Source: Phycisphaerae bacterium (GTDB lineage Bacteria > Planctomycetota > Phycisphaerae > UBA1845). From it: 64,000 bases of DNA. Of this stretch, positions 1 to 64,000 are shown piece by piece. The position numbers and the translations under genes were made by a program. Every line of letters starts with the position of its first letter. Positions within the stretch are counted from its first letter, which is position 1. The stretch spans positions 352,001 through 416,000 of the forward strand of contig CAXXGO010000006.1 of assembly GCA_963666835.2 (NCBI GenBank), read 5' to 3'. A model generated the notes under the pieces. That model had not been told where the DNA came from. It saw only the letters and a list, made by a program, of their open reading frames with translations, and made no database searches.

Positions 1-342
1 TGGCAGGTCTCGTTCCTCGACCGTGCCCTACAGGGGGTGCCAACCGGGTGTCCTGGGTCAACTTGTTGACCCGTGGAGCTTGGCGAGCCGCAGGCATCAC
101 GGGCACGCCGGAACGGTCCATGACCCTAACGCGAGATCGAGTGACGACCGGTACTTCGCTGCGCAAATCGGCGACGCTTGCCCATGCCACCCAGGACGGC
201 AGGTCTCGTACCTCGACCGTGCCCTACGAGGTCCTCGCGCGACGCGCGCTATTGCGGCAGGTCTCGTGCCTCGACCTGCCCTACGAGGTCCTCGCGCGAC
301 GCGCGCTATCGTGGCAGGTCTCGTGCCTCGACCGTGCCCTAC
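1..342 (-). repeat. GTAG-type REP palindrome cluster (4 copies) with an intervening ~165-bp segment
   Basis: Unit reads GTAG-GGCA(C)GGTC-GAGGNACGA-GACC-TGCC on the minus strand, at about 1-31, 198-227, 256-284 and 313-342. Bases 1-285 recur almost identically at 2535-2820. Confidence 0.85.
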
Positions 343-1772
343 GAATTCCTACGGGTCGAGAAAGCCAGTTTGCTCAAGGTCATTAGCAGCAGCGCCAGCA
401 CGACCAAGCCCCAGGTTGAGACGGTGGGGATGTACTGGGTGCAGTCCGGAATTCCGTTGTTGTCGTGGTCGTAGCGGTCGTCCAGGCCTTCGCATTGGTC
501 GATGCAGTCCGGTACGGTGTCCTGGTCGGCGTCGAGGAAGTCGCTTACTCCGCAGCCGCAGATTCCCGGTTCGATCTTGTCCGGGTCGTTCTTGCAGGCG
601 TCGAGGCAGTCCAGGGTCCCGTCGTTGTCTGAATCGATGTCCGGGCTGCCGCATCCACATACGCCGGGATCGGTCTTGCCGACGTTGTTCGGGCAGGCGT
701 CTCCGCAGTTGCCGTCCACGCCGTCGCCGTCGGCATCGCCTTCACAACTGGTCAGCTCGCCTTGCGGGGTGCCGCCGGCAGTTGTGCAGTCTTCGGCCGT
801 GAGGTTTGTGCACGTGCCGTCCGCCTGGCAGCAGGCCTCCACGGCGCCGTAGACGTATTGGACCACATTGACCGCGGCGCCGTCGTCGAAGGTGAACGTG
901 GTGGTCTCGCCCGTCGTCAGGGTACGGTCCAGGACGACCTGCACGGTATCGACGTCGTATTCCTCAAGGCGTAGTACCTGGGTGACCACGGGCACGGGCC
1001 CGCCGGTGACCTCTACGGTGATCTCATTAGTGTACACGTTGTTGGCCGAGTCGAAGGTCACGCTGAAGCGATCGAGACCAGGATAGGAAGCGGTGCCAAT
1101 CTCGCCGGCGGGCGGATCGGTCGCGATGATCTGCTCGCCGTGCGAGACGGTCCCGTACCGCAACGCGTCCCACTCGTGGGTCTTGTTGGTGGTCCAATCC
1201 CCGCAGGAATTCCGCCCCGAGAGCTGCACGTATGCCACGGTCTCTTCACATTCTATGGCGCGTTCGACAAACACGATACCGTCGACCGAATACCGATAGT
1301 TGAAACCGTCAAGACTCTCGAACCGGTAGGTGTGGAATTCGTCGATATCGAGTCCCGTAATCCAGCCGGCACCGGACGGCGAGAACGCCGAGTCACCGTA
1401 GATGTTGATGTAATCAGGGCTCTTGCGGAAAACGACGTCGAGGGAGGCGTCGCACGAATTCCAGATTGGTCCGACCGCCGAATTGGAGCGGAGGCGCCAT
1501 TCGACCCAGAGGCTTGGCGGCTGCTCCTCGCCCATTCTGGTAATATCACGGTGGTAATGGGCCAACCCGCAACAGCCGGACCAATGCAGGATGAAATGGC
1601 CGTCTTCCACTCTCTCGCTGCAAGGATCTTCGCATTCGGAACCGAGCAGCCAGCCTTCCGAAGGGTCGTAGGGCACGACGTCCCCCTCGTAACGATACAA
1701 GACTTCGTCGGCAGGGACAGACACGGACGGAAACGCAACAAGAATAACCAACAACGACCAACGCCAAGGCAT
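339..1772 (-). CDS. Secreted surface protein with thrombospondin type-3-like Ca-binding repeats and an IPTL-CTERM sorting signal
   Basis: 477 aa. N-terminal signal peptide (MPWRWSLLVILVAFPSVS), DxDxDG..DxCP repeats, C-terminal IPTVSTWGLVVLALLL followed by a basic tail. GGAGG RBS upstream. Confidence 0.8.
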   Translation of the reverse strand: MPWRWSLLVILVAFPSVSVPADEVLYRYEGDVVPYDPSEGWLLGSECEDPCSERVEDGHFILHWSGCCGLAHYHRDITRMGEEQPPSLWVEWRLRSNSAVGPIWNSCDASLDVVFRKSPDYINIYGDSAFSPSGAGWITGLDIDEFHTYRFESLDGFNYRYSVDGIVFVERAIECEETVAYVQLSGRNSCGDWTTNKTHEWDALRYGTVSHGEQIIATDPPAGEIGTASYPGLDRFSVTFDSANNVYTNEITVEVTGGPVPVVTQVLRLEEYDVDTVQVVLDRTLTTGETTTFTFDDGAAVNVVQYVYGAVEACCQADGTCTNLTAEDCTTAGGTPQGELTSCEGDADGDGVDGNCGDACPNNVGKTDPGVCGCGSPDIDSDNDGTLDCLDACKNDPDKIEPGICGCGVSDFLDADQDTVPDCIDQCEGLDDRYDHDNNGIPDCTQYIPTVSTWGLVVLALLLMTLSKLAFSTRRNS

Positions 1773-2037
1773 GACCTACCTCCCTCCATAGAAGACCGCC
1801 CACCACGGTATCCGATTGCGACCCCCGCGTCAAGATAAACTGACAATTTGGTAGTGGGCAGATTGTTGCTCGGTCGGTACCGCGACCGCGAAGAACTGGC
1901 CACGGTGCGCGCCCAGGTCGCCGGCCTATCGGTACCGCGACTGGTGAGAGAGCGGGCACGATGCGTGGCCAGGTCGCTACGTATCGCTCATGGGCGGGTC
2001 GCTCACGCTCGCCGTCTGATAGGGCGGCGCAGGCGCG

Positions 2038-2185
2038 TGTAGGGCATGGTCGAGGTACGAGACCTGCCGCGGTCCTCGCGCGACGCGCGGCATTGCGGCA
2101 GGTCTCGTTCCTCGACCGCGCCCCACGAGGTCCTCGCGCGACGCGCGGCATTGCGGCAGGTCTCGTGCCTCGGCCCTGTCGCAAG
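2038..2185. repeat. GTAG REP copies, including an inverted pair
   Basis: gtagggcatggtcgaggtacgagacctgcc at 2038 on the plus strand, then reverse-orientation copies at ~2096 and ~2155. Confidence 0.75.
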
Positions 2186-2187
2186 CC

Positions 2188-2460
2188 AAGCCCCTTGGGG
2201 CGACAGGTCCTGTAGCCCCAAGGCGTAAGCCTGGGGAAACTATGCGGCTACTTAGCGCCAAGCCCCCTTGGGGGCGGCACAAGACATCGAGGTTTGGATC
2301 GGACGCCGGTGATTCAACATCATAAGGGGAATACGTTGGCGCCGGCCGGGACCTCTTCGAATGCCGAAGTGCCGCCCCGGGGCGGGGCTGGGGTTGACGT
2401 ACGACGCGATCCCGCGGCTGACGCCACGGGCTGGGCAGAGCTGTCGCCCTGACGGGCTGG
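2188..2460. repeat. ~270-bp long imperfect inverted-repeat element (REPIN/MITE-like), copy 1
   Basis: Left arm agccccttggggcgacag...ggcgtaagcc...gggcggcac mirrors right arm gtgccgccc...ggctgacgcc...ctgtcgccctgacgggct. Second copy at 2890-3280. Confidence 0.7.
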
Positions 2461-2534
2461 TTCCGCGAGGCACACAAGTGGCGCATGTTCGAGGAACGAG
2501 ACTTGCCGTGGTCTTCGCGCGATGTGCACCATCG

Positions 2535-2820
2535 TGGCAGGTCTCGTGCCTCGATCGTGCCCTACAGGGGGTGACAACCGGGTGTCCTGGGTCAACTTGT
2601 TGACCCGTGGAGCTTGGCGAGCCGCAGGCATCACGGGCACGCCGGAACGGTCCATGACCCTAACGCGAGATCGAGTGACGACCGGTACTTCGCTGCGCAA
2701 ATCGGCGACGCTTGCCCATGCCACCCAGGACGGCAGGTCTCGTGCCTCGACCGTGCCCTACGAGGTCCTCGCGCGACGCACGCCATTGCGGCAGGTCTCG
2801 TGCCTCGACCGTGCCCTACG
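2535..2820 (-). repeat. Direct repeat of bases 1-285 (REP-bounded segment)
   Basis: Near-identical by eye to 1-285, including the palindrome gggtcaacttgttgaccc. Confidence 0.9.
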
Positions 2821-2889
2821 CGGGATGACAACCATGTGGCAACGCCGGTTCTGCACTGCTCAAGAGCAGTGGCACACCGGCCGGGGTGA

Positions 2890-3280
2890 AGCCCCTTGGG
2901 GCGACAGGTCCTTTTAGCCCCACGGCGTAAGCCTGGGGAGACTGTGCGGCTGCTTCACACCAAGCCCCTACTATCTTGACAATTGTCCAGCCACCGTTCG
3001 ATCCACCACATGCTGTGGTTGGACAATTGTCGAGATAGCCGATCTTGACCATTGTTCACCGGCACGGTGCGACAATTGTCAAGATCTTGCGGGCGGCAGA
3101 AGGCGTCGGGGTTTCGATCGGATGCCGGTGATTCAACATCATAAGGGGAATACGTTGGCGCTGGCCGGGACCTCTTCGATTATTGAAGTGCCGCCCCTGG
3201 CGGGGCTTGGGTTGACTTGCGACTCGATCCCGCGGCTGACGCCGCGGGCTGGGCAGAGCTGCCGCCCTGACGGGCTGATC
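2890..3280. repeat. Long inverted-repeat element copy 2, interrupted by a ~120-bp double hairpin
   Basis: Matches 2188-2460 except for an insertion at ~2969-3090 built from four ATCTTGACAATTGT-like motifs arranged as two inverted pairs. Confidence 0.7.
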
Positions 3281-3336
3281 TTGCGAGACACGCAGGTGTC
3301 ACACATTCGTGCGACTCGGTCGATTGCGGCTTCGAT

Positions 3337-3714
3337 GGCAGGTCTCGTACCTCGACCGTGCCCTACGAGGTCCTCGCGCGACGCGCGCTATTGCGGCAGG
3401 TCTCGTTCCTCGACCGTGCCCTACGAGGTCCTCGCGCGACGTGCGCCATCGTGGCAGGTCTCGTTCCTCGACCGTGCCCTACGTGGTCCTCGCGCGACGC
3501 TCGCCTTTGTGGCAGGTCTCGTGCCTCGACCATGCCCTACGAGGTCCTCGCGCGACGTGCGCCATCGTGGCAGGTCTCGTTCCTCGACCGTGCCCTACGA
3601 GGTCCTCGCGCGACGCGCGGCATTGCGGCAGGTCTCGTACCTCGACCGTGCCCTACGAGGTCCTCGCGCGACGTGCGGCATTGCGGCAGGTCTCGTGCCT
3701 CGACCGTGCCCTAC
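3337..3714 (-). repeat. Tandem array of 7 GTAG REP units, 58-bp period
   Basis: ggcaggtctcgtNcctcgaccRtgccctac starts at 3337, 3395, 3453, 3511, 3569, 3627 and 3685, with near-identical linkers gaggtcctcgcgcgacg. Confidence 0.9.
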
Positions 3715-3754
3715 CGGAGATGACACCTCGGCGGCACCTTTGTAGGGTGCTCAG

Positions 3755-4942
3755 TCAGGTCTTCAGGAAGTACTCCATCAACTCGTGTCCGGGATCGATG
3801 TACAGATCGCTTTGGGTGGCGTGCTTCTCGCAGAAGGTCTTGTTGAGCACGCTGTGGATGGCGTGACCCGCCATGCAGAACGGCGGTGGGGTGGCCGTGT
3901 GTACCTTGCTCGCCACCGGAGTGGGATGGTCCGGGGAGATCAGAATCCGCCACTTGTCGAAGGTGCGGAGCTTCTCCAGAACAGGACCGACCACGTGGCA
4001 GTCGATCTGCTCGATAGCTTCGATCTTCTCATCGGCGTTCCCTCGGTGTCCGGCTTCATCGGGTGCTTCTACATGGACGACCACCAGATCGTAGTCGTCA
4101 AGAGCTTCCACTGCAGCCTTACCCTTGGCGGCATAATCGGTGTCGAGATAGCCGGTGGCGCCGGGTACATCCAGCACGGCCATATCCGCGGTCCGCGCGA
4201 TTCCGCGGATCAGGTCGACGGCAGCGATCAACACTCCGGACACTCCGAAGCGCCCGGCGAACGCCTGCAACTCGGCCGGCGGGCCTTGCCCCCAGAGCCA
4301 GATGTCCGTCGCGGCGTTCTCGCCCAAGTCGCGCCGAACGGCGTTCACCTCGTGATCCGCAAGCAGAGTGTGTGCCCGATCCATGACACCCTTGACCCAG
4401 TCCGCGCCCGGCCCGCTCGGGAGATGATCCGCCACGGGCTGGTCGGGGAAGTCGTGCGGGGGTACGCACGTGGGATTCACGTTGTCGATGTCGGAGGCGA
4501 TCATCAGGTTGCGATAGGAGATACCGGTGTGGAACCGGCAGCCCGCCGAGACCACGCTCTCGTTAAGGTCGGCGATCAACCGCGCGGCTTCTTTGTCCGA
4601 GATGTGCCCGGCCGTGAAGTCTTCCATCTTGCCATCGACGATCGTCACGAGGTTGCATCGAAAGATAAGCTGCCCGGGGCGGGTCGGAATCCCCCGAGCC
4701 GCCGCCTCCAAGGGGGCTCGCCCCTTGTAGAACTTCGCCGGGTCATAGCCGATCAACGACAGGGTGGCCACGTCACTGGCAGGCAGGTAGCCGGGCGGCA
4801 CGGTGACCACGCGCCCCTGGCGGCCGTTGATCGACACCCAGTCCATGTTCGGCTTCTTGGCTATCTCGAACGGGGTCCGGCCGTCGAGCCTCTCGATCGG
4901 CTCGTCGGCGGCACCGTCCGGCAGAATTATCGCGTACTTCAT
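3755..4942 (-). CDS. apgM: Cofactor-independent phosphoglycerate mutase, ApgM type
   Basis: MKYAIILPDGAADEP, PASDVA, GRAPLEAAA, HVEAPDEAGH and PDHPTP metal-binding motifs. Start placed at ATG 4942. Confidence 0.9.
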   Translation of the reverse strand: MKYAIILPDGAADEPIERLDGRTPFEIAKKPNMDWVSINGRQGRVVTVPPGYLPASDVATLSLIGYDPAKFYKGRAPLEAAARGIPTRPGQLIFRCNLVTIVDGKMEDFTAGHISDKEAARLIADLNESVVSAGCRFHTGISYRNLMIASDIDNVNPTCVPPHDFPDQPVADHLPSGPGADWVKGVMDRAHTLLADHEVNAVRRDLGENAATDIWLWGQGPPAELQAFAGRFGVSGVLIAAVDLIRGIARTADMAVLDVPGATGYLDTDYAAKGKAAVEALDDYDLVVVHVEAPDEAGHRGNADEKIEAIEQIDCHVVGPVLEKLRTFDKWRILISPDHPTPVASKVHTATPPPFCMAGHAIHSVLNKTFCEKHATQSDLYIDPGHELMEYFLKT

Positions 4943-5109
4943 CGCAGTCCTTCCCAAAGCTGAGTTTCTTTTCGAGACCCCATTCTCAGCGATATCACGC
5001 CCTCTGGCGATAGCGCCAAGACCGCCTCCTGAGCCGTTTTTGGGGTCCTTACGAGAGGATCGCACCGCGTGATTCTAGTGGGAACATCCCCACCCCGCCA
5101 ACCGGGTGG

Positions 5110-5330
5110 ATGGGATCCAGAGTTTCAGCAGAGCCCCGCATCGGCGGACACCGCCCCCGCATCCGCTGACGCATTCGGAGAGAATCCGGACAGCCGAAAC
5201 AAACTCGCGGTTCAGCGGCGCCGTCTCTTTCACCCTCAGGGTGATTGGGATTGTCGGGACCCCGCCCGGGGGCGGCGGCCGCTACGCGGACTTGCCCCCG
5301 GCTATTGTCTTTCAGGCTTTCAGCCTGAAG
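5110..5330. repeat. GC-rich palindromic intergenic element resembling REP-type flanks
   Basis: Short hairpins caccctcagggtg, cccgggggcggc..gcccccgg and ttcaggctttcagcctgaa. Single copy in this window. Confidence 0.35.
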
Positions 5331-5355
5331 AAGGAGCCGGTAAGCGACGGCGCGC

Positions 5356-6351
5356 TCAGGCGGGCGGGTCCGGCTCGAAGCCACGGGCCATGTGGTACAT
5401 CGCCCTATCGAAGAAAGCGGCGATCCGCCGGTTCAGCTCGAGCACGCGGTATACTTCAATGGGCCTTTCCCAAAACCCGCGTTTGCGGCTGAAGGCCCAG
5501 AGATGCTTGCGCAGCAACGTCAAAGAGCTGAACACTTCGTGAACGGCCATGCCTTGGGTTTGGCGCTCGCGGCCGAGATTCCGGTAGAAGACGCGCACCT
5601 CTTCGTCGGCCTCGTGCCCTTTGAACCACCTGCCGAACTGCGCGACCGCGGCATCCCCGCGATCGAAGAGCTCGGAGGGATCGACCCTTCGGTATGACTT
5701 CGTCGTGGCATTCGACCGCACATCCGCGACCCACAATCTTGTTATCTCGTTGGAATGCTCTTCCACCAGCGCTACCAGCGCGTCCGAGAGCATCTCCTTC
5801 CCTTCGTCGGCCTGAAGGTGCTCGAAGGAGTCCTGGATAGCCCACTCCTCTTCGTGGATCTTGGCACACGCCGCCAGCGCCTTCTCGTTGGAGGAAAACG
5901 CCAGCGGCGGAACACGATCCAGCGGGAAATACGCCACGTCCTCCGCATCGTCGCCGGCTTGCTCCACGCCGCCGACCTTCGCCACCTCGAAAGTCACGAT
6001 TAGCAGATCGCCATAGAAAGCACTGAAATGAGAAGTGACATCCAACAACCGCAACACCTGTCCGTCGATTCCGGCTTCTTCTTTAAGCTCCCGACAGGCC
6101 GCGTCCGCGATCGTCTCCCCCATCTCGGCGAATCCGATCGGCAGACACCACATCCCCTTCTGCGGCTCACGCCTTCGTTTGACCAACAGGACTTCGCGCT
6201 TGCGGCTCAGCACCACCGCGGCCGCCACCGGAAGGGGGTTCCGGTAGAACACCGTCTCGCACTCCGAGCAGACCTCACGCTGGCGATCCTCCACGGTGCG
6301 TGTCGCTATCTTGGCACCACATTGGGAACAATACTTCGCTTTCAACGCCAT
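5356..6351 (-). CDS. Zn-ribbon NUDIX hydrolase with a C-terminal RsbRD_N/globin-like helical domain
   Basis: YCSQCG..CSEC zinc ribbon, Nudix box GFAEMGETIADAACRELKEEAGI, and C-terminal EITRLWV...LGRERQTQG...FFDRAMYH region. Confidence 0.85.
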   Translation of the reverse strand: MALKAKYCSQCGAKIATRTVEDRQREVCSECETVFYRNPLPVAAAVVLSRKREVLLVKRRREPQKGMWCLPIGFAEMGETIADAACRELKEEAGIDGQVLRLLDVTSHFSAFYGDLLIVTFEVAKVGGVEQAGDDAEDVAYFPLDRVPPLAFSSNEKALAACAKIHEEEWAIQDSFEHLQADEGKEMLSDALVALVEEHSNEITRLWVADVRSNATTKSYRRVDPSELFDRGDAAVAQFGRWFKGHEADEEVRVFYRNLGRERQTQGMAVHEVFSSLTLLRKHLWAFSRKRGFWERPIEVYRVLELNRRIAAFFDRAMYHMARGFEPDPPA

Positions 6352-7145
6352 AGCGGGCTCCGGCACCAGAAGATCGCATCGTTTTTCTCTTCGACGATCT
6401 CACCATTCCGCGCCAGCAACTGGCGAGCATGCCGTTCAATGTACTCCGGAAGCGCATCACCCGGGCCCATCCCCGGTACCAGCAGCGGCAGTTTGAATCG
6501 CAAGTAGGTCAGCATGTCCTCCTCGTCATCCGGACCAAACCGAAGGCTGTTTCGATAGTCAATCCGCCGGATCTGCCCGAAATGCGGGCGGAGCACTTCA
6601 GCCCCATTCTCCGCTGAGAACGCGGCCGACAGCATACGCAACTCCGGCCCCGCCTCGGTCAAACCCGTGGAACGCAACAGCCCGCCGACGCAATCCTCGC
6701 TGTGGGTAATCGCCAGGAACAGACCGTTCGGCGAAAGGACCCTTGGAATCTCCGCAAGAACCTCAATGAAAAAGTAGAGTGAGTAACTGCACACTACCAG
6801 ATCGAGCGAATGATCCGACCACGGCAGACGGTCCGCCACCCGCAGACAAACAAACGACGCCCTCCGGCCGGCCGCAGACGCCGTCTCGAGGTATGCCGAT
6901 TCGTTCTCCAGCCAAGCGTCCACGCCGACAATGGCAGCCCCGGGTGCGACCCGCGCGGCAAGCCTCTCGGCCATAAACCCGAAACCGCAACCGAGATCCA
7001 GCACCGACTCTGCAAACGTCAGATCAACATCGCCCAAAGCCGCGTCACGAACATCCACCGGGTTCGTCGACCGCCGACGGAGAACCGCCGACACGGCCGC
7101 GTGGCTCGCGGGGCACTGATACGGCCATAGAGGTGGTTCGGCCAT
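6342..7145 (-). CDS. Class I SAM-dependent methyltransferase
   Basis: Motif I VLDLGCGFG, then LPW..SLDLVVCSYSLYF and RVLSPNG. Confidence 0.9.
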   Translation of the reverse strand: MAEPPLWPYQCPASHAAVSAVLRRRSTNPVDVRDAALGDVDLTFAESVLDLGCGFGFMAERLAARVAPGAAIVGVDAWLENESAYLETASAAGRRASFVCLRVADRLPWSDHSLDLVVCSYSLYFFIEVLAEIPRVLSPNGLFLAITHSEDCVGGLLRSTGLTEAGPELRMLSAAFSAENGAEVLRPHFGQIRRIDYRNSLRFGPDDEEDMLTYLRFKLPLLVPGMGPGDALPEYIERHARQLLARNGEIVEEKNDAIFWCRSPLWR

Positions 7146-7191
7146 AGCGACTGCATTATCGGATGTTAGGCAAAGTTATCAAACGCCCCAC

Positions 7192-8793
7192 TCATTCGTC
7201 GAGCAAATCAGCCGAGTCCGAGGTCTTCCGCGACGCCCGCAGGGCGATCCCAAGCTCCTCAATCCGCAACAGGCGGGCGGCCGCCACATAAGCCGCAACC
7301 CCCGCTGCCACGACCACAACCAACGTCACCCAACGATCGGCGCGGCCCGCGAGCAGGAAGACCACCCCCGTCAGGACCGCGGCCATAAACGCGGTTGCCA
7401 ACATCGATCCACCAGCCCCGGTTGCCACGTTACGCCAACTGATCTGGGGGACGGCGCCTCTGAGCTTTGCAGACAGCCAGACGACCTGGATCACCGCACA
7501 AGTCGCCGTGGCCAAGGCAAGCCCGCGCTCCTCCAAATGGAAGACCAGAGCGAAATTCATCGCCAGGTTCACCGCCACCATGCTGACGGCCACCCGCGCC
7601 GGAACTACGCTGTTCTTCATGGCGTAGAAGGCCCGGACCACTATGTGCTGCGCGAAATAAGCCGGGAGGCCGAGACTGTAGAAGATAAGCGTGCCGGCCA
7701 CCCGCTCCGTGCCGGACGCGTCAAACCGGCCATGCTGGAATATCACGGCGACCAGCGGCTGGGCAACGAAGATCAACCCGACCGCCGCGGGCAAGGCCAT
7801 GAACAGCGCCAGCCGGAGCCCCTGCTCCGTGGTTCGGGCGAGCCCGGCAGTATCTCCCTCGGCGGCCTTCCGGGACAACAGCGGAAAGACCGCGGTAGCC
7901 AGAGAGATTCCCAACACCCCAAGCGGAAGCTGGTAGAGATGTTGCGCATAACCCAACACGGCCGGGCCGACCCGCTCGCCTTCCTCAGCCACAAACAGAT
8001 AGGCGATGAGGTGGTCAGCCAGGCTGTTCACCTGAACGGCCGACAGCCCCAGCATCATCGGGCCCATCATCACGAAGACCTTGCGGATTCGCGGATCGCG
8101 CCACGCCCCGCTGAAGATGGGGAAGAACGACACTTTCCACAGAGCGATCCCCGTGACGGCCAACTGGGCGACTCCACCGAGAAGCACGCTGCCGCACGCA
8201 ACGTACACCAGCTTCATACCCTGCAGGCCGGCGACAAGTGCCCCACCAACGACTCCGCCGATGATGGTCAGGTTGAGGAGGATCGGCGCGGCCGCCGGGG
8301 CCGCGAAATGGTGTCGGACATTCAAGATGCCGCTGACCACGGCCACCGTGCAGATCAGGGCCATGTACGGCAGCATTATTGCAGTCAGCTCCCATACCGG
8401 ATCGTCCCACAGGGCTCTGCCGGCCAGCACCACCGCCTCCGCGGCGATTACTATCAGAATCAGCCCCACGACCAACATGGTGAGCACGGCGCCGACGAAC
8501 CTCCGGGACGACTCTTCGCCTTCTGATTGGATGCTGTCGGTAAGCGTGGGAATAAGGGCGGCCGACATTGCTCCTTCCCCAAACAGCCGTCGGGTCAGGT
8601 TCGGGACCATAAAGGCGATCCGGAAGGCGGAGAGCAACTCGGACGTACCGAAGAAGTGGCTGTAGCAGAATTCCCGCACCAGCCCAAGCACGCGCGAACC
8701 CATGGTCAATGCGGCGATCAACCGAACGTGGGCGAACAATCGCGAAGGAGCGGGCATCGCTCGCACGATAAGTCCCGCCATCGCCCCTAGCAA
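7192..8793 (-). CDS. murJ: Lipid II flippase MurJ (MviN)
   Basis: SRVLGLVRE, AFMVPNLTRRLFGEGAMSAALIP and YAQHLYQLPLG motifs, many TM helices. Start uncertain by a few codons. Confidence 0.95.
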   Translation of the reverse strand: MLGAMAGLIVRAMPAPSRLFAHVRLIAALTMGSRVLGLVREFCYSHFFGTSELLSAFRIAFMVPNLTRRLFGEGAMSAALIPTLTDSIQSEGEESSRRFVGAVLTMLVVGLILIVIAAEAVVLAGRALWDDPVWELTAIMLPYMALICTVAVVSGILNVRHHFAAPAAAPILLNLTIIGGVVGGALVAGLQGMKLVYVACGSVLLGGVAQLAVTGIALWKVSFFPIFSGAWRDPRIRKVFVMMGPMMLGLSAVQVNSLADHLIAYLFVAEEGERVGPAVLGYAQHLYQLPLGVLGISLATAVFPLLSRKAAEGDTAGLARTTEQGLRLALFMALPAAVGLIFVAQPLVAVIFQHGRFDASGTERVAGTLIFYSLGLPAYFAQHIVVRAFYAMKNSVVPARVAVSMVAVNLAMNFALVFHLEERGLALATATCAVIQVVWLSAKLRGAVPQISWRNVATGAGGSMLATAFMAAVLTGVVFLLAGRADRWVTLVVVVAAGVAAYVAAARLLRIEELGIALRASRKTSDSADLLDE

Positions 8794-9055
8794 GCAGACC
8801 GTGCCCAGTGATACCGCTGCCGCCGGGGATAAGCTCGGGCGCTACGTTGCCTCCAGGCTTGCACTTCGCTTGGATGGATGCTTCGGACCAGGCATCGGAG
8901 TGCGAATGTGCCTCTCGGCGTATCCGAAGCTGGGCCGACAACTCGCCGGGCACCGGGTTGAATCTTCAGAGTGACGATTATCCGGCCGAACGCCCGATAT
9001 TCGCATCGATCACCGGCCGGAATGTTCCCGCGAAAATCTCTGTGCGCAGAGCCGC

Positions 9056-9085
9056 TTGACGTGGGCCAGACGTTACGATATGAAT
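9056..9085 (+). promoter_or_regulatory. Possible sigma70 promoter for tRNA-Asp
   Basis: TTGACG-N17-TATGAA(T) about 90 bp upstream of the tRNA. Confidence 0.4.
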
Positions 9086-9174
9086 CCCCGTAGCTTGTGG
9101 GTGACGCCGCTTCGGCTACCGTCTCCGCGGTGGAGATTGCAGTCTCCGGGTGGTGTGCCGACAGCTTACAACAA

Positions 9175-9248
<74 letters not shown>

Positions 9249-9399
9249 TTATAACCCCTTGAAAACAAACAGTTTACCAATATTGTCGGGGCAGCCGGAG
9301 CGATCGCGTTCTCTTCGCGCCCAGTTCGAAGCCCATCTCCCTACGGTGCAGTCGTTCCATGGGAAGACAACGGAGGGCATGGCTGACGAACGGAACGAG

Positions 9400-9524
9400 C
9401 GCATCGGGTCAACGGCTCGCTTGCCGTCGAAGTTCGCCGGGTCAGCCTTCGAGTAGCCGGCAATGTTGAGCAGGTGATGCTCGATCGCGTCTTCGAAGGC
9501 AATCTCGCGATGGTCAACTGCCAT
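9400..9524 (-). pseudogene. hsdR: 5' fragment of type I restriction enzyme R subunit
   Basis: RBS plus MAVDHREIAFEDAIEHHLLNIAGYSKADPANFDGKRAVDP resembles HsdR N-termini; similarity stops after ~40 aa. Confidence 0.6.
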
Positions 9525-9783
9525 TGCTATCGTCCCCTCCCTCTTGGCCGCTGTCATACCCAGCCACAACCTGTCGCAACTGGGTCACGCACGGTCGAAC
9601 GGCCTCTTCGAGCTTGACCATGGTCTGGATCATCCGATCCTGGATCGTCGGCCATTGTTCAGAATCGTCGCGGTAACCTCCCCGAAAGTCTTTCGCAATG
9701 TACGACTTCTTCAGTTTCTCACAACGGTGCCATTCCAACGGCTCGCCGAAGGAGCGTTTTACCGCGTCCCTTCGTTCTTCCAA
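9514..9783 (-). pseudogene. C-terminal fragment of a DUF4268-like protein
   Basis: SFGEPLEWHR...GGYRDDSEQWPTIQDRMIQTMVKLEEAVRP matches the C-terminal pattern of DUF4268 as I recall it. No convincing start. Confidence 0.55.
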
Positions 9784-9943
9784 CCAAGTGAACCTTCACG
9801 TGGCATGAATCGCCGGCCGGGGTTGCCTGAAATCGCCGGTTCTTTCGGCAAATCGCAGTTCTTCACGGCCGATTGGCGGGTGTCGGTGAACCTCACGTTC
9901 GGTGAGGTCCGGCCGCCGGGCGTTTAACGGCACAGACCTCCAC

Positions 9944-11020
9944 ATCTTCTTTGATTAAATGCCAATACTCTGGCACATTACTGTTGAAATGATGAACCGC
10001 CTTGGTGTAATGTGCATGTCACAAACAAAAACAAATACACAAGGAGGTTCATCACCATGAAGCATAGCAGAAAGAGCGTCGAACGCAAAACCTACGCAAC
10101 CCCGAATATCAAGTTCGAACAGCAACAGCTCACCTCCTTCGCCGGCGTGGTGATTCTCCAGCCGTTTCTGGCGGCCATCAGCTTTACGGCCCAGGTGGCG
10201 CGGTGCTTTCGGCATATTTGCGTCGGCAAGGTCTATAGCCGGGCCACGGTCTTTTTCCAACTGATCATTCACCTGCTACTCGGCTACCGGGACCTCCGCG
10301 AGAGCGCCTATTACCGCGACGACCCGATGGTCAAGCGAGTGCTCGGACTCCGACGCCTGCCCGATGTGGCCACGCTGAGCCGGATGCTCAAAGGGATGAT
10401 CGAAGCCCGCAAGCGTTGGCAGTCCTTCGACGGCGACCGCTCGTTCTTCGAAAGGTCTTGGAGGCCCAAGTCCTGGGATCAAACCTATCGGTTCGTGTTC
10501 ATCCGGACTCGAACGAAGAAGCAGCAGAAGGGCCCCGTGCAGTTGGACTTGTTCATTCCTTATGAACACGGATATGAGTTCAAGGTGATCATCACCAACA
10601 AGCGGGTCGGCGTGGGCACGGTTTTGCGATTTCACGAGGGCCGCGGAACCCAGGAGGGGATCTTCGGCGAGCTGAAGACGCATTGCGCAATGGGGCACGT
10701 GCCGGTGCGTCGTTGCCTTGGGAACCAGATGTACTTGCTCGCCGGGCTCTTCGCTCACAATCTCATACGCGAACTACAAATGCAGACCGAGGCACCGGTC
10801 CGGGGCACAACCGACAACCGCGCCGCTTTGTGGATCTTCCAGCAGGTCGCAACAGTGCGCAAGACCCTTTTGCAGCGAGCCGGGCGACTGACCCGCCCGA
10901 GCGGCAAACTAACACTGACTATCAGCGGCAGCCGCAGTGTCAAAGAAGAACTCCTCGGAATCCTCGACCGCCTACGCCCCGCCGCCTGACAAGAATCGTC
11001 CGGGTTTATGCAACGCTGGG
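9944..11020 (+). mobile_element. IS1380-family element, internally deleted
   Basis: Imperfect ends (tcttctttgattaaa / tttatgcaacgctggg) around the transposase; the right end abuts a truncated RHS cassette. Ends approximate. Confidence 0.7.
10057..10989 (+). pseudogene. IS1380-family transposase lacking most of its DDE core
   Basis: AAGGAGG RBS. N-terminal LTSFAG..DPMVKRVLGLRRLPDVATLSR and C-terminal HEGRGTQEGIFGELK..AHNL are present, but no LDxD...RxDS middle section. Confidence 0.75.
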
Positions 11021-11440
11021 GGAGACGTTTCGCCCGCTGCCGGTGGTGGTGTAGGCGATCAGGGGATTGCTCGTACCGCCGACCTCGGACATACCGGTCA
11101 TGCGGCCGATGGCGTCGGTCCAGGTCTGGCCGTCGCGCGTGTAGTCGAAGCTGAATCCGCGGGTGGAGGGATAGGTGATGCCGGTCAGGCGGTTCTGTTT
11201 GGGTTTCCCGGCGGACTGCTGATACCACTGCCAGCCGTAGGTGACGGTCTTGGCGAACAAAGGCGTCACATCCGGCCTCGGGTCGAGCGTCTCGTCGGTC
11301 AGATTAGCGAAGCCGTCGTAGCCGTAAGTGATCTCGCTGAGCGCCTCGCCGGGCGTGCTTGCCGAATACGCCGCAGCGGTCGAGATCTGCCCGCGCGGGG
11401 TGTAGTCGAATGCCAACACGCCGACCGTGGTGTCGAGGGC
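11021..11440 (-). pseudogene. Orphan RHS cassette 8, truncated by IS1380 (no toxin tip)
   Basis: ALDTTVGVLAFDYTPRG...YTTTGSGRNV nearly identical to the main RHS; breaks at the IS end. Confidence 0.9.
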
Positions 11441-11606
11441 TTACGCCGTTGGGAGCGAGACCTCAAGCCCGATGAGCAACACGGGCGAAGTTGATATGGT
11501 GTGCCTCGAATGTGACGCTAACCGGCCCAGCTCCTGTCGAAGCTGCTCAACCCAGAATGCATCGCAGCCGGTGAGGCCACGGGACGGAAGAAGCGGAGAA
11601 TCAGCC
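11436..11606 (-). repeat. Conserved inter-cassette element, copy A
   Basis: Plus strand agggcttacgccgttgggagcgagacc..gcccgatgagcaacacgggcga..gtgcctcgaatgtgacgcta; also at 17809, 20846 (diverged) and 27961. Confidence 0.9.
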
Positions 11607-11607
11607 T

Positions 11608-12003
11608 TCATTGCGACAACCTACTCGCTGCTGTCACTCGGACCTCCGCCCATTTGTCGTTCAGAAGAAACTCCAGGAGGCCTCGTGGGATCTTCGGATT
11701 GCAGGCGACCGCAAGTCGAACGGAATCGTCGGTGTCCCTCGCCAGTTGCTCTAACACGTGCGGGGGGGTCCTGCGTTTGCGCGCTATTGTATGTCGGACG
11801 TTTGCTGTCGGATCTCGTGCGAGGATTTCGATCACCTCGATCGGTACTGTCTTGTTATGAGCGACCCATTCCCGCATATCCGGATACTCTGCAATCACCT
11901 CTCTCCACACTTCTAGAGGAGCCTCCTCCGCCGCTGCCCTGCGATAATCTTCCATACATTCGCTGCTTCGTAGTCGGACAAACTCCTCAGCTGAGCCGAT
12001 CAT
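11608..12003 (-). CDS. Immunity protein for cassette 7 (HEAT/Leu-rich-variant helical repeats)
   Basis: Directly after the toxin stop with an AGGAG RBS; repeats LARD...VR..VA.N. Confidence 0.8.
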   Translation of the reverse strand: MIGSAEEFVRLRSSECMEDYRRAAAEEAPLEVWREVIAEYPDMREWVAHNKTVPIEVIEILARDPTANVRHTIARKRRTPPHVLEQLARDTDDSVRLAVACNPKIPRGLLEFLLNDKWAEVRVTAASRLSQ

Positions 12004-12013
12004 GGCATTCTCC

Positions 12014-12943
12014 TTAGTGGGTCTGACTCCAAGGGATGAACTGTCCCACAGGCCCCTTGTGCTTGCCGATTATGAAATCTCCGTACTTGTCCGCATCGGC
12101 GAAGTGCGCAAGCCCCCTTTCGGTTTCCTCGAAGACCTTCCATTCACTCTCCCCGTGTTTTGCCATATCTCTCGACCACCACAACTTTGTATCTGGATCC
12201 CGTTTGATCCGCTTGTTACGCCACATCACGGATTTGTCGAATCGCTCGACCTTCCAGAGACCCCGACTCTTGGCAGCGCGAGCGCACGTATTATCGTTGT
12301 GGCTCAACGCCTCAACATGCCCGACGTAGTAGCAATCATCGGTTTGGATGTCAAGGTTGTGAACTCGATGCACGCCTGGGTATTTGCGGACCGAGCGAAT
12401 CGTGGCGTTTCCGCCGATCGTCTTGAGTTTCTCGCCGATCCTCAGATCACCGGTTTGTACCCACGAATCGCGATCGACGGAGAACAAGCGGTGTCGCCTG
12501 GTCGGGTATAGCGGCTCGTCGTGACCATCGAATCGAAGCTCGTACACATAGCCGTTCAGATGAGAAACGGTGCCCAGCACGACGCGTCCGGGCGGGGGCT
12601 TGATGGCTGGGCAATCGGATACCGAGACAACCGTGGCCGGGCCTTTCAGGCCCATTTCCGGCAAACCGAATAGAATCGTTGCGCCTTCCGTGGCACGCAC
12701 TGACTCGATCCAGGCAAGCGGACGCAATACTTCGATGTCAATGATGTCCCCCTTCGATTCCGGGTTCGCCATCTTGAGCGCAACGTGCCGCCAAGTGCCT
12801 GGGGCCGGCTCGGGTTCGGAGGGCAGACTCTGGTCGGTCGTCAGAACTCGATCGCCCACGCGAAGCGACTCGATCGCGGTGCGGCCCTGCGGCGTGACGA
12901 CGAGGGTGCCCGCGAGGAAGCAGATGCATCCTTCGGCAATTGC
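12014..12943 (-). CDS. Orphan cassette 7: Hint domain plus predicted RNase tip (Ntox21/colicin E3-like)
   Basis: Open frame from CFLAGT to SHN, almost identical to the main-gene Hint. Tip LWWSRD..HGESEWKVF..ADADKYG..GKHK. No RHS core and no clear start at the 5' end. Confidence 0.75.
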   Translation of the reverse strand, partial: AIAEGCICFLAGTLVVTPQGRTAIESLRVGDRVLTTDQSLPSEPEPAPGTWRHVALKMANPESKGDIIDIEVLRPLAWIESVRATEGATILFGLPEMGLKGPATVVSVSDCPAIKPPPGRVVLGTVSHLNGYVYELRFDGHDEPLYPTRRHRLFSVDRDSWVQTGDLRIGEKLKTIGGNATIRSVRKYPGVHRVHNLDIQTDDCYYVGHVEALSHNDNTCARAAKSRGLWKVERFDKSVMWRNKRIKRDPDTKLWWSRDMAKHGESEWKVFEETERGLAHFADADKYGDFIIGKHKGPVGQFIPWSQTH

Positions 12944-13037
12944 TCAGTGAGTAGTGTCAGGGCAACCTGGAGATGCACTCACGCGGCAAACGGCACTAAC
13001 CGAGATTCGAACCGCAAGCGGGGCAGGTTGGCTCCGG

Positions 13038-13289
13038 TCAGGTGCGATCTCCCGTAAGTTGCCTCTCGGCAGCATCCAGTAGAGTCCGAAATGCGTCCAA
13101 CGGGATGCGCTTGGCGATACGCTCTCCATCGCCGGGGAGTTCCAGGAGGCACGAGCCCGAACGATGCTCGTCCGACAGAACAAACACTAGTGCATCACTC
13201 GTCTCAACGAATACAACGCATTCCTCATAGTCGACGGGCGAGGCGAGCAGAACTCTGCAATCATCGAACGTTATGTCTTTAGCTGTCAT
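13038..13289 (-). CDS. Putative immunity protein for cassette 6
   Basis: 83-aa acidic ORF starting 7 bp after the toxin stop. Confidence 0.75.
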   Translation of the reverse strand: MTAKDITFDDCRVLLASPVDYEECVVFVETSDALVFVLSDEHRSGSCLLELPGDGERIAKRIPLDAFRTLLDAAERQLTGDRT

Positions 13290-13296
13290 AGCATTC

Positions 13297-14265
13297 TCAA
13301 TTCAGAAAACAATAGAAAGACCCGTCCCCGTTGAAGCGAATACCGCGCCCGCTTGAATGGATGAAGTCCACGCGGCCCATATTGGCCATCCTGGACTGCG
13401 TACTCGGACTTGTGAGTATATCCATCACCTGGAGGGCTGCGTCGTTATTGTACTGTGACGCGGTTGTGGCTGCTGTTCTCCATTTGCTCCCTACACGATG
13501 TGCGTGTTTCTGCAAAGCTCGCCCAGCGAATGTAAAACCGTTGCGGTCCATCATCGTTGCCGCCTGATAGAGATCGTCCAACGCGCCAATGCTGCACCCA
13601 TTATGAACAAGCAGTGTTGCATCTGAGGCGAAGTATGTATGATCCCGATGGACTTCGATATTGTAGACAGGCTCCAGCCCCGGGCGCGGGTTGATCGATT
13701 CAACCGTTGCGGTCCCGTTGAGGGTTTGCAGCTTCTCGCCGTTTTTGAGATCGCGGGCCACCACCCAATCTTCACGATCCAGCGACCAGAACGGATGGGT
13801 GCCCGTGGCGGTAATAGGCCTTTCTTGCTCGGCGAGGTGGAGGTCCATGGTCTGGGCGTTGGTCGTTACGAACTTGCCGGTGACCGGACGGGCACCGGGG
13901 TGCGGCTCCGCCAAATCCGGACAGGGACCAATGCTCACCACGGCGGCGGGGCCGCGGATACCCATCTCCGGCATCGTCAAATCCACGGTTCCGCCTTCCT
14001 CTGCACCGGTGTGAGTGAGCCAAGGCAATGGACGGAGAAGCGAGATGTCCGTTACGCTTCCGTCGCGCCGATCCGCCCGCAGACGGATGAGCCGCCAGTC
14101 ATCCGCGATGATCTCGTCGTAGTCATCCGGAAACGGCGACGTAGCCGATTCCGCAGATACACAGGCGCCATGGTGCGGGACGTCACCATCCGATGTAAAC
14201 GAGACCGTGGCTCTTGGCGGAATAACTGCGAGCAACAAGCCCAGCATGATCGTCCTGGCAATCAT
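13297..14265 (-). CDS. Cassette 6b: hydrophobic leader, C-terminal part of a Hint domain and AGRALQKH-type toxin tip (predicted RNase)
   Basis: GGAGG RBS before ATG 14265. MIARTIMLGLLLAV leader, ATGTHPF (TxxH), VYNIEV..HTYF..LLVHN, and tip AGRALQKH...GRGIRFNGDGSFYCFL. Confidence 0.75.
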   Translation of the reverse strand: MIARTIMLGLLLAVIPPRATVSFTSDGDVPHHGACVSAESATSPFPDDYDEIIADDWRLIRLRADRRDGSVTDISLLRPLPWLTHTGAEEGGTVDLTMPEMGIRGPAAVVSIGPCPDLAEPHPGARPVTGKFVTTNAQTMDLHLAEQERPITATGTHPFWSLDREDWVVARDLKNGEKLQTLNGTATVESINPRPGLEPVYNIEVHRDHTYFASDATLLVHNGCSIGALDDLYQAATMMDRNGFTFAGRALQKHAHRVGSKWRTAATTASQYNNDAALQVMDILTSPSTQSRMANMGRVDFIHSSGRGIRFNGDGSFYCFLN

Positions 14266-14359
14266 GGAATTCCCTCCGGTGGTCAATGGTAACGACCGAG
14301 ATCGACGCGGCAAGCCTCTCCGCTTGGAGGAAATCTGCGCGCCACACGTACTACTCCTG

Positions 14360-15685
14360 CTACTCCTGAAGATCGTCATTGTACGCTCCTATTTCATTCC
14401 TGCCCCGGTGTTTGACCGACGGCTCGTCTGCAATTGCACTTGCGTTCTCTGCAACCTCCCGGTATTCCACGTCGCCTGTCGGCGTACTCACAATGTCTGC
14501 AACGAGCGGGGGGACCGTTGCGCCGTTGAGAGTCGGGTCGGGCTCGCAACGTACGTAATCCCCGAGGCTGACGTCCTCGATGGGTTTTTCAGAGCCATCG
14601 CCCATCAGCACGGTGGTCCCGGCCGCAAAGCAGATTGCCCCGGCCACGCCCCGAGTCACCTTCGCCAACTGCCGTCCCTTGCCCATCTTGATGCCTTTGC
14701 CAACGTAGCGAAACGCCGACTTGGCCAATTTTGCGAACGGTATCGCCGCCGTAATCGCCGTAGCACCGAAACTCGCTATGTCCCACGGCGACCAGTCCCC
14801 GGGGCTTTTGTCGAGGTTCTTGTATACCTCCCAGAGGTCAACGGCGATTCCCGCAGGTGTAAACGAGAGGGCCGCCAACGCGAACCCCTTGGTAACGTCT
14901 AGCCCTGTGTTGAGCACCTGAGTAGCCCAGGCGAAGCCTGCCATCCACTCTCCGGGCACCTGTTGTGCGAGCTCCCATGCATCAGGGCCCTCGTACGGCG
15001 TGTCCTCGAACAGACCCGCGGCGTCCCGGCGATTCACGGGGTTGCTGCCAAGGTACTGGTATAGGTTGGGGCCGTCGATGTGTTGGCCACCTGCCGACAC
15101 CACGGCACTGACATAGGCGTTCTGTGCGTTCGTCAACATAACGTCGAACAGCACTAGCGACGTCTGGTTCGGGTCCTCCTGCATGTATCGCCCGAGCTTC
15201 GGTTTGAGGATCCGGGTGCGGTTGTTGATCCCGTCGATCTCGGGCATGTGGTCGAGGCCTTGGTGGCCTTTGGTGGTGGCGATCAGACTGGGCGTGCCGA
15301 GGATGTCGGTGATCGTGCCGTCGGATTCGATCCGCTCGGCCGCGAGGCGTTCGCCGTAGGGTTTGTAGTTGTATTGCTGCTCGAGGTATCCCTCGTGATC
15401 GGTCGTGGCCACGACGTTGTAGTTCACATCCTGCAGAATGAAATGCGGATCGGTTGGTGTCTCGTCGCTGTCGTAATATGCCACGACCTCGTCAATGTAG
15501 TCGAGGCCGTAGACGTATTGGCGGTAGAGTGCCAGCGACGTGCCGTTGTGCTTGTGGTGCTCCAGCGGGCGGTGGCCGTCGTAGTAGAAGTAGTCCCCGT
15601 CGCCGGTGGTGTTAAGATCGCCCGAGCCGGACACGGTCTTGTGGATCATCCGCCCGAGGACGTCGTATTCGTACGTGGCGATGAG
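14360..15685 (-). CDS. Cassette 6a: RHS core C-terminal part, linker and N-terminal part of a Hint domain
   Basis: Similarity to the main RHS begins at LIATYEYDVLGR. NPVNRRDAAGL core end, then CFAAGTTVLMGDGSEKPIEDV, then stop. First ATG at 15649. Confidence 0.8.
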   Translation of the reverse strand, partial: LIATYEYDVLGRMIHKTVSGSGDLNTTGDGDYFYYDGHRPLEHHKHNGTSLALYRQYVYGLDYIDEVVAYYDSDETPTDPHFILQDVNYNVVATTDHEGYLEQQYNYKPYGERLAAERIESDGTITDILGTPSLIATTKGHQGLDHMPEIDGINNRTRILKPKLGRYMQEDPNQTSLVLFDVMLTNAQNAYVSAVVSAGGQHIDGPNLYQYLGSNPVNRRDAAGLFEDTPYEGPDAWELAQQVPGEWMAGFAWATQVLNTGLDVTKGFALAALSFTPAGIAVDLWEVYKNLDKSPGDWSPWDIASFGATAITAAIPFAKLAKSAFRYVGKGIKMGKGRQLAKVTRGVAGAICFAAGTTVLMGDGSEKPIEDVSLGDYVRCEPDPTLNGATVPPLVADIVSTPTGDVEYREVAENASAIADEPSVKHRGRNEIGAYNDDLQE

Positions 15686-15785
15686 GCAGCGAGGCTATCG
15701 GCGCCTGCGTCTTCTACCAGGACTGGAACTCGATGGTATCAATCGGAGTCGGGGCATGCACATGGACGCGGTGCTGACCCCGAAC

Positions 15786-15809
15786 ATGCCCACGCAAGCG
15801 TAGGGCATG
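15786..15809. repeat. Single REP-like palindrome in an inter-cassette gap
   Basis: catgcccacgcaagcgtagggcatg hairpin. Confidence 0.5.
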
Positions 15810-15829
15810 CGACGCTCCCGTTTCCGGCT

Positions 15830-16096
15830 CTAGCCAGCGTAGTACTTGCCCCGCATCGCCCTCGCGATCTCCAGGCGCAACTTTGCAATCAGCTCGGTCG
15901 TCGCGTCGGGTACAGCCAGTTGCTCAGCAGTGAGGGCATCCAAGTCGACGGCCAGATATGTGAGTATCTCACCCGATGTCGCTCCTCCGGCGATTGAATT
16001 GCTGAGGCGCTCACTCCAATCGGTATGCCCGTATTCCGTAAGCGCAGCGATCAGTCTGGCTGCCTCAGCATAAACATCGAAGTTTGATCTGGACAT
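15830..16096 (-). CDS. Putative immunity protein for cassette 5
   Basis: 88-aa helical ORF with a GGAG RBS immediately downstream of the toxin. Confidence 0.75.
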   Translation of the reverse strand: MSRSNFDVYAEAARLIAALTEYGHTDWSERLSNSIAGGATSGEILTYLAVDLDALTAEQLAVPDATTELIAKLRLEIARAMRGKYYAG

Positions 16097-16115
16097 CTGA
16101 GTCTCCGTGCTTGCC

Positions 16116-17813
16116 TCAACTACCGGGAGCGCCTTGCCACGTTTGTATGTTGGTTACCCCGCCAGGTTCCACGACCACTTCAATTCCGCCGCCGGGATTT
16201 GCGCCGACTCGAGGGGCTGTCCGTGTAATGAACTGGGCGCCAGCCTTCAGCCGACCGCACAAGACGAAGTCCGGTTTCCCCATGTTTTCGGGCGGCACAC
16301 CGTACCTTGCAGAGTATCCTGGTGCCGCTGGATCTTCAAGCGCCCAATATGGCGAATCGCTTCCCCTGCTGATACCTCGCATTCCCGTACGATACAGCCG
16401 AGCGCCAGCAGCTACTCGTCCCCGCGCGTAAAGGGCGGCAGCCGATTGATCTTGCACCGCTGCTCCTTCCGGTGTTCGTACGACGAACCCGCTCCTGAGT
16501 CCCTGCCGGATGCCAATTGCGCCTCCTAACGTCATTACGCTTGAGAAACCGGCATCGACGAGTGCCATGGTCATTTCGAGTTCATCCATAGCGTCCAGAG
16601 CATTCTGACTTCGTTGATCCGCTTGATATAGCCCGTTTAGACCGAACGCAACGCCCATCGCGCCTCCAACCAGACTGGTGCCCGATGCGGTTGCAATCCC
16701 CATCGTCATATTGAGGATTGCACCGCCCCCATGGGCGCATGCCATGAACGCAAGGCCGGCAATACCACCTCTTCCTGCTGCTCCTACGATTTCGTAGAGC
16801 GAATCGGTCAGATCCTGGTGTGCCGCACGCCCCGACAGCGTTAACTCGATGCTCTTGTAGAGGGCACTCGCAGCGCCGCCCACTAGAGCACTCACCAAAT
16901 ACTGGATGACTTCTCCGCTCGGATCACTGAACACCATCGGGTTCGAGGCAAATGGCTGATACAAGCTCATTCCATCACCGTATTGAGCGCCTGCTGTTAG
17001 GGAGGCAAAGGCGGATATAACCTGTGCTTTGCTAGCTAGGGCGGTGTTGAGCAGCAACGCTGTTTCGTTCGGGTCGCGTTGGCGGAATCGGCCGAGGGAG
17101 GGCACGTAGTCTCTGGCGCGATTGTGCCAGGACGCCGTCTCCGTGTCGTACCAGAGGCCCTTGTAGCCGAGGGACAGGGCGATCTGTTCCGGCGTGGCGA
17201 GGATGTCGGTGATGGTGCCGTCCGATTCGATCTGCTCGGCCGCGAGGCGTTCGCCGTAGGGTTTGTAGTTGTATTGCTGCTCGAGGTGTCCCTCGTGATC
17301 GGTCGTGGCCACGACGTTGTAGTTCACATCCTGCAGGATGAAATGCGGGGCCGCTGCCGTCTGATCGCTATCGTAATATGCCACGACCTCGTCAATGTAA
17401 TCGAGGCCGTAGACGTATTGGCGGTAGAGTGCCAGCGACGTGCCGTTGTGCTTGTGGTGCTCCAGCAGGCGGTGGCCGTCGTAGTAGAAGTAGTCCCCGT
17501 CGCCGGTGGTGTTAAGATCGCCCGAGGCGGACACGGTCTTGTGGATCATCCGCCCGAGGACGTCGTATTCGTACGTGGCGATGAGATGGCCCAGGTCCGA
17601 ACCGGCCAGATCGCCCGCGGCGTCGACGTGGTAGTCGCCCTTGTCATGCACCTCGACCACGCGGTTCCACGCGTCGTATTTGTAGAACTTCTCGTCATCG
17701 AGCACGAGGTTCCCGGCCGCGTCGTAATAGAAGTCGTCATTTTCGACGGACCCGCCGTTGGCCTCGGTCCGGAGGGTGTTGATCCGGTTGGCCTCGTCGG
17801 TGGTGTCGAGGGC
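16116..17813 (-). CDS. Orphan RHS cassette 5: RHS core, Gly/Ala-rich hydrophobic linker and putative ADP-ribosyltransferase-fold tip
   Basis: NPMVFSDPSGE core end. Tip LYR...PYW...GGGIE. Frame opens directly after an in-frame TAA. Confidence 0.75.
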   Translation of the reverse strand, partial: ALDTTDEANRINTLRTEANGGSVENDDFYYDAAGNLVLDDEKFYKYDAWNRVVEVHDKGDYHVDAAGDLAGSDLGHLIATYEYDVLGRMIHKTVSASGDLNTTGDGDYFYYDGHRLLEHHKHNGTSLALYRQYVYGLDYIDEVVAYYDSDQTAAAPHFILQDVNYNVVATTDHEGHLEQQYNYKPYGERLAAEQIESDGTITDILATPEQIALSLGYKGLWYDTETASWHNRARDYVPSLGRFRQRDPNETALLLNTALASKAQVISAFASLTAGAQYGDGMSLYQPFASNPMVFSDPSGEVIQYLVSALVGGAASALYKSIELTLSGRAAHQDLTDSLYEIVGAAGRGGIAGLAFMACAHGGGAILNMTMGIATASGTSLVGGAMGVAFGLNGLYQADQRSQNALDAMDELEMTMALVDAGFSSVMTLGGAIGIRQGLRSGFVVRTPEGAAVQDQSAAALYARGRVAAGARLYRTGMRGISRGSDSPYWALEDPAAPGYSARYGVPPENMGKPDFVLCGRLKAGAQFITRTAPRVGANPGGGIEVVVEPGGVTNIQTWQGAPGS

Positions 17814-17945
17814 TTACGCCGTTGGAAGCGAGACCTGAAGCCCGATGAGCAACACGGGCGAGGTTGATATGATGTGCCTCGAATGTGACGCTAACCCCAA
17901 ACTGCCCGATCGAACAAGCAAAGAACTAGTGATGTCCCCGTTTTC
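17809..17945 (-). repeat. Conserved inter-cassette element, copy B
   Basis: About 85 bp nearly identical to copies A and D; also shares a GGRGACATCACT motif with copy D. Confidence 0.9.
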
Positions 17946-17960
17946 CCTCACTGTAAAGGA

Positions 17961-18323
17961 CTATCCCTGATTGCGGTCCAGCTCCCTGCCAAGGTTTGGA
18001 CCAACTAGGGCTTTCAATCGAGACGTAACTTCGCCATACTCAGCCAGGTTCTCCAGGAACGACACGCAGATCAACTCCTGCACGGCGTCGTCCCCGAACG
18101 CCATTGACCGCTCAAGGCAGTTGAGGATTCTTGCCACTTGAGGCGGAGACCCGTTTGCGTGGGAAAGCACTTCGCCAACAACATACCTCGTCACGTCTCC
18201 GAAGAAGACATGGGGCAGAAGCTCAGCGTAGTCGTCGAGGTGCGTTTGATACACACCGTCCAGCTCAGGCACTTGCTGCAGCAGGTTGTTCACGAGAACC
18301 ACGGTGGACTCAGGTATATTCAT
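17961..18323 (-). CDS. Putative immunity protein for cassette 4
   Basis: ATG one base after the toxin TGA; LLPHVFFGDV...VQELICVSFLENL. Confidence 0.8.
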   Translation of the reverse strand: MNIPESTVVLVNNLLQQVPELDGVYQTHLDDYAELLPHVFFGDVTRYVVGEVLSHANGSPPQVARILNCLERSMAFGDDAVQELICVSFLENLAEYGEVTSRLKALVGPNLGRELDRNQG

Positions 18324-18324
18324 A

Positions 18325-20850
18325 TCAGTTTCCCGCCAAGGCAGATCGAAGGTCATCCAGAATCCGTCGCGCAGCGATCTTGTCTCCCAAGGAGGCGTTT
18401 GGATTCCTTCTCAGCCATTTCTCGAGAGCTCGGGCGTACTCCTGGCCCTTCCGAGTATGCCATCTTCCGCCCACCTGCTGCCCTGTTCGTGTTTCGTATC
18501 GGATGGCGTCCGCGGTACTTCCTGTGCCGATCGGACTACTGGTTTTCGCACCTTTGTACAAGTCATCCACAATGTTCCGGAGCTTGGGATTAGTTACGGT
18601 GGGTCGGTTGACCCCTTTCCCCGCACGCACCCGAGCGGAACTGAACCTGACTCTGGCTCCAGCCGAGCTCACTCGTGTCGAACGGACGTATCGGGCGAAC
18701 TTGCCTCCGATTACGGTACCGGCGGATGTTATCGCGTTCGTCTCGGGCGCACAAGCGGTGGCGTAGGTCATCGCCCAGTACGCGGCCAGCTTGCCGTAGA
18801 GGCTTACGCGGTCCCGGCCCTTGATGGCGTCCTCGTACGCCACGAGAAGCGTATCCAGCGCGGTCTCCCGGTTGTAGAGCACGTCGCCGATCGCGTCGCC
18901 GTAGTCATCGTCGCCCCAATCGATGCTCCAGTGCCACAGTTGGCTTTCATCAGCGGATATCAAGGCCTTGGTGGTATCGTCCTTGGTGGTCGCCCAAGCC
19001 AGCCGGGACCATGGGGAGCCCGCGGGCGGCGCGAGTGTCCACCTGTTGGTCGCCGGGGGCGTGACGCCTCCGACGCCTCCTGCTCCCGGGAGCCCGCTGA
19101 ACCAGCATCCCGTCGGGTCGGTGCCCATGTGCGGTGCGCTGAGGATGTATTCGTACAAGCTCGGCCCGTCGCCGTATTGGCCCATGCCGTCAACGCTGAC
19201 ACCGGGAGCGACGGGGTACCCGCCCCAAGTGTTGCCACCGGTCAACATCAGGCCGGTTTCGTACGGATCCCGTTGCAGCCAGCGGCCGAGGATGGGGTCG
19301 TAGTAGCGGCCGGGGGTGAAGTAGAGGCCGGTTTCGGGGTCGAACCAGAGGCCTTGGTGGCCTTTCGAGAGTGCCAGGAAGGCGGTGTTGGCGGGCTCGT
19401 TTTCGTATCCGGCGCCGGTGCCATCCTCGATGGCGAGGTAGCCGCCGTAAGGCTGGTACGCGTATTGCTGCTCGAGGTATCCCTCGTGATCGGTCACGCC
19501 TACGACGTTGTAGTTCGCATCCTGCAAGATGAAATGCGGGTTGGTTGGTGTATCATCACTGTCGTAATATGCCACGACCTCGTCAATGTAGTCGAGGCCG
19601 TAGACGTATTGGCGGTAGAGTGCCAGCGACGTGCCGTCGTGCTTGTGGTGCTCCAGCACGCGGTGGCCGTCGTAGTAGAAGTAGTCCGTAGGCGACTCGG
19701 CCGTGCCGAGCGTCTTGGCGATCCGCCGGCCGAGGGCGTCGTATTCGTATTGGCCGATGAGACTGCCCAGGTCCGAACCGGCCAGAGCGCCCGCGGCGTC
19801 GACGTGGTAGTCACCCTTCTCATGCACCTCGACCACCCGGTTCCACGCGTCGTATTTGTAGAACTTCTCGTCATCGAGCACGAGGTTCCCGGCCGCGTCG
19901 TAGTAGAAGTCGTCGTTTTCGACGGGTTCGCCGTTGGCCTCGGTCCGGAGGGTGTTGATCCGGTTGGCCTCGTCGGTGGTGTCGTGTCGTTTCTCGATCC
20001 ACGTGTCGGTGCCGAAGTCGTAGCCGGGATCGTTACCAGCCAGCGAACCGACCGTATAGCTGATGAAGCTGTCGTTGCTACTGCCTCCGGACCAGTTACC
20101 CAGAACGTCCAGATTCCACGCCTGCCCGGTGCCGCCATCGGCGATCTTGCCCTCCAGAGCGTGCTCTCCGCATTCGGCGAAGACGAGCCGGTTAAGATTG
20201 TCGTAGCCGTAGATGTACGAGCGTTGCCAGTTGTAGCCTGAGATGTCTCCGGCCTGGACGATGAACGCAGAGGTGCGGTTCCCGTTGGCGTCGTGCTCGT
20301 ACTCGTACATGTGGAGCGGGGCGCCGGGGTTGTTACCGCTCGTGAAGGTCATTGCTGCGACGCGGCCGAAGCGGTCGAGGGCGTTGGGGGTCGTGTAGTC
20401 GAGGGTGACGTCGTTTCCTCCCCAGACCTTCTTGACGTTTCGCCCGCCGCCGGTGGTGGTGTAGGCGATCAGGGGATTGTTCGTACCGCCGACCTCGGAC
20501 ATGCCGGTCATGCGGCCGATGGCATTGGTCCAGGTCTGGCCGTCGCGCGTGTAGTCGAAGCTGAATCCGCGGCCGGAGGGGTAGGTGATGTCGGTCAGGC
20601 GGTTCTGTTTGGGTTTCCCGGCGGACTCCTGATACCACTGCCAGCCGTAGGTGACCGTCTTGGCGAACAAAGGCGTCACATCCGGCCTCGGGTCGAGCGT
20701 CTCGCTGTTCAGATTAGCGAAGCCGTCGTAGGCGTAAGTGATCTCGCTGAACGCCTCGGCGGGCGTGCTCGCTGAATACGCCGTAGCGGTCGAGATCTGC
20801 CCACGCGGAGTATAGTCGAACGCCAACACCCCGACCGTGGTGTCGAGGGC
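18325..20850 (-). CDS. Orphan RHS cassette 4: RHS core plus helical toxin tip (GSTADAIRYE..GG..H..KG), no Hint
   Basis: YD repeats near-identical to the main gene; PHMGTDPTG core end; distinct ~95-aa tip. Confidence 0.8.
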   Translation of the reverse strand, partial: ALDTTVGVLAFDYTPRGQISTATAYSASTPAEAFSEITYAYDGFANLNSETLDPRPDVTPLFAKTVTYGWQWYQESAGKPKQNRLTDITYPSGRGFSFDYTRDGQTWTNAIGRMTGMSEVGGTNNPLIAYTTTGGGRNVKKVWGGNDVTLDYTTPNALDRFGRVAAMTFTSGNNPGAPLHMYEYEHDANGNRTSAFIVQAGDISGYNWQRSYIYGYDNLNRLVFAECGEHALEGKIADGGTGQAWNLDVLGNWSGGSSNDSFISYTVGSLAGNDPGYDFGTDTWIEKRHDTTDEANRINTLRTEANGEPVENDDFYYDAAGNLVLDDEKFYKYDAWNRVVEVHEKGDYHVDAAGALAGSDLGSLIGQYEYDALGRRIAKTLGTAESPTDYFYYDGHRVLEHHKHDGTSLALYRQYVYGLDYIDEVVAYYDSDDTPTNPHFILQDANYNVVGVTDHEGYLEQQYAYQPYGGYLAIEDGTGAGYENEPANTAFLALSKGHQGLWFDPETGLYFTPGRYYDPILGRWLQRDPYETGLMLTGGNTWGGYPVAPGVSVDGMGQYGDGPSLYEYILSAPHMGTDPTGCWFSGLPGAGGVGGVTPPATNRWTLAPPAGSPWSRLAWATTKDDTTKALISADESQLWHWSIDWGDDDYGDAIGDVLYNRETALDTLLVAYEDAIKGRDRVSLYGKLAAYWAMTYATACAPETNAITSAGTVIGGKFARYVRSTRVSSAGARVRFSSARVRAGKGVNRPTVTNPKLRNIVDDLYKGAKTSSPIGTGSTADAIRYETRTGQQVGGRWHTRKGQEYARALEKWLRRNPNASLGDKIAARRILDDLRSALAGN

Positions 20851-20925
20851 GTCGTTTGCGCGTGCCCGGACTCAAGTCCGAGGAGCCACTCCGGCGAAAT
20901 CGGTATGATGTGCCCCGAATTCAGA
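20846..20925 (-). repeat. Conserved inter-cassette element, copy C (diverged)
   Basis: Minus strand attcggggcacatcataccgatttcgccgg..ctcggacttgag aligns with attcgaggcacatcatatcaacYtcgcccg..ctcatcgggcttSag of the other copies; same junction. Confidence 0.7.
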
Positions 20926-20955
20926 ATGCCGAGTATGGCGACACACCCTTGCTTG

Positions 20956-21366
20956 CTAGTGGCGCAGCCTTCGCTCAAGGTTGTCGATGACACGGTTCCA
21001 TTCTGTTTCCGAATCAGATTCTTCCCACAGACTTTTCAGTTCTGACTCAGGGTCGGTTTGAACGCGTACAACGGCCCGGCGGGCAAGTGCAAGCAGGTTG
21101 GGGCTGGCTATGCTCGCTTGCCTCTTCAGCCAATGTCTGGCCTCTTCCGGCAAATCAGGGGGCGGAACGCCTTTCGCCGCCGCTACGACCTCTGCGGCAG
21201 CCAAGGCGACGCAGCAATCCGGCGCTTCGAGATACGCAGACGGAGACGCGTCGGCTATCACTGACAGACCCTGAAGAAGTAGGGCATCACCGTTCGACTC
21301 GTAGAGGTCACAAAGCCAATCGACCGCGTCATCGTTGCCAAAGCTACTAGTACTCCAAGCGCCCAC
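20956..21366 (-). CDS. DUF4259-family protein (probable immunity)
   Basis: MGAWSTSSFGNDDAVDWL...ALAAAEVVAA...SELKSLWEE pattern; start codon GTG. Confidence 0.8.
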   Translation of the reverse strand: MGAWSTSSFGNDDAVDWLCDLYESNGDALLLQGLSVIADASPSAYLEAPDCCVALAAAEVVAAAKGVPPPDLPEEARHWLKRQASIASPNLLALARRAVVRVQTDPESELKSLWEESDSETEWNRVIDNLERRLRH

Positions 21367-21380
21367 GACTGGGCCTCCCT

Positions 21381-21857
21381 TTATGCCGACAGCAGATCGG
21401 TCAGCGCCATCTCAATCGCACCGTATCCCCAAACACCGTCTTTGGGGAATCGGCTGGCTTCCTTGGCGTCACACACGGATTCGCGCAATGCGCGATTGGG
21501 ATCATCGTCCGCGTAGGATGTAAGATACGCCTTGCCACTGTCGGTCGATGCCGTTCTGGCGAACACCGGCATCGGCCACGCATCACGATCCCAGCGCTCG
21601 GAACGGCCAACAACCGACCATTCTTTGTTGTAGAGCCCAAGGTCGCCAAACCTCGCAACAAGAACAGCATCTTTCTTCGTCAGTTTCGTGACATCTTCGG
21701 CACCAGGTAGCTCTGCGCGTTTGGGACCGAAGAAATACCCCAGAAGGACTCTGCCTCCCTGCGGACAGCGCGCTACCAAGCCAACCGCGTAAGTACCATC
21801 CTCCAGCGGAACCGAGAACCAATCGCCCTCGCCATATGCCAGTTTCTTGCGTCCCAT
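21381..21857 (-). CDS. Immunity protein, Imm26 family
   Basis: EGDWFSVPLEDG.YAVG.V.R...LGYFFGP...FGDLGL...W.VVG pattern; ATG one base after the toxin stop. Confidence 0.8.
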   Translation of the reverse strand: MGRKKLAYGEGDWFSVPLEDGTYAVGLVARCPQGGRVLLGYFFGPKRAELPGAEDVTKLTKKDAVLVARFGDLGLYNKEWSVVGRSERWDRDAWPMPVFARTASTDSGKAYLTSYADDDPNRALRESVCDAKEASRFPKDGVWGYGAIEMALTDLLSA

Positions 21858-21858
21858 T

Positions 21859-24464
21859 CTAAGGCTCCAGTTTTCTCGCGGCGTCGAGGTACTCTCGCAT
21901 GTTGGGATGATTACGCCTGATCGGCCTAATCTTGTTCATAGGTGGGTCGTACAAATCGTGGATAATCTGCTCGCGGCCACGCTGCGCAGCATGGTTGTCG
22001 GTGTACATATCAACCTCAAAACGAAGGTGTTTCGTGTCGGCATGCCGAGCATGCTCGGCTTGGCGGCGCGCCAAATCGCAGGTGCGCCCCGTTCGCATCA
22101 CCTTGCCCGTCCGAGGATCGACGAGCTTGTAGGTGCCTCCCTTCGTAACCTTGCCTGCTCCCCGTCCGGCACGTATTTGAGCAGAAGTATACCTGACTTT
22201 GGCCCCTCTTGAGCCAACTCGTGTCGAACGGGCGTATCGGGCGAACTTGCCTCCGATTACGGTACCGGCGGATATTATCGCATTTGTCTCGGGCGCACAA
22301 GTGGTGGCGTAGGTCATCGCCCAGTACGCGGCCAGCTTGCCGTAGAGGCTTACGCGGTCCCGGCCCTTGATGGCGTCCTCGTACGCCACGAGAAGCGTAT
22401 CCAGCGCGGTCTCCCGGTTGTAGAGCACGTCGCCGATCGCGTCGCCGTAGTCATCGTCGCCCCAATCGATGCTCCAGTGCCACAGTTGGCTTTCATCAGC
22501 GGATATCAAGGCCTTGGTGGTATCGTCCTTGGTGGTCGCCCAAGCCAGCCGGGACCATGGGGAACCCGCGGGCGGCGCGAGTGTCCACTCGTCTTCCTCC
22601 GCCGGCGCGACGCTTCCGACGCCCCCCACTCCCGGGAGCCCGCTGAACCAGTATCCCGTCGGGTCGGTGCCCATGTGCGGTGCGCTGAGGATGTATTCGT
22701 ACAAGCTCGGCCCGTCGCCGTATTGGCCCATGCCGTCAACGCTGACACCGGGAGCGACGGGGTACCCGCCCCAAGTGTTGCCACCGGTCAACATCAGGCC
22801 GGTTTCGTACGGATCCCGTTGTAGCCAGCGGCCGAGGATGGGGTCGTAGTAGCGGCCGGGGGTGAAGTAGAGGCCGGTTTCGGGGTCGAACCAGAGGCCT
22901 TGGTGGCCTTTTGAGAGTGCCAGGAAGGCGGTGTTGGCGGGTTCTTCTTCGTACCCAGCGCCGGTGCCGTCCTCGATGGCGAGGTAGCCGCCGTGAGGCA
23001 GGTACGCGTACTGCTGCTCAAGTGCGCCGTCCGAATCCGTCGTGGCCACTACGTTGTAGTTTACATCCTGCAGAATGAAATGCGGGTCGGTTGGTGTCTC
23101 ATCACTGTCGTAATATGCCACGACCTCGTCAATGTAGTCGAGGCCGTAGACGTATTGGCGGTGTAGTGCCAGGTTGGTACCGTTGTGCTTGTGATGCTCC
23201 AGCACGCGGTGGCCGTCGTAGTAGAAGTAGTCGGTAGGCGACGCGGCCGTGCCGAGCGTCTTGGCGATCCGCCGGCCGATAGCGTCGTATTCGTATTGGG
23301 CGATGAGATCGCCGGGGTCGCCGTCGAGGGTGCCGTCCGGCTGAACGGCCAGCGTGTTCTTCTCGTTGACCTCGACCACCCGGTTCCATGCGTCGTATTT
23401 GTAGAACTTCTCGTCATCGAGCACGAGGTTCCCGGCCCGGTCGTAGTAGAAGTCGTCGCTATCGACGGACCCGCCGTTGGCCTCGGTCCGGAGGGTGTTG
23501 ATCCGGTTGGCCTCGTCGGTGGTGTCGTGTCGCTTTTCAGTCCAGGCGTCTTTGGTGGAGTCGTATCCGGGGTTGTTACCAGCCAGCGAACCGACCGTAT
23601 AGCTGATGAAGCTGTCGTCGCTGCTGCCACCCGACCAGTTGCCCAGAACGTCCAGGTTCCACGCCTGCCCCTTGCCGTTGGGGAGGATGGCGTTGTTGAG
23701 GCTGTTCAATATGCCCCGTTCGGCGTAGACCAGCCGGTTCAAGTTGTCGTAACCATACAGGAACGACCGGTTGTTTGGGTGCCCGGCCTGGGTGATTCGG
23801 GCGTACGTTCGGTTGCCGTTGGCGTCGTAGCCGTAACCGTATTTGTGGATGGTCGATGCGTCGGCCTTCTGAAAGTCCATGCTGGTGACGCGCCCGAAGC
23901 GGTCGAACCCAGCCGGCCTCTCGGGGTTGGTAGACGGCGTGTAGTCGAGGGTGACGTCGCTGCCTCCCCAGACCTTCTTGACGTTTCGCCCGCCGCCGGT
24001 GGTGGTGTAGGCGATCAGGGGGTTGTTCGTACCGCCGACCTCGGACATACCGGTCATGCGGCCGATGGCGTCGGTCCAGGTCTGGCCGTCGCGCGTGTAG
24101 TCGAAGCTGAATCCGCGGCCGGAGGGATAGGTGATGCCGGTCAGGCGGTTCTGTTTGGGTTTCCCGGCGGACTGCTGATACCACTGCCAGCCGTAGGTGA
24201 CGGTCTTGGCGAACAAAGGCGTCACATCCGGCCTCGGGTCGAGCGTCTCGTCGGTCAGATTAGCAAAGCCGTCGTAGCCGTAAGTGATCTCGCTGAGCGC
24301 CTCGCCGGGCGTGCTTGCCGAATACGCCGTAGCGGTCGAGATCTGCCCACGCGGAGTGTAGTCGAACGCCAACACCCCGACCGTGGTGTCGAGAGTCTCG
24401 TCCAATGGGGACGGGAGCGGGGGCGGATAGGTGATGTTGACCTCGGTAAGCTGATCGAACGGTG
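21859..24464 (-). CDS. Orphan RHS cassette 3: RHS core plus GIY-YIG/URI-fold nuclease tip, no Hint
   Basis: Similarity to the main gene from PFDQLTEVNITYPPP. PHMGTDPTG core end. Tip GGTYKLVD..VMRTGRTCDLARRQAEH..RGREQ..NKIR. Confidence 0.8.
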
Positions 24465-24522
24465 CCGCGGGTTCGCCGTCAGCTGAATCGATACCGTACC
24501 AGCCGAGCCCGTCTGTTTCGCG

Positions 24523-24843
24523 CTACTCCTTGCGCCCGTAGACTATCCGTCCTGGTATGTCCATCTCATGAAATGAGCGGGTGTCCGACATTACATCCAC
24601 GCGCACGTCGACGAGAGTATCTTGAAGAGCCTCGAACTCGAATGTTATATCGTCGATCTCCTCACGGTCATCACGGTCGTCTCGCTCAAGGACGAAACGA
24701 AGACAAACCTCACGAGGTCCGGTGAGTTCCAGCGTTATAAGACGGAAGTTTGGCGAAATAGCCCCCACGAGGGCCTGTATCAAGTTCAGAACCTGAGAGT
24801 TCTCCTCGTAAAGACCCATCATCTTCTCCTCTAGGGTTGCCAT
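24523..24843 (-). CDS. Putative immunity protein for cassette 2
   Basis: Acidic 106-aa ORF overlapping the toxin 3' end; QALVGAISPNFR...DREEIDDI. Confidence 0.8.
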   Translation of the reverse strand: MATLEEKMMGLYEENSQVLNLIQALVGAISPNFRLITLELTGPREVCLRFVLERDDRDDREEIDDITFEFEALQDTLVDVRVDVMSDTRSFHEMDIPGRIVYGRKE

Positions 24844-27800
24844 GCAGGGGACGTCGGAACGACGCTGGGGTGGGCAGTCCCCTTGATCAGAAACACGTTG
24901 GTCGGCTGGTCAACGAAACCCGCTGCAGGGTTGTGGTTGAAGCCTGTGACCCCATCATACATAACGACGACGTGCCCGTTCTTGGTGGTTCCCAAAACGC
25001 GTGCGCTTCCACTGTGCGCCGCATCCAGGACAGTCTGAGCGTCCTCTACGCTCCTCATATAGCTGGGCTTTCCGCGAGCTGCCCATTCGGAACGACCCGC
25101 AACATGCCTTAGCTGTTTCTGGCTTACTTTACGCGAAATACGCAGCAGTTGGGCTGTTGCCATTTCTGCGGCTTGGCCGCACGGATTCGTATTGTGGCTC
25201 AATACGTCGACGTGGCCGACGTAGTAGCAGTGATCGGTTTGGATGTCAAGGTTGTGAACTCGATGCACGCCCGGGTACTTGCGGACCGAACGGATCGTGA
25301 CGGTTCCGCCGATCGTCTTGAGCTTCTCGCCGATCTTCAGATCACCGGTCTGTACCCATGAGTCGCGATCGACCGAGAACAGGCGGTGTCGCCTGGTCGG
25401 ATACAGCGGCTCATCCTGACCGTCAAATCGAAGCTCGTATACATAGCTGTTCAGGTGAGAGACGGTGCCTAACACGACGCGTCCCGGTGCGGATTCGATC
25501 TGTGGACACTCGGATACTGACACGACCGTGGCCGGACCTTTCAGGCCCATTTCCGGTAATCCAAACAGGATTGTTGCACCTTCCGCTGCGCGCACCGACT
25601 CAAGCCAAGCGAGCGGACGCAATACTTCGATGTCAAGGATGTCCCCATCTGATTCCGGATTCGCCATCTTGAGTGTAACGTGCCGCCAGATGTCCCGACT
25701 TGGCTCGGGCTCGGAAGCCCGGTTGCCGTCGGTTGTGAGAACTCGATCACCCACCCGAAGTGACTCGATGACCCTGGGGCCCTCCGGCGTGGCCACAAGC
25801 GTGCCCGCCAGGAAGCATATTCCCTTTCCGACGACCTTCGCCAATTGCCGTCCTTTACCGGTCTTAATGCCCTTACGGACGTACTTGAGCGCGGAACTCA
25901 CAAGCTTGCCAAACGGGACAGCCGTCAGCAAGGCGGTTCCCACGAGGTTTGCCCCGTCTGAAAAGCCCCAGTCGCCCGGGCTCTTTCGGAGTGTCTGATA
26001 CGTGTCCATCGCGTCGATCACTATACCGGCTGGCGTAAACGACAGCGCCATGAGCGCGAAGCCCTTGACAACGCCGATTCCGATGTTGAGGGTCTGCGTG
26101 GCGTACGCGTAGGCGGCGAAATTGTCGGCCGGCATTTGCTGGGCTAGTTCCCAGGCCTCAGGGCCCTCGTACGCGGCGTTGCCGTAGGTGAAAAGCCCCG
26201 TAGGATCGTGGCGATTCACGGGGTTGCTGCCGAGGTACTGGTATAGGTTCAGCCCGTCCATGTACTGCCCACCTGCCGACATTACGGCACTGGCGAAAGC
26301 GTTCTGTGCGTTCGTCAGCATGACGTCGACGAGCACGAGCGAGGTTTCGTTCGGGTCCTCCTGCATGTATCGCCCGAGCTTCGGTTTGAGGATACGGGTG
26401 CGGTTGTTGATCCCGTCGATCTCGGGCATGTGGTCGAGGCCTTGGTGGCCTTTGGTGGTGGCGATCAGACTGGGCGTGCCGAGGATGTCGGTGATCGTGC
26501 CGTCGGATTCGATCCGCTCGGCCGCGAGGCGTTCACCGTAGGGTTTGTAGTTGTATTGCTGCTCGAGGTGTCCGTCGTGATCGGTCGTGGCCACGACGTT
26601 GTAGTTCGCATCTTGCAGGATGAAATGCGGATCGGTTGGTGTCTCGTCGCTGTCGTAATATGCCACGACCTCGTCAATGTAGTCGAGGCCGTAGACGTAT
26701 TGGCGATGGAGTGCCAGCGACGTGCCGTTGTGCTTGTGATGCTCCAGCAGGCGGTGGCCGTCGTAGTAGAAGTAGTCCCCGTCGCCGGTGGTGTTAAGAT
26801 TGCCCGACCCGGACACGGTCTTGTGGATCATCCGCCCGAGGACGTCGTAGTCGTACGTGGCGATGAGATCGCCCGGGTCCGTACCGGCCAGATCGCCCGC
26901 GGCGTCGACGTGGTAGTCACCCTTGTCATGCACTTCGACGACCCGGTTCCATGCGTCGTATTTGTAGAACTTCTGGTCATCGAGCACGAGGTTCCCGGCC
27001 GCGTCGTAATAGAAGTCGCTGTGAACGGGTGCGTCGCTTCCGTCCCCGTCGGCGTCGACGGCCAGCTCGACAATCCGGTTGGCTTCGTCGGTGGCGTGGT
27101 GAATGAAAGCGTCTGGGTCGTCAATATCCTCGGTAAACCCGCTGGGGCTGCTATCGTCAATTGTGTAATCAATCACACTCTTGTGGTTCGCGGCGCCCCC
27201 GGACCAGTTACCCAACACGTCCAGATTCCACGCCCGGCCGGTGCCGCCATCGGCGATCTTGCCCTCCAGAGCGTGCTCTCCGCATTCGGCGAAGACGAGC
27301 CGGTTAAGATTGTCGTAGCCGTAGATGTACGAGCGTTGCCAGTTGTAGCCTGAGATGTCTCCGGCCTGGAGGATGAACGCAGAGGTGCGGTTGCCGTTGG
27401 CGTCGTGCTCGTACTCGTACATGTGGAGCGGGACGCCGGGGTTGTTACTGCTCGTGAAGGTCATTGCTGCGACGCGGCCGAAGCGGTCGAGGGCGTTGGG
27501 GGTCGTGTAGTCGAGGATGACGTCGTTGTCGTCTCCCCAGACCTTCTTGACGTTTCGCCCGCCGCCGGTGGTGGTGTAGGCGATCAGGGGGTTGTTCGTA
27601 CCGCCGACCTCCGACATGCCGGTCATGCGGCCGATGGCGTTGGTCCAGGTCTGGCCGTCGCGTGTGTAGTCGAAGCTGAATCCGCGGCCGGAGGGGTAGG
27701 TGATGTCGGTCAGGCGGTTCTGTTTGGGTTTCCCGGCGGACTCCTGATACCACTGCCAGCCGTAGGTGACCGTCTTGGCGAACAAAGGCGTCACATCCGG

Positions 27801-27965
27801 CCTCGGGTCGAGCGTCTCGTCGGTCAGATTAGCGAAGCCGTCGTAGCCGTAAGTGATCTCGCTGAGCGCCTCGCCGGGCGTGCTCGCCGAATACGCCGTA
27901 GCGGTCGAGATCTGCCCACGCGGAGTGTAGTCGAACGTTAGCACCCCGACGGTGGTGTCGAGGGC
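24831..27965 (-). CDS. Orphan RHS cassette 2: RHS core, Hint and Ntox50-like (predicted RNase) tip
   Basis: NPVNRHDPTGL core end. Hint at 25817-25191 (CFLAGT..SHN). Tip SQKQLRHV..PSY..SVVP. In-frame TAA immediately upstream. Confidence 0.82.
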   Translation of the reverse strand, partial: ALDTTVGVLTFDYTPRGQISTATAYSASTPGEALSEITYGYDGFANLTDETLDPRPDVTPLFAKTVTYGWQWYQESAGKPKQNRLTDITYPSGRGFSFDYTRDGQTWTNAIGRMTGMSEVGGTNNPLIAYTTTGGGRNVKKVWGDDNDVILDYTTPNALDRFGRVAAMTFTSSNNPGVPLHMYEYEHDANGNRTSAFILQAGDISGYNWQRSYIYGYDNLNRLVFAECGEHALEGKIADGGTGRAWNLDVLGNWSGGAANHKSVIDYTIDDSSPSGFTEDIDDPDAFIHHATDEANRIVELAVDADGDGSDAPVHSDFYYDAAGNLVLDDQKFYKYDAWNRVVEVHDKGDYHVDAAGDLAGTDPGDLIATYDYDVLGRMIHKTVSGSGNLNTTGDGDYFYYDGHRLLEHHKHNGTSLALHRQYVYGLDYIDEVVAYYDSDETPTDPHFILQDANYNVVATTDHDGHLEQQYNYKPYGERLAAERIESDGTITDILGTPSLIATTKGHQGLDHMPEIDGINNRTRILKPKLGRYMQEDPNETSLVLVDVMLTNAQNAFASAVMSAGGQYMDGLNLYQYLGSNPVNRHDPTGLFTYGNAAYEGPEAWELAQQMPADNFAAYAYATQTLNIGIGVVKGFALMALSFTPAGIVIDAMDTYQTLRKSPGDWGFSDGANLVGTALLTAVPFGKLVSSALKYVRKGIKTGKGRQLAKVVGKGICFLAGTLVATPEGPRVIESLRVGDRVLTTDGNRASEPEPSRDIWRHVTLKMANPESDGDILDIEVLRPLAWLESVRAAEGATILFGLPEMGLKGPATVVSVSECPQIESAPGRVVLGTVSHLNSYVYELRFDGQDEPLYPTRRHRLFSVDRDSWVQTGDLKIGEKLKTIGGTVTIRSVRKYPGVHRVHNLDIQTDHCYYVGHVDVLSHNTNPCGQAAEMATAQLLRISRKVSQKQLRHVAGRSEWAARGKPSYMRSVEDAQTVLDAAHSGSARVLGTTKNGHVVVMYDGVTGFNHNPAAGFVDQPTNVFLIKGTAHPSVVPTSPAWQP

Positions 27966-28095
27966 TTACGCCGTTGGGAGCGAGACCTGAAGCCCGATGA
28001 GCAACACGGGCGAAGTCGATACGTTGTGCCTCGAATGTGACGCTAGCCGGCCCAGCTCCTGTCGAACGGAAGAAGCAGAGAATCAGTGATGTCTC
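27961..28095 (-). repeat. Conserved inter-cassette element, copy D
   Basis: Matches copy A over both segments, including cggaagaagcRgagaatcag; copy A has ~45 extra bp. Confidence 0.9.
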
Positions 28096-28199
28096 CTCTT
28101 CCCCCTCCTTTTCCCTCTCGTTTCCCCCCTTTCTTCCTCAATTGCGGAGAAGCGGCACAGTGCTTGTCGACTTCAGGCTCGGTCTCGGCTCGAAACCAC

Positions 28200-28910
28200 C
28201 TATGTCGGAATGCCGAGCGTCTGCCCCACCTGCTCCACTGTGGTTCTGTGGGCAATATCACTAGGTTGTGGCGCCTCGTCCTTGAGGATCACGAGTAGGC
28301 CACCGTCGTTGGTCTCTTCTGTAGCTACGGCCTCCGGTAGCGAGCCGATGCAGTGAGGCGGATCTTGGAGATACAACAGCCAGTCCACATACGGTGTGAA
28401 AGCAGTGCAGGTGCGACGGGAGGAAACCGTGCGCACTGAGAACACGCCTGCCCACTCGGGTTCCCACGCCCGCACGACAGCGAGCAGCGGAGCTTTGACG
28501 TTACTGGAATAGGCAAACACACCAAGATCACTTGGGAGATCGAGATTAGCGGTATTGCAAAGACCAGGTGTCGCTGTGTATAATCCGCAGCAGACGCTCA
28601 GACCGACCTCGGTTGCCGACGGGCGACCATTCCACAATCCAACATGGAATCCAAGGTCAGGAATTACCTCTCTGGTGGAATCCGTCCGACTAGCGCCTTC
28701 CCGGACGAGGTCCAGCAAGATATCAGCCCGCCGCCAGTCCACTTGTTTATCGAGCGCAGCCGCCCGCGAGCCTCCCTTTCTGTACCACGCGGCGAACACA
28801 TCGCCGCATCCCGATAGGTCTGCCAAGAACCGCGCAAGTCGAGCGGCGCAAGCCGCTGCCGGCTCCTCACGAGACCGCCAATAACCCCCGACAGTGTAGC
28901 GTGCGGTCAT
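28200..28910 (-). CDS. Immunity protein, Imm52 family
   Basis: YW.SREE..CAARLARFL..LGF.VGLWNG..W.PEW pattern; AGGAGG RBS right after a Tox-REase-5 tip, the established partner of Imm52. Confidence 0.85.
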   Translation of the reverse strand: MTARYTVGGYWRSREEPAAACAARLARFLADLSGCGDVFAAWYRKGGSRAAALDKQVDWRRADILLDLVREGASRTDSTREVIPDLGFHVGLWNGRPSATEVGLSVCCGLYTATPGLCNTANLDLPSDLGVFAYSSNVKAPLLAVVRAWEPEWAGVFSVRTVSSRRTCTAFTPYVDWLLYLQDPPHCIGSLPEAVATEETNDGGLLVILKDEAPQPSDIAHRTTVEQVGQTLGIPT

Positions 28911-28922
28911 TCTGAGGACCTC

Positions 28923-31900
28923 CTACGGCGCAACAGGCGTATGGATAACGATAATACCAATGACACCTTCACGCGCGAACAAATCTGTGATCGCGCTAGC
29001 GGCCTCTCCTTCCGCAACATGCCATAGGATTGGCCCCCCGGCCGCAGCTTGAGTCTGGCGGCGGGCTTGTTGGAGTATCTCGCCCTCACCGGCAAACCAG
29101 GACTGGAAGCGCCCGTTTCTAACGAAGTTCGCATAGCCTGGTCCCTTCGCATCGATCAGCACTCCCGCCTCGGTAACGCCATCGAACTTGACTCCGTTGA
29201 CCGTAAAGGCCTGCCCGGTCCGCCCCGTGATCTGTTTCTGGTACGCTCTTGCCTGGGCCGACATGCCTTCGCTGGCTTTGGTCCAGACACCTCCCGCCGC
29301 TGCACCACGAGCACAGGGATTCGTGTTGTGACTCAACGCCTCAACATGCCCGACGTAGTAGCAATCATCGGTTTGGATGTCAAGGTTGTGAACTCGATGC
29401 ACGCCTGGGTATTTGCGGACCGAGCGAATCGTGGCGTTTCCGCCGATCGTCTTGAGTTTCTCGCCGATCCTCAGATCACCGGTTTGTACCCACGAATCGC
29501 GATCGACGGAGAACAAGCGGTGTCGCCTGGTTGGATACAGCGGCTCGTCGTGACCATCGAATCGAAGCTCGTACACATAGCCGTTCAGATGAGAAACGGT
29601 GCCCAGCACGACGCGTCCGGGCGGGGGCTTGATGGCTGGGCAATCGGATACCGAGACAACCGTGGCCGGGCCTTTCAGGCCCATTTCCGGCAAGCCAAAG
29701 AGGATCGTCGCGCCTTCCGTGGCACGTACCGACTCGACCCACGCGAGCGGACGCAATACCTCGATGTCAAGGATGTCCCCCTCGGATTCCGGGTTTACCA
29801 TCTTGAGCGTAACCTGCCGCCAAGTGCCTGGGGCCGGCTCGGGTTCGGAGGGCAGACCTTGATCGGTCGTCAGAACTCGATCGCCCACGCGAAGCGACTC
29901 GATCGCGGTGCGGCCCTCCGGCGTGACGACGAGGGTGCCCGCGAGGAAGCACACTCCTCTCGCGGCCACTTTGGCTAACTGCCGTCCCTTGCCGGTCTTG
30001 ATGCCTTTGCGGACGTATTTGAATGCGGAAGTGACGAGCTTGCCGAATGGGACAGCGGCGCTGAGAGCGGTGCCACCGATGCTCGCCACGTCCCAAAAAT
30101 CCCAATCGCCCGGGTTCTTTCGGAGCGTCTGATAGGCGTCCATTGCATCGATCACCATGCCGGCTGGCGTGAAGGACAGGGCCATGAGCGCGAAACCCTT
30201 GACAACGTCGATCCCGATGTTGAGCGTTTGTGTTGCGTAGGCATACGCGGCGAAGTTGTCGCCGGGGATTTGCATGGCGAGGTCCCAGGCTTCGGGCCCC
30301 TCGTAAGCGTTGTCACCATACAGCCCTGCGGGGTCTCGGCGATTCACGGGGTTGCTGCCGAGGTACTGGTATAGGTTCGGGCCGTCGATGTGTTGGCCAC
30401 CTGCCGACATTGCGGCGCTGGCGAAAGCGTTCTGTGCGTTCGTCAGCATGACGTCGACAAGCACGAGCGAGGTTTCGTTCGGGTCCTCCTGCATGAAGCG
30501 GCCGAGCTTCGGTTTGAGGATGCGGGTGCGGTTGTTAACCGCGTCGATCTCGGGCATGTGGTCGAGGCCTTGGTGGCCTTTGGTGGTGGCGATCAGACTG
30601 GGCGTGCCGAGGATATCGGTGATCGTGCCGTCCGATTCGATCCGCTCGGCCGCGAGACGTTCGCCGTAGGGTTTGTAGTTGTATTGCTGCTCGAGGTGTC
30701 CGTCGTGATCGGTCGTGGCCACGACGTTGTAGTTCGCATCTTGCAGGATGAAATGCGGATCGGTTGGTGTCTCGTCGCTGTCGTAATATGCCACGACCTC
30801 GTCAATGTAGTCGAGGCCGTAGACGTATTGGCGATGGAGTGCCAGCGACGTGCCGTTGTGCTTGTGGTGCTCCAGCAGGCGGTGGCCGTCGTAGTAGAAG
30901 TAATCCCCGTCGCCGGTGGTGTTGAGATCGCCCGACCCGGACACGGTTTTGTGAATCATCCGCCCGAGGACGTCGTAGTCGTACGTGGCGATGAGATCGC
31001 CCAGGTCCGTACCGGCCAGATCGCCCGCGGCGTCGACGTGGTAGTCACCCTTATCGTGCACCTCGACCACCCGGTTCCATGCGTCGTATTTGTAGAACTT
31101 CTCGTCATCGAGCACGAGGTTCCCGGCCGCGTCGTAATAGAAGTCGTCGTTTTCGACGGGCTCGCCGTTGGCCTCGGTCCGGAGGGTGTTGATCCGGTTG
31201 GCCTCGTCGGTGGTGTCGTGTCGTTTCTCGATCCACGTGTCGGTGCCGAAGTCGTAGCCGGGATCGTTACCAGCCAGCGAACCGACCGTATAGCTGATGA
31301 AGCTGTCGTTGCTGCTGCCTCCGGACCAGTTACCCAGAACGTCCAGATTCCACGCCTGCCCGGTGCCGCCGTCGGCGATCTTGCCCTCCAGAGCGTGCTC
31401 TCCGCATTCGGCGAAGACGAGCCGGTTAAGATTGTCGTAGCCGTAGATGTATGAGCGTTGCCAGTTGTAGCCTGAGATGTCTCCGGCCTGGAGGATGAAC
31501 GCAGAGGTACGGTTGCCGTTGGCGTCGTGCTTGTACTCGTACATGTGGAGCGGGACGCCGGGGTTGTTACTGCTCGTGAAGGTCATTGCTGCGACGCGGC
31601 CGAAGCGGTCGAGGGCGTTGGGGGTCGTGTAGTCGAGGATGACGTCGTTGTCGTCTCCCCAGACCTTCTTGACGTTTCGCCCGCCGCCGGTGGTGGTGTA
31701 GGCGATCAGGGGGTTGTTCGTACCGCCGACCTCCGACATGCCGGTCATGCGGCCGATGGCGTTGGTCCAGGTCTGGCCGTCGCGCGTGTAGTCGAAGGTG
31801 AATCCGCGGCCGGAGGGATAGGTGATGTCGGTCAAGCGGTTCTGTTTGGGTTTCCCGGCGGACTCCTGATACCACTGCCAGCCGTAGGTGACCGTCTTGG

Positions 31901-34900
31901 CGAACAAAGGCGTCACATCCGGCCTCGGGTCGAGCGTCTCGTCGGTCAGATTGCCGAAGCCGTCGTAGCCGTAAGTGATCTCGCTGAGCGCCTCGGCCGG
32001 CGTGCTTGCCGAATACGCCGTAGCGGTCGAGATCTGCCCACGCGGAGTATAGTCGAACGCCAACACGCCGACCGTGGTGTCGAGGGTCTCGTCCATTGGG
32101 GACGGGAGCGGGGGCGGATAGGTGATGTTGACCTCGGTGAGCTGGTCGAACGGTGGTGTGGTGGGGTCGTGCGGCGCAGTCGGCCAGGAGCCGTAGTGGA
32201 AGTCGAGTTTGATGTTGCGTTGGTCGGTCCGCTGGGCGACGCGGCCGTCCACGGTGTACCGGAACTGGAGCATATCGCTTGCGCTGGGCTGGCCGGCTTC
32301 GCCGCCGCTGGTGGCCGTGGCGGGGTATTGGATCGCCCCGACCAGGCTCGGCGCGTGGGAGACTACGTCGGAATGGTCCGAATCCGACCCGTTGACCAGC
32401 GTCGCGTTGTAGATGAAGCGGGTGGCCTGGACGGTGGCGTCGGTCACGCTCACGCCGGTGCCCGCGAAGTCGTTGTCGGCGTCTTCGGTCCAGGTGATCG
32501 AGGTTGGGTCGATATCAAGGTACTCGGTCGGATCCTCGGGCACGATGGCGACGATCATGTCCTGCAAGCCGCCGCGCGTGTAGTGATAGGCCTTGTAGCG
32601 GACGGGGCCCTCGTACGGAAACCCGTCGTCCGGGTCCCAGTTCTCGGCGACCAGCAGGGTCCGCCCGAGCAGGTCGAACCAGGTCTTGGTGACGATGCCC
32701 TTGGGATCGCGGACATAGTCGCGCCGGCCGGCGGCGTCGTAGTCGTAGAGGGTGATGATGGCGGTGTCCGGTGAGACGGGAGTCTGGCCGATCTTGTACT
32801 CCGAGACAACCCACTCCGGCGGAGCGCCCGCGTTGTAGTCTAGCGGGGCCACAGTGTTCGTCGTGTATCCGTCAGCGGCGCCCGTTCCGTAGTTGGCCGT
32901 GGCAATGAGGCGTTTTGTGTAGGGGTGGTACCAGTTGTACGTGTACGTGATGACGGCATTGCCGGTGGTAGCGATACCTCCCGTGGTATCGTGCTTGCGG
33001 TCGAAGTGCGTCTCGGAAAGAACATTGCCGAAGGCGTCGTAGGTACGTTTCGTGCGGGTCAGCTCGGTGCCGCCGCAGGTGCCCTTGGTGGAGCCCTCTT
33101 CGCTGCAGAAGCTGGTTTCGGTTACCCGGCCGAGGGAGTCGTAAGTGTTGACCGTGATGCCGTTGGGGGTCAGGCTGGCCGTGACGCGGTCGAGGTCGTC
33201 GCGGTAGGTTTTGGTGAAGGTGTAGTCGTCGTCGGTCTTTCTACTCGGATCGTATGTGCGCTGTTCATAGACGCGGCCGCGCTCGTCGTAGAGCGTGAGG
33301 GAGACCGTCTGCGGACTCTGCTGATTCGTACGCGCGCAGACTTCGTTGGCCGCGGTTTCCGGGGCGAGTTTCGCCCAGGCTTCGATCTCGTCAAGCGTCG
33401 GGAAGGTGCCGCCGGGCGGCCAGGTGGCCACAATCACGGGGCGATTAAGATTGTCGAAGACCGTGGCGGTCGTCGAGAGCAGTGCGGGGTTGCCGCAGTC
33501 GTGCCCGGCGCCGTCGACGACGACCTCCTTGGTGATAACCGGTCGGCCGCGCCAGTCGTAGGTGTATTGGGTGTCGCGGCTGGGGGTATCCTCGTCGAAC
33601 GACGTCATGCAGGACTCGGCGTTGTCGGTGAAGCGGCGGACGCGGACGAGTTTCCCGGCGTCGTTGGGGAAGTCGTCATTGCCCGAGACCAGTTCGTCGT
33701 TGGATTCGTAATCCGGATCGCCGTCGTTGTAGAGGCGTTGTTCTGACAGGACCATGTCGTCGTTGCTGCCCGAGAAGACGCGCGGGAACCAGTCGGAGCA
33801 GCCGTCGGCCGAGCCCTTGAAGATCTTCGTGGGCCGGCGTTTCGAGTCGAACAGCAGGCGGGTAATGGTCCCGTCCGGCTCCTTCTGCCGGGCGATGCGG
33901 TCTTCGAGATCGTAGGCGTACTCACGCACAACCGTGCGCCGCGCATCGACGTCGGGGTCGCTGGGGTTCTTCTTGAACTCGTTGAAGACGATATCGTGAG
34001 TCGGCTTGAGCGTGGAGGCCTGGCGATAGTCCCTGAAACTGCGGGCGAGGGTGACGAGTTGGTCGCCGGTGGCGGGGGGCCATTGGATGGCCGCCCCTTC
34101 CATGGGAATGGACGGCGTCCAGCCGCCGGCGCCGAGACCGTAGATATACTGGTTGCAGTTGTTGACGCCGCAATTGAGCCAGTTGTCACCCGGAATACCA
34201 TCACCCGAGGACAACTCCCCCCAAGCGTCGATCGCGCCATCGTACCCGTAATCCAAAAGCGAGATGCCCCATCCGAAGTCCTCGATCTTGTCGGTGGTAT
34301 CCGATCGGGCGTCGTTCCACGCGATTATGCGTTGTTCGATGAACTTGCCGGACTTGTCCATGACGTTGACGGTGGTTGTGCCGTGGACGTGGTCCTCAGA
34401 GCCTTCTCCCACAGACTTTTCTTCGACGCCCTCGTAGGTGATCTCGTAGACGTACGGATCCTGCCATTCAAGCGAAGTAACGCTCCCGCTAGTGTGTCGA
34501 AGGGTTCGGTTGGCCAGAATCTTGTGGTCGGTGCGGATGCTCTGTGCCCAATCGTCCGGTGTCCATAAGCTCGGATCGTCTGTGAAGGCGCCGGACATGG
34601 GGATTCCAGCGGTTTGGGAGCTGAGCAACCCGACGTCGTCAAACTGCCGGACCGAGGCCAAGTTAACGGCGTCCGGAGCCCCGGCGTCCCCATGACGCGC
34701 GAATCCGACGTCGGCGCAGGTCGCGTTTTCGCTGACCTCGCTGTCCAAGGTAGCCAGAGCGTCCAGATCGAAGTCGTTTATCTCGATGTTCGGCCGACCC
34801 AGATCGTCAAACCCATAATACGTAAGGAAGAACGGCGCTGTCGGTGTCGGGTGACTGGCGGTTGTCGTTGCCGGAAGAACAACCTTCCCGGCGATCGGGG

Positions 34901-37900
34901 ATCCTCCGCCGATGAGCGGGGGGTCTACGGGCGCCGACACCGTGGGGGCTACGCCGCTGCCGCGCCCATAAAGCCGGAGCCGTCCGCTAGTGTCGAAATA
35001 CCACATCTCCAGGGCAACGTTGTCGGTGCCGCCGTTCTCGCGATCGACGACTTCCTCCCAACGCCATTTCCATTTGACGACATCCTGCTTGTTGTCGTCT
35101 TCGCCATGGAAGGTGTAGTCGTAGTTGACCAGGATGGCGCCGTCCTCCGGCAGGGAAAGGAGGGTTACCGGTTCCTGGTTTTGGAGATCTACGTAGCGGA
35201 GGAAGTCCATGCAGGGGTAGCCCTCGGGGCAGAAACACCCTGGTTTATGCCCGAATTCGGAAGGATCCACGCACAAGGCCTCATCGCCGATCCAGCACTG
35301 CCCAGTCCCGACTGTCCCGGCAGGGTCGTTTACGAGATCAGCGTAGTCGTCGCTGTCGAGTTCCGGCCATTCGTAGTACGATGCTTCGACGAGCGGCAAG
35401 TCCAAGACTACCGTGGGGTCCGAGGTGTCGGGCTGACGTTCGTAATGCTGCGTCAGACCGACGATGGTCAACTGCTCCGGCATCACCCGTTGAACGGGGA
35501 CACTCTCCAGAACACTGGGCGTCTTGCATTGCTGGTTGTACAGGTTGCCGCCCTTCGATCCCTTGGCGATCCCGCGCAATACCGAGTGCCAACCACCCTC
35601 GCCGCCGAACAGGTGCGTCACTACGCGCCCCGTGTCCTTCACGGCCTCTATGCCGTTGTGGCGCAGAGCTGCTACCCAACTTTCGTCATAGATGTGCTTG
35701 GCCTGCCCGCGCTCGTTGACCAGTTCGTACCTCTGGTCGTCCACCAGAGAGGTCCGGTCGCCGTCGTAACCCGGGGTGAGGATCAGCCGGTCGCTCAGAG
35801 CGATTCCGTAGTAGTTCATCACTACCACTCGCCGGGTCTTCACCTTGGCGGGCATGCGGAAGTAATGGCTCGTCAGGGACAGGCCGGAGACGCCTCCGAA
35901 AGAGGCGGGACGATCCTCGGCCGGGGCCGCATCCAGGACCAGGCGGAAGTCATCCTCATAGATCGGGAAATCGCTTCGATCGTCGCTGTCTCCGTAGAAC
36001 TCCTCGCTGGTCTGGGGGAGAATCTCATCCACGATCGTAATGTTGTGCGGGTCGGCGAACGAGGTTATCCGGTTCGCATCGGCGTAGACCCCGGACGCGG
36101 CCCCGAGATAATCGAACCGATATAGGTGCATTTCACCGTCGCCGCCGCGCATTCTGGCGGTCTTGATCATGTGTTTGCGAAGCCGCGGAACGGCGTCGGG
36201 AATACCCATCCTCTCCAGTTCGGTGGGGTCGTACGTCCCGGCGTTTTCCGGGCAAGAGCAGGCCGCTTTGCATCCCTCGCCACCACACGCGTAGCGGGCG
36301 AAGCACCAGCCGCAATCCTGCCGCACAAACGGGCTGCAGTCAGGGTCGGTGTGTATCTCCGGTGAATACGCGTCTTGCCAGAGTCCTTCGCCGTCGCAAA
36401 CGTTGGCCGGCAAGTAGTTCAGTGGGCTGTCGGGCATTCCGAGGGTCGGATAGTCCCAGCAACGCCCGATGTAGGGGGCGTCATCGTAGCAGGGCTCGAT
36501 TCCGGCGTCGCGGAGTGTGTACGGATTGTAGTACGTGTACCACTGCGACGCGTACATGATCAGCGGGAGTTCATCGCCGTCGGGACCCACGGCGGCCGTG
36601 TCGGCCAGACGCAGAATGTCGTCCGGTTCGGAGATTGTCGGATCAGCATCGATAATCGCCTGTACGGCCTGCGGGTCGAAGACGGCCTTGAGGAAGCCGA
36701 AATCGTTATAGCGGTATAGCCAAACCTGCTCGATATAGTTGTCCGGAGCGTCCTGGTCGGGACGCACCCGCACGATGCGCTTTATGAGATTGACTCCAGA
36801 CGGCGCGGCCGGGGGAGAGTCCGACGTGAAACCATCCATCCACGGCTTCTCTCTATCCTGCGGCCCGCGGAAGTTCGGGTCCGGCACGCAGTCGGAGTGC
36901 ACGTTGGGTTTGTTCAGCGCTGCCGCGGGGTCGGTACTGCTGTCCATAACGGTGCAGTCGATGCCCGTCCCACCGCAGAGTGACGATTCCCATGCGTCCC
37001 CATCCGCTTCGTCATATGTACCGTCGCCATCCGCATCATAGAATAGGGAGTCTACCCCGTCCCCGTTGATGTCCGCGGAAAACGGAGTGAAGTAGTAATA
37101 CTTCGGCGCATTGAGTGCCTTGGGAGTGAAGTTGTAGTAGTAGTCCGGGGGAGTGCCGTCATCCGGTGGGGCGTGTTCGAGCAACAACCAGATCGGGTTG
37201 TTCCGCGCGTAGACGTACTGCACCTGATAGGTCCACGGGTCCGCCAACGTCGCCGCCTCCCCCGCAGGGCGACAATCCAGCGCGGTGTCACCGCCCGGCA
37301 TAATAGCCGCATGGTCGCCGGAGGTGGCGGGCACGAATGGATGCCTGCCGCTGGCGCAATCGCTGCTGTTCGGATCCGTGTCATCATAAGGAATCGCCCG
37401 AAGATGCACGAGCAGCGGGTTATCCTCACCATCCTCGTCGATCAGTCCATCTTCGTCGTCATCCCAATGGGCGAACGGATCCATTGGCGTGTCCGACGGA
37501 TCGCCATTTGAATCAGGCCTCCAATAGAGGGGGTTTTTGCATTCAGTGTAATTGCCCGGCGTCGCCCCGAAGATCCCAATCGAATAGGGCATTGCACTGT
37601 AACGCGAGTTTCCGGGCGCCCAACAATCACTCGCGGAGTCGTACCCGCTGCGGATGACGTCCTGACAGGCCGTGCAAGCCGCTGGACTGTTGATGCCCGC
37701 TAGGTATGGCAATTGGTTATTGGTGTCTTCGTCGGTGAGCCAATCGCCATCATCATCCACGCCCTGTATCCCTGGACATCCGTCCGGCGTCTCAGGCGGA
37801 GTGGTATCGCCGGGCCCGTCGCTGTCGACGTAATCCACCATCGGTTCGATCGCCAAGCTTTGCCTGAAGGTCATGTTTGGCCTCGCGGGTGATGTTCCCA

Positions 37901-39467
37901 AAAGGTCGATCGGTGGATATCTCGTCGCCTCGTCCCCCTCTCCAATCGTGCTGCCCCAGACCGAGTAATCATCCTGGAAAGGCGCCCCGTTGATTAGCGC
38001 AACTTCGTCATCTACGCCCTTCTTGTATGCCTGCACTGTCAACAAGGTTGTCTCATCCATAAGTTCGGGAAGACGCCCGAACTCCCAGTCGGATTGCGGA
38101 AGATGCGAGTAGATTGACCGCCACTGTCGCCATGCGTCATTGCCATTGGGCGGAACATCCTCGCGAGAGATGCAATCGCTCTCGGGATGCTCAAACACAA
38201 ATGCGATGGTCCACTCCGCCGCGGCGGGGTCTGTCTCATCCGCGTCTGCCGAGAACAGCCGCACTGTGCGCAGTCTCTTATGCGGAAGCCGCCAGGCATT
38301 GGGGGTTGGGTGATATGCCTCCGGCAGGTGTCCAAAGCTGGAATCACCCTGATTCTGCTCTGAGATGAAGGGAGCGTGGAGAACGCCGTTCGGCGGTACC
38401 TTGAAGTCGGTGTGCCAGCCGTATTTGGGTACTCGATCAAAAACCACGCGGTTGCCGTACTCGTCCCCGACGGCGGATGCTACCGATGCTCCGGACACCG
38501 CTCCGTCTTCGTCCCATTCGCCGTTGGGAATCGTGGCTTGCCGCGGCCACGTGGCGGAGCGCTCGAAATCCACGAGAAGGCGTCCCCCGTCTAGTTCGAG
38601 CTTCTGATACGTGTAAATGTTGTGGTAGTTCGGAAAGTAATCTTTGCCGATGCGAACGTTGCTGCCGTTCAGGTCGAGCGACACATTGAACACCGGGTCC
38701 AAGCCGCGAGCATGAAGCCAGGGCTCGCGAAACGCCGACGGGCACTCCCCGGTCAGCGTCCCGTCGAGGTTTGCGCGGATCTTGCTGGCCTGATACAACC
38801 CTCGCGACAGTTGGAGGTTGAACGACGACCGCAGGCCCCAACCCTGAAAGCCTACCTCGGCAGATGGATTGTAGATGGTTGGTTTGTGGACGTTCGTCTC
38901 GGCTTCATTGGGGCAGATCACTCCATAGTCCGGCGAAGGACCGAATTCGAGTGCCCAATACGGCTGGCCCCCGAGCCAATTCGGGCTGGCGCGGTAGCCG
39001 TGCCACGAGATGTCCTCGCCCGGATGCCAGCGAGCTTCCGTCCAGGGCAACGAGAAGTCGCTCGGTCCTTGCGCAAGCGTTCCTGCGGTTCCGACCTGCG
39101 GTGACGGCTCCGAGCTGCCCAACGTACTCATCTGGTTCCGGTACACCAAAGCACCGGCGTTGAGCGTGAAGTTAAGTCCCTGTTGGGGGGCTGCCCCCGA
39201 GAACAGAATCACCCCATCCTGCCGGGCAAGCTGCGAATGGGGCGCGCGATCCGGGTGGAGCATACGATTCTCCGGCCCGTTGCCCACGCAGAAGAAGTCC
39301 TTGCTCGGTGGGATCGAGTTCATAAACGGCGAGAGCGCTTCAGGTGCAGGGTGGGCTTCAAACTCATCTTCGCCCAAAACGGAACTCGTCGCGACGTACA
39401 GCACCGTAAGCAAAGTCACAAGACCTAACCGACAGACCGTCATCTCGTCTACGGATTGCGTATGCAT
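28923..39467 (-). CDS. Giant RHS/YD-repeat polymorphic toxin: signal peptide, long novel N-terminal region, RHS core, Hint and Tox-REase-5 nuclease
   Basis: 3514 aa. RLGLVTLLTVLYVATSSVLG signal-like segment, YD repeats, NPVNRRDPAGL core end, Hint at 29951-29325, tip AYQKQITG..VKFDG..LIDAKG..QARRQ..W.VAE. No PAAR or VgrG motif recognised. Confidence 0.9.
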   Translation of the reverse strand: MHTQSVDEMTVCRLGLVTLLTVLYVATSSVLGEDEFEAHPAPEALSPFMNSIPPSKDFFCVGNGPENRMLHPDRAPHSQLARQDGVILFSGAAPQQGLNFTLNAGALVYRNQMSTLGSSEPSPQVGTAGTLAQGPSDFSLPWTEARWHPGEDISWHGYRASPNWLGGQPYWALEFGPSPDYGVICPNEAETNVHKPTIYNPSAEVGFQGWGLRSSFNLQLSRGLYQASKIRANLDGTLTGECPSAFREPWLHARGLDPVFNVSLDLNGSNVRIGKDYFPNYHNIYTYQKLELDGGRLLVDFERSATWPRQATIPNGEWDEDGAVSGASVASAVGDEYGNRVVFDRVPKYGWHTDFKVPPNGVLHAPFISEQNQGDSSFGHLPEAYHPTPNAWRLPHKRLRTVRLFSADADETDPAAAEWTIAFVFEHPESDCISREDVPPNGNDAWRQWRSIYSHLPQSDWEFGRLPELMDETTLLTVQAYKKGVDDEVALINGAPFQDDYSVWGSTIGEGDEATRYPPIDLLGTSPARPNMTFRQSLAIEPMVDYVDSDGPGDTTPPETPDGCPGIQGVDDDGDWLTDEDTNNQLPYLAGINSPAACTACQDVIRSGYDSASDCWAPGNSRYSAMPYSIGIFGATPGNYTECKNPLYWRPDSNGDPSDTPMDPFAHWDDDEDGLIDEDGEDNPLLVHLRAIPYDDTDPNSSDCASGRHPFVPATSGDHAAIMPGGDTALDCRPAGEAATLADPWTYQVQYVYARNNPIWLLLEHAPPDDGTPPDYYYNFTPKALNAPKYYYFTPFSADINGDGVDSLFYDADGDGTYDEADGDAWESSLCGGTGIDCTVMDSSTDPAAALNKPNVHSDCVPDPNFRGPQDREKPWMDGFTSDSPPAAPSGVNLIKRIVRVRPDQDAPDNYIEQVWLYRYNDFGFLKAVFDPQAVQAIIDADPTISEPDDILRLADTAAVGPDGDELPLIMYASQWYTYYNPYTLRDAGIEPCYDDAPYIGRCWDYPTLGMPDSPLNYLPANVCDGEGLWQDAYSPEIHTDPDCSPFVRQDCGWCFARYACGGEGCKAACSCPENAGTYDPTELERMGIPDAVPRLRKHMIKTARMRGGDGEMHLYRFDYLGAASGVYADANRITSFADPHNITIVDEILPQTSEEFYGDSDDRSDFPIYEDDFRLVLDAAPAEDRPASFGGVSGLSLTSHYFRMPAKVKTRRVVVMNYYGIALSDRLILTPGYDGDRTSLVDDQRYELVNERGQAKHIYDESWVAALRHNGIEAVKDTGRVVTHLFGGEGGWHSVLRGIAKGSKGGNLYNQQCKTPSVLESVPVQRVMPEQLTIVGLTQHYERQPDTSDPTVVLDLPLVEASYYEWPELDSDDYADLVNDPAGTVGTGQCWIGDEALCVDPSEFGHKPGCFCPEGYPCMDFLRYVDLQNQEPVTLLSLPEDGAILVNYDYTFHGEDDNKQDVVKWKWRWEEVVDRENGGTDNVALEMWYFDTSGRLRLYGRGSGVAPTVSAPVDPPLIGGGSPIAGKVVLPATTTASHPTPTAPFFLTYYGFDDLGRPNIEINDFDLDALATLDSEVSENATCADVGFARHGDAGAPDAVNLASVRQFDDVGLLSSQTAGIPMSGAFTDDPSLWTPDDWAQSIRTDHKILANRTLRHTSGSVTSLEWQDPYVYEITYEGVEEKSVGEGSEDHVHGTTTVNVMDKSGKFIEQRIIAWNDARSDTTDKIEDFGWGISLLDYGYDGAIDAWGELSSGDGIPGDNWLNCGVNNCNQYIYGLGAGGWTPSIPMEGAAIQWPPATGDQLVTLARSFRDYRQASTLKPTHDIVFNEFKKNPSDPDVDARRTVVREYAYDLEDRIARQKEPDGTITRLLFDSKRRPTKIFKGSADGCSDWFPRVFSGSNDDMVLSEQRLYNDGDPDYESNDELVSGNDDFPNDAGKLVRVRRFTDNAESCMTSFDEDTPSRDTQYTYDWRGRPVITKEVVVDGAGHDCGNPALLSTTATVFDNLNRPVIVATWPPGGTFPTLDEIEAWAKLAPETAANEVCARTNQQSPQTVSLTLYDERGRVYEQRTYDPSRKTDDDYTFTKTYRDDLDRVTASLTPNGITVNTYDSLGRVTETSFCSEEGSTKGTCGGTELTRTKRTYDAFGNVLSETHFDRKHDTTGGIATTGNAVITYTYNWYHPYTKRLIATANYGTGAADGYTTNTVAPLDYNAGAPPEWVVSEYKIGQTPVSPDTAIITLYDYDAAGRRDYVRDPKGIVTKTWFDLLGRTLLVAENWDPDDGFPYEGPVRYKAYHYTRGGLQDMIVAIVPEDPTEYLDIDPTSITWTEDADNDFAGTGVSVTDATVQATRFIYNATLVNGSDSDHSDVVSHAPSLVGAIQYPATATSGGEAGQPSASDMLQFRYTVDGRVAQRTDQRNIKLDFHYGSWPTAPHDPTTPPFDQLTEVNITYPPPLPSPMDETLDTTVGVLAFDYTPRGQISTATAYSASTPAEALSEITYGYDGFGNLTDETLDPRPDVTPLFAKTVTYGWQWYQESAGKPKQNRLTDITYPSGRGFTFDYTRDGQTWTNAIGRMTGMSEVGGTNNPLIAYTTTGGGRNVKKVWGDDNDVILDYTTPNALDRFGRVAAMTFTSSNNPGVPLHMYEYKHDANGNRTSAFILQAGDISGYNWQRSYIYGYDNLNRLVFAECGEHALEGKIADGGTGQAWNLDVLGNWSGGSSNDSFISYTVGSLAGNDPGYDFGTDTWIEKRHDTTDEANRINTLRTEANGEPVENDDFYYDAAGNLVLDDEKFYKYDAWNRVVEVHDKGDYHVDAAGDLAGTDLGDLIATYDYDVLGRMIHKTVSGSGDLNTTGDGDYFYYDGHRLLEHHKHNGTSLALHRQYVYGLDYIDEVVAYYDSDETPTDPHFILQDANYNVVATTDHDGHLEQQYNYKPYGERLAAERIESDGTITDILGTPSLIATTKGHQGLDHMPEIDAVNNRTRILKPKLGRFMQEDPNETSLVLVDVMLTNAQNAFASAAMSAGGQHIDGPNLYQYLGSNPVNRRDPAGLYGDNAYEGPEAWDLAMQIPGDNFAAYAYATQTLNIGIDVVKGFALMALSFTPAGMVIDAMDAYQTLRKNPGDWDFWDVASIGGTALSAAVPFGKLVTSAFKYVRKGIKTGKGRQLAKVAARGVCFLAGTLVVTPEGRTAIESLRVGDRVLTTDQGLPSEPEPAPGTWRQVTLKMVNPESEGDILDIEVLRPLAWVESVRATEGATILFGLPEMGLKGPATVVSVSDCPAIKPPPGRVVLGTVSHLNGYVYELRFDGHDEPLYPTRRHRLFSVDRDSWVQTGDLRIGEKLKTIGGNATIRSVRKYPGVHRVHNLDIQTDDCYYVGHVEALSHNTNPCARGAAAGGVWTKASEGMSAQARAYQKQITGRTGQAFTVNGVKFDGVTEAGVLIDAKGPGYANFVRNGRFQSWFAGEGEILQQARRQTQAAAGGPILWHVAEGEAASAITDLFAREGVIGIIVIHTPVAP

Positions 39468-39641
39468 TATCTTGACCCCAACTAGTCTGCGGCACCGTGC
39501 CGCCCCTCGAGTTCGTCGTTATTCATGAGGCTCGCCACTCCGCGTACCGGCATGCCGAGCCAGTTATTTTGCAATTGTGCTGCTCCAGCCAAACGATGCC
39601 GACGCACGAGATCGAGTTTGATCGCTGCGCCAAGCGAGTGG

Positions 39642-42600
39642 TCATTGAGGGGTTGCGATCTTGCAGTCCTCCGTGCAACCACTTACCGGATCCCCATTAA
39701 GAAGTGGCCCACGATCGCACTCCTCGGCAGGCCAGAACAGGTAGGCGTCATCGACCACACCGTTGCCACACAAGGGACTGGGCGTTGGTGGTGGCGGTGG
39801 CGGTGGCGGTGTCCCATCAATGATTTCGCAGGTCCATGGATTACACCACCACGCCCCGGATGCCGAAGTCCCCTCCGCAGCGCTCGCCCAATCGCATTCT
39901 TCGTCGCCCGCTTCGCACGGACCTTCGTAGCCAAGAGCGGTTAGCTCGTCGCAATGCCCCGTGCCTGCACCTTGGACAACCCCATCGCCGCAGACCCAAT
40001 GGCACGTAGCATCGCAGAACCGCCAATCCTCGAATCCGCAGTCATTACCACAACCCGGATCGCACTGCTCGCCGGGATCAATACTCCCGTTGCCGCAATC
40101 CGGCAGCTCGAAACATGCCCACTGGTTGGAGCCGTTCTTCCACGCGTATGCGCAGACTTCGTCGTCGCCATCGCACACGTCGTCGCCGTGCCACCACTTG
40201 CATCGATCAGCCGGGTAGACGTGTATGTTGTCAATAGAGAGTCTGGCCAACGTGGCAGTATCACCCTCCGCGGGTTCCGTCGTACGGGTCACGCCGACGG
40301 CCACCTTCACGCCGCGAGATTCCTCTGGAACCAGACGCCCCAATTCTGCGACTCTGGACGCCGCCGTGTGGTACTTGTTGGTGGTGCTTCCCCCATCCTT
40401 GTAATAGAAGATCTGCACAGTTTCAGAATCTCCGTACCATAGACAACCATACTCCGAATCGTAGTAGTAGAGGGCGTTCGTATTGACGAGGAAACGGAGC
40501 GTGATCAGGTCGTTCCGCGGGTAATAGGTGGCGTCTCCCACGGCGGTCGGCCCGCGCAGCGCGCTGAAGTTGTCCGAGGTACCGTAAACCGATTCGAGAT
40601 CAGCATCCTCATACTCGATCTTGATCAGATTCGTAGGTACGCCATCGCCGCTCAATCTAAGGTGGATTCGCTCGGCGTCATCGAGATCCTCGCCGCAGGA
40701 ATCCAGAACATAAAGATCGAAGGCGACTCCTGCCGTCATTGCGTCTATCTGCAGATCGATCTCAATTCCGAAGATGCTCCAATTACCGCGGTCGGGCTCG
40801 CCGAAGGCAGGAACGCTGATGCACTCCCCGAGCGGGAGTTGCTGCCCGGGAGTCTTCGCGAGCCAGGTGAATCCTTCCTCAACGTGTCCGAATACGGAGA
40901 GCTCGAGCTGGCTAATCTCGGGGTCGCCCTCTGCCGTAATCGCAGCCCCGGCGTGCCAGGTCTCTACGGGGGGATCGCCCCCGTCCGACTCCATCCAACC
41001 ATCAGCGGTTAACCACCACCCGGAATCGCGTGCAGCCTCGATGGGATCGGGGGCGACGGCAAGATCGTCAAAGGTCTCGATATACCCGTTCTCGTCGTCC
41101 GGAACGCATACCGCGGGAAAGGGCTCGCAGAGCGTCGGATCGCCCGTACAATCGACCGCCGCTCGGCAGAGATCGCTCTCGTCATCGTTGTCGCAATCGC
41201 AATCACATCGGCCACTGTAATCGCAGGCCAGTTCGTCGATCCAGTCCGAAACAAGGCAATCGTCGCCATCCGGGCAGACATCTGCACCGAAACAGATGCC
41301 GTCATTATCGTAGTCGGTCAGGTAGACGGACGGGGCACTAACACCATCGTCGCACGTGGCGGCATTACTCGCTTGACATGCCTCGCCAATGCCGTTGCGG
41401 TCGCAATCACGCTGCTCTGGGTTTGGGGTCCTGGGGCAGTTGTCGCACGGATTCGCGTGCTCGTCACCGTCAACGTCATTTTTGCCGCCGCCACCGGCAT
41501 CGGGGGGGTACCACGCGCACAGCCAATCGGCCAGCGTGGTGGAGATGTCGCGTGCCGTTCCCGGTTCGGCGGAGAAAGGCGGCAGGGGGGCTATGCGGGC
41601 AAAGTTGCCTTGTGGCTGCGGACTTGCGCAGTTAGCCACGTTAGCGATTTCATTGAGGAATCCATCTCGGCCCGGCTCGGCCGGTTGTTGGCAGTAGTCG
41701 TTACGCTCTTCACCTTCCTCTTCGACCTTGTAGGGCTCGTCTTTCTCCTCGCAGCCGTTGGGGACAAAGAGTGAACGATGCCAATCGGGACCGAGACGAA
41801 CGGTATTGACCGTGATACCAGCTTCACGCGCGGCGTTCGCCACGTCACGAATATGACAGGCTCGGTTGCAGAGTTCGTCATCGTAACAATACGCGGTCGC
41901 GTCGGCGCAGTCGACATTGGTCTCGTTACATGCGGTCTCCGATTGGCCGTAGCACGCCGGCGGGCACGGGGACGGAAGGCGGTATTCGCCCGTGCTCAGG
42001 AGGATGATGTACTTCTCGGCACCAGCGAGCGACGGTTCCTGATTCGGATCCTGCAGAAGCTGGGTTGCTTCGCGGATGCCAGCCTCCATGAGGCCGGCTG
42101 AATAGTGCCCGGAGGGCTCCAGGTTGAGTGCTCTTTGGATCAGCTCCTCACGGCGAGCTTCCGTGTACATCTGCGTCATCGGTATCCAGTTGGTTGGTGA
42201 TTCGTATTGCGCGGCGTCCAGCTGTGGAAACTGAAGGATGCCGAATGTGTAGGTATCGTCGGACCAGAGGCCTGGAAGATCGAAGAAGTCTGCGATCCCC
42301 TCTTTTGCCAACTCGAAGTAGTCGGGACCGATGCGGGGGAACATGCTTTGCGAACTGTCGATTACGAAGACGATTGCTCTTTCGGGCGGATCCGGTTCCG
42401 GTAGTGGGCCCGGATCTTGCCCTCCCCCGCCTCCACCGGTGTACACGTGGCAGTCGTCACCATCGCAGACGATGTTAGCGAGCTGCGCATCGATGATCCC
42501 TGCGAGGTCTGGGGGAATAGTGATCTCGTACCCCTGGTCCGGTTCTTCCAAGCCTCCGCCCTCGCTGCGGGCGGCCTGGCTGGGGGTGGGTTCGGCGGTC

Positions 42601-42680
42601 CAGTTGAGGACGCCGTAGAACAGCGCTACGCAGAGGCCGGCGAGTAGCGATACGAGCACTTTCCTTCTGAGCAAGAACAT
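39642..42680 (-). CDS. Exported VWA-domain, Cys-rich protein with TSP3-like and CGNG..GE.CD repeats
   Basis: 1012 aa. N-terminal hydrophobic helix, IVFVIDSSQSM (MIDAS DxSxS), DNCPRTPNPEQRDCD, several CG(N/D)G..E.CD repeats, poly-Pro linker. Confidence 0.8.
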   Translation of the reverse strand: MFLLRRKVLVSLLAGLCVALFYGVLNWTAEPTPSQAARSEGGGLEEPDQGYEITIPPDLAGIIDAQLANIVCDGDDCHVYTGGGGGGQDPGPLPEPDPPERAIVFVIDSSQSMFPRIGPDYFELAKEGIADFFDLPGLWSDDTYTFGILQFPQLDAAQYESPTNWIPMTQMYTEARREELIQRALNLEPSGHYSAGLMEAGIREATQLLQDPNQEPSLAGAEKYIILLSTGEYRLPSPCPPACYGQSETACNETNVDCADATAYCYDDELCNRACHIRDVANAAREAGITVNTVRLGPDWHRSLFVPNGCEEKDEPYKVEEEGEERNDYCQQPAEPGRDGFLNEIANVANCASPQPQGNFARIAPLPPFSAEPGTARDISTTLADWLCAWYPPDAGGGGKNDVDGDEHANPCDNCPRTPNPEQRDCDRNGIGEACQASNAATCDDGVSAPSVYLTDYDNDGICFGADVCPDGDDCLVSDWIDELACDYSGRCDCDCDNDDESDLCRAAVDCTGDPTLCEPFPAVCVPDDENGYIETFDDLAVAPDPIEAARDSGWWLTADGWMESDGGDPPVETWHAGAAITAEGDPEISQLELSVFGHVEEGFTWLAKTPGQQLPLGECISVPAFGEPDRGNWSIFGIEIDLQIDAMTAGVAFDLYVLDSCGEDLDDAERIHLRLSGDGVPTNLIKIEYEDADLESVYGTSDNFSALRGPTAVGDATYYPRNDLITLRFLVNTNALYYYDSEYGCLWYGDSETVQIFYYKDGGSTTNKYHTAASRVAELGRLVPEESRGVKVAVGVTRTTEPAEGDTATLARLSIDNIHVYPADRCKWWHGDDVCDGDDEVCAYAWKNGSNQWACFELPDCGNGSIDPGEQCDPGCGNDCGFEDWRFCDATCHWVCGDGVVQGAGTGHCDELTALGYEGPCEAGDEECDWASAAEGTSASGAWWCNPWTCEIIDGTPPPPPPPPTPSPLCGNGVVDDAYLFWPAEECDRGPLLNGDPVSGCTEDCKIATPQ

Positions 42681-43117
42681 AGTCCGCCCCTTAACTGGGG
42701 AACCCCTCGTGGGTCCGGTGTTGCCGTGTTTACTAGTGGGGTATGCCCGTGTGCCCTTACAGGACAGGTGGAGGACAGTAAGCAGTACCCCGACCGTTGC
42801 AGGGTTATCGACAAGTCCTGGGGAACACTGAAGAATGAATCAATTGAAACTTAGCGCCGCCATACGAGGCGCAGTGGCCGTGAACGAGGGTGGCCTCCGG
42901 GGACACGCACGGGCGGCTTCAAACGCGACGCCGCAGATCCGCGAAGACGATCGGCTTATGTTGCTCAAGCCGCCCCGAAGGTGTCACTGGCACTCTTGAT
43001 TCTCTTGTAGGGACCCCAGTTTCGCGGAAGATGCGGCCCCAGGCGGTGACGCCAGACTCGGCTCTGCCGACCACCCCGACCTTCTGCGAGAGAGTCAACC
43101 CCGGCGCGCGATCGACG

Positions 43118-43663
43118 CTACGGAGCCGCCTTCTGGTAAGGGGAGTAGATCAGGTAACTTACGACCACTTCCGCGTTCCATTTGTCGGGCTCCGGCTTGC
43201 GGGGGGTGCTGAGGCGGAGGCTCGAGATACTCACTGTGGCGTCTGAATCGATCAGGTGATATCCGAAGGAGACCAACTGCCGCATGGAGACTTCCTCAAA
43301 CGACAGCCGAGTGCCCAAGCGCTTATACGGCGAACGCGGTACGCGAACCGGCTGGGCGGGATCGTTTCCAATCCAACAGGCCTCCGCCATCTGGGCCGCA
43401 GACATGGCACTCCGGACTTGGGCGAGCAGCTCGTCGTTGGCTCGTTCGCGTTCTGCGGCCAACCGGGGCGCGGAGCGAAGGGCGGTAATCCGCTGCACAT
43501 CCCCGCTCATCTGCTCCAACTGCGTAACGAGCGTTCCATAGGAGCTGCGGTTGGAGGCCAGGCTCCGCGACTCCACCCAACTCCAAAGGCCTAAGACCAT
43601 CAACAGACAGACCAATACCGCGGTAGTCCGGCGCACAGTACTATGGTTGTGGTTATCAGTCAT
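43118..43663 (-). CDS. gspM: Type II secretion protein M-like
   Basis: Single TM, coiled coil and small C-terminal domain; overlaps the L-like gene at the operon end. Confidence 0.6.
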   Translation of the reverse strand: MTDNHNHSTVRRTTAVLVCLLMVLGLWSWVESRSLASNRSSYGTLVTQLEQMSGDVQRITALRSAPRLAAERERANDELLAQVRSAMSAAQMAEACWIGNDPAQPVRVPRSPYKRLGTRLSFEEVSMRQLVSFGYHLIDSDATVSISSLRLSTPRKPEPDKWNAEVVVSYLIYSPYQKAAP

Positions 43664-45044
43664 CCGCTTCAGTAGACCTCACAATCGTCATCCGGAAGTC
43701 CACGGTCCCGTCCTTGCGCAACTTGGTCCGCGGCGGCTCCGCGGCCAGGCCGGGAGCCCGGTTGAGAGCTTGAACAAGATCCCCAGCCGCACCGTGGGAC
43801 GACGTCCGGCCGGCAACTGTCATACTCTCGTCATCCGCCATCAGTTCGGTCACGTGGAGCTTCAGCTTGGCGGGGATATGCTCGGCCACTCCCTGCATGA
43901 ATTCCAACACGGCCGAGCCCGGCCGGCGCGGCTCGCCGCCATCGCCACCGGTGGCGTCTGTCAGCCCCTCCAGCTTGATTCGCTCCGAACGGAGTCGCAG
44001 CGCCGCCTCCGGGGGTGCGGACTCGCCCGGATAGACTTCCGCATACACCGCGCTCCGCAACGGCCGAAGCTCCTCGGCCCCATGAACACAGGCGAGGTTC
44101 TGGAAGCGCAGCCGGACACAGAAGATCAACAGGAACACGGCCAGAGCGACAGCGCAACGCTGGAGCCGCCTCTGCACGGGCAGCCATTGCCCGGGTGAAG
44201 CCAGCGCCCCGCTCCGGAGGTTCACTGCCACGTCAGCACTCAAAGCCGCGTTGTGGATCAGTTCGAGGGACGCGGGGCGGTCGACTGCCTCCGCCGTTAC
44301 GCCGTCAGCCGCAAATGCCTGCAGCAACTCCGCAGGGACTCCCTCCGCGCGATAAGTGAGGACTTTCCAATGGGCGCAGGACGCTGCGGAACTCAGGGCT
44401 ACGCCGGCGATCTGCCGCTTTACCTGTTCGACATCCGGTGTGGCCGGTGATGCCGCGTTGTGAATCTGAGCAAGCTCGCCGGAGGACGAGTTCAACACGG
44501 CCAGACTTATATGCCGCTCGTCCAGCAGCGCCAGACCGTGCGTACCGCTACCGCGATCAGCGTCAATAGAACCGCCGAGCAACAATACATCCACAACGAT
44601 GTCTTCGACAACGATATTGCACGCTTCGATGCGTTCGATCAGTCCGGCCAGCGGGTCGGTGAAGACGCCGACTACCACCGCTCGTTTGCGGTCCAGCCGA
44701 CCGACCGCACACGTCAGGCTCTCCAAATCAACCGGGACGAATTGCTCGAACTCGAACAATGCGGCTTGGTCGTCCCACTTGTCTTCGGGTAGATCTACAA
44801 CGTGTATCAAGCACCAGCCGGCCGGGATCACCAGGCGGCACGCGGACCCGTGTGGTAAATCGCTCTTAAGGTGCGGACAGAGTTCATCCGCCAGCGGATC
44901 GAGATCGTGCTTCTTTCGGGGCAGCACACCGCACCCGATCGCGTATTCGTGCAGGTCTACGCAAGATGAGCGGCGTTGCTGCCTTTCATAGCGGGCAACG
45001 AACGTGGCCTCGTCGGATACCTGGATTATCGTCTGCGGTGTCAC
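43656..45044 (-). CDS. gspL: Type II secretion protein L-like
   Basis: Cytoplasmic region with FEFEQFVPVDLE, VNLRSG before a single TM, and a PilN-like periplasmic end. Confidence 0.75.
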   Translation of the reverse strand: MTPQTIIQVSDEATFVARYERQQRRSSCVDLHEYAIGCGVLPRKKHDLDPLADELCPHLKSDLPHGSACRLVIPAGWCLIHVVDLPEDKWDDQAALFEFEQFVPVDLESLTCAVGRLDRKRAVVVGVFTDPLAGLIERIEACNIVVEDIVVDVLLLGGSIDADRGSGTHGLALLDERHISLAVLNSSSGELAQIHNAASPATPDVEQVKRQIAGVALSSAASCAHWKVLTYRAEGVPAELLQAFAADGVTAEAVDRPASLELIHNAALSADVAVNLRSGALASPGQWLPVQRRLQRCAVALAVFLLIFCVRLRFQNLACVHGAEELRPLRSAVYAEVYPGESAPPEAALRLRSERIKLEGLTDATGGDGGEPRRPGSAVLEFMQGVAEHIPAKLKLHVTELMADDESMTVAGRTSSHGAAGDLVQALNRAPGLAAEPPRTKLRKDGTVDFRMTIVRSTEADD

Positions 45045-45075
45045 GGAAGACCGTCCATCCCTAATATCGACCTTG

Positions 45076-45597
45076 TCATCTTCGTTGGCTCTTACTCTTC
45101 TTGCGTTGTTCGGGCACTTTGATCTCGTAGACCCGGCTCCCGCTTCGCACCTTCGCCCAGCCCGGGCCGATTTTGGAGATGGCCAGGCCGTCTATCGTTG
45201 ACCCGGACGGACGAACGCGCAAGTCCCCGCCGGTCGTAATGAACACGCCCCATCCTTGCTCGTGCTCGATGAAGGTGGCTATCAGCTTCGGCAATGCCAC
45301 CGGCTTGGGGGGCGGCGGTGGTTTCGGAGGCGGGGGCGGCGGTTTGGGCGGCGGCTCAATGAGCACCTGGCGCAAGTCCCGCTCCCAGATTCCGGAAAGC
45401 TGGTTCAGAGTGAGGTCGTCATCCGATCCGGGCTCATTCGATTCCGCGCCGCCGGCAGCCGAGGCGAGTCGAGGGCCGGGTAGCGGTTTGATCAACAGCA
45501 CGCTGTCGATGGCGAGCCAGACCGCACCCGCTATGATGCCCCATTGGGTGAATCGCGCCAGACGCTCCATCCGTCCGATCGACCGCAACGTCGCCAC
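45076..45597 (-). CDS. Possible type II secretion protein C-like
   Basis: N-terminal TM, poly-Pro linker, LPKLIATF...IDG..I..I beta domain; located in the operon. Confidence 0.5.
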   Translation of the reverse strand: MATLRSIGRMERLARFTQWGIIAGAVWLAIDSVLLIKPLPGPRLASAAGGAESNEPGSDDDLTLNQLSGIWERDLRQVLIEPPPKPPPPPPKPPPPPKPVALPKLIATFIEHEQGWGVFITTGGDLRVRPSGSTIDGLAISKIGPGWAKVRSGSRVYEIKVPEQRKKSKSQRR

Positions 45598-46319
45598 TAC
45601 ATCGCCCCCCTAAAGAGAGCCTGGGGCTTGGCACCGTCCAGAGCCACGACGACATACCACCGGCGAATGTCCGGACCGATAGAGGTAACGACCTCCAGAC
45701 CCATCAACCGGCCCGAGGCCTGCCAGAACGTGAGTAGATCCGACCAGACCTTCTCGGAGTCGCGTTTGAACGGATCTTGGTCCTGCAATTGCCGACGGAA
45801 CACTCCGTTCGGACTCTGCGGTTGGACCAACTGATCGAACCACACGAAGCTCGGCCAGCCTTCGGTCTCCTTGGTCCGGTGGATCGGGCGGAGTTTGATC
45901 TCCTCCTCGGCCAGCTCATTGGCTCGGGCGAGTTGGCGGAGGCGCTCCGTCGGGCCGGCCTCGCCGGTGGACCCGCGAACGCGGAGCTTCTCACTCTCGG
46001 CCTGGACGGCACATTTGACCTCGCAGGGTCCGACCGTCATCTGGACTAGCCGCCGATCAGTTTCCTTGCCGGGAGCGGGGGCCTTCTCCAGCAACTTGGG
46101 GAGATGTCGGATCAAGCTGTCCACCGCCAGCTCATGATCGAGGTCCAAGGCAACGTAGTCGGCCCGCACGGTCTCGGTAGCGGCCAGCATGGCCAGCCCC
46201 GTTCCCGTCGCGGACAACATCGCCACGAGCATGAGCACCAGCACCAACGCGAACGCCCGTTTCGGACGGCCGCTTGTCCTGATCGTTTTCCCCATGGCAA
46301 CGACTCTAGCTTTGCTCAC
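45597..46319 (-). CDS. gspK: Minor pseudopilin K-like (short)
   Basis: RAFALVLVLMLVAML class III signal lacking Glu+5, typical of GspK; follows the J gene. Confidence 0.65.
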   Translation of the reverse strand: MSKARVVAMGKTIRTSGRPKRAFALVLVLMLVAMLSATGTGLAMLAATETVRADYVALDLDHELAVDSLIRHLPKLLEKAPAPGKETDRRLVQMTVGPCEVKCAVQAESEKLRVRGSTGEAGPTERLRQLARANELAEEEIKLRPIHRTKETEGWPSFVWFDQLVQPQSPNGVFRRQLQDQDPFKRDSEKVWSDLLTFWQASGRLMGLEVVTSIGPDIRRWYVVVALDGAKPQALFRGAM

Positions 46320-46938
46320 GTTGCTTCTCTATCACTACCGTACGCGTCTCGACCTTTCCGCCGTCCGCATCCCAATGGCAGGCAAGGCGAAGTCCGGCTG
46401 GGCGCTTCTCTCCAACGCCCTGAGCCGGCGCTCGGGCAGACCAACCGCTGCCCCAGTTGGCTTCGACAACTGCCTCCGTCAGGCGTTTCGTCAGATACTG
46501 CCGACGTACGACCGGCACGGTCTGGGTCAGGTCCGTAACCTCGCGCACGAGCTTCCGATTCCCGTCTCGAGTTCCAGCGTCTTCCACTACATAACTCACC
46601 TTCGCGGGCATTCGGCGGCGGGTGAACGCTTCCGGATCCGGCACGGCTGCGAGGCAAAAGACCTCGAGGATCCGCCCGGGCTCCGGGTTGATGCGGATGG
46701 CCTGAACATCCTCGGGCAGCCCCGTCAACGCGGAGCGGAGATCCTCCTCAAACTGTTCGTACACCCGCACCCGCTCCCAGCGGCGGGCCACGGCCGCCTT
46801 GGCGCTGGACTCCGCCCGCAGGGCGTGCACGGCGATGCCACAGGTCATAGCGACGACCGTTCCGGCCAACATGGTGGCGAGCATGACCTCCACCAAGGTG
46901 AAGCCTCCCCGTCGTCGGACTATGCGTCGCCGCTTCAT
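46306..46938 (-). CDS. gspJ: Minor pseudopilin J
   Basis: RRRGG|FTLVEVMLA prepilin motif; start set at ATG 46938 after GGAGG. Confidence 0.75.
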   Translation of the reverse strand: MKRRRIVRRRGGFTLVEVMLATMLAGTVVAMTCGIAVHALRAESSAKAAVARRWERVRVYEQFEEDLRSALTGLPEDVQAIRINPEPGRILEVFCLAAVPDPEAFTRRRMPAKVSYVVEDAGTRDGNRKLVREVTDLTQTVPVVRRQYLTKRLTEAVVEANWGSGWSARAPAQGVGEKRPAGLRLACHWDADGGKVETRTVVIEKQREQS

Positions 46939-46952
46939 TCCGCCGGTCTCCG

Positions 46953-47375
46953 TTACGATGACGACCCCTCGTCGGCAACCAACCAGACGAACGCGCGAGT
47001 CCACGGTCGATGCCGGTTGTGCGGGTCCTCGAAGGTCAGAACAAGCCGCACTTCGGTGGCCGAGACTCCCTCGGCGATCTTCACCGAGCCGGATGATCGG
47101 CTCCACGTCCAGTTCTCATAGCCGGTTACCGCCCCCGATCCGTTTGCCTGGATGTTCGCCTTCTCCAGAGTCCACTCGGCCACGAGTTCGCGGGCTATGT
47201 GCTGCGCCTTAAGCTGCTGTTGGGACGTATGCAGCCGCGCAACCGCGGCCGACATCGCCACGAGCATAGTCGTCACGGCTCCGGCGGAGATGGTCAGCGC
47301 CGCCATGACCTCAATCAAGGTAAGCGCCCGCATCCTCTGCCGCGATCGGGCCCGTATTGTCATAGTCCTGTTCAC
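46953..47375 (-). CDS. gspI: Minor pseudopilin I
   Basis: RA|LTLIEVMAAL motif, ~140 aa, expected position. Confidence 0.75.
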   Translation of the reverse strand: MNRTMTIRARSRQRMRALTLIEVMAALTISAGAVTTMLVAMSAAVARLHTSQQQLKAQHIARELVAEWTLEKANIQANGSGAVTGYENWTWSRSSGSVKIAEGVSATEVRLVLTFEDPHNRHRPWTRAFVWLVADEGSSS

Positions 47376-47881
47376 CGCTGCTCCTGGTCAGCGTACTCGA
47401 GCCGCTCGATTCCGGTGTAGCCGTCTATTACCACGCACGCGCGCATCTGCGCTCGGTTTCTCAATCTCACCTCGTGGTTCGCACTCGTGTCGTTGGGAGT
47501 GATCATTATCTGTTGCGGCGCGGTCGGGTCGGTGTCGACCTGATCCGCCCCGGCGATTGTCACCCCCGTGATCCGCACTCCGTCCACCAGGTCCACCTGG
47601 GCAATACTGCGCCATCCCCACTCGCCGTCGCGTTCGACCGGCTCCGCCAACACACACCGGCGACCGGCCAGCTTCAAAGCATGCGATCGCCCCGAACGCG
47701 TTGCTCTCACCAATCCGGTGCGATAGACCGCTCCGATCTGGGTCGCCGCGGCTCCGAACGCCGCCCGGGCGGACAGGCCGTGCGTGCCGACGGTGACGAT
47801 CCCGATCGCGGTTACCATCACCGCCACCACGACCATCAGCTCGATTAACGTGAACGCTAAACGCCGCCGCAAACTGCCCAT
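47372..47881 (-). CDS. gspH: Minor pseudopilin H
   Basis: LA|FTLIELMVVV motif; directly follows gspG. Confidence 0.75.
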   Translation of the reverse strand: MGSLRRRLAFTLIELMVVVAVMVTAIGIVTVGTHGLSARAAFGAAATQIGAVYRTGLVRATRSGRSHALKLAGRRCVLAEPVERDGEWGWRSIAQVDLVDGVRITGVTIAGADQVDTDPTAPQQIMITPNDTSANHEVRLRNRAQMRACVVIDGYTGIERLEYADQEQR

Positions 47882-48327
47882 TAGTCCGGCTCCTGCTCAT
47901 CCCAACTCGTCACGTCGGCTTGAGCCCCGACGCCACCCTCCTGCCCATCGGCGCCGTAGCTGAGCAGGTCATACGGGCCGCGGGTGCCGGGGAAGATATA
48001 GACGTAGTCGTTTCCCCACGGGTCTTGCAGATCGTTGCTTATCATGCCGTTGGGATGCTGTGGCGTCTTGGCGCGCAGAGCTTCCAGCCCGTCGTCGTAT
48101 GACGGGTACCGGTCGTTCTCCATGAAGTACAGCTCCAGGGCGTTCTTTATCGTGGCCACTTCGCTTCGAGCCACGTTCTGCTTGGCAGTGACCAGGTAGT
48201 CCGAAACCGACAGCGTAACGGCCGTGGCCATCACACCCACGATCACCACCACGACCATAAGTTCCACGAGCGTGAAGCCCCGTTCCGCCAAGATCTCTAT
48301 CAGACGTTTCTTCATCTGTTCGTCCAC
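47881..48327 (-). CDS. gspG: Major pseudopilin G
   Basis: RG|FTLVELMVVVVI, ALELY..DRYP..GLEAL, DPWGNDYVY..PG and SYGADGQEGG motifs. Confidence 0.95.
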   Translation of the reverse strand: MDEQMKKRLIEILAERGFTLVELMVVVVIVGVMATAVTLSVSDYLVTAKQNVARSEVATIKNALELYFMENDRYPSYDDGLEALRAKTPQHPNGMISNDLQDPWGNDYVYIFPGTRGPYDLLSYGADGQEGGVGAQADVTSWDEQEPD

Positions 48328-48329
48328 CT

Positions 48330-49538
48330 CTATTGAATCGTCCGGGTCGCCTCGAGGATCGGCATCATCGTGGCGAAGACCACGTAACCCACTGCCGCGG
48401 ACATGACGACAATGAGTACCGGCTCCAGAATGGAGGTCGCCTTCTCAATCGCCAGGCGGACTTCCATCTCATACCCTTCCTTGAGTTGCGTCAGCATCTC
48501 CGTCAGTTCCCCCGTGTTCTGGCCGACATTCACGATGCGGGCCACAAGCGGCGGAAACACCCGCGATCCCTCGAGGGTGGGGGCGATGTCACTCCCGCGC
48601 TGGATGGCTTGCTCCATATCGCCGAGTTCATCCGCCAACAGAAGATGCCCCGTCGTGGACCGTACAAGGCGCAGAGCCTCCAGGAACGACACGCCGCTAC
48701 GAAGCAACAACGACATGCTCTGGGCGAACTGGGCGATTACGCCCTTGCGGATCAGCGTGCCGATTACCGGCGTACGCAACTGCCCCGCGTGATACCAGCG
48801 TTTACCCGTGGGCCAACGCAAGAACGCCGTTGCCAGGGCGATCAGCAACACTCCAGCCAGCGCCAGCGCCGCCCAATGCTGAGTAACGCAATCGCTGATC
48901 GACTTGAGCACCATGGTACTGGTGGGCAACGAGCTTCCCGAGGCCTCCAGCACCGAGAGCAACTGCGGGATCACGTACGACATCAGGAACAGCACGACCC
49001 CGCTCCCCACTACGGCCAGGACCATCGGGTACGCCAAAGCACTGAACACGCGCGTCTTGACACTCTCCCGCTCCCGAATGAACGTCGCCAGCTCCGCCAG
49101 GGATCGTTCCATGCTCCCGGCCGTCTGCCCGACCTCGACGGCACTGCAGAAGACGTTGTCGAACCATGATTCGTGCATGCGCAGAGCGTCGCCGAACGCA
49201 CTTCCGGAACGCACTCGATCACGCAGATCACGAAGGACCGGGGTCAGCTTCCCGCGGGACTGTTGGGCCAGGACCCCGATAGCTTCGGCCAGCGGCACCC
49301 CGGCGCGGAGCAGCATTGACAACTGCCGGGCGAACTCGGCCACGTGTTCCTGACGTTTGGCCTTGCGCGTTCGGCGGAGAGAGATCTTCTTCTCCTTGAA
49401 CGCTACGGCCTCGAACTCCAGAAGCCTCAGACCGTCCTGTCTGAGGGTCTGCCGCCCGGACGCCGGCGTATCGGCCGTCAGCACCCCGGAAGTCAGGGCT
49501 CCCCCTCGATCGCGGGCTTTGTATGCGAATACCGGCAA
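48330..49538 (-). CDS. gspF: Type II secretion inner-membrane platform protein F
   Basis: FARQLSMLLRAGVPL, ALAYP, GQNTGEL and LEP motifs. Confidence 0.95.
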   Translation of the reverse strand: MPVFAYKARDRGGALTSGVLTADTPASGRQTLRQDGLRLLEFEAVAFKEKKISLRRTRKAKRQEHVAEFARQLSMLLRAGVPLAEAIGVLAQQSRGKLTPVLRDLRDRVRSGSAFGDALRMHESWFDNVFCSAVEVGQTAGSMERSLAELATFIRERESVKTRVFSALAYPMVLAVVGSGVVLFLMSYVIPQLLSVLEASGSSLPTSTMVLKSISDCVTQHWAALALAGVLLIALATAFLRWPTGKRWYHAGQLRTPVIGTLIRKGVIAQFAQSMSLLLRSGVSFLEALRLVRSTTGHLLLADELGDMEQAIQRGSDIAPTLEGSRVFPPLVARIVNVGQNTGELTEMLTQLKEGYEMEVRLAIEKATSILEPVLIVVMSAAVGYVVFATMMPILEATRTIQ

Positions 49539-49582
49539 TCCACGCCTCCTCCGCGTCCGTCAGGTCCCGTCGGCTCCCGCTT

Positions 49583-51412
49583 TCAGTCGCGCCCGGTTGG
49601 CCCGTAATACGTCGGCGCGAGAATCTCGTCCTCAACCGTCGCCACCACATCGCCGGGTTCGTCCTGGCAACTGGTTCGCGACAGTTCCTGGACGGTCGTC
49701 TGCCCGTTTAACAGCTTCACTACCGCCTGCTGACGAAGCGTGGTCATCCCCGCAGCCATCGCGCGCTGCTTAATGGCAGACGACTTGGCCCGCCCGATGA
49801 TCAACTCGCGGATCGTCTCATCGACCTCGAGCAGTTCGAATATCCCCTCTCTACCGGAGTAGCCCGTCCCCCCGCATGATTCACAACCGTTGCGGTGGGC
49901 GACGCTAGTCCCGGCCTTCTCTCGGGCGATGTTCAACATCAGCCGATCTTCCTCGGTCAGTGCTGCGCTGGTGCGGCACTCCGGGCAGACAACCCGCAGG
50001 AGACGCTGAGCGAGGACCGCGGCCAGACTGCTGGCAACTAGGAACGGCTCGATTCCCAAATCCAAGAGCCGCGTGACCGCCCCGGCCGCATCGTTGGTGT
50101 GCAGAGTGCTGAATACGAGATGGCCGGTCATGGAACTCTGGATGGCCATCCGGGCCGTCTCCTCGTCCCGAATCTCGCCGACCATGATGATGTCCGGATC
50201 CTGCCGAAGCACGGCCCGGAGTCCCGTAGCGAAGGTCATACCCTTCTTGGCCGAGACCTGGGTCTGACTGATCCCGGGAAGCTGATACTCGATCGGATCC
50301 TCCAGGGTGAGGATGTTCTTCTCCTGGCAGTCCAGGTGCTGCAGGGCGGCGTAGAGGGTGGTGGACTTGCCGGACCCGGTCGGGCCCGTCACCAGGATGA
50401 TCCCGTGTGTTCGATCGAGAAGCCGCTCCAATCTCAATCGCTCATCGTCCTCCATACCCAGCTCGGTCATGCTGTATAGCCGGGTGGATTTGTCCAATAG
50501 TCGAATGACCACACGCTCCCCGTGGCTGGTCGGTATGACGCTGATGCGGAGGTCCACTGACTTGTCACCCACTCGAACCGAGGTTCGACCGTCTTGGGCG
50601 ATGCGTTTCTCGGCGATGTCCATTCCCCCGAGGACCTTGATCCGGCTGGCGACCTCGTCCAGCAGGTGATCGGGGACTTCGAGAATGTCGTAGAGGACTC
50701 CGTCGATCCGGTACCGCACTTGCACCTTGCCGGCCAGCGGTTGAATGTGGACATCGCTTGCCCGGCGCTTCACCGCCTCGAACAGCATCATGTTGACCAG
50801 CCGGATCACCGGCGCCCGAGAGGCCGTGTCCAGCAAATCCTGATCGCCCAACACCTCAATGTCGTCCGCGGTCTGCGATACTCCCTCCACCCCGTCCAGG
50901 ACTTCGTCGAACTCGGTATCACAATCCGCGTACGCTTCGTCCATCGCCTTCCGCACGACCGCGCTGGGGGCCAACTCGAGCCGCACCGGTTTGCCAAGTA
51001 GCGCTCCGACGTGATCGATGACGCTCAGGTCCCCGGCGCCGGACGCTACGATCGGCATATGCGTGTCCTGCTGCCGCAGTCCCAGAAGCCCGTGCCGCCG
51101 AGCGTAGCTGATCGGGATGTTGCCGAGGAACTCCGGGTCGACGTCCTCCGCGCTGATCACAGTATGGATGGGCACACCCAACAGATCAGCCAGCGCTTCG
51201 TGGTACCGGGCCTCATCGATCAGGGCTTGGTCGTTGAGATCGTACAACACCTGGATCGGCGCGCAGCCGCGCCGTTCAGCCTTGTGCACCGCATCCGCAA
51301 CCGCCTCGTCGTGAACGCCCAGACGCGACAAGACGGCTCCTGTGACGCTCACTGGCGGCGCAGGCTCGGCCGGCGGCGGAGTGTTGGCGGCAGTCCCGTC
51401 TAGCGCATCCAT
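49583..51412 (-). CDS. gspE: Type II secretion ATPase E
   Basis: ASDVHIQP, Walker A GPTGSGKS, LRQDPDIIMVGEIRD, STLHTN and tetra-Cys Zn motif. Confidence 0.97.
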   Translation of the reverse strand: MDALDGTAANTPPPAEPAPPVSVTGAVLSRLGVHDEAVADAVHKAERRGCAPIQVLYDLNDQALIDEARYHEALADLLGVPIHTVISAEDVDPEFLGNIPISYARRHGLLGLRQQDTHMPIVASGAGDLSVIDHVGALLGKPVRLELAPSAVVRKAMDEAYADCDTEFDEVLDGVEGVSQTADDIEVLGDQDLLDTASRAPVIRLVNMMLFEAVKRRASDVHIQPLAGKVQVRYRIDGVLYDILEVPDHLLDEVASRIKVLGGMDIAEKRIAQDGRTSVRVGDKSVDLRISVIPTSHGERVVIRLLDKSTRLYSMTELGMEDDERLRLERLLDRTHGIILVTGPTGSGKSTTLYAALQHLDCQEKNILTLEDPIEYQLPGISQTQVSAKKGMTFATGLRAVLRQDPDIIMVGEIRDEETARMAIQSSMTGHLVFSTLHTNDAAGAVTRLLDLGIEPFLVASSLAAVLAQRLLRVVCPECRTSAALTEEDRLMLNIAREKAGTSVAHRNGCESCGGTGYSGREGIFELLEVDETIRELIIGRAKSSAIKQRAMAAGMTTLRQQAVVKLLNGQTTVQELSRTSCQDEPGDVVATVEDEILAPTYYGPTGRD

Positions 51413-53694
51413 AGGTATTCGCTTTCCGGGTAGTCACGGGCCTGCAGGGCGGCGCGATCCATCTCTCGCCGGGATATGAGCTTCAGATCAGCGAAGGCGT
51501 CGTCGCGCAGGACCGTCGGGCGGATGAACGCGTAAACCTTTGTCTTCGTGCGGAGACGGTCGCTGCTCTGGAACAGTGCGCCGATGACCGGGATCCGGCC
51601 GAGCAGAGGCACCTCTGTTACCGAATCGCTCTCCGCCTCGGTCACCAACCCGCCCACAATAACGGTGTAGGCGTCAGGAACCTCGATTGTCCCGGAGAAT
51701 GAGTTCGTGGTTCGAGGCGGCGGTACCCCCACGGACCCGCTACCCGTGAAGTTGCTGAAGCTCAACGAGTAGTCGAGGGTTATGTGGTCCCCTTGGGCTA
51801 TGTGGGGCGTTACGGTCATCGTGGTGCCGGCGGACTCGAACCCCGCAAAGGACGTGGTCGCTACGGTGTCGGAGGCGTTGATGCTGGTGAAGGGCGCTTC
51901 TTCGACGCTGCCGATCGTAGCCGAGGTACCGTCGCTGAGGAGGATCTTCGGGGTCGCCATGATCCGGCTGTTGCCGTGCGCAGCGATAGCGCGAACCAAC
52001 AGGGGGGTCTCGTGCGGGCCCAGGAGCACGCCGTTGAATCCTCCGCCGGGCTGGAAAGAGCGGACCCCGGTCTCTGCATCGATCCCGGACAACCCGAAGC
52101 TCGAGAAGACTATCGATTCATAGCTTCCCATCAGCTCTTCGTTGGCCAGCTCCACGGCCATGCTCAGAGAGTCGTTGAACGTCACCGCAATCAACGTCAT
52201 CTCGATCATCACCTGCTGCTGCCGACGGTCCAGCTCATCCATCAGAGTCTGCAAGCGAACGTGGAACTCGTTAGGTCCGATGGCGATGATCGCGTTGGTA
52301 TGCTCATCATGTGACAGCACGAAGTCCTCGCCCTCGATCCTCCGCGGAACCGATCCGGGTTCCACCGGGTTCGCCGACGCGGCCTCCTCGGGGGCGGCGG
52401 ATACACTGCTTGGCCCCTGGCTGTTCGCCGGTACCCGCTGACTGTCCACGTGAGCAGGTTCCGTCACTTGCGGATCCGCGTCTTGGGGCCCCGATTCCGA
52501 GATGCTCGGCAGAAGCTGAGACAGAATACCCACCAGATCCCGAGCCAGCCGGTTACGTGGGTGATAGAAACGAAGCGGACGCGAAGTCTCGACCCCCGCG
52601 ATATCCTCCGCCTCCATCAAACGGCCGATGCGCGTGTGCATCTTCGGGGCGGCCGTCACATACAGTCGATTCGTATCCGCATCCAGGAACAGCTTCAGAG
52701 TACTCTCCCCGGTCGGCTCCTCCACGAGGACGTTCTCGATCAACAACTGCAACCGGTCCGCGGATATGTGCCTGGGGGCATAAACCAGAGTCGGCCGCCG
52801 TTCCTCCGTCGGAACGTCGAACCGCTCGATCAAGCCGGTCACCTCGGCCACCGCCTCCGCCGGTCCGATGAGCAGTATCTCCGCGTCGGTCAGATTCGCG
52901 CGAATCGCCACGGGCGGCTCCTTCAAGCCGCCCAGCTTGGCCTTGTCGGTCAGCACCTGTTGGACCCGCTCGGCGACGGCCGACGCATCTTGATGTCGAA
53001 CGGGCACGGTCGTCACCTCGACCGGGATCGGCACGACGTCCAACAGCTCGATAATGTCAATAGCCCGAGCCACCGCGGACTCGTAGTCGGTGATGATCAC
53101 CAAATGCCGGTCCGGCATCTCGATAATCGAGGCCTTCGAGGAAGAGAGGAAACTCCGCACGTGCTTGAGCACGTTCTGCATGTTCTCGGAGTGGATCTCG
53201 ACAATCTGGGAGACCACCTGGCCGGAATCGGCCGACGGAGTCAGCCGCCCGGCGCGGATGTCCTGGACGTGCCTCTGCATATCGTCGGTGGGTACGATGC
53301 GCAGCCAGCCCTCGATGTCTCCCGGCACCAGGGCCAGGTCGTTCATTCGCAGCATGCTCCGCAGAAGATCGAGAAGGTGTGTACGCGAGATTGCCACCTC
53401 CGTCGGGCGGAACACTACGGAACGGCCGTTCAGTTGATCATCATAGATGATCTTGATCTTCAGCGTCTGGCTCACATAGTCGACGAATGCCGCCAGATCG
53501 ACCTTGTCCGGGTAACTTATCTTGATAGTCTCGCCGACGTCGAGACCCTTCTCTCCCGCCCACGACTGCATCGCCCGCGACTGCCGCGGCCGCTTCTGGG
53601 CCGAGGCATCATCCGTAGCGGCGAAGAGTATGACGGCTAGGGCCACTCCGCACGGTCCGATCAGCTTGGCCGTTTGCGATGTTCGCTGCTGCAT
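51400..53694 (-). CDS. gspD: Type II secretion secretin D
   Basis: Signal peptide, repeated N-domains (D..TN.L.V), QVMIEM, IVGGL..VPLLGRIPVIGALF and FIRPTV motifs. Confidence 0.95.
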   Translation of the reverse strand: MQQRTSQTAKLIGPCGVALAVILFAATDDASAQKRPRQSRAMQSWAGEKGLDVGETIKISYPDKVDLAAFVDYVSQTLKIKIIYDDQLNGRSVVFRPTEVAISRTHLLDLLRSMLRMNDLALVPGDIEGWLRIVPTDDMQRHVQDIRAGRLTPSADSGQVVSQIVEIHSENMQNVLKHVRSFLSSSKASIIEMPDRHLVIITDYESAVARAIDIIELLDVVPIPVEVTTVPVRHQDASAVAERVQQVLTDKAKLGGLKEPPVAIRANLTDAEILLIGPAEAVAEVTGLIERFDVPTEERRPTLVYAPRHISADRLQLLIENVLVEEPTGESTLKLFLDADTNRLYVTAAPKMHTRIGRLMEAEDIAGVETSRPLRFYHPRNRLARDLVGILSQLLPSISESGPQDADPQVTEPAHVDSQRVPANSQGPSSVSAAPEEAASANPVEPGSVPRRIEGEDFVLSHDEHTNAIIAIGPNEFHVRLQTLMDELDRRQQQVMIEMTLIAVTFNDSLSMAVELANEELMGSYESIVFSSFGLSGIDAETGVRSFQPGGGFNGVLLGPHETPLLVRAIAAHGNSRIMATPKILLSDGTSATIGSVEEAPFTSINASDTVATTSFAGFESAGTTMTVTPHIAQGDHITLDYSLSFSNFTGSGSVGVPPPRTTNSFSGTIEVPDAYTVIVGGLVTEAESDSVTEVPLLGRIPVIGALFQSSDRLRTKTKVYAFIRPTVLRDDAFADLKLISRREMDRAALQARDYPESEYLWMR

Positions 53695-54115
53695 GAGTGC
53701 CTCTTTCCGTCGTGGGAGGCGTTGTGCCCGACCGGCCGCACTCGACCCGCGGCGTCGCCCGAGCGACTGCGCATACCTGCTGCCGACCTCTTACCCTTCA
53801 CAAAGGGGTAATTGCACATTTGGTCCCAACGACAGACCAAGCCCGAACGAATGTCCACCGACGCTCATATCGGTGTAGGTGATAGCCCTCATGAGCTCAT
53901 CCGAATGTGGCGCAGACGTTGCGTCCGATAGCTGTGGGTATGATGCCGAAGTTGGCCTTCGGCGGCGGTGTATTGCGGGTATGACGCCCAAAACCGAAGT
54001 GATGGTCAACACGGCGTCCGTGCCGGACGATACAACTACTGTTCGATGGGTCGGGGACAATCAATCCCTACGAGAATCTCGGCGCAGAAGTTCTGTTATG
54101 GAAGGATGTCCGCGT

Positions 54116-54733
54116 ATGCAGCCGTTCCCGCAACGACTCGGTCGGTTAGCGGTCTTACTGGTGTTGCTCGGGGGCTGCGCGACCGGGCAGCGCGCCCGCT
54201 GGCTGCGGGACGCGGATAAGCCGCACCTGCGCACGCCGGTAGTGGCTCGCGAGCACAATGACCGCGGTCTGGAGGAACTGGAAAACGGGAACCTCGACGC
54301 GGCCCGAGAACAATTCCAGGAAGCGATTCTGTGCGATATGTACTACGCCCCGGCCCACAACAACTTGGGCTTGGTCCTACTCCAGCAGAACCAGCCCTAT
54401 GACGCGGCCTGGGAGTTCCAAAGTGCCATTCGGCTGAGCCCCCACGCCGCAGAGCCGCGGGCCAATCTCGGCCTGCTATACGAAGAGATCGGCCGAGTGG
54501 ACCACGCCATCACCAAGTACAAGACGGCTTTGGAATACGATCCGGAGAACGCCGCAGTCATGCGCCACCTGGCGCGGGCTTACGTCAAGGCCGGCAAAAA
54601 GGACGATAGCTTGAAGTCCGTCCTGGAGACGCTCCTCGGCGTCCCCGACGACGGCCCGTGGGACTACTGGGTGCGTGGGCAACTGATCCGCGTCGGCCGG
54701 GAGGAAGGTCCGACGCAACTGTTCGAGGAATGA
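54116..54733 (+). CDS. TPR lipoprotein (PilF/PilW pilotin-like)
   Basis: Lipobox LLGGC; TPR repeats AHNNLG and RANLG; divergent from gspD. Confidence 0.75.
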   Translation: MQPFPQRLGRLAVLLVLLGGCATGQRARWLRDADKPHLRTPVVAREHNDRGLEELENGNLDAAREQFQEAILCDMYYAPAHNNLGLVLLQQNQPYDAAWEFQSAIRLSPHAAEPRANLGLLYEEIGRVDHAITKYKTALEYDPENAAVMRHLARAYVKAGKKDDSLKSVLETLLGVPDDGPWDYWVRGQLIRVGREEGPTQLFEE

Positions 54734-55018
54734 TCGCTGTTTATCCCTCCTAACAAAGGGGGGAGAAGGGGTTCCCGTCAGGCATGGTTGCCCTGAGAGA
54801 ACTCTGAGACTCGTAAGATCGGAAACGCGGGTCGGGACTAGCGAAGCCGGAATAACCGATCAGGGATTGCACAGCCGGAAACCGCAACTTTGAAGAAGGG
54901 GACTTGGCTTACGCCGACGCGCATTCAGGTGAACATGAGACCCCTTCGGCGAGGTGCGTGTGCCTATGTTCAACGAGGGCCGGATTCGGCAACGAGACCG
55001 TACAAGAGGAGAAGCGTA

Positions 55019-55882
55019 ATGATCGTTCGAACTGCGTTTGTCACGGTGACCGTGTTTCTGCTCTGCGGTCTCGGATGCGGGGTCGTTACCGTTCCGAATG
55101 ATGCAACTCCACCAGTTGACCAGAATACCGCAGATGGAGCTGACACCGTTTCCGACGATGACACGTCACTGACGGTTGCGCAGAATACGGCCGTCGGCAA
55201 CATCATCGCCGCCACCGAGGCGGTGGCCAAGATCGTTGCCGTGGTTGCCCCGGTCAAAGATGTCGAGGATTCGCTCGCAGGCGGCGCGGACTTTGTAGCG
55301 TGCCCGGCCATGGACGTTGCCTTAGAGACCGATGTCCTCGATCTGGACCTCGCCTACGCCGCGGGCTGCGGCACGAGCCATCACCCGGACGTCTCAGTCG
55401 ACGGAACCGTCAGCGGCGAACTCTACTACGCCGTCGACGCGGTGGAGCTCGAGTTCACCGACCTGAACATCGATGGCGACGTGCTTACCGGCCGAGTCGC
55501 CGGCGGGTTCGGAGCATCCGCCGCCGAGGCCACCTTTGCCGTGAATGTGAACGTTGCCCTCGGCGACGTGACCATCACCGGCGGGGCAACGGTGATCGTC
55601 GACGAGCAGACCGGCGCGATGTCCGTGCGAGACGCCACTCTTACGGTTTCGGCTCCGGACTGCGACGACGTCACGGCCGTCCTGGCAAACGTGGTCATAG
55701 ACCCGAACGCCAACGCCAACTTCGCCCCGGAATCAGGATCCCTGACCTTCGATCTCTGGGACGAATCTACTCAGACAACGGTACAACTCGTAGTCGACTG
55801 CACCGCCGACACCCCCACAACCGGCACGGCCAAAGTAGCCGTGGAAGGCGCGGATCCGACGACGTATGTCCCGGCAGATTGA
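55019..55882 (+). CDS. Acidic beta-rich putative lipoprotein
   Basis: GAGGAG RBS; MIVRTAFVTVTVFLLCGLGC lipobox-like leader. Confidence 0.7.
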   Translation: MIVRTAFVTVTVFLLCGLGCGVVTVPNDATPPVDQNTADGADTVSDDDTSLTVAQNTAVGNIIAATEAVAKIVAVVAPVKDVEDSLAGGADFVACPAMDVALETDVLDLDLAYAAGCGTSHHPDVSVDGTVSGELYYAVDAVELEFTDLNIDGDVLTGRVAGGFGASAAEATFAVNVNVALGDVTITGGATVIVDEQTGAMSVRDATLTVSAPDCDDVTAVLANVVIDPNANANFAPESGSLTFDLWDESTQTTVQLVVDCTADTPTTGTAKVAVEGADPTTYVPAD

Positions 55883-56057
55883 CTCCAACCCCCGAAACCC
55901 CACCAGCACCGGCCGCCGTTGGCGTTCGTAGGGCGTCCCCCCTGGCTCAAGATCTCCTCTTTGAGGATGTCCAGGAATCTGAGACCTTGTTCGCGAGACT
56001 CCGGAGGAAGCTGCGAAGTCGGCGTCGTTGTAGCGTTTTGCGGATCTTGTGTCCGAG

Positions 56058-56384
56058 TCATTGCGAGTCGTTTCCTTCTTTCGGCGCACTCGAAGCCACG
56101 AGATAACGCCGGTGGTCGTCAAGGCGGTCCCGTATCACGGTTTGGGCAGCAGGGATGGTCCAGACCTTGCCCGCGATCTCGGGAGCCCAAGCGGCCGGGA
56201 GCCCTTCAAGCACGCCGACCAGCCCTTTAATCAGCTCAAGGCGGTTTCGCATGAGTTCTTCGCGCGGCACCAGCAGCCCGGCCTCCTCCTGGTTCTTCCG
56301 CTCCTCCCGTTTGGCCCGGGCCAGCTTGTACCGGCGATCCGCCTCGCGCGTACTGCCCCGGCCTTCGTCTCTATCGCTAGCCAA
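56058..56384 (-). pseudogene. Terminase small subunit-like remnant
   Basis: RYKLARAKREERKNQEEAGLLVPREE..LEGLP resembles the coiled-coil half of lambda Nu1-type TerS; no N-terminal HTH in frame. Confidence 0.45.
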
Positions 56385-56560
56385 GCGGTGTTTGTTGTTG
56401 GCGATGCTGTCTTGGCCCGCAACATCTCCGGGCCTCCGGCGAAGCCCGGTACGCCGCAGTTCTCGCGTTCAATTCGCGTATGATCCGGAAGTAGTCTTTT
56501 CCAAAACAGGGGCGTTTGGAGGCCCAAAACCGCGTTTTTTGGTGTTTAAACGTCTATAGA

Positions 56561-56609
56561 CGGACTGTCGATCCGGTTGTTGCGGGTTCGAATCCCGTCG
56601 GCCTCGTTA
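56561..56609 (+). repeat. att-site direct repeat of the tRNA-Asp 3' part
   Basis: cggactgtcgatccggtTgttgcgggttcgaatcccgtcggcctcgtta, 48/49 identical to 9203-9251. Confidence 0.95.
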
Positions 56610-56907
56610 GAAAAACTTTAAAAAAACGATTAAGGGTGATCGATCGGGCACCCCCGGGCGCCTGCGTTTCTCTGCCTGGGCAGCAGCAGAAACGCCTGTC
56701 TGGTCGATATGGATCACCGACCCACAAATAGTGGGCGTCCTTACGGGAAACCCACTAGCTTGCGAGGTCGCCCATCCCGCCTACGGTTGGATGTTCCGTA
56801 AACGGACAGCCTGAAGGGAAATCGACCCCAATAAACGGCTGTTAAGGTCCTTTTCTGCCATTCGTCTAAGGGTGTGTACCGTTTTTAAGTTTGTTCTTAT
56901 TCTTGGG

Positions 56908-56936
56908 TTGAAGCGCACCCGATGTTTAGTTATAGT
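56908..56936 (+). promoter_or_regulatory. Sigma70-type promoter
   Basis: TTGAAG-N17-TATAGT preceded by an AT-rich tract, upstream of the gene at 57113. Confidence 0.6.
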
Positions 56937-57112
56937 AACACCGCACGTTTCGTAAGTGGCGGTCCAGCCGGCCGGTAAGGACTGTCATCAGGGCTGTCGA
57001 CTGCGGGGGCGTGGGTCGAGCAGATCTCCTGGCTTGTGGGCTACTTCGGCGTCGTAGCGTGATCGGTTTCACGGACGCGACGCGGGACATTTCGAGAACG
57101 GAGAATCAGATC

Positions 57113-57859
57113 ATGTTCAGAGAGCGAGCAATGCTTGCGGGGGTGTTGATCGGTGTCGCGTTCATGTCGTTTGAGGCGACGGCGACTGCGGATGAAGCGG
57201 TTGATGTAGATGCGATAAAGGCGAGAGTAGCCGAGGCTGAGGCCGCGGTGGCCGAAGCGCGAGCCAACTCAAACGCCGGTTTGACCCTGGATTACCACCA
57301 GGATGGCGAGTGCCTTCTCCTCACGGCCACGGATGTGAACGGGGAGACCATGTTCCTCGACTTCTTCGCCGATGAGGACGGGGACTTCGTGCCGTTCTTC
57401 ACCGAGCCCAATGACGGTGAGACGTTCGGGATGCACCCGGGGTGGTTCACAATGGCCCTCCTCAGGTTGGAGCCCGGCGAATTGGAGTTGGAGCCTCTCG
57501 ACGCCTCAGTCCCATCGATCCCGCACGACGATATTTTCGTGTTCGTTGTTGACGAAAGTGCGGTTCTAGTGTCTCTGCTGGACCAGGGTTTCGTGATCGG
57601 CATGTACTACGCGGTGGACATCTCTGGTTCTGATGGGCCGGTTGACAGTGCTGCCCAGGCCTATGGCGGCGACGTCGTAGCGAAGAACTCGAAGAGACAG
57701 CATATCTGCGCCATGCTTGAAGAGGCGTGCTTGGGGAAGAAGACCGAGGATTGGGTTCTCGCCTGCATTGGTTGGCTACTCTTGTGCGACGACGGTGCTG
57801 AGGCGTTGCCGGAGCTGCCGGACACACCGCCGGTACGGCAGGTTGAGGTAATGCCCTGA
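57113..57859 (+). CDS. Secreted acidic hypothetical protein
   Basis: GGAG RBS; signal peptide ending ATATA; followed by a hairpin terminator. Confidence 0.7.
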   Translation: MFRERAMLAGVLIGVAFMSFEATATADEAVDVDAIKARVAEAEAAVAEARANSNAGLTLDYHQDGECLLLTATDVNGETMFLDFFADEDGDFVPFFTEPNDGETFGMHPGWFTMALLRLEPGELELEPLDASVPSIPHDDIFVFVVDESAVLVSLLDQGFVIGMYYAVDISGSDGPVDSAAQAYGGDVVAKNSKRQHICAMLEEACLGKKTEDWVLACIGWLLLCDDGAEALPELPDTPPVRQVEVMP

Positions 57860-57900
57860 CAAGGGCTCGGGGCCTGTCATAAACCGTGGCACTTCGATAA

Positions 57901-57928
57901 GGGGGGCACCCCGGACAGCCCCCCTTTT
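57901..57928 (+). terminator. Intrinsic terminator
   Basis: ggggggc-accccggaca-gcccccc-tttt. Confidence 0.6.
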
Positions 57929-58171
57929 CCTATGCGCCCCCGGCGGGATCGAATCGGACGCGACGAGGCCGCGGAACGCACGTGCGGGAAGGTACGGATG
58001 CTTGGTGCATGACAAGCCAAGAAGGTCAGGCTCTGTCCGACACCTCCCGCTTGTATGCCGAATCATGTTCGATGGCGCGAGGAAGGCGCGTCACACTTCT
58101 TCATGGTAGTCTGGCGCCCGTCGGGCCGAGCCCGACCTACTGCAGCCAGGGCCGAGCATGACCTAGCGCAG

Positions 58172-58591
58172 TCAGTCGGCCAGAACACGGCGGCGGCGGC
58201 TCTTGAGTTCGCTTCGGCGGCGTTTGGCATCCAGTCGCCGCCAGCGCGACGCTGCGGTTGGGCGGGAAGGCTGCCGTGGTTTGGCGCGGTGCAGGGCGAA
58301 CGCGAGCAGCTCCACAAGGCGGTCCTCCGCCGCCGCCCGGTTCCGCGCTTGCGTCCGCTCTCGCCGACTCACCACCCGCAGCCGGCCGTCGGCGGAAAGG
58401 CGCGTGGCCAGCCTGCGACGGATCCGCAGTTTGGACGCATCGGAAAGGGCGGTACACGACGCGAAATCAAACAGCAGCGTCACCTGGGTGCTCACTTTGT
58501 TGACGTTCTGACCACCGGGGCCGGGGGAACGCGAGAAACGTGCCTCCAGCCAAGGCCGCAGGATTTCAGCATTGAGGTCTCGGCGATACAT
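58172..58591 (-). CDS. arfB: Alternative ribosome-rescue peptidyl-tRNA hydrolase ArfB
   Basis: FSRSPGPGGQNVNKVST, ERTQARNR and a basic C-terminal tail. Confidence 0.92.
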   Translation of the reverse strand: MYRRDLNAEILRPWLEARFSRSPGPGGQNVNKVSTQVTLLFDFASCTALSDASKLRIRRRLATRLSADGRLRVVSRRERTQARNRAAAEDRLVELLAFALHRAKPRQPSRPTAASRWRRLDAKRRRSELKSRRRRVLAD

Positions 58592-58708
58592 CGATCACCC
58601 TGCCGCGATAGGTCGGGACGAACCGTCTGAGGAAGATCGCGAAGCGCCCCCCGCAGACCCTGCCCCGAAAATGCTCCCGAACAGGGGACGGTCTCTCAGC
58701 TTCGCCAT

Positions 58709-58781
58709 TGGGCCCACGAGGACTTGAACCTCGGACCTCGTCGTTATCAGCGACGCGCTCTGCCAACTGAGCTATGAGCCC
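58709..58781 (-). tRNA. tRNA-Ile(GAT)
   Basis: GGGCTCA TAGCTCAGTTGGCAGAGCG CGTCG CTGATAA CGACG AGGTC CGAGG TTCAAGT CCTCG TGGGCCC A. Confidence 0.97.
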
Positions 58782-58851
58782 CTGGTGCGTCCGAAACGCC
58801 CACTTTCAGTATACCAAGCGAGCCACCGTTTCGAACACCCACTGCCGCAAA

Positions 58852-58879
58852 AATCTAGCCGCGCCGCGCCGATTGTCAA
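58852..58879 (-). promoter_or_regulatory. Sigma70 promoter for tRNA-Ile/arfB
   Basis: TTGACA-N16-TAGATT; a second candidate TTCGAA-N16-TATACT lies at 58835-58808. Confidence 0.55.
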
Positions 58880-58908
58880 CACGCCGTTTGCGCGGGCGTC
58901 CGAGAACA

Positions 58909-61704
58909 TCAATTAACCGGCTCGGGTAACCGCCGCCCCCGCCACGATTCATACTGCCCCGCACCGTTGAGCAGGTCGATCAGGCGGAGCACATCCCCGG
59001 GGCCACGGTGCCCGGAGCGGTCCAGATCGCAACTATAGTCCCCGAATGGAGGCACCTTCGTGCCATTCAAGCAGCAATCCAGAAGCCCTTGGATGTCCGG
59101 TACGTCCGCCAGCCGATCTGCGTCGACGTCAGCGGGAAGCGCGCTGAACAGCCCGGTGGCGTCTGCGCAACCGGTTCGGCTCGTGTAGGTCACCGCGGAG
59201 GACGCTCCCGGAGTCAACGGCCGGTCAAGCAGGATCACATACGTGTTGTCTCCGTTGGAAACCACGCTCGCTATCGCGTTCGTCCGACCTTCCCCGCCCA
59301 GCTCCCGGAGGCTCCAACAAGACGTCTCTGCGCGGTTCGGGGCACGGACGATCAGCGTATCGATCCCCTGCCGCATGGATGGGTCGTGCAGCGGATGGGG
59401 TTGTCCAGCGTCTATCACGCCGGCCGGGGGGGCGATCCAGGTCACCGGACCCTCCGGGCACTCCAAGTCCGGCAGCGAGGGGCATGGCGACTCGACTCGC
59501 AGGGAAAACGCTCCTCGACCCAGCGGAGAGCGAGACGCCACCGCGAGGTAGTATCGTTCGCCCACGGTCAGCCCGGTCAGGCAGCCGCTTGTCGGATTCC
59601 CATCCGCGCCGATTCCACCATCCTGACAACCGATTACTGCGAGACTATCGCACGATGTTGCGTCGCTCGTTGGGTCGGCGACCTGGAAAACCTGAAGAAG
59701 GAAGCCGTCAGCCGTGCCGTTGGCGCCGTAAACTCGAAGATCGGTGGACGCATGCCGGGCGATGAACGTGTACCACAGGGTTCCGAACCCCTGCGTACCA
59801 GGCTCCAGACCGTGACAGCAGAAGCCGGGCTCATCCACGGCCGAGCAGGCTCTTGCGTTGTCGGATTCCACCAGAGCCTGTCCGGCGGCATCCAGCACGA
59901 TTTCGATCGCCCCGAGCGCCGGATCAGGGTCTGCGCAGTGATCGTTTTCCGTGGGGGGATCGCACACTTCGGCCGCTCGATCGGCGCAGCGTTCATCCCA
60001 AACGGTATCGCAGCAGAACGGATCCGCTTCGCAGACTGCCCGGCAGCATCCGGTGACGCAACAACCGGCGCGGCCCTCGCACAACCCGTCGGGAAGACAC
60101 TGCCGCCGGTCCGGGCAATCGGCGCCGGTTGTACACTCCGTAACCTCACTGACCGCGAAGCAACTGCCCGACGCGCGAAGGCATGCGACCGGCGGGCACG
60201 CTTGCTCACCGGATTCGCACGGAACGCCCAGGCGCCAAGCCCCGGCAGCGTTGAAGCAATCGGGCTCAAGTAGGTCCTCACACCGGCCATCCGGCAGACA
60301 GCACGCGCAAGCACCGCAAGAAGGGGTGAACGGATCTTCGGCGCAGGTGACGTTACCGATCCACTCCCCCGCGCAATCCTGTTCGAGGACATCATCCTGA
60401 CAGTACGCTGCCGCCCCGTCCGCCGGTCCGACGCAACATGCCCCGGTAGGCGCAGGGCCGTGGCACCCGATGACAACAAAGAACACGGCCGGCGGGTCGC
60501 CTTCGAAGTTGCGAAAGCTCCAACCGCGGACCTTGTTACCGGGGTCAAGGGTTGCGTATACGTCGGCGCTGCTGCCGATGTCCGCTTCTCCGGCGACCAC
60601 GACACCCACTCCGTCTCGGTTCGCTTTCCATGCTGCCCAGAAGTTCCGCGGCAGATCGATACCGCGTTCATAAGTGAAGCGGATCAGTTCGAGCTCGCCG
60701 TCGCCAAGCCCCGCAAAAGTCCGAGCCGTTCCCGGAATCGGGTCGCCGGGCCCGGGATCCTCCCGCAGCTCCACGTCGATCGCATAAGGCCCTTCCCCCG
60801 CCCGTACGCCGAAAGTGCAGGAGGCCAGCTCACAGCTTTCAGTATTCAGGGCAATGTCGTCCGCGGTAAAAACCCCGGCACCGGCAGAGTATTGCGTACC
60901 GGAAGCGCGATAGGCCCGGTAGCCCGGGTGCTCCTCGGGGCAGTCGTCCCGAACGCGGACCTGCGCAAAGAAACTGGCGTGCGGGAACCGCGGATAGCCA
61001 CCGAAGTATGCCACGCAACCGCCAAACGGGTAACTGAAGCCGTCATACGAGAAACCCACTTCAGCCGGGGCGCCTGCGAGCCATCCGGCCGACGCCGAGT
61101 CGAACATCAACTGCACCCAAACCGTTTGCGGAATGATCATCGGGGCGTGGGAGACATCCACCGTGATTTCGAACACCCCATCATCAGGTAGCCCGACTGA
61201 TTGCTGCGTCCGAGCGATGACAACTCCGCCGGCCATGGGGCAATCGTCAAAGAGCGCCAGGTCGACTCCGAATCCCGGTCCCGTGCCATCCCCTCCACCG
61301 GCGACCCGGACCGAGTAGGAATCCAAAACGCAGCCTTCAATGCCGATTGTCGCCAGATCGTCACCTACGGCCACACCTGCTCCGGGCGCAAACAGGAACG
61401 TCCCGGTCGTGTTGCTGAAGACCAACGCTGTGCCGGTTTCACTCGGGCGGTTGCGCCGATCGGTTGTTGCGCCTAGGTTGATTCGACGAACCGGCTGCTC
61501 GTTTGGCACCGGTTGAAGCCCTTCCCGCAACGCATCTGCGGTGAACTCGCGCGGCCCGCCGGCAGTAACGTCGAGGCCTGCGCCTGCATGAACTGAGTAG
61601 CCAAGGACTGTTGCGGCGCAGAAGAAAATCCAGACCCGAATAGCGACCGAGCCGGAAGTGGCACTCGGCCGGGTCGCGTTAAGATCTTCTGCAGGCATGA
61701 CCAT
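58909..61704 (-). CDS. Large secreted Cys-rich protein with a C-terminal dockerin-like Ca-binding module
   Basis: 931 aa. Hydrophobic N-terminus, GACC..C..DC repeats, VCEADPFCC..WD..C module, ADVDAD..DI..L and CDLDRSG..DVLRLIDLL. Confidence 0.75.
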   Translation of the reverse strand: MVMPAEDLNATRPSATSGSVAIRVWIFFCAATVLGYSVHAGAGLDVTAGGPREFTADALREGLQPVPNEQPVRRINLGATTDRRNRPSETGTALVFSNTTGTFLFAPGAGVAVGDDLATIGIEGCVLDSYSVRVAGGGDGTGPGFGVDLALFDDCPMAGGVVIARTQQSVGLPDDGVFEITVDVSHAPMIIPQTVWVQLMFDSASAGWLAGAPAEVGFSYDGFSYPFGGCVAYFGGYPRFPHASFFAQVRVRDDCPEEHPGYRAYRASGTQYSAGAGVFTADDIALNTESCELASCTFGVRAGEGPYAIDVELREDPGPGDPIPGTARTFAGLGDGELELIRFTYERGIDLPRNFWAAWKANRDGVGVVVAGEADIGSSADVYATLDPGNKVRGWSFRNFEGDPPAVFFVVIGCHGPAPTGACCVGPADGAAAYCQDDVLEQDCAGEWIGNVTCAEDPFTPSCGACACCLPDGRCEDLLEPDCFNAAGAWRLGVPCESGEQACPPVACLRASGSCFAVSEVTECTTGADCPDRRQCLPDGLCEGRAGCCVTGCCRAVCEADPFCCDTVWDERCADRAAEVCDPPTENDHCADPDPALGAIEIVLDAAGQALVESDNARACSAVDEPGFCCHGLEPGTQGFGTLWYTFIARHASTDLRVYGANGTADGFLLQVFQVADPTSDATSCDSLAVIGCQDGGIGADGNPTSGCLTGLTVGERYYLAVASRSPLGRGAFSLRVESPCPSLPDLECPEGPVTWIAPPAGVIDAGQPHPLHDPSMRQGIDTLIVRAPNRAETSCWSLRELGGEGRTNAIASVVSNGDNTYVILLDRPLTPGASSAVTYTSRTGCADATGLFSALPADVDADRLADVPDIQGLLDCCLNGTKVPPFGDYSCDLDRSGHRGPGDVLRLIDLLNGAGQYESWRGRRLPEPVN

Positions 61705-61953
61705 CTCGTGCCGTCCTCCGACGGCGGGCGTTGGCGCTCAGCGGAAGCCAGTCTGACACGACCGTGGCTCGCCGGCGTAACGCGCCGCCTAAACGTCTCC
61801 AGAATATAAGTTTACGGCATGTTAAGCAAGAGGGATCCTGCGGCCGCAGTGAGGTCCCGGCGATGCACACTCCGAGAAACTCACAAGCACAGGGTGCCGT
61901 CGGCATGTCCCGCGGCTCTGATCGGGGCACGGGTGCGCCAAGAAGCGCTGCGT

Positions 61954-61992
61954 AAAAAGAGACACCGGACGGTCGGAACCGCCCGGTGTCTC
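61954..61992 (-). terminator. Intrinsic terminator downstream of lpxA
   Basis: Minus strand gagacaccgggcgg-ttccga-ccgtccggtgtctc-ttttt. Confidence 0.65.
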
Positions 61993-62218
61993 CCGGAGGG
62001 GAAAGAAGCGTCATGAAACGCCGTTTCTCATTGTGGCGGCGGTGCGGGCTATCAGGAACTCCCGCAACGCTCATATAACTTATGCATCAAAGTGGAACGT
62101 GACGCAATAAGGTATTCTATCCATTTGTGGTTACGTGCGTAGTATATACCCGAATCACGGCGCGCCAACTGAGGTTCTGATCGGACTAAAGGTCTGCGAG
62201 TTCGGGGGTATTGCAGCA

Positions 62219-63013
62219 TCATGAGCGAGTCCGATCCAACCGCGATCGGCCGGCGAATCCACGTTTGGTCTCGGCCTGCAGGAACTCGAGCAACCGCAAG
62301 CCGGGTGGGAACTTGACTAGTTCCGCCAGTCGCGCTACGCCCGCGCGGAAAGGCGTTCCGTGACCGAATAGCGCGTGGAAAGCCTGCCGCAGTTCTACAA
62401 TATGTTCGCGCGGCATGCCGGACCGGCGAAGTCCGACGCTGTTGAGACCGCTCACCCGTCCGTCCCGGTTAATAAGAGAATACGGGACTACATCCATTGG
62501 CACGGGGGCACTGCCGCCGATCATCACCAGTTCGCCGATACGCGTGAACTGATGGACCATCGCGCCGCCGCCGACCGTGACCTGGTCACCCACCGTAACG
62601 TGGCCGGCCAATAGAGCTCCGTTGATCATGGTCACCTTGTCGCCCAGGAGGCAATTGTGTCCGACGTGCGATCCGGCCAGAAGGAAACAGCCCTCACCCA
62701 CAACGGTCTCCGATTCCGGTATTGTCCCCCGGTGGATCGTAACGTACTCGCGCAGAATGGTCCCCTTGCCTATCCGGCAGAAGGTCCTTTCGCCGTGGTA
62801 TTTCACGTCTTGCGGGGTGTGGCCGACGACTACGCCGGGATGGAGTTCACAGTTCTCCGCTATGTCGGTCCATCCGGTCAGGAAAACGCCTTGATAGAGT
62901 CGGCAGCCCGCGGCGACACGAACGTGTCCCTCGATTATACAATACGGGCCGACCTCGACGGAGCTATCCAGTTCCGCCTTGGAATCGATGATCGCAGTGG
63001 GGTGGATTGCCAA
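62219..63013 (-). CDS. lpxA: UDP-N-acetylglucosamine acyltransferase
   Basis: IHPTAII, hexapeptide repeats, PQDVKY.GE, REYVTIHRGT, HVGHNC, VHQF and GLNSVGLRR. TTG start after AGGAG. Confidence 0.93.
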   Translation of the reverse strand: MAIHPTAIIDSKAELDSSVEVGPYCIIEGHVRVAAGCRLYQGVFLTGWTDIAENCELHPGVVVGHTPQDVKYHGERTFCRIGKGTILREYVTIHRGTIPESETVVGEGCFLLAGSHVGHNCLLGDKVTMINGALLAGHVTVGDQVTVGGGAMVHQFTRIGELVMIGGSAPVPMDVVPYSLINRDGRVSGLNSVGLRRSGMPREHIVELRQAFHALFGHGTPFRAGVARLAELVKFPPGLRLLEFLQAETKRGFAGRSRLDRTRS

Positions 63014-63045
63014 GACACTCTCCTGTTGACCGTGGGAATCAAGTA

Positions 63046-63792
63046 CTATCGTTGAGGCGGCTGGAGCCCGAGTCTCGCCATCACCATCTGCAGGTCGTCC
63101 CACGTCTTACGTTTCTCCGCCGGGTAGCGCAGAAGATAAGCGGGATGGTAGGTGGGCATAACCGGAATCGAAGGCCCCTCGGCCCCGGTGGCCGAGAGGT
63201 GATATTCGTGAAAACGCCCGCGCAACTTTCCGATCGAGGCAGCGGTGCAGAGCAGGGTCTTGGCCGCCGGGGCTCCCAGAGCTACAAGCACTTCCGGCCG
63301 GATGATGGCAAGCTGCCGCCGCAGAAACGGCGCACAGGCGAGAATCTCGTCGGCCAGAGGATCGCGATTGCCAGGAGGACGGCACTTAAGCACGTTGCAG
63401 ATGAACACTTCCTCGCGGGTGAGTCCCATGGCCGCAATCATGCGGGTGAGGAGTTGCCCGGCCCGACCGACGAACGCCACCCCCTGCCGATCCTCGTCGA
63501 ATCCGGGAGCCTCGCCGACGAACACGAGCCGGGCGGCGGGGTCGCCTTGCCCGAATACGGTCCGATTGCGGGTCTGAGCCAAACCGCAGCGGGTGCATCC
63601 TCTGACTTCCGACTCGTCCAGCTCGGCAAGTTGGGCGGCTCGATCTTCGATATTCGCGGCGACAACGGTATCGGCCGCCCGAACGCGGACCGGCGGGACC
63701 GGGCTCATCGGAACGCTGCGCAGGCCCAAAAGCCGATCGCTCAGCAACTGTTGCCTCAAAGCCGCTCGAATCGTGGCAGAGTCCTTCGCCAT
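63046..63792 (-). CDS. Family 4 uracil-DNA glycosylase
   Basis: [32 protein letters not shown] and YHPAYLLR motifs. Confidence 0.95.
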
Positions 63793-63908
63793 TCTCTTGT
63801 GGTCTCCGGTTCCCCGAGCCGACCGGGGAGCGGTAGCATCGTTTACTCGCAAACTCTGATGGCGAATATGGCGTGAAGTGTGGTCGGGTTCAAGTTACGA
63901 TACGGCGT

Positions 63909-64000
63909 ATGGCAAGATTCGTTGAGTTCCATCTCGTTCTTCCGGACGGGTACAAGGCCTACGGGCGCTTCTGGGAAGCGCGCAGCCCTCGAGGTGCGGT
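63909..64000 (+). CDS. 5' end of a probable alpha/beta hydrolase (runs off the window)
   Basis: MARFVEFHLVLPDGYKAYGRFWEARSPRGAV resembles lysophospholipase/S33 N-termini. Confidence 0.45.
   Translation, partial: MARFVEFHLVLPDGYKAYGRFWEARSPRGA

Follow-up and report, generated by a model that had tools for sequence, protein, structure and literature searches.

The locus described here raises the question of whether a type II secretion system (T2SS) operon exports the giant RHS toxin whose gene lies beside it. The window is the whole stretch of DNA that was analysed, 64,000 nucleotides from a Phycisphaerae genome (G000:C6:352001-416000). It contains a 47-kb island bounded on the left by tRNA-Asp and on the right by a 48-nt repeat of the 3′ part of tRNA-Asp. 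The minus strand of the island carries gspD-E-F-G-H-I-J-K-C-L-M, a VWA/TSP3 gene, the RHS gene, Imm52, and seven orphan cassettes with immunity-type genes. The features are as follows.

9175..9248, plus strand: tRNA-Asp(GTC), left att site (ARAGORN; repeat match)
10012..10989, plus strand: IS1380-family transposase remnant (NCBIfam NF033539, E = 1e-39, below cut-off), truncates cassette 7
11006..11419, minus strand: orphan cassette 7, RHS core fragment without toxin tip, 92% identity to RHS aa 2462-2600
11608..12003, minus strand: LRV/HEAT-repeat protein (Pfam LRV), probable immunity gene of cassette 6 by position
12014..12859, minus strand: orphan cassette 6, Hint and a tip with no Pfam match, 91% identity to RHS aa 3167-3395
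13038..13289, minus strand: probable immunity gene of cassette 5 by position, 83 aa
13297..15649, minus strand: orphan cassette 5, with RHS core, Hint and tip; a frameshift in Hint divides it into ORFs 14360-15649 and 13297-14379
15830..16096, minus strand: probable immunity gene of cassette 4 by position, 88 aa
16116..17705, minus strand: orphan cassette 4, RHS core (TIGR03696) and a tip with no assigned family
17961..18356, minus strand: DUF7674 protein, probable immunity gene of cassette 3
18325..20829, minus strand: orphan cassette 3, RHS core and a tip with no assigned family
20956-21366, minus strand: DUF4259, immunity-type gene
21381-21857, minus strand: Imm26, immunity-type gene
21859..24405, minus strand: orphan cassette 2, RHS core and a weakly matched GIY-YIG-like tip (T5orf172, E = 0.06)
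24523..24843, minus strand: probable immunity gene of cassette 1 by position, 106 aa
24831..27944, minus strand: orphan cassette 1, RHS core, Hint and a weakly matched Ntox50-like tip (Ntox50, E = 0.003)
28200..28910, minus strand: Imm52, cognate immunity to REase-5 (Pfam, E = 1e-26)
28923..39467, minus strand: RHS toxin, 3514 aa, 386 kDa, with YD shell, Hint and Tox-REase-5
39642..42680, minus strand: VWA and TSP3 protein, 1012 aa, signal-bearing, DxSxS motif, 5% Cys
43118-43663, minus strand: gspM (NF040576)
43656-45044, minus strand: gspL (Pfam T2SSL)
45076-45597, minus strand: gspC (family profile)
45597-46319, minus strand: gspK (family profile; pilin Glu5 absent)
46306..48327, minus strand: pseudopilins gspJ, gspI, gspH and gspG (gspG over the TIGR01710 cut-off)
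48330-49538, minus strand: gspF (Pfam match)
49583-51412, minus strand: gspE (Pfam match; Walker A and two CxxC)
51400-53694, minus strand: gspD secretin (Pfam match)
53879..54733, plus strand: TPR lipoprotein and probable pilotin, with the true start likely near 54113 (best NCBIfam match PilW, E = 3e-17)
54890..55882, plus strand: second lipoprotein, conserved next to the TPR gene in the closest loci
56562..56609, plus strand: right att site, repeating tRNA-Asp 9204-9251 over 48 nt with one mismatch

Every part listed in the original prediction is found in place, including all seven orphan cassettes; cassette 5 has a frameshift within Hint, and the IS1380 remnant interrupts cassette 7. The predicted shared orientation holds for the gsp operon, VWA, RHS, Imm52 and the cassettes but not for the TPR and second lipoprotein genes (53879-55882), which are divergent from gspD on the opposite strand. 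The island was also predicted to be integrated at a tRNA gene. The repeat match shows att repeats, with tRNA-Asp and its 48-nt repeat as bounds, but an integrase was not recognised among the open reading frames inside the island. Misassembly between the start of the RHS gene and gspL is rejected, since a contig from a second study spans 38713-44570 (RHS start, VWA, gspM, gspL) and bridges the junction. A scan of 39400-43200 for promoters and terminators stayed at chance level.

The pairing of this GspD family with RHS genes is found well beyond the window. A search of 40 relatives shows 11 loci of the GspD family, six of which share their contig with a giant RHS, while three lie on contigs that are too short. 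Another runs onto a second contig carrying gspK-L, VWA, and then a 3279-aa RHS, and one has a mini-RHS directly after gspD. As a control, secretins outside the family were taken from the same 40 relatives, and 2 of the 136 matches listed (57 further ones left out) have an RHS match no more than 25 kb away, the query here being a single RHS protein, less sensitive than the class-wide profile. Both of these positives adjoin orphan cassettes only, beyond unrelated genes. Chance co-location of the GspD family and RHS is rejected by this control.

Across the class, the GspD family is present in 97 of 401 genomes, and 32 of 116 loci other than that of the window have an RHS core within 25 kb. Sixty of the 84 RHS-negative loci were fetched, those left out being mostly the lowest scorers. 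In five of the 60 an RHS head adjoins the operon, as identified by Pfam in two and by blastp to linked RHS proteins in three; thus a giant RHS adjoins at least 37 of the 116 loci, counts that are not independent because the genomes are related. Two further fetched loci have mini-RHS genes inside the operon, and in all three loci carry a mini-RHS within or right after the operon. Throughout the phylum, the GspD family occurs in 34 of 401 genomes, with a giant RHS core within 25 kb, judged from coordinates only, in 6 of the 22 loci outside the class. In the converse direction, gspL and VWA are found upstream of the RHS gene in seven of nine loci of the window's RHS subtype, for which the VWA/TSP3 protein is a conserved partner; of the remaining two, one contig is too short and one locus has none. 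The link persists across rearrangement, the RHS gene being co-oriented, divergent, or present as a mini-RHS in or after the operon. Thus close GspD homologs repeatedly sit beside giant RHS genes, which is the opposite of the finding named at the outset as refuting the original prediction. The pairing is recurrent in dozens of related genomes and is not local. Because of this recurrence the machine probably exports the toxin, and a probability of about 0.65 is given to the reading that this accessory T2SS and its large cargo are inherited together and that the machine exports the RHS toxin, with the VWA partner probably exported as well, the toxin passing by Sec to the periplasm and then out through this T2SS.

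The RHS gene is not the only neighbor of the family. Twenty of the 60 fetched negatives have a TonB receptor/ExbB/TonB/TPR module, and several others adjoin large enzymes, e.g. a rhamnosidase or proteins with PKD, fn3 and CBM96. A FastTree phylogeny of 96 secretins (one split gspD left out) places the GspD family apart from four of the five other secretins included (support 0.999), with the fifth on a long branch just outside the GspD-family node. The 20 TonB-module loci form one nested subclade (support 0.998). In the half of the tree that holds the window (support 0.923), 22 of 32 tips are RHS-linked, nine lie on contigs that are too short and one has other cargo; these shares are no rate, since the tips were selected. 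The closest named relatives of the window's GspD are from Phycisphaerae genomes, and the plasmid collection shows no close GspD (best 24–28% identity).

RHS genes are also found without the operon. Among class genomes that lack the GspD family, 33 of 60 have an RHS core, and RHS frames of at least 1500 aa occur in 12 of these 60 compared with 33 of 93 family-positive genomes. No gsp genes are found at 16 giant-RHS loci of family-negative genomes in the DNA fetched, six stretches of which are shorter than 13 kb. A second island in the genome of the window (C5, tRNA-Arg, with an integrase-like gene) carries a VWA gene and a 3263-aa RHS but no gsp genes. Therefore the machine is an accessory T2SS with an exchangeable cargo slot, which in the window's part of the tree is most often occupied by a giant RHS. 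The strictly private T2SS of the original prediction is not sustained, given the TonB subclade, the loci beside large enzymes and the 12 genomes with large RHS frames but no family GspD. Nor is a self-contained module supported, as the only prepilin peptidase found in the genome is on another contig (C1:1505535) and Sec is needed too. A 276-nt stretch around the VWA start is 92% identical between the second island and the window, a likeness which suggests shared control and service of the second island in trans.

It is unlikely, though it deserves the most weight among the alternatives, that the accessory T2SS serves VWA or other partners while the RHS leaves by a housekeeping T2SS or vesicles, the two being found together because both gather on islands of secreted proteins. 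As seen above, RHS genes often occur without gsp genes, and the genome holds four other secretins. The slot can take different cargo; of two near-identical secretins in G224, one adjoins an RHS and the other a rhamnosidase. Against this, secretins outside the family are seldom near RHS in the control, and mini-RHS genes are found inside the operon itself. Many loci of the divergent type have no large partner that the machine might serve instead, the interval between RHS and gspD consisting of the TPR gene and a 260-aa gene or of one short gene.

The apparatus itself shows the composition of a T2SS, which is recognized by co-located gspC-M genes with best profile matches to T2SS over type IV pilus or Tad models (PMC4793230). 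From gspD to gspM (53694 to 43118) the 11 genes abut or are separated by gaps of at most 44 nt. Pfam matches are found for gspD, E, F, G and L, while gspH, I, J and M give NCBIfam or Pfam matches below cut-offs; only GspG passes an equivalog cut-off. The single gspK and gspC sequences give no match and are assigned by family profiles, that of GspK matching the solved GspK 3ci0 (E = 0.008) and that of GspC matching the solved GspC 2lnv (E = 0.001). Pfam T2SSC is matched by 12 of 22 GspC family members. For GspE, F, D and G the best matches are T2SS models. The prepilin peptidase that a T2SS requires would be supplied by the shared gene at C1:1505535, there being none in the island, and prepilin peptidases are described as interchangeable between systems (PMC4793230).

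The TPR lipoprotein is a candidate pilotin. Its lipobox Cys is invariant in 38/38 homologs. A predicted complex of the TPR protein with GspD aa 455–764 scores 0.51 versus 0.00 for the best control; contact agreement between runs is 74% or more, and the partner pLDDT is 75 or more. The mark used is reached by 116 of 157 solved pairs and 2 of 215 mismatched pairs. The complex gives weak support to a pilotin role, because scores of 0.60 or under come from only 18 of the solved pairs and from both of the mismatched ones. The second lipoprotein matches only unnamed clusters in the ESM Atlas.

These features bear on a further alternative, that the apparatus is a contact-dependent, pilus-like device that presents RHS and VWA at the cell surface or on the end of a filament without releasing them. 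Display would suit the great size of the cargo, the occurrence of VWA domains in pilus adhesins, and the similarity of the TPR lipoprotein to PilW, a pilotin of type IV pili. But the PilB, PilC and PilQ models score below the T2SS models (GspE 620 vs PilB 508 bits; GspF 325 vs PilC 258), GspG is over its cut-off, GspC, K, L and M are present, and the operon has no retraction ATPase gene (PilT). Display without release is quite improbable.

The toxin has a signal-like segment at aa 1–32, a Cys- and Asp-rich head, a YD shell, a hydrophobic linker, Hint at C3173–N3381 and Tox-REase-5 at aa 3407–3486. Autoprotease-type motifs are found at D2995 and D3045 (DPxG). The core is over the TIGR03696 cut-off and its profile matches a solved Rhs (E = 7e-25), while phmmer of the whole protein against the PDB gives no match. 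YD repeats, a core ending in DPxG, REase-5 with Imm52, a listed toxin-immunity pair (PMC3482391), and the seven cassettes mark it as an RHS polymorphic toxin; homologs bear different C-terminal tips. An AlphaFold model of aa 33–500 (16 sequences) has a mean pLDDT of 41.5 and was left out of the fold search, and the ESM Atlas gives no usable match for the head.

The RHS N-terminus had been described as signal-peptide-like, and the leader comparison agrees with this. In 11/11 RHS subtype members found, a variable leader of basic, hydrophobic and small residues precedes a highly conserved mature start, resembling Sec signal peptides, and a hydrophobic stretch lies at the N-terminus in 22 of the 24 RHS heads linked to gsp genes. 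PAAR or VgrG/EagR linkage without a signal peptide, the pattern of T6SS-delivered Rhs proteins, does not appear in motif and family searches. Neither search finds a PAAR in the toxin, although the poor model of the head leaves some chance of a cryptic fold, and no T6SS adaptor gene is recognized nearby, so the statement that PAAR and VgrG are lacking stands for the toxin and its surroundings but not for the genome, which has TssC, VgrG and PAAR genes at C6 2.117-2.131 Mb, 1.7 Mb away. Delivery by that T6SS is highly implausible even though the solved RHS cores closest to this one are mostly T6SS effectors, given the signal-like N-terminus of all 11 subtype members, the 40 Cys in RHS aa 1–2150, and the PAAR and adaptor searches just described. 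A TpsB search gave no match, and neither did its control.

The orphan cassettes have 69–92% identity to the C-terminal part of the RHS, and a 13-nt junction is common to the starts of four of them, as expected if tips are exchanged by recombination. An 85-nt element before three cassettes was considered as an integron site and rejected; its fold is weak and it is better read as a copied ORF tail.

The export reading can be set out as a series of steps, built from the gspC-M set, the signal-like RHS and VWA starts, the autoprotease-type motifs, Hint, the nuclease tip and the cytoplasmic-type immunity genes. RHS and VWA would reach the periplasm by Sec, and the Cys-rich heads would fold there. 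The TPR lipoprotein would pilot GspD, the chromosomal prepilin peptidase would mature the pseudopilins, and the T2SS would push the RHS and VWA cargo out. Cleavage at DPxG and by Hint would release REase-5, which may then cut the DNA of non-immune relatives, and recombination with orphan cassettes would exchange the toxin tip.

The main difficulty of the export model is size, the RHS being 386 kDa, compared with 88 kDa for assembled cholera toxin, a folded T2SS substrate (PMC9251779).

Links between Rhs toxins and T2SS have been reported. Activity of Bcn-A, a 1398-aa Rhs bacteriocin of Xanthomonas perforans, is lost in an xpsD mutant; like the present locus it combines an Rhs antibacterial toxin, an immunity gene and a T2SS link, but the system is the general Xps and the five-gene locus described has no gsp operon (PMC7259588). 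For Xanthomonas XRhs F VIII and Ralstonia RRhs F II a T2SS route is likewise predicted from gene neighborhood, but the main text gives gspG within 5 kb upstream rather than a full gspC-M set with secretin (bioRxiv 10.1101/2025.05.08.652813). The 'T2SS/Sec' class of polymorphic toxins shares the signal peptide together with RHS, Hint, REase-5, Imm52 and cassettes; the signal peptide is the sole basis of that class, for which Table 1 of the paper gives no neighborhood genes and which is set against 'dedicated' systems (PMC3482391). Hxc and Txc of Pseudomonas aeruginosa are also extra T2SSs with a specific substrate, one in a region of genome plasticity, but the substrates described are alkaline phosphatase and chitin-binding protein, not polymorphic toxins (PMC6567927).

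Other systems are similar in the cargo or in the activity. Bacterial teneurin-like proteins are giant Sec-signal YD-shell toxins with polymorphic tips; unlike the present toxin they are mostly lipoprotein- or wall-anchored, T2SS is absent from the main text of that report, and its authors see no obvious delivery machinery (PMC13018210). Giant genes of Omnitrophota, a related phylum, have a T2SS-like locus conserved upstream, but their products are described in adhesion or degradation and not as RHS toxin-immunity arrays (bioRxiv 10.1101/2023.11.21.568195). The Serratia marcescens T2SS contributes to killing of other bacteria, but neither an RHS substrate nor a linked toxin array is named in the abstract (PMC13729183). 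One paper in which both 'Phycisphaerae' and 'Rhs' appear gives RHS, in the part consulted, only as a plasmid protein family (bioRxiv 10.1101/2024.01.22.576637). In the full-text literature searched, which includes few subscription journals, no report was found in which a complete accessory gsp operon accompanies a giant RHS and its cassette array, nor any of such a T2SS-RHS system in Planctomycetota. The original prediction named no described example; T2SS-linked Rhs toxins do have precedents (PMC7259588; bioRxiv 10.1101/2025.05.08.652813). What is new, and apparently undescribed, is a complete accessory T2SS operon traveling with giant RHS cargo across Planctomycetota.

A wider reading is offered tentatively, and the odds are somewhat against it: a Planctomycetota T2SS lineage may have arisen as a dedicated exporter of giant (200–390 kDa) RHS shells and co-secreted partners, may also serve unlinked RHS islands and signal-peptide mini-RHS in trans, and may later have been re-used for TonB modules and enzymes. 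If true, this lineage would be a distinct class of interbacterial weapon, and RHS shells would be T2SS cargo far larger than the published examples compared here.

How RHS toxins with signal peptides cross the outer membrane is a question for which this locus family names a candidate machine. Since the accessory secretin differs from the housekeeping ones, a single deletion would suffice to test it. If this machine does export the toxin, polymorphic toxin warfare would gain a dedicated T2SS among its routes, Planctomycetota, for which the literature searched describes none, would have a widespread antagonism system, and the size limit of T2SS cargo would be probed.

An 85-nt element is found 5′ of cassettes 7, 4 and 1 of the island, and its copies share 94-95% identity. 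In the entire genome it is present at these three sites only:

window 11437-11523, copy of the 85-nt element
window 17810-17896, copy of the 85-nt element
window 27962-28048, copy of the 85-nt element

The element reads as the copied tail of an open reading frame, joined at a 13-nt sequence, and this junction sequence is also carried by the main RHS gene.

Fusion of a leader with a short RHS segment is found in mini-RHS genes, which are situated within or immediately after gsp operons of the accessory GspD family of the window. The predicted chains (166-261 aa) display a signal-like leader joined straight to the last RHS core motif, followed by a variable tip:

L054:2201-2803, mini-RHS gene
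L054:4937-5437, mini-RHS gene
L098:5807-6592, mini-RHS gene
L048:5657-6430, mini-RHS gene

The host genome carries a second VWA-RHS island on contig C5, situated at a tRNA-Arg gene:

G000:C5:28951-72094 (loci L001-L003), second island

This island contains an integrase-like gene, a VWA gene (1335 aa) with an IS-like remnant immediately 5′ of it, and an RHS gene (3263 aa) whose product is about 53% identical to the window RHS; no gsp genes are found in it. Additional RHS cassettes are present at 127-136 kb of the same contig. On contig C6, a T6SS cluster (G000:C6:2117224-2131545) encodes TssC, VgrG and PAAR.

At the ends of the window island are remnants that look like type I restriction genes (9250-9800) and a terminase small subunit (56231-56400), with no family match in domain-family searches. 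The terminase-like remnant has two further copies in the genome (66%). Outside the island, three signal-bearing proteins (window 339-1772, 57011-57859 and 58909-61704) show no Pfam family; the C-terminal tail of the first is IPTL-CTERM-like. Window 1977-3745 consists of imperfect repeats, with one translated motif returning several times, and no credible gene was found there.

Giant secretin-like proteins of 3200-5500 aa (P0033-P0176) each show 17-30 matched stretches, and in the relatives G025, G027, G029 and G035 secretin matches fall within open reading frames 4100-5000 aa long. Directly upstream of one subclade of the window's T2SS is a TonB-dependent receptor/ExbB/TonB/TPR module (20 loci among L060-L086). 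The position 5′ of RHS, occupied by VWA in the window, is elsewhere filled by two unannotated, signal-bearing families of 600-1100 aa:

L116, L117, L118, L127, L090, first group of loci
L123, L124, L130, second group of loci
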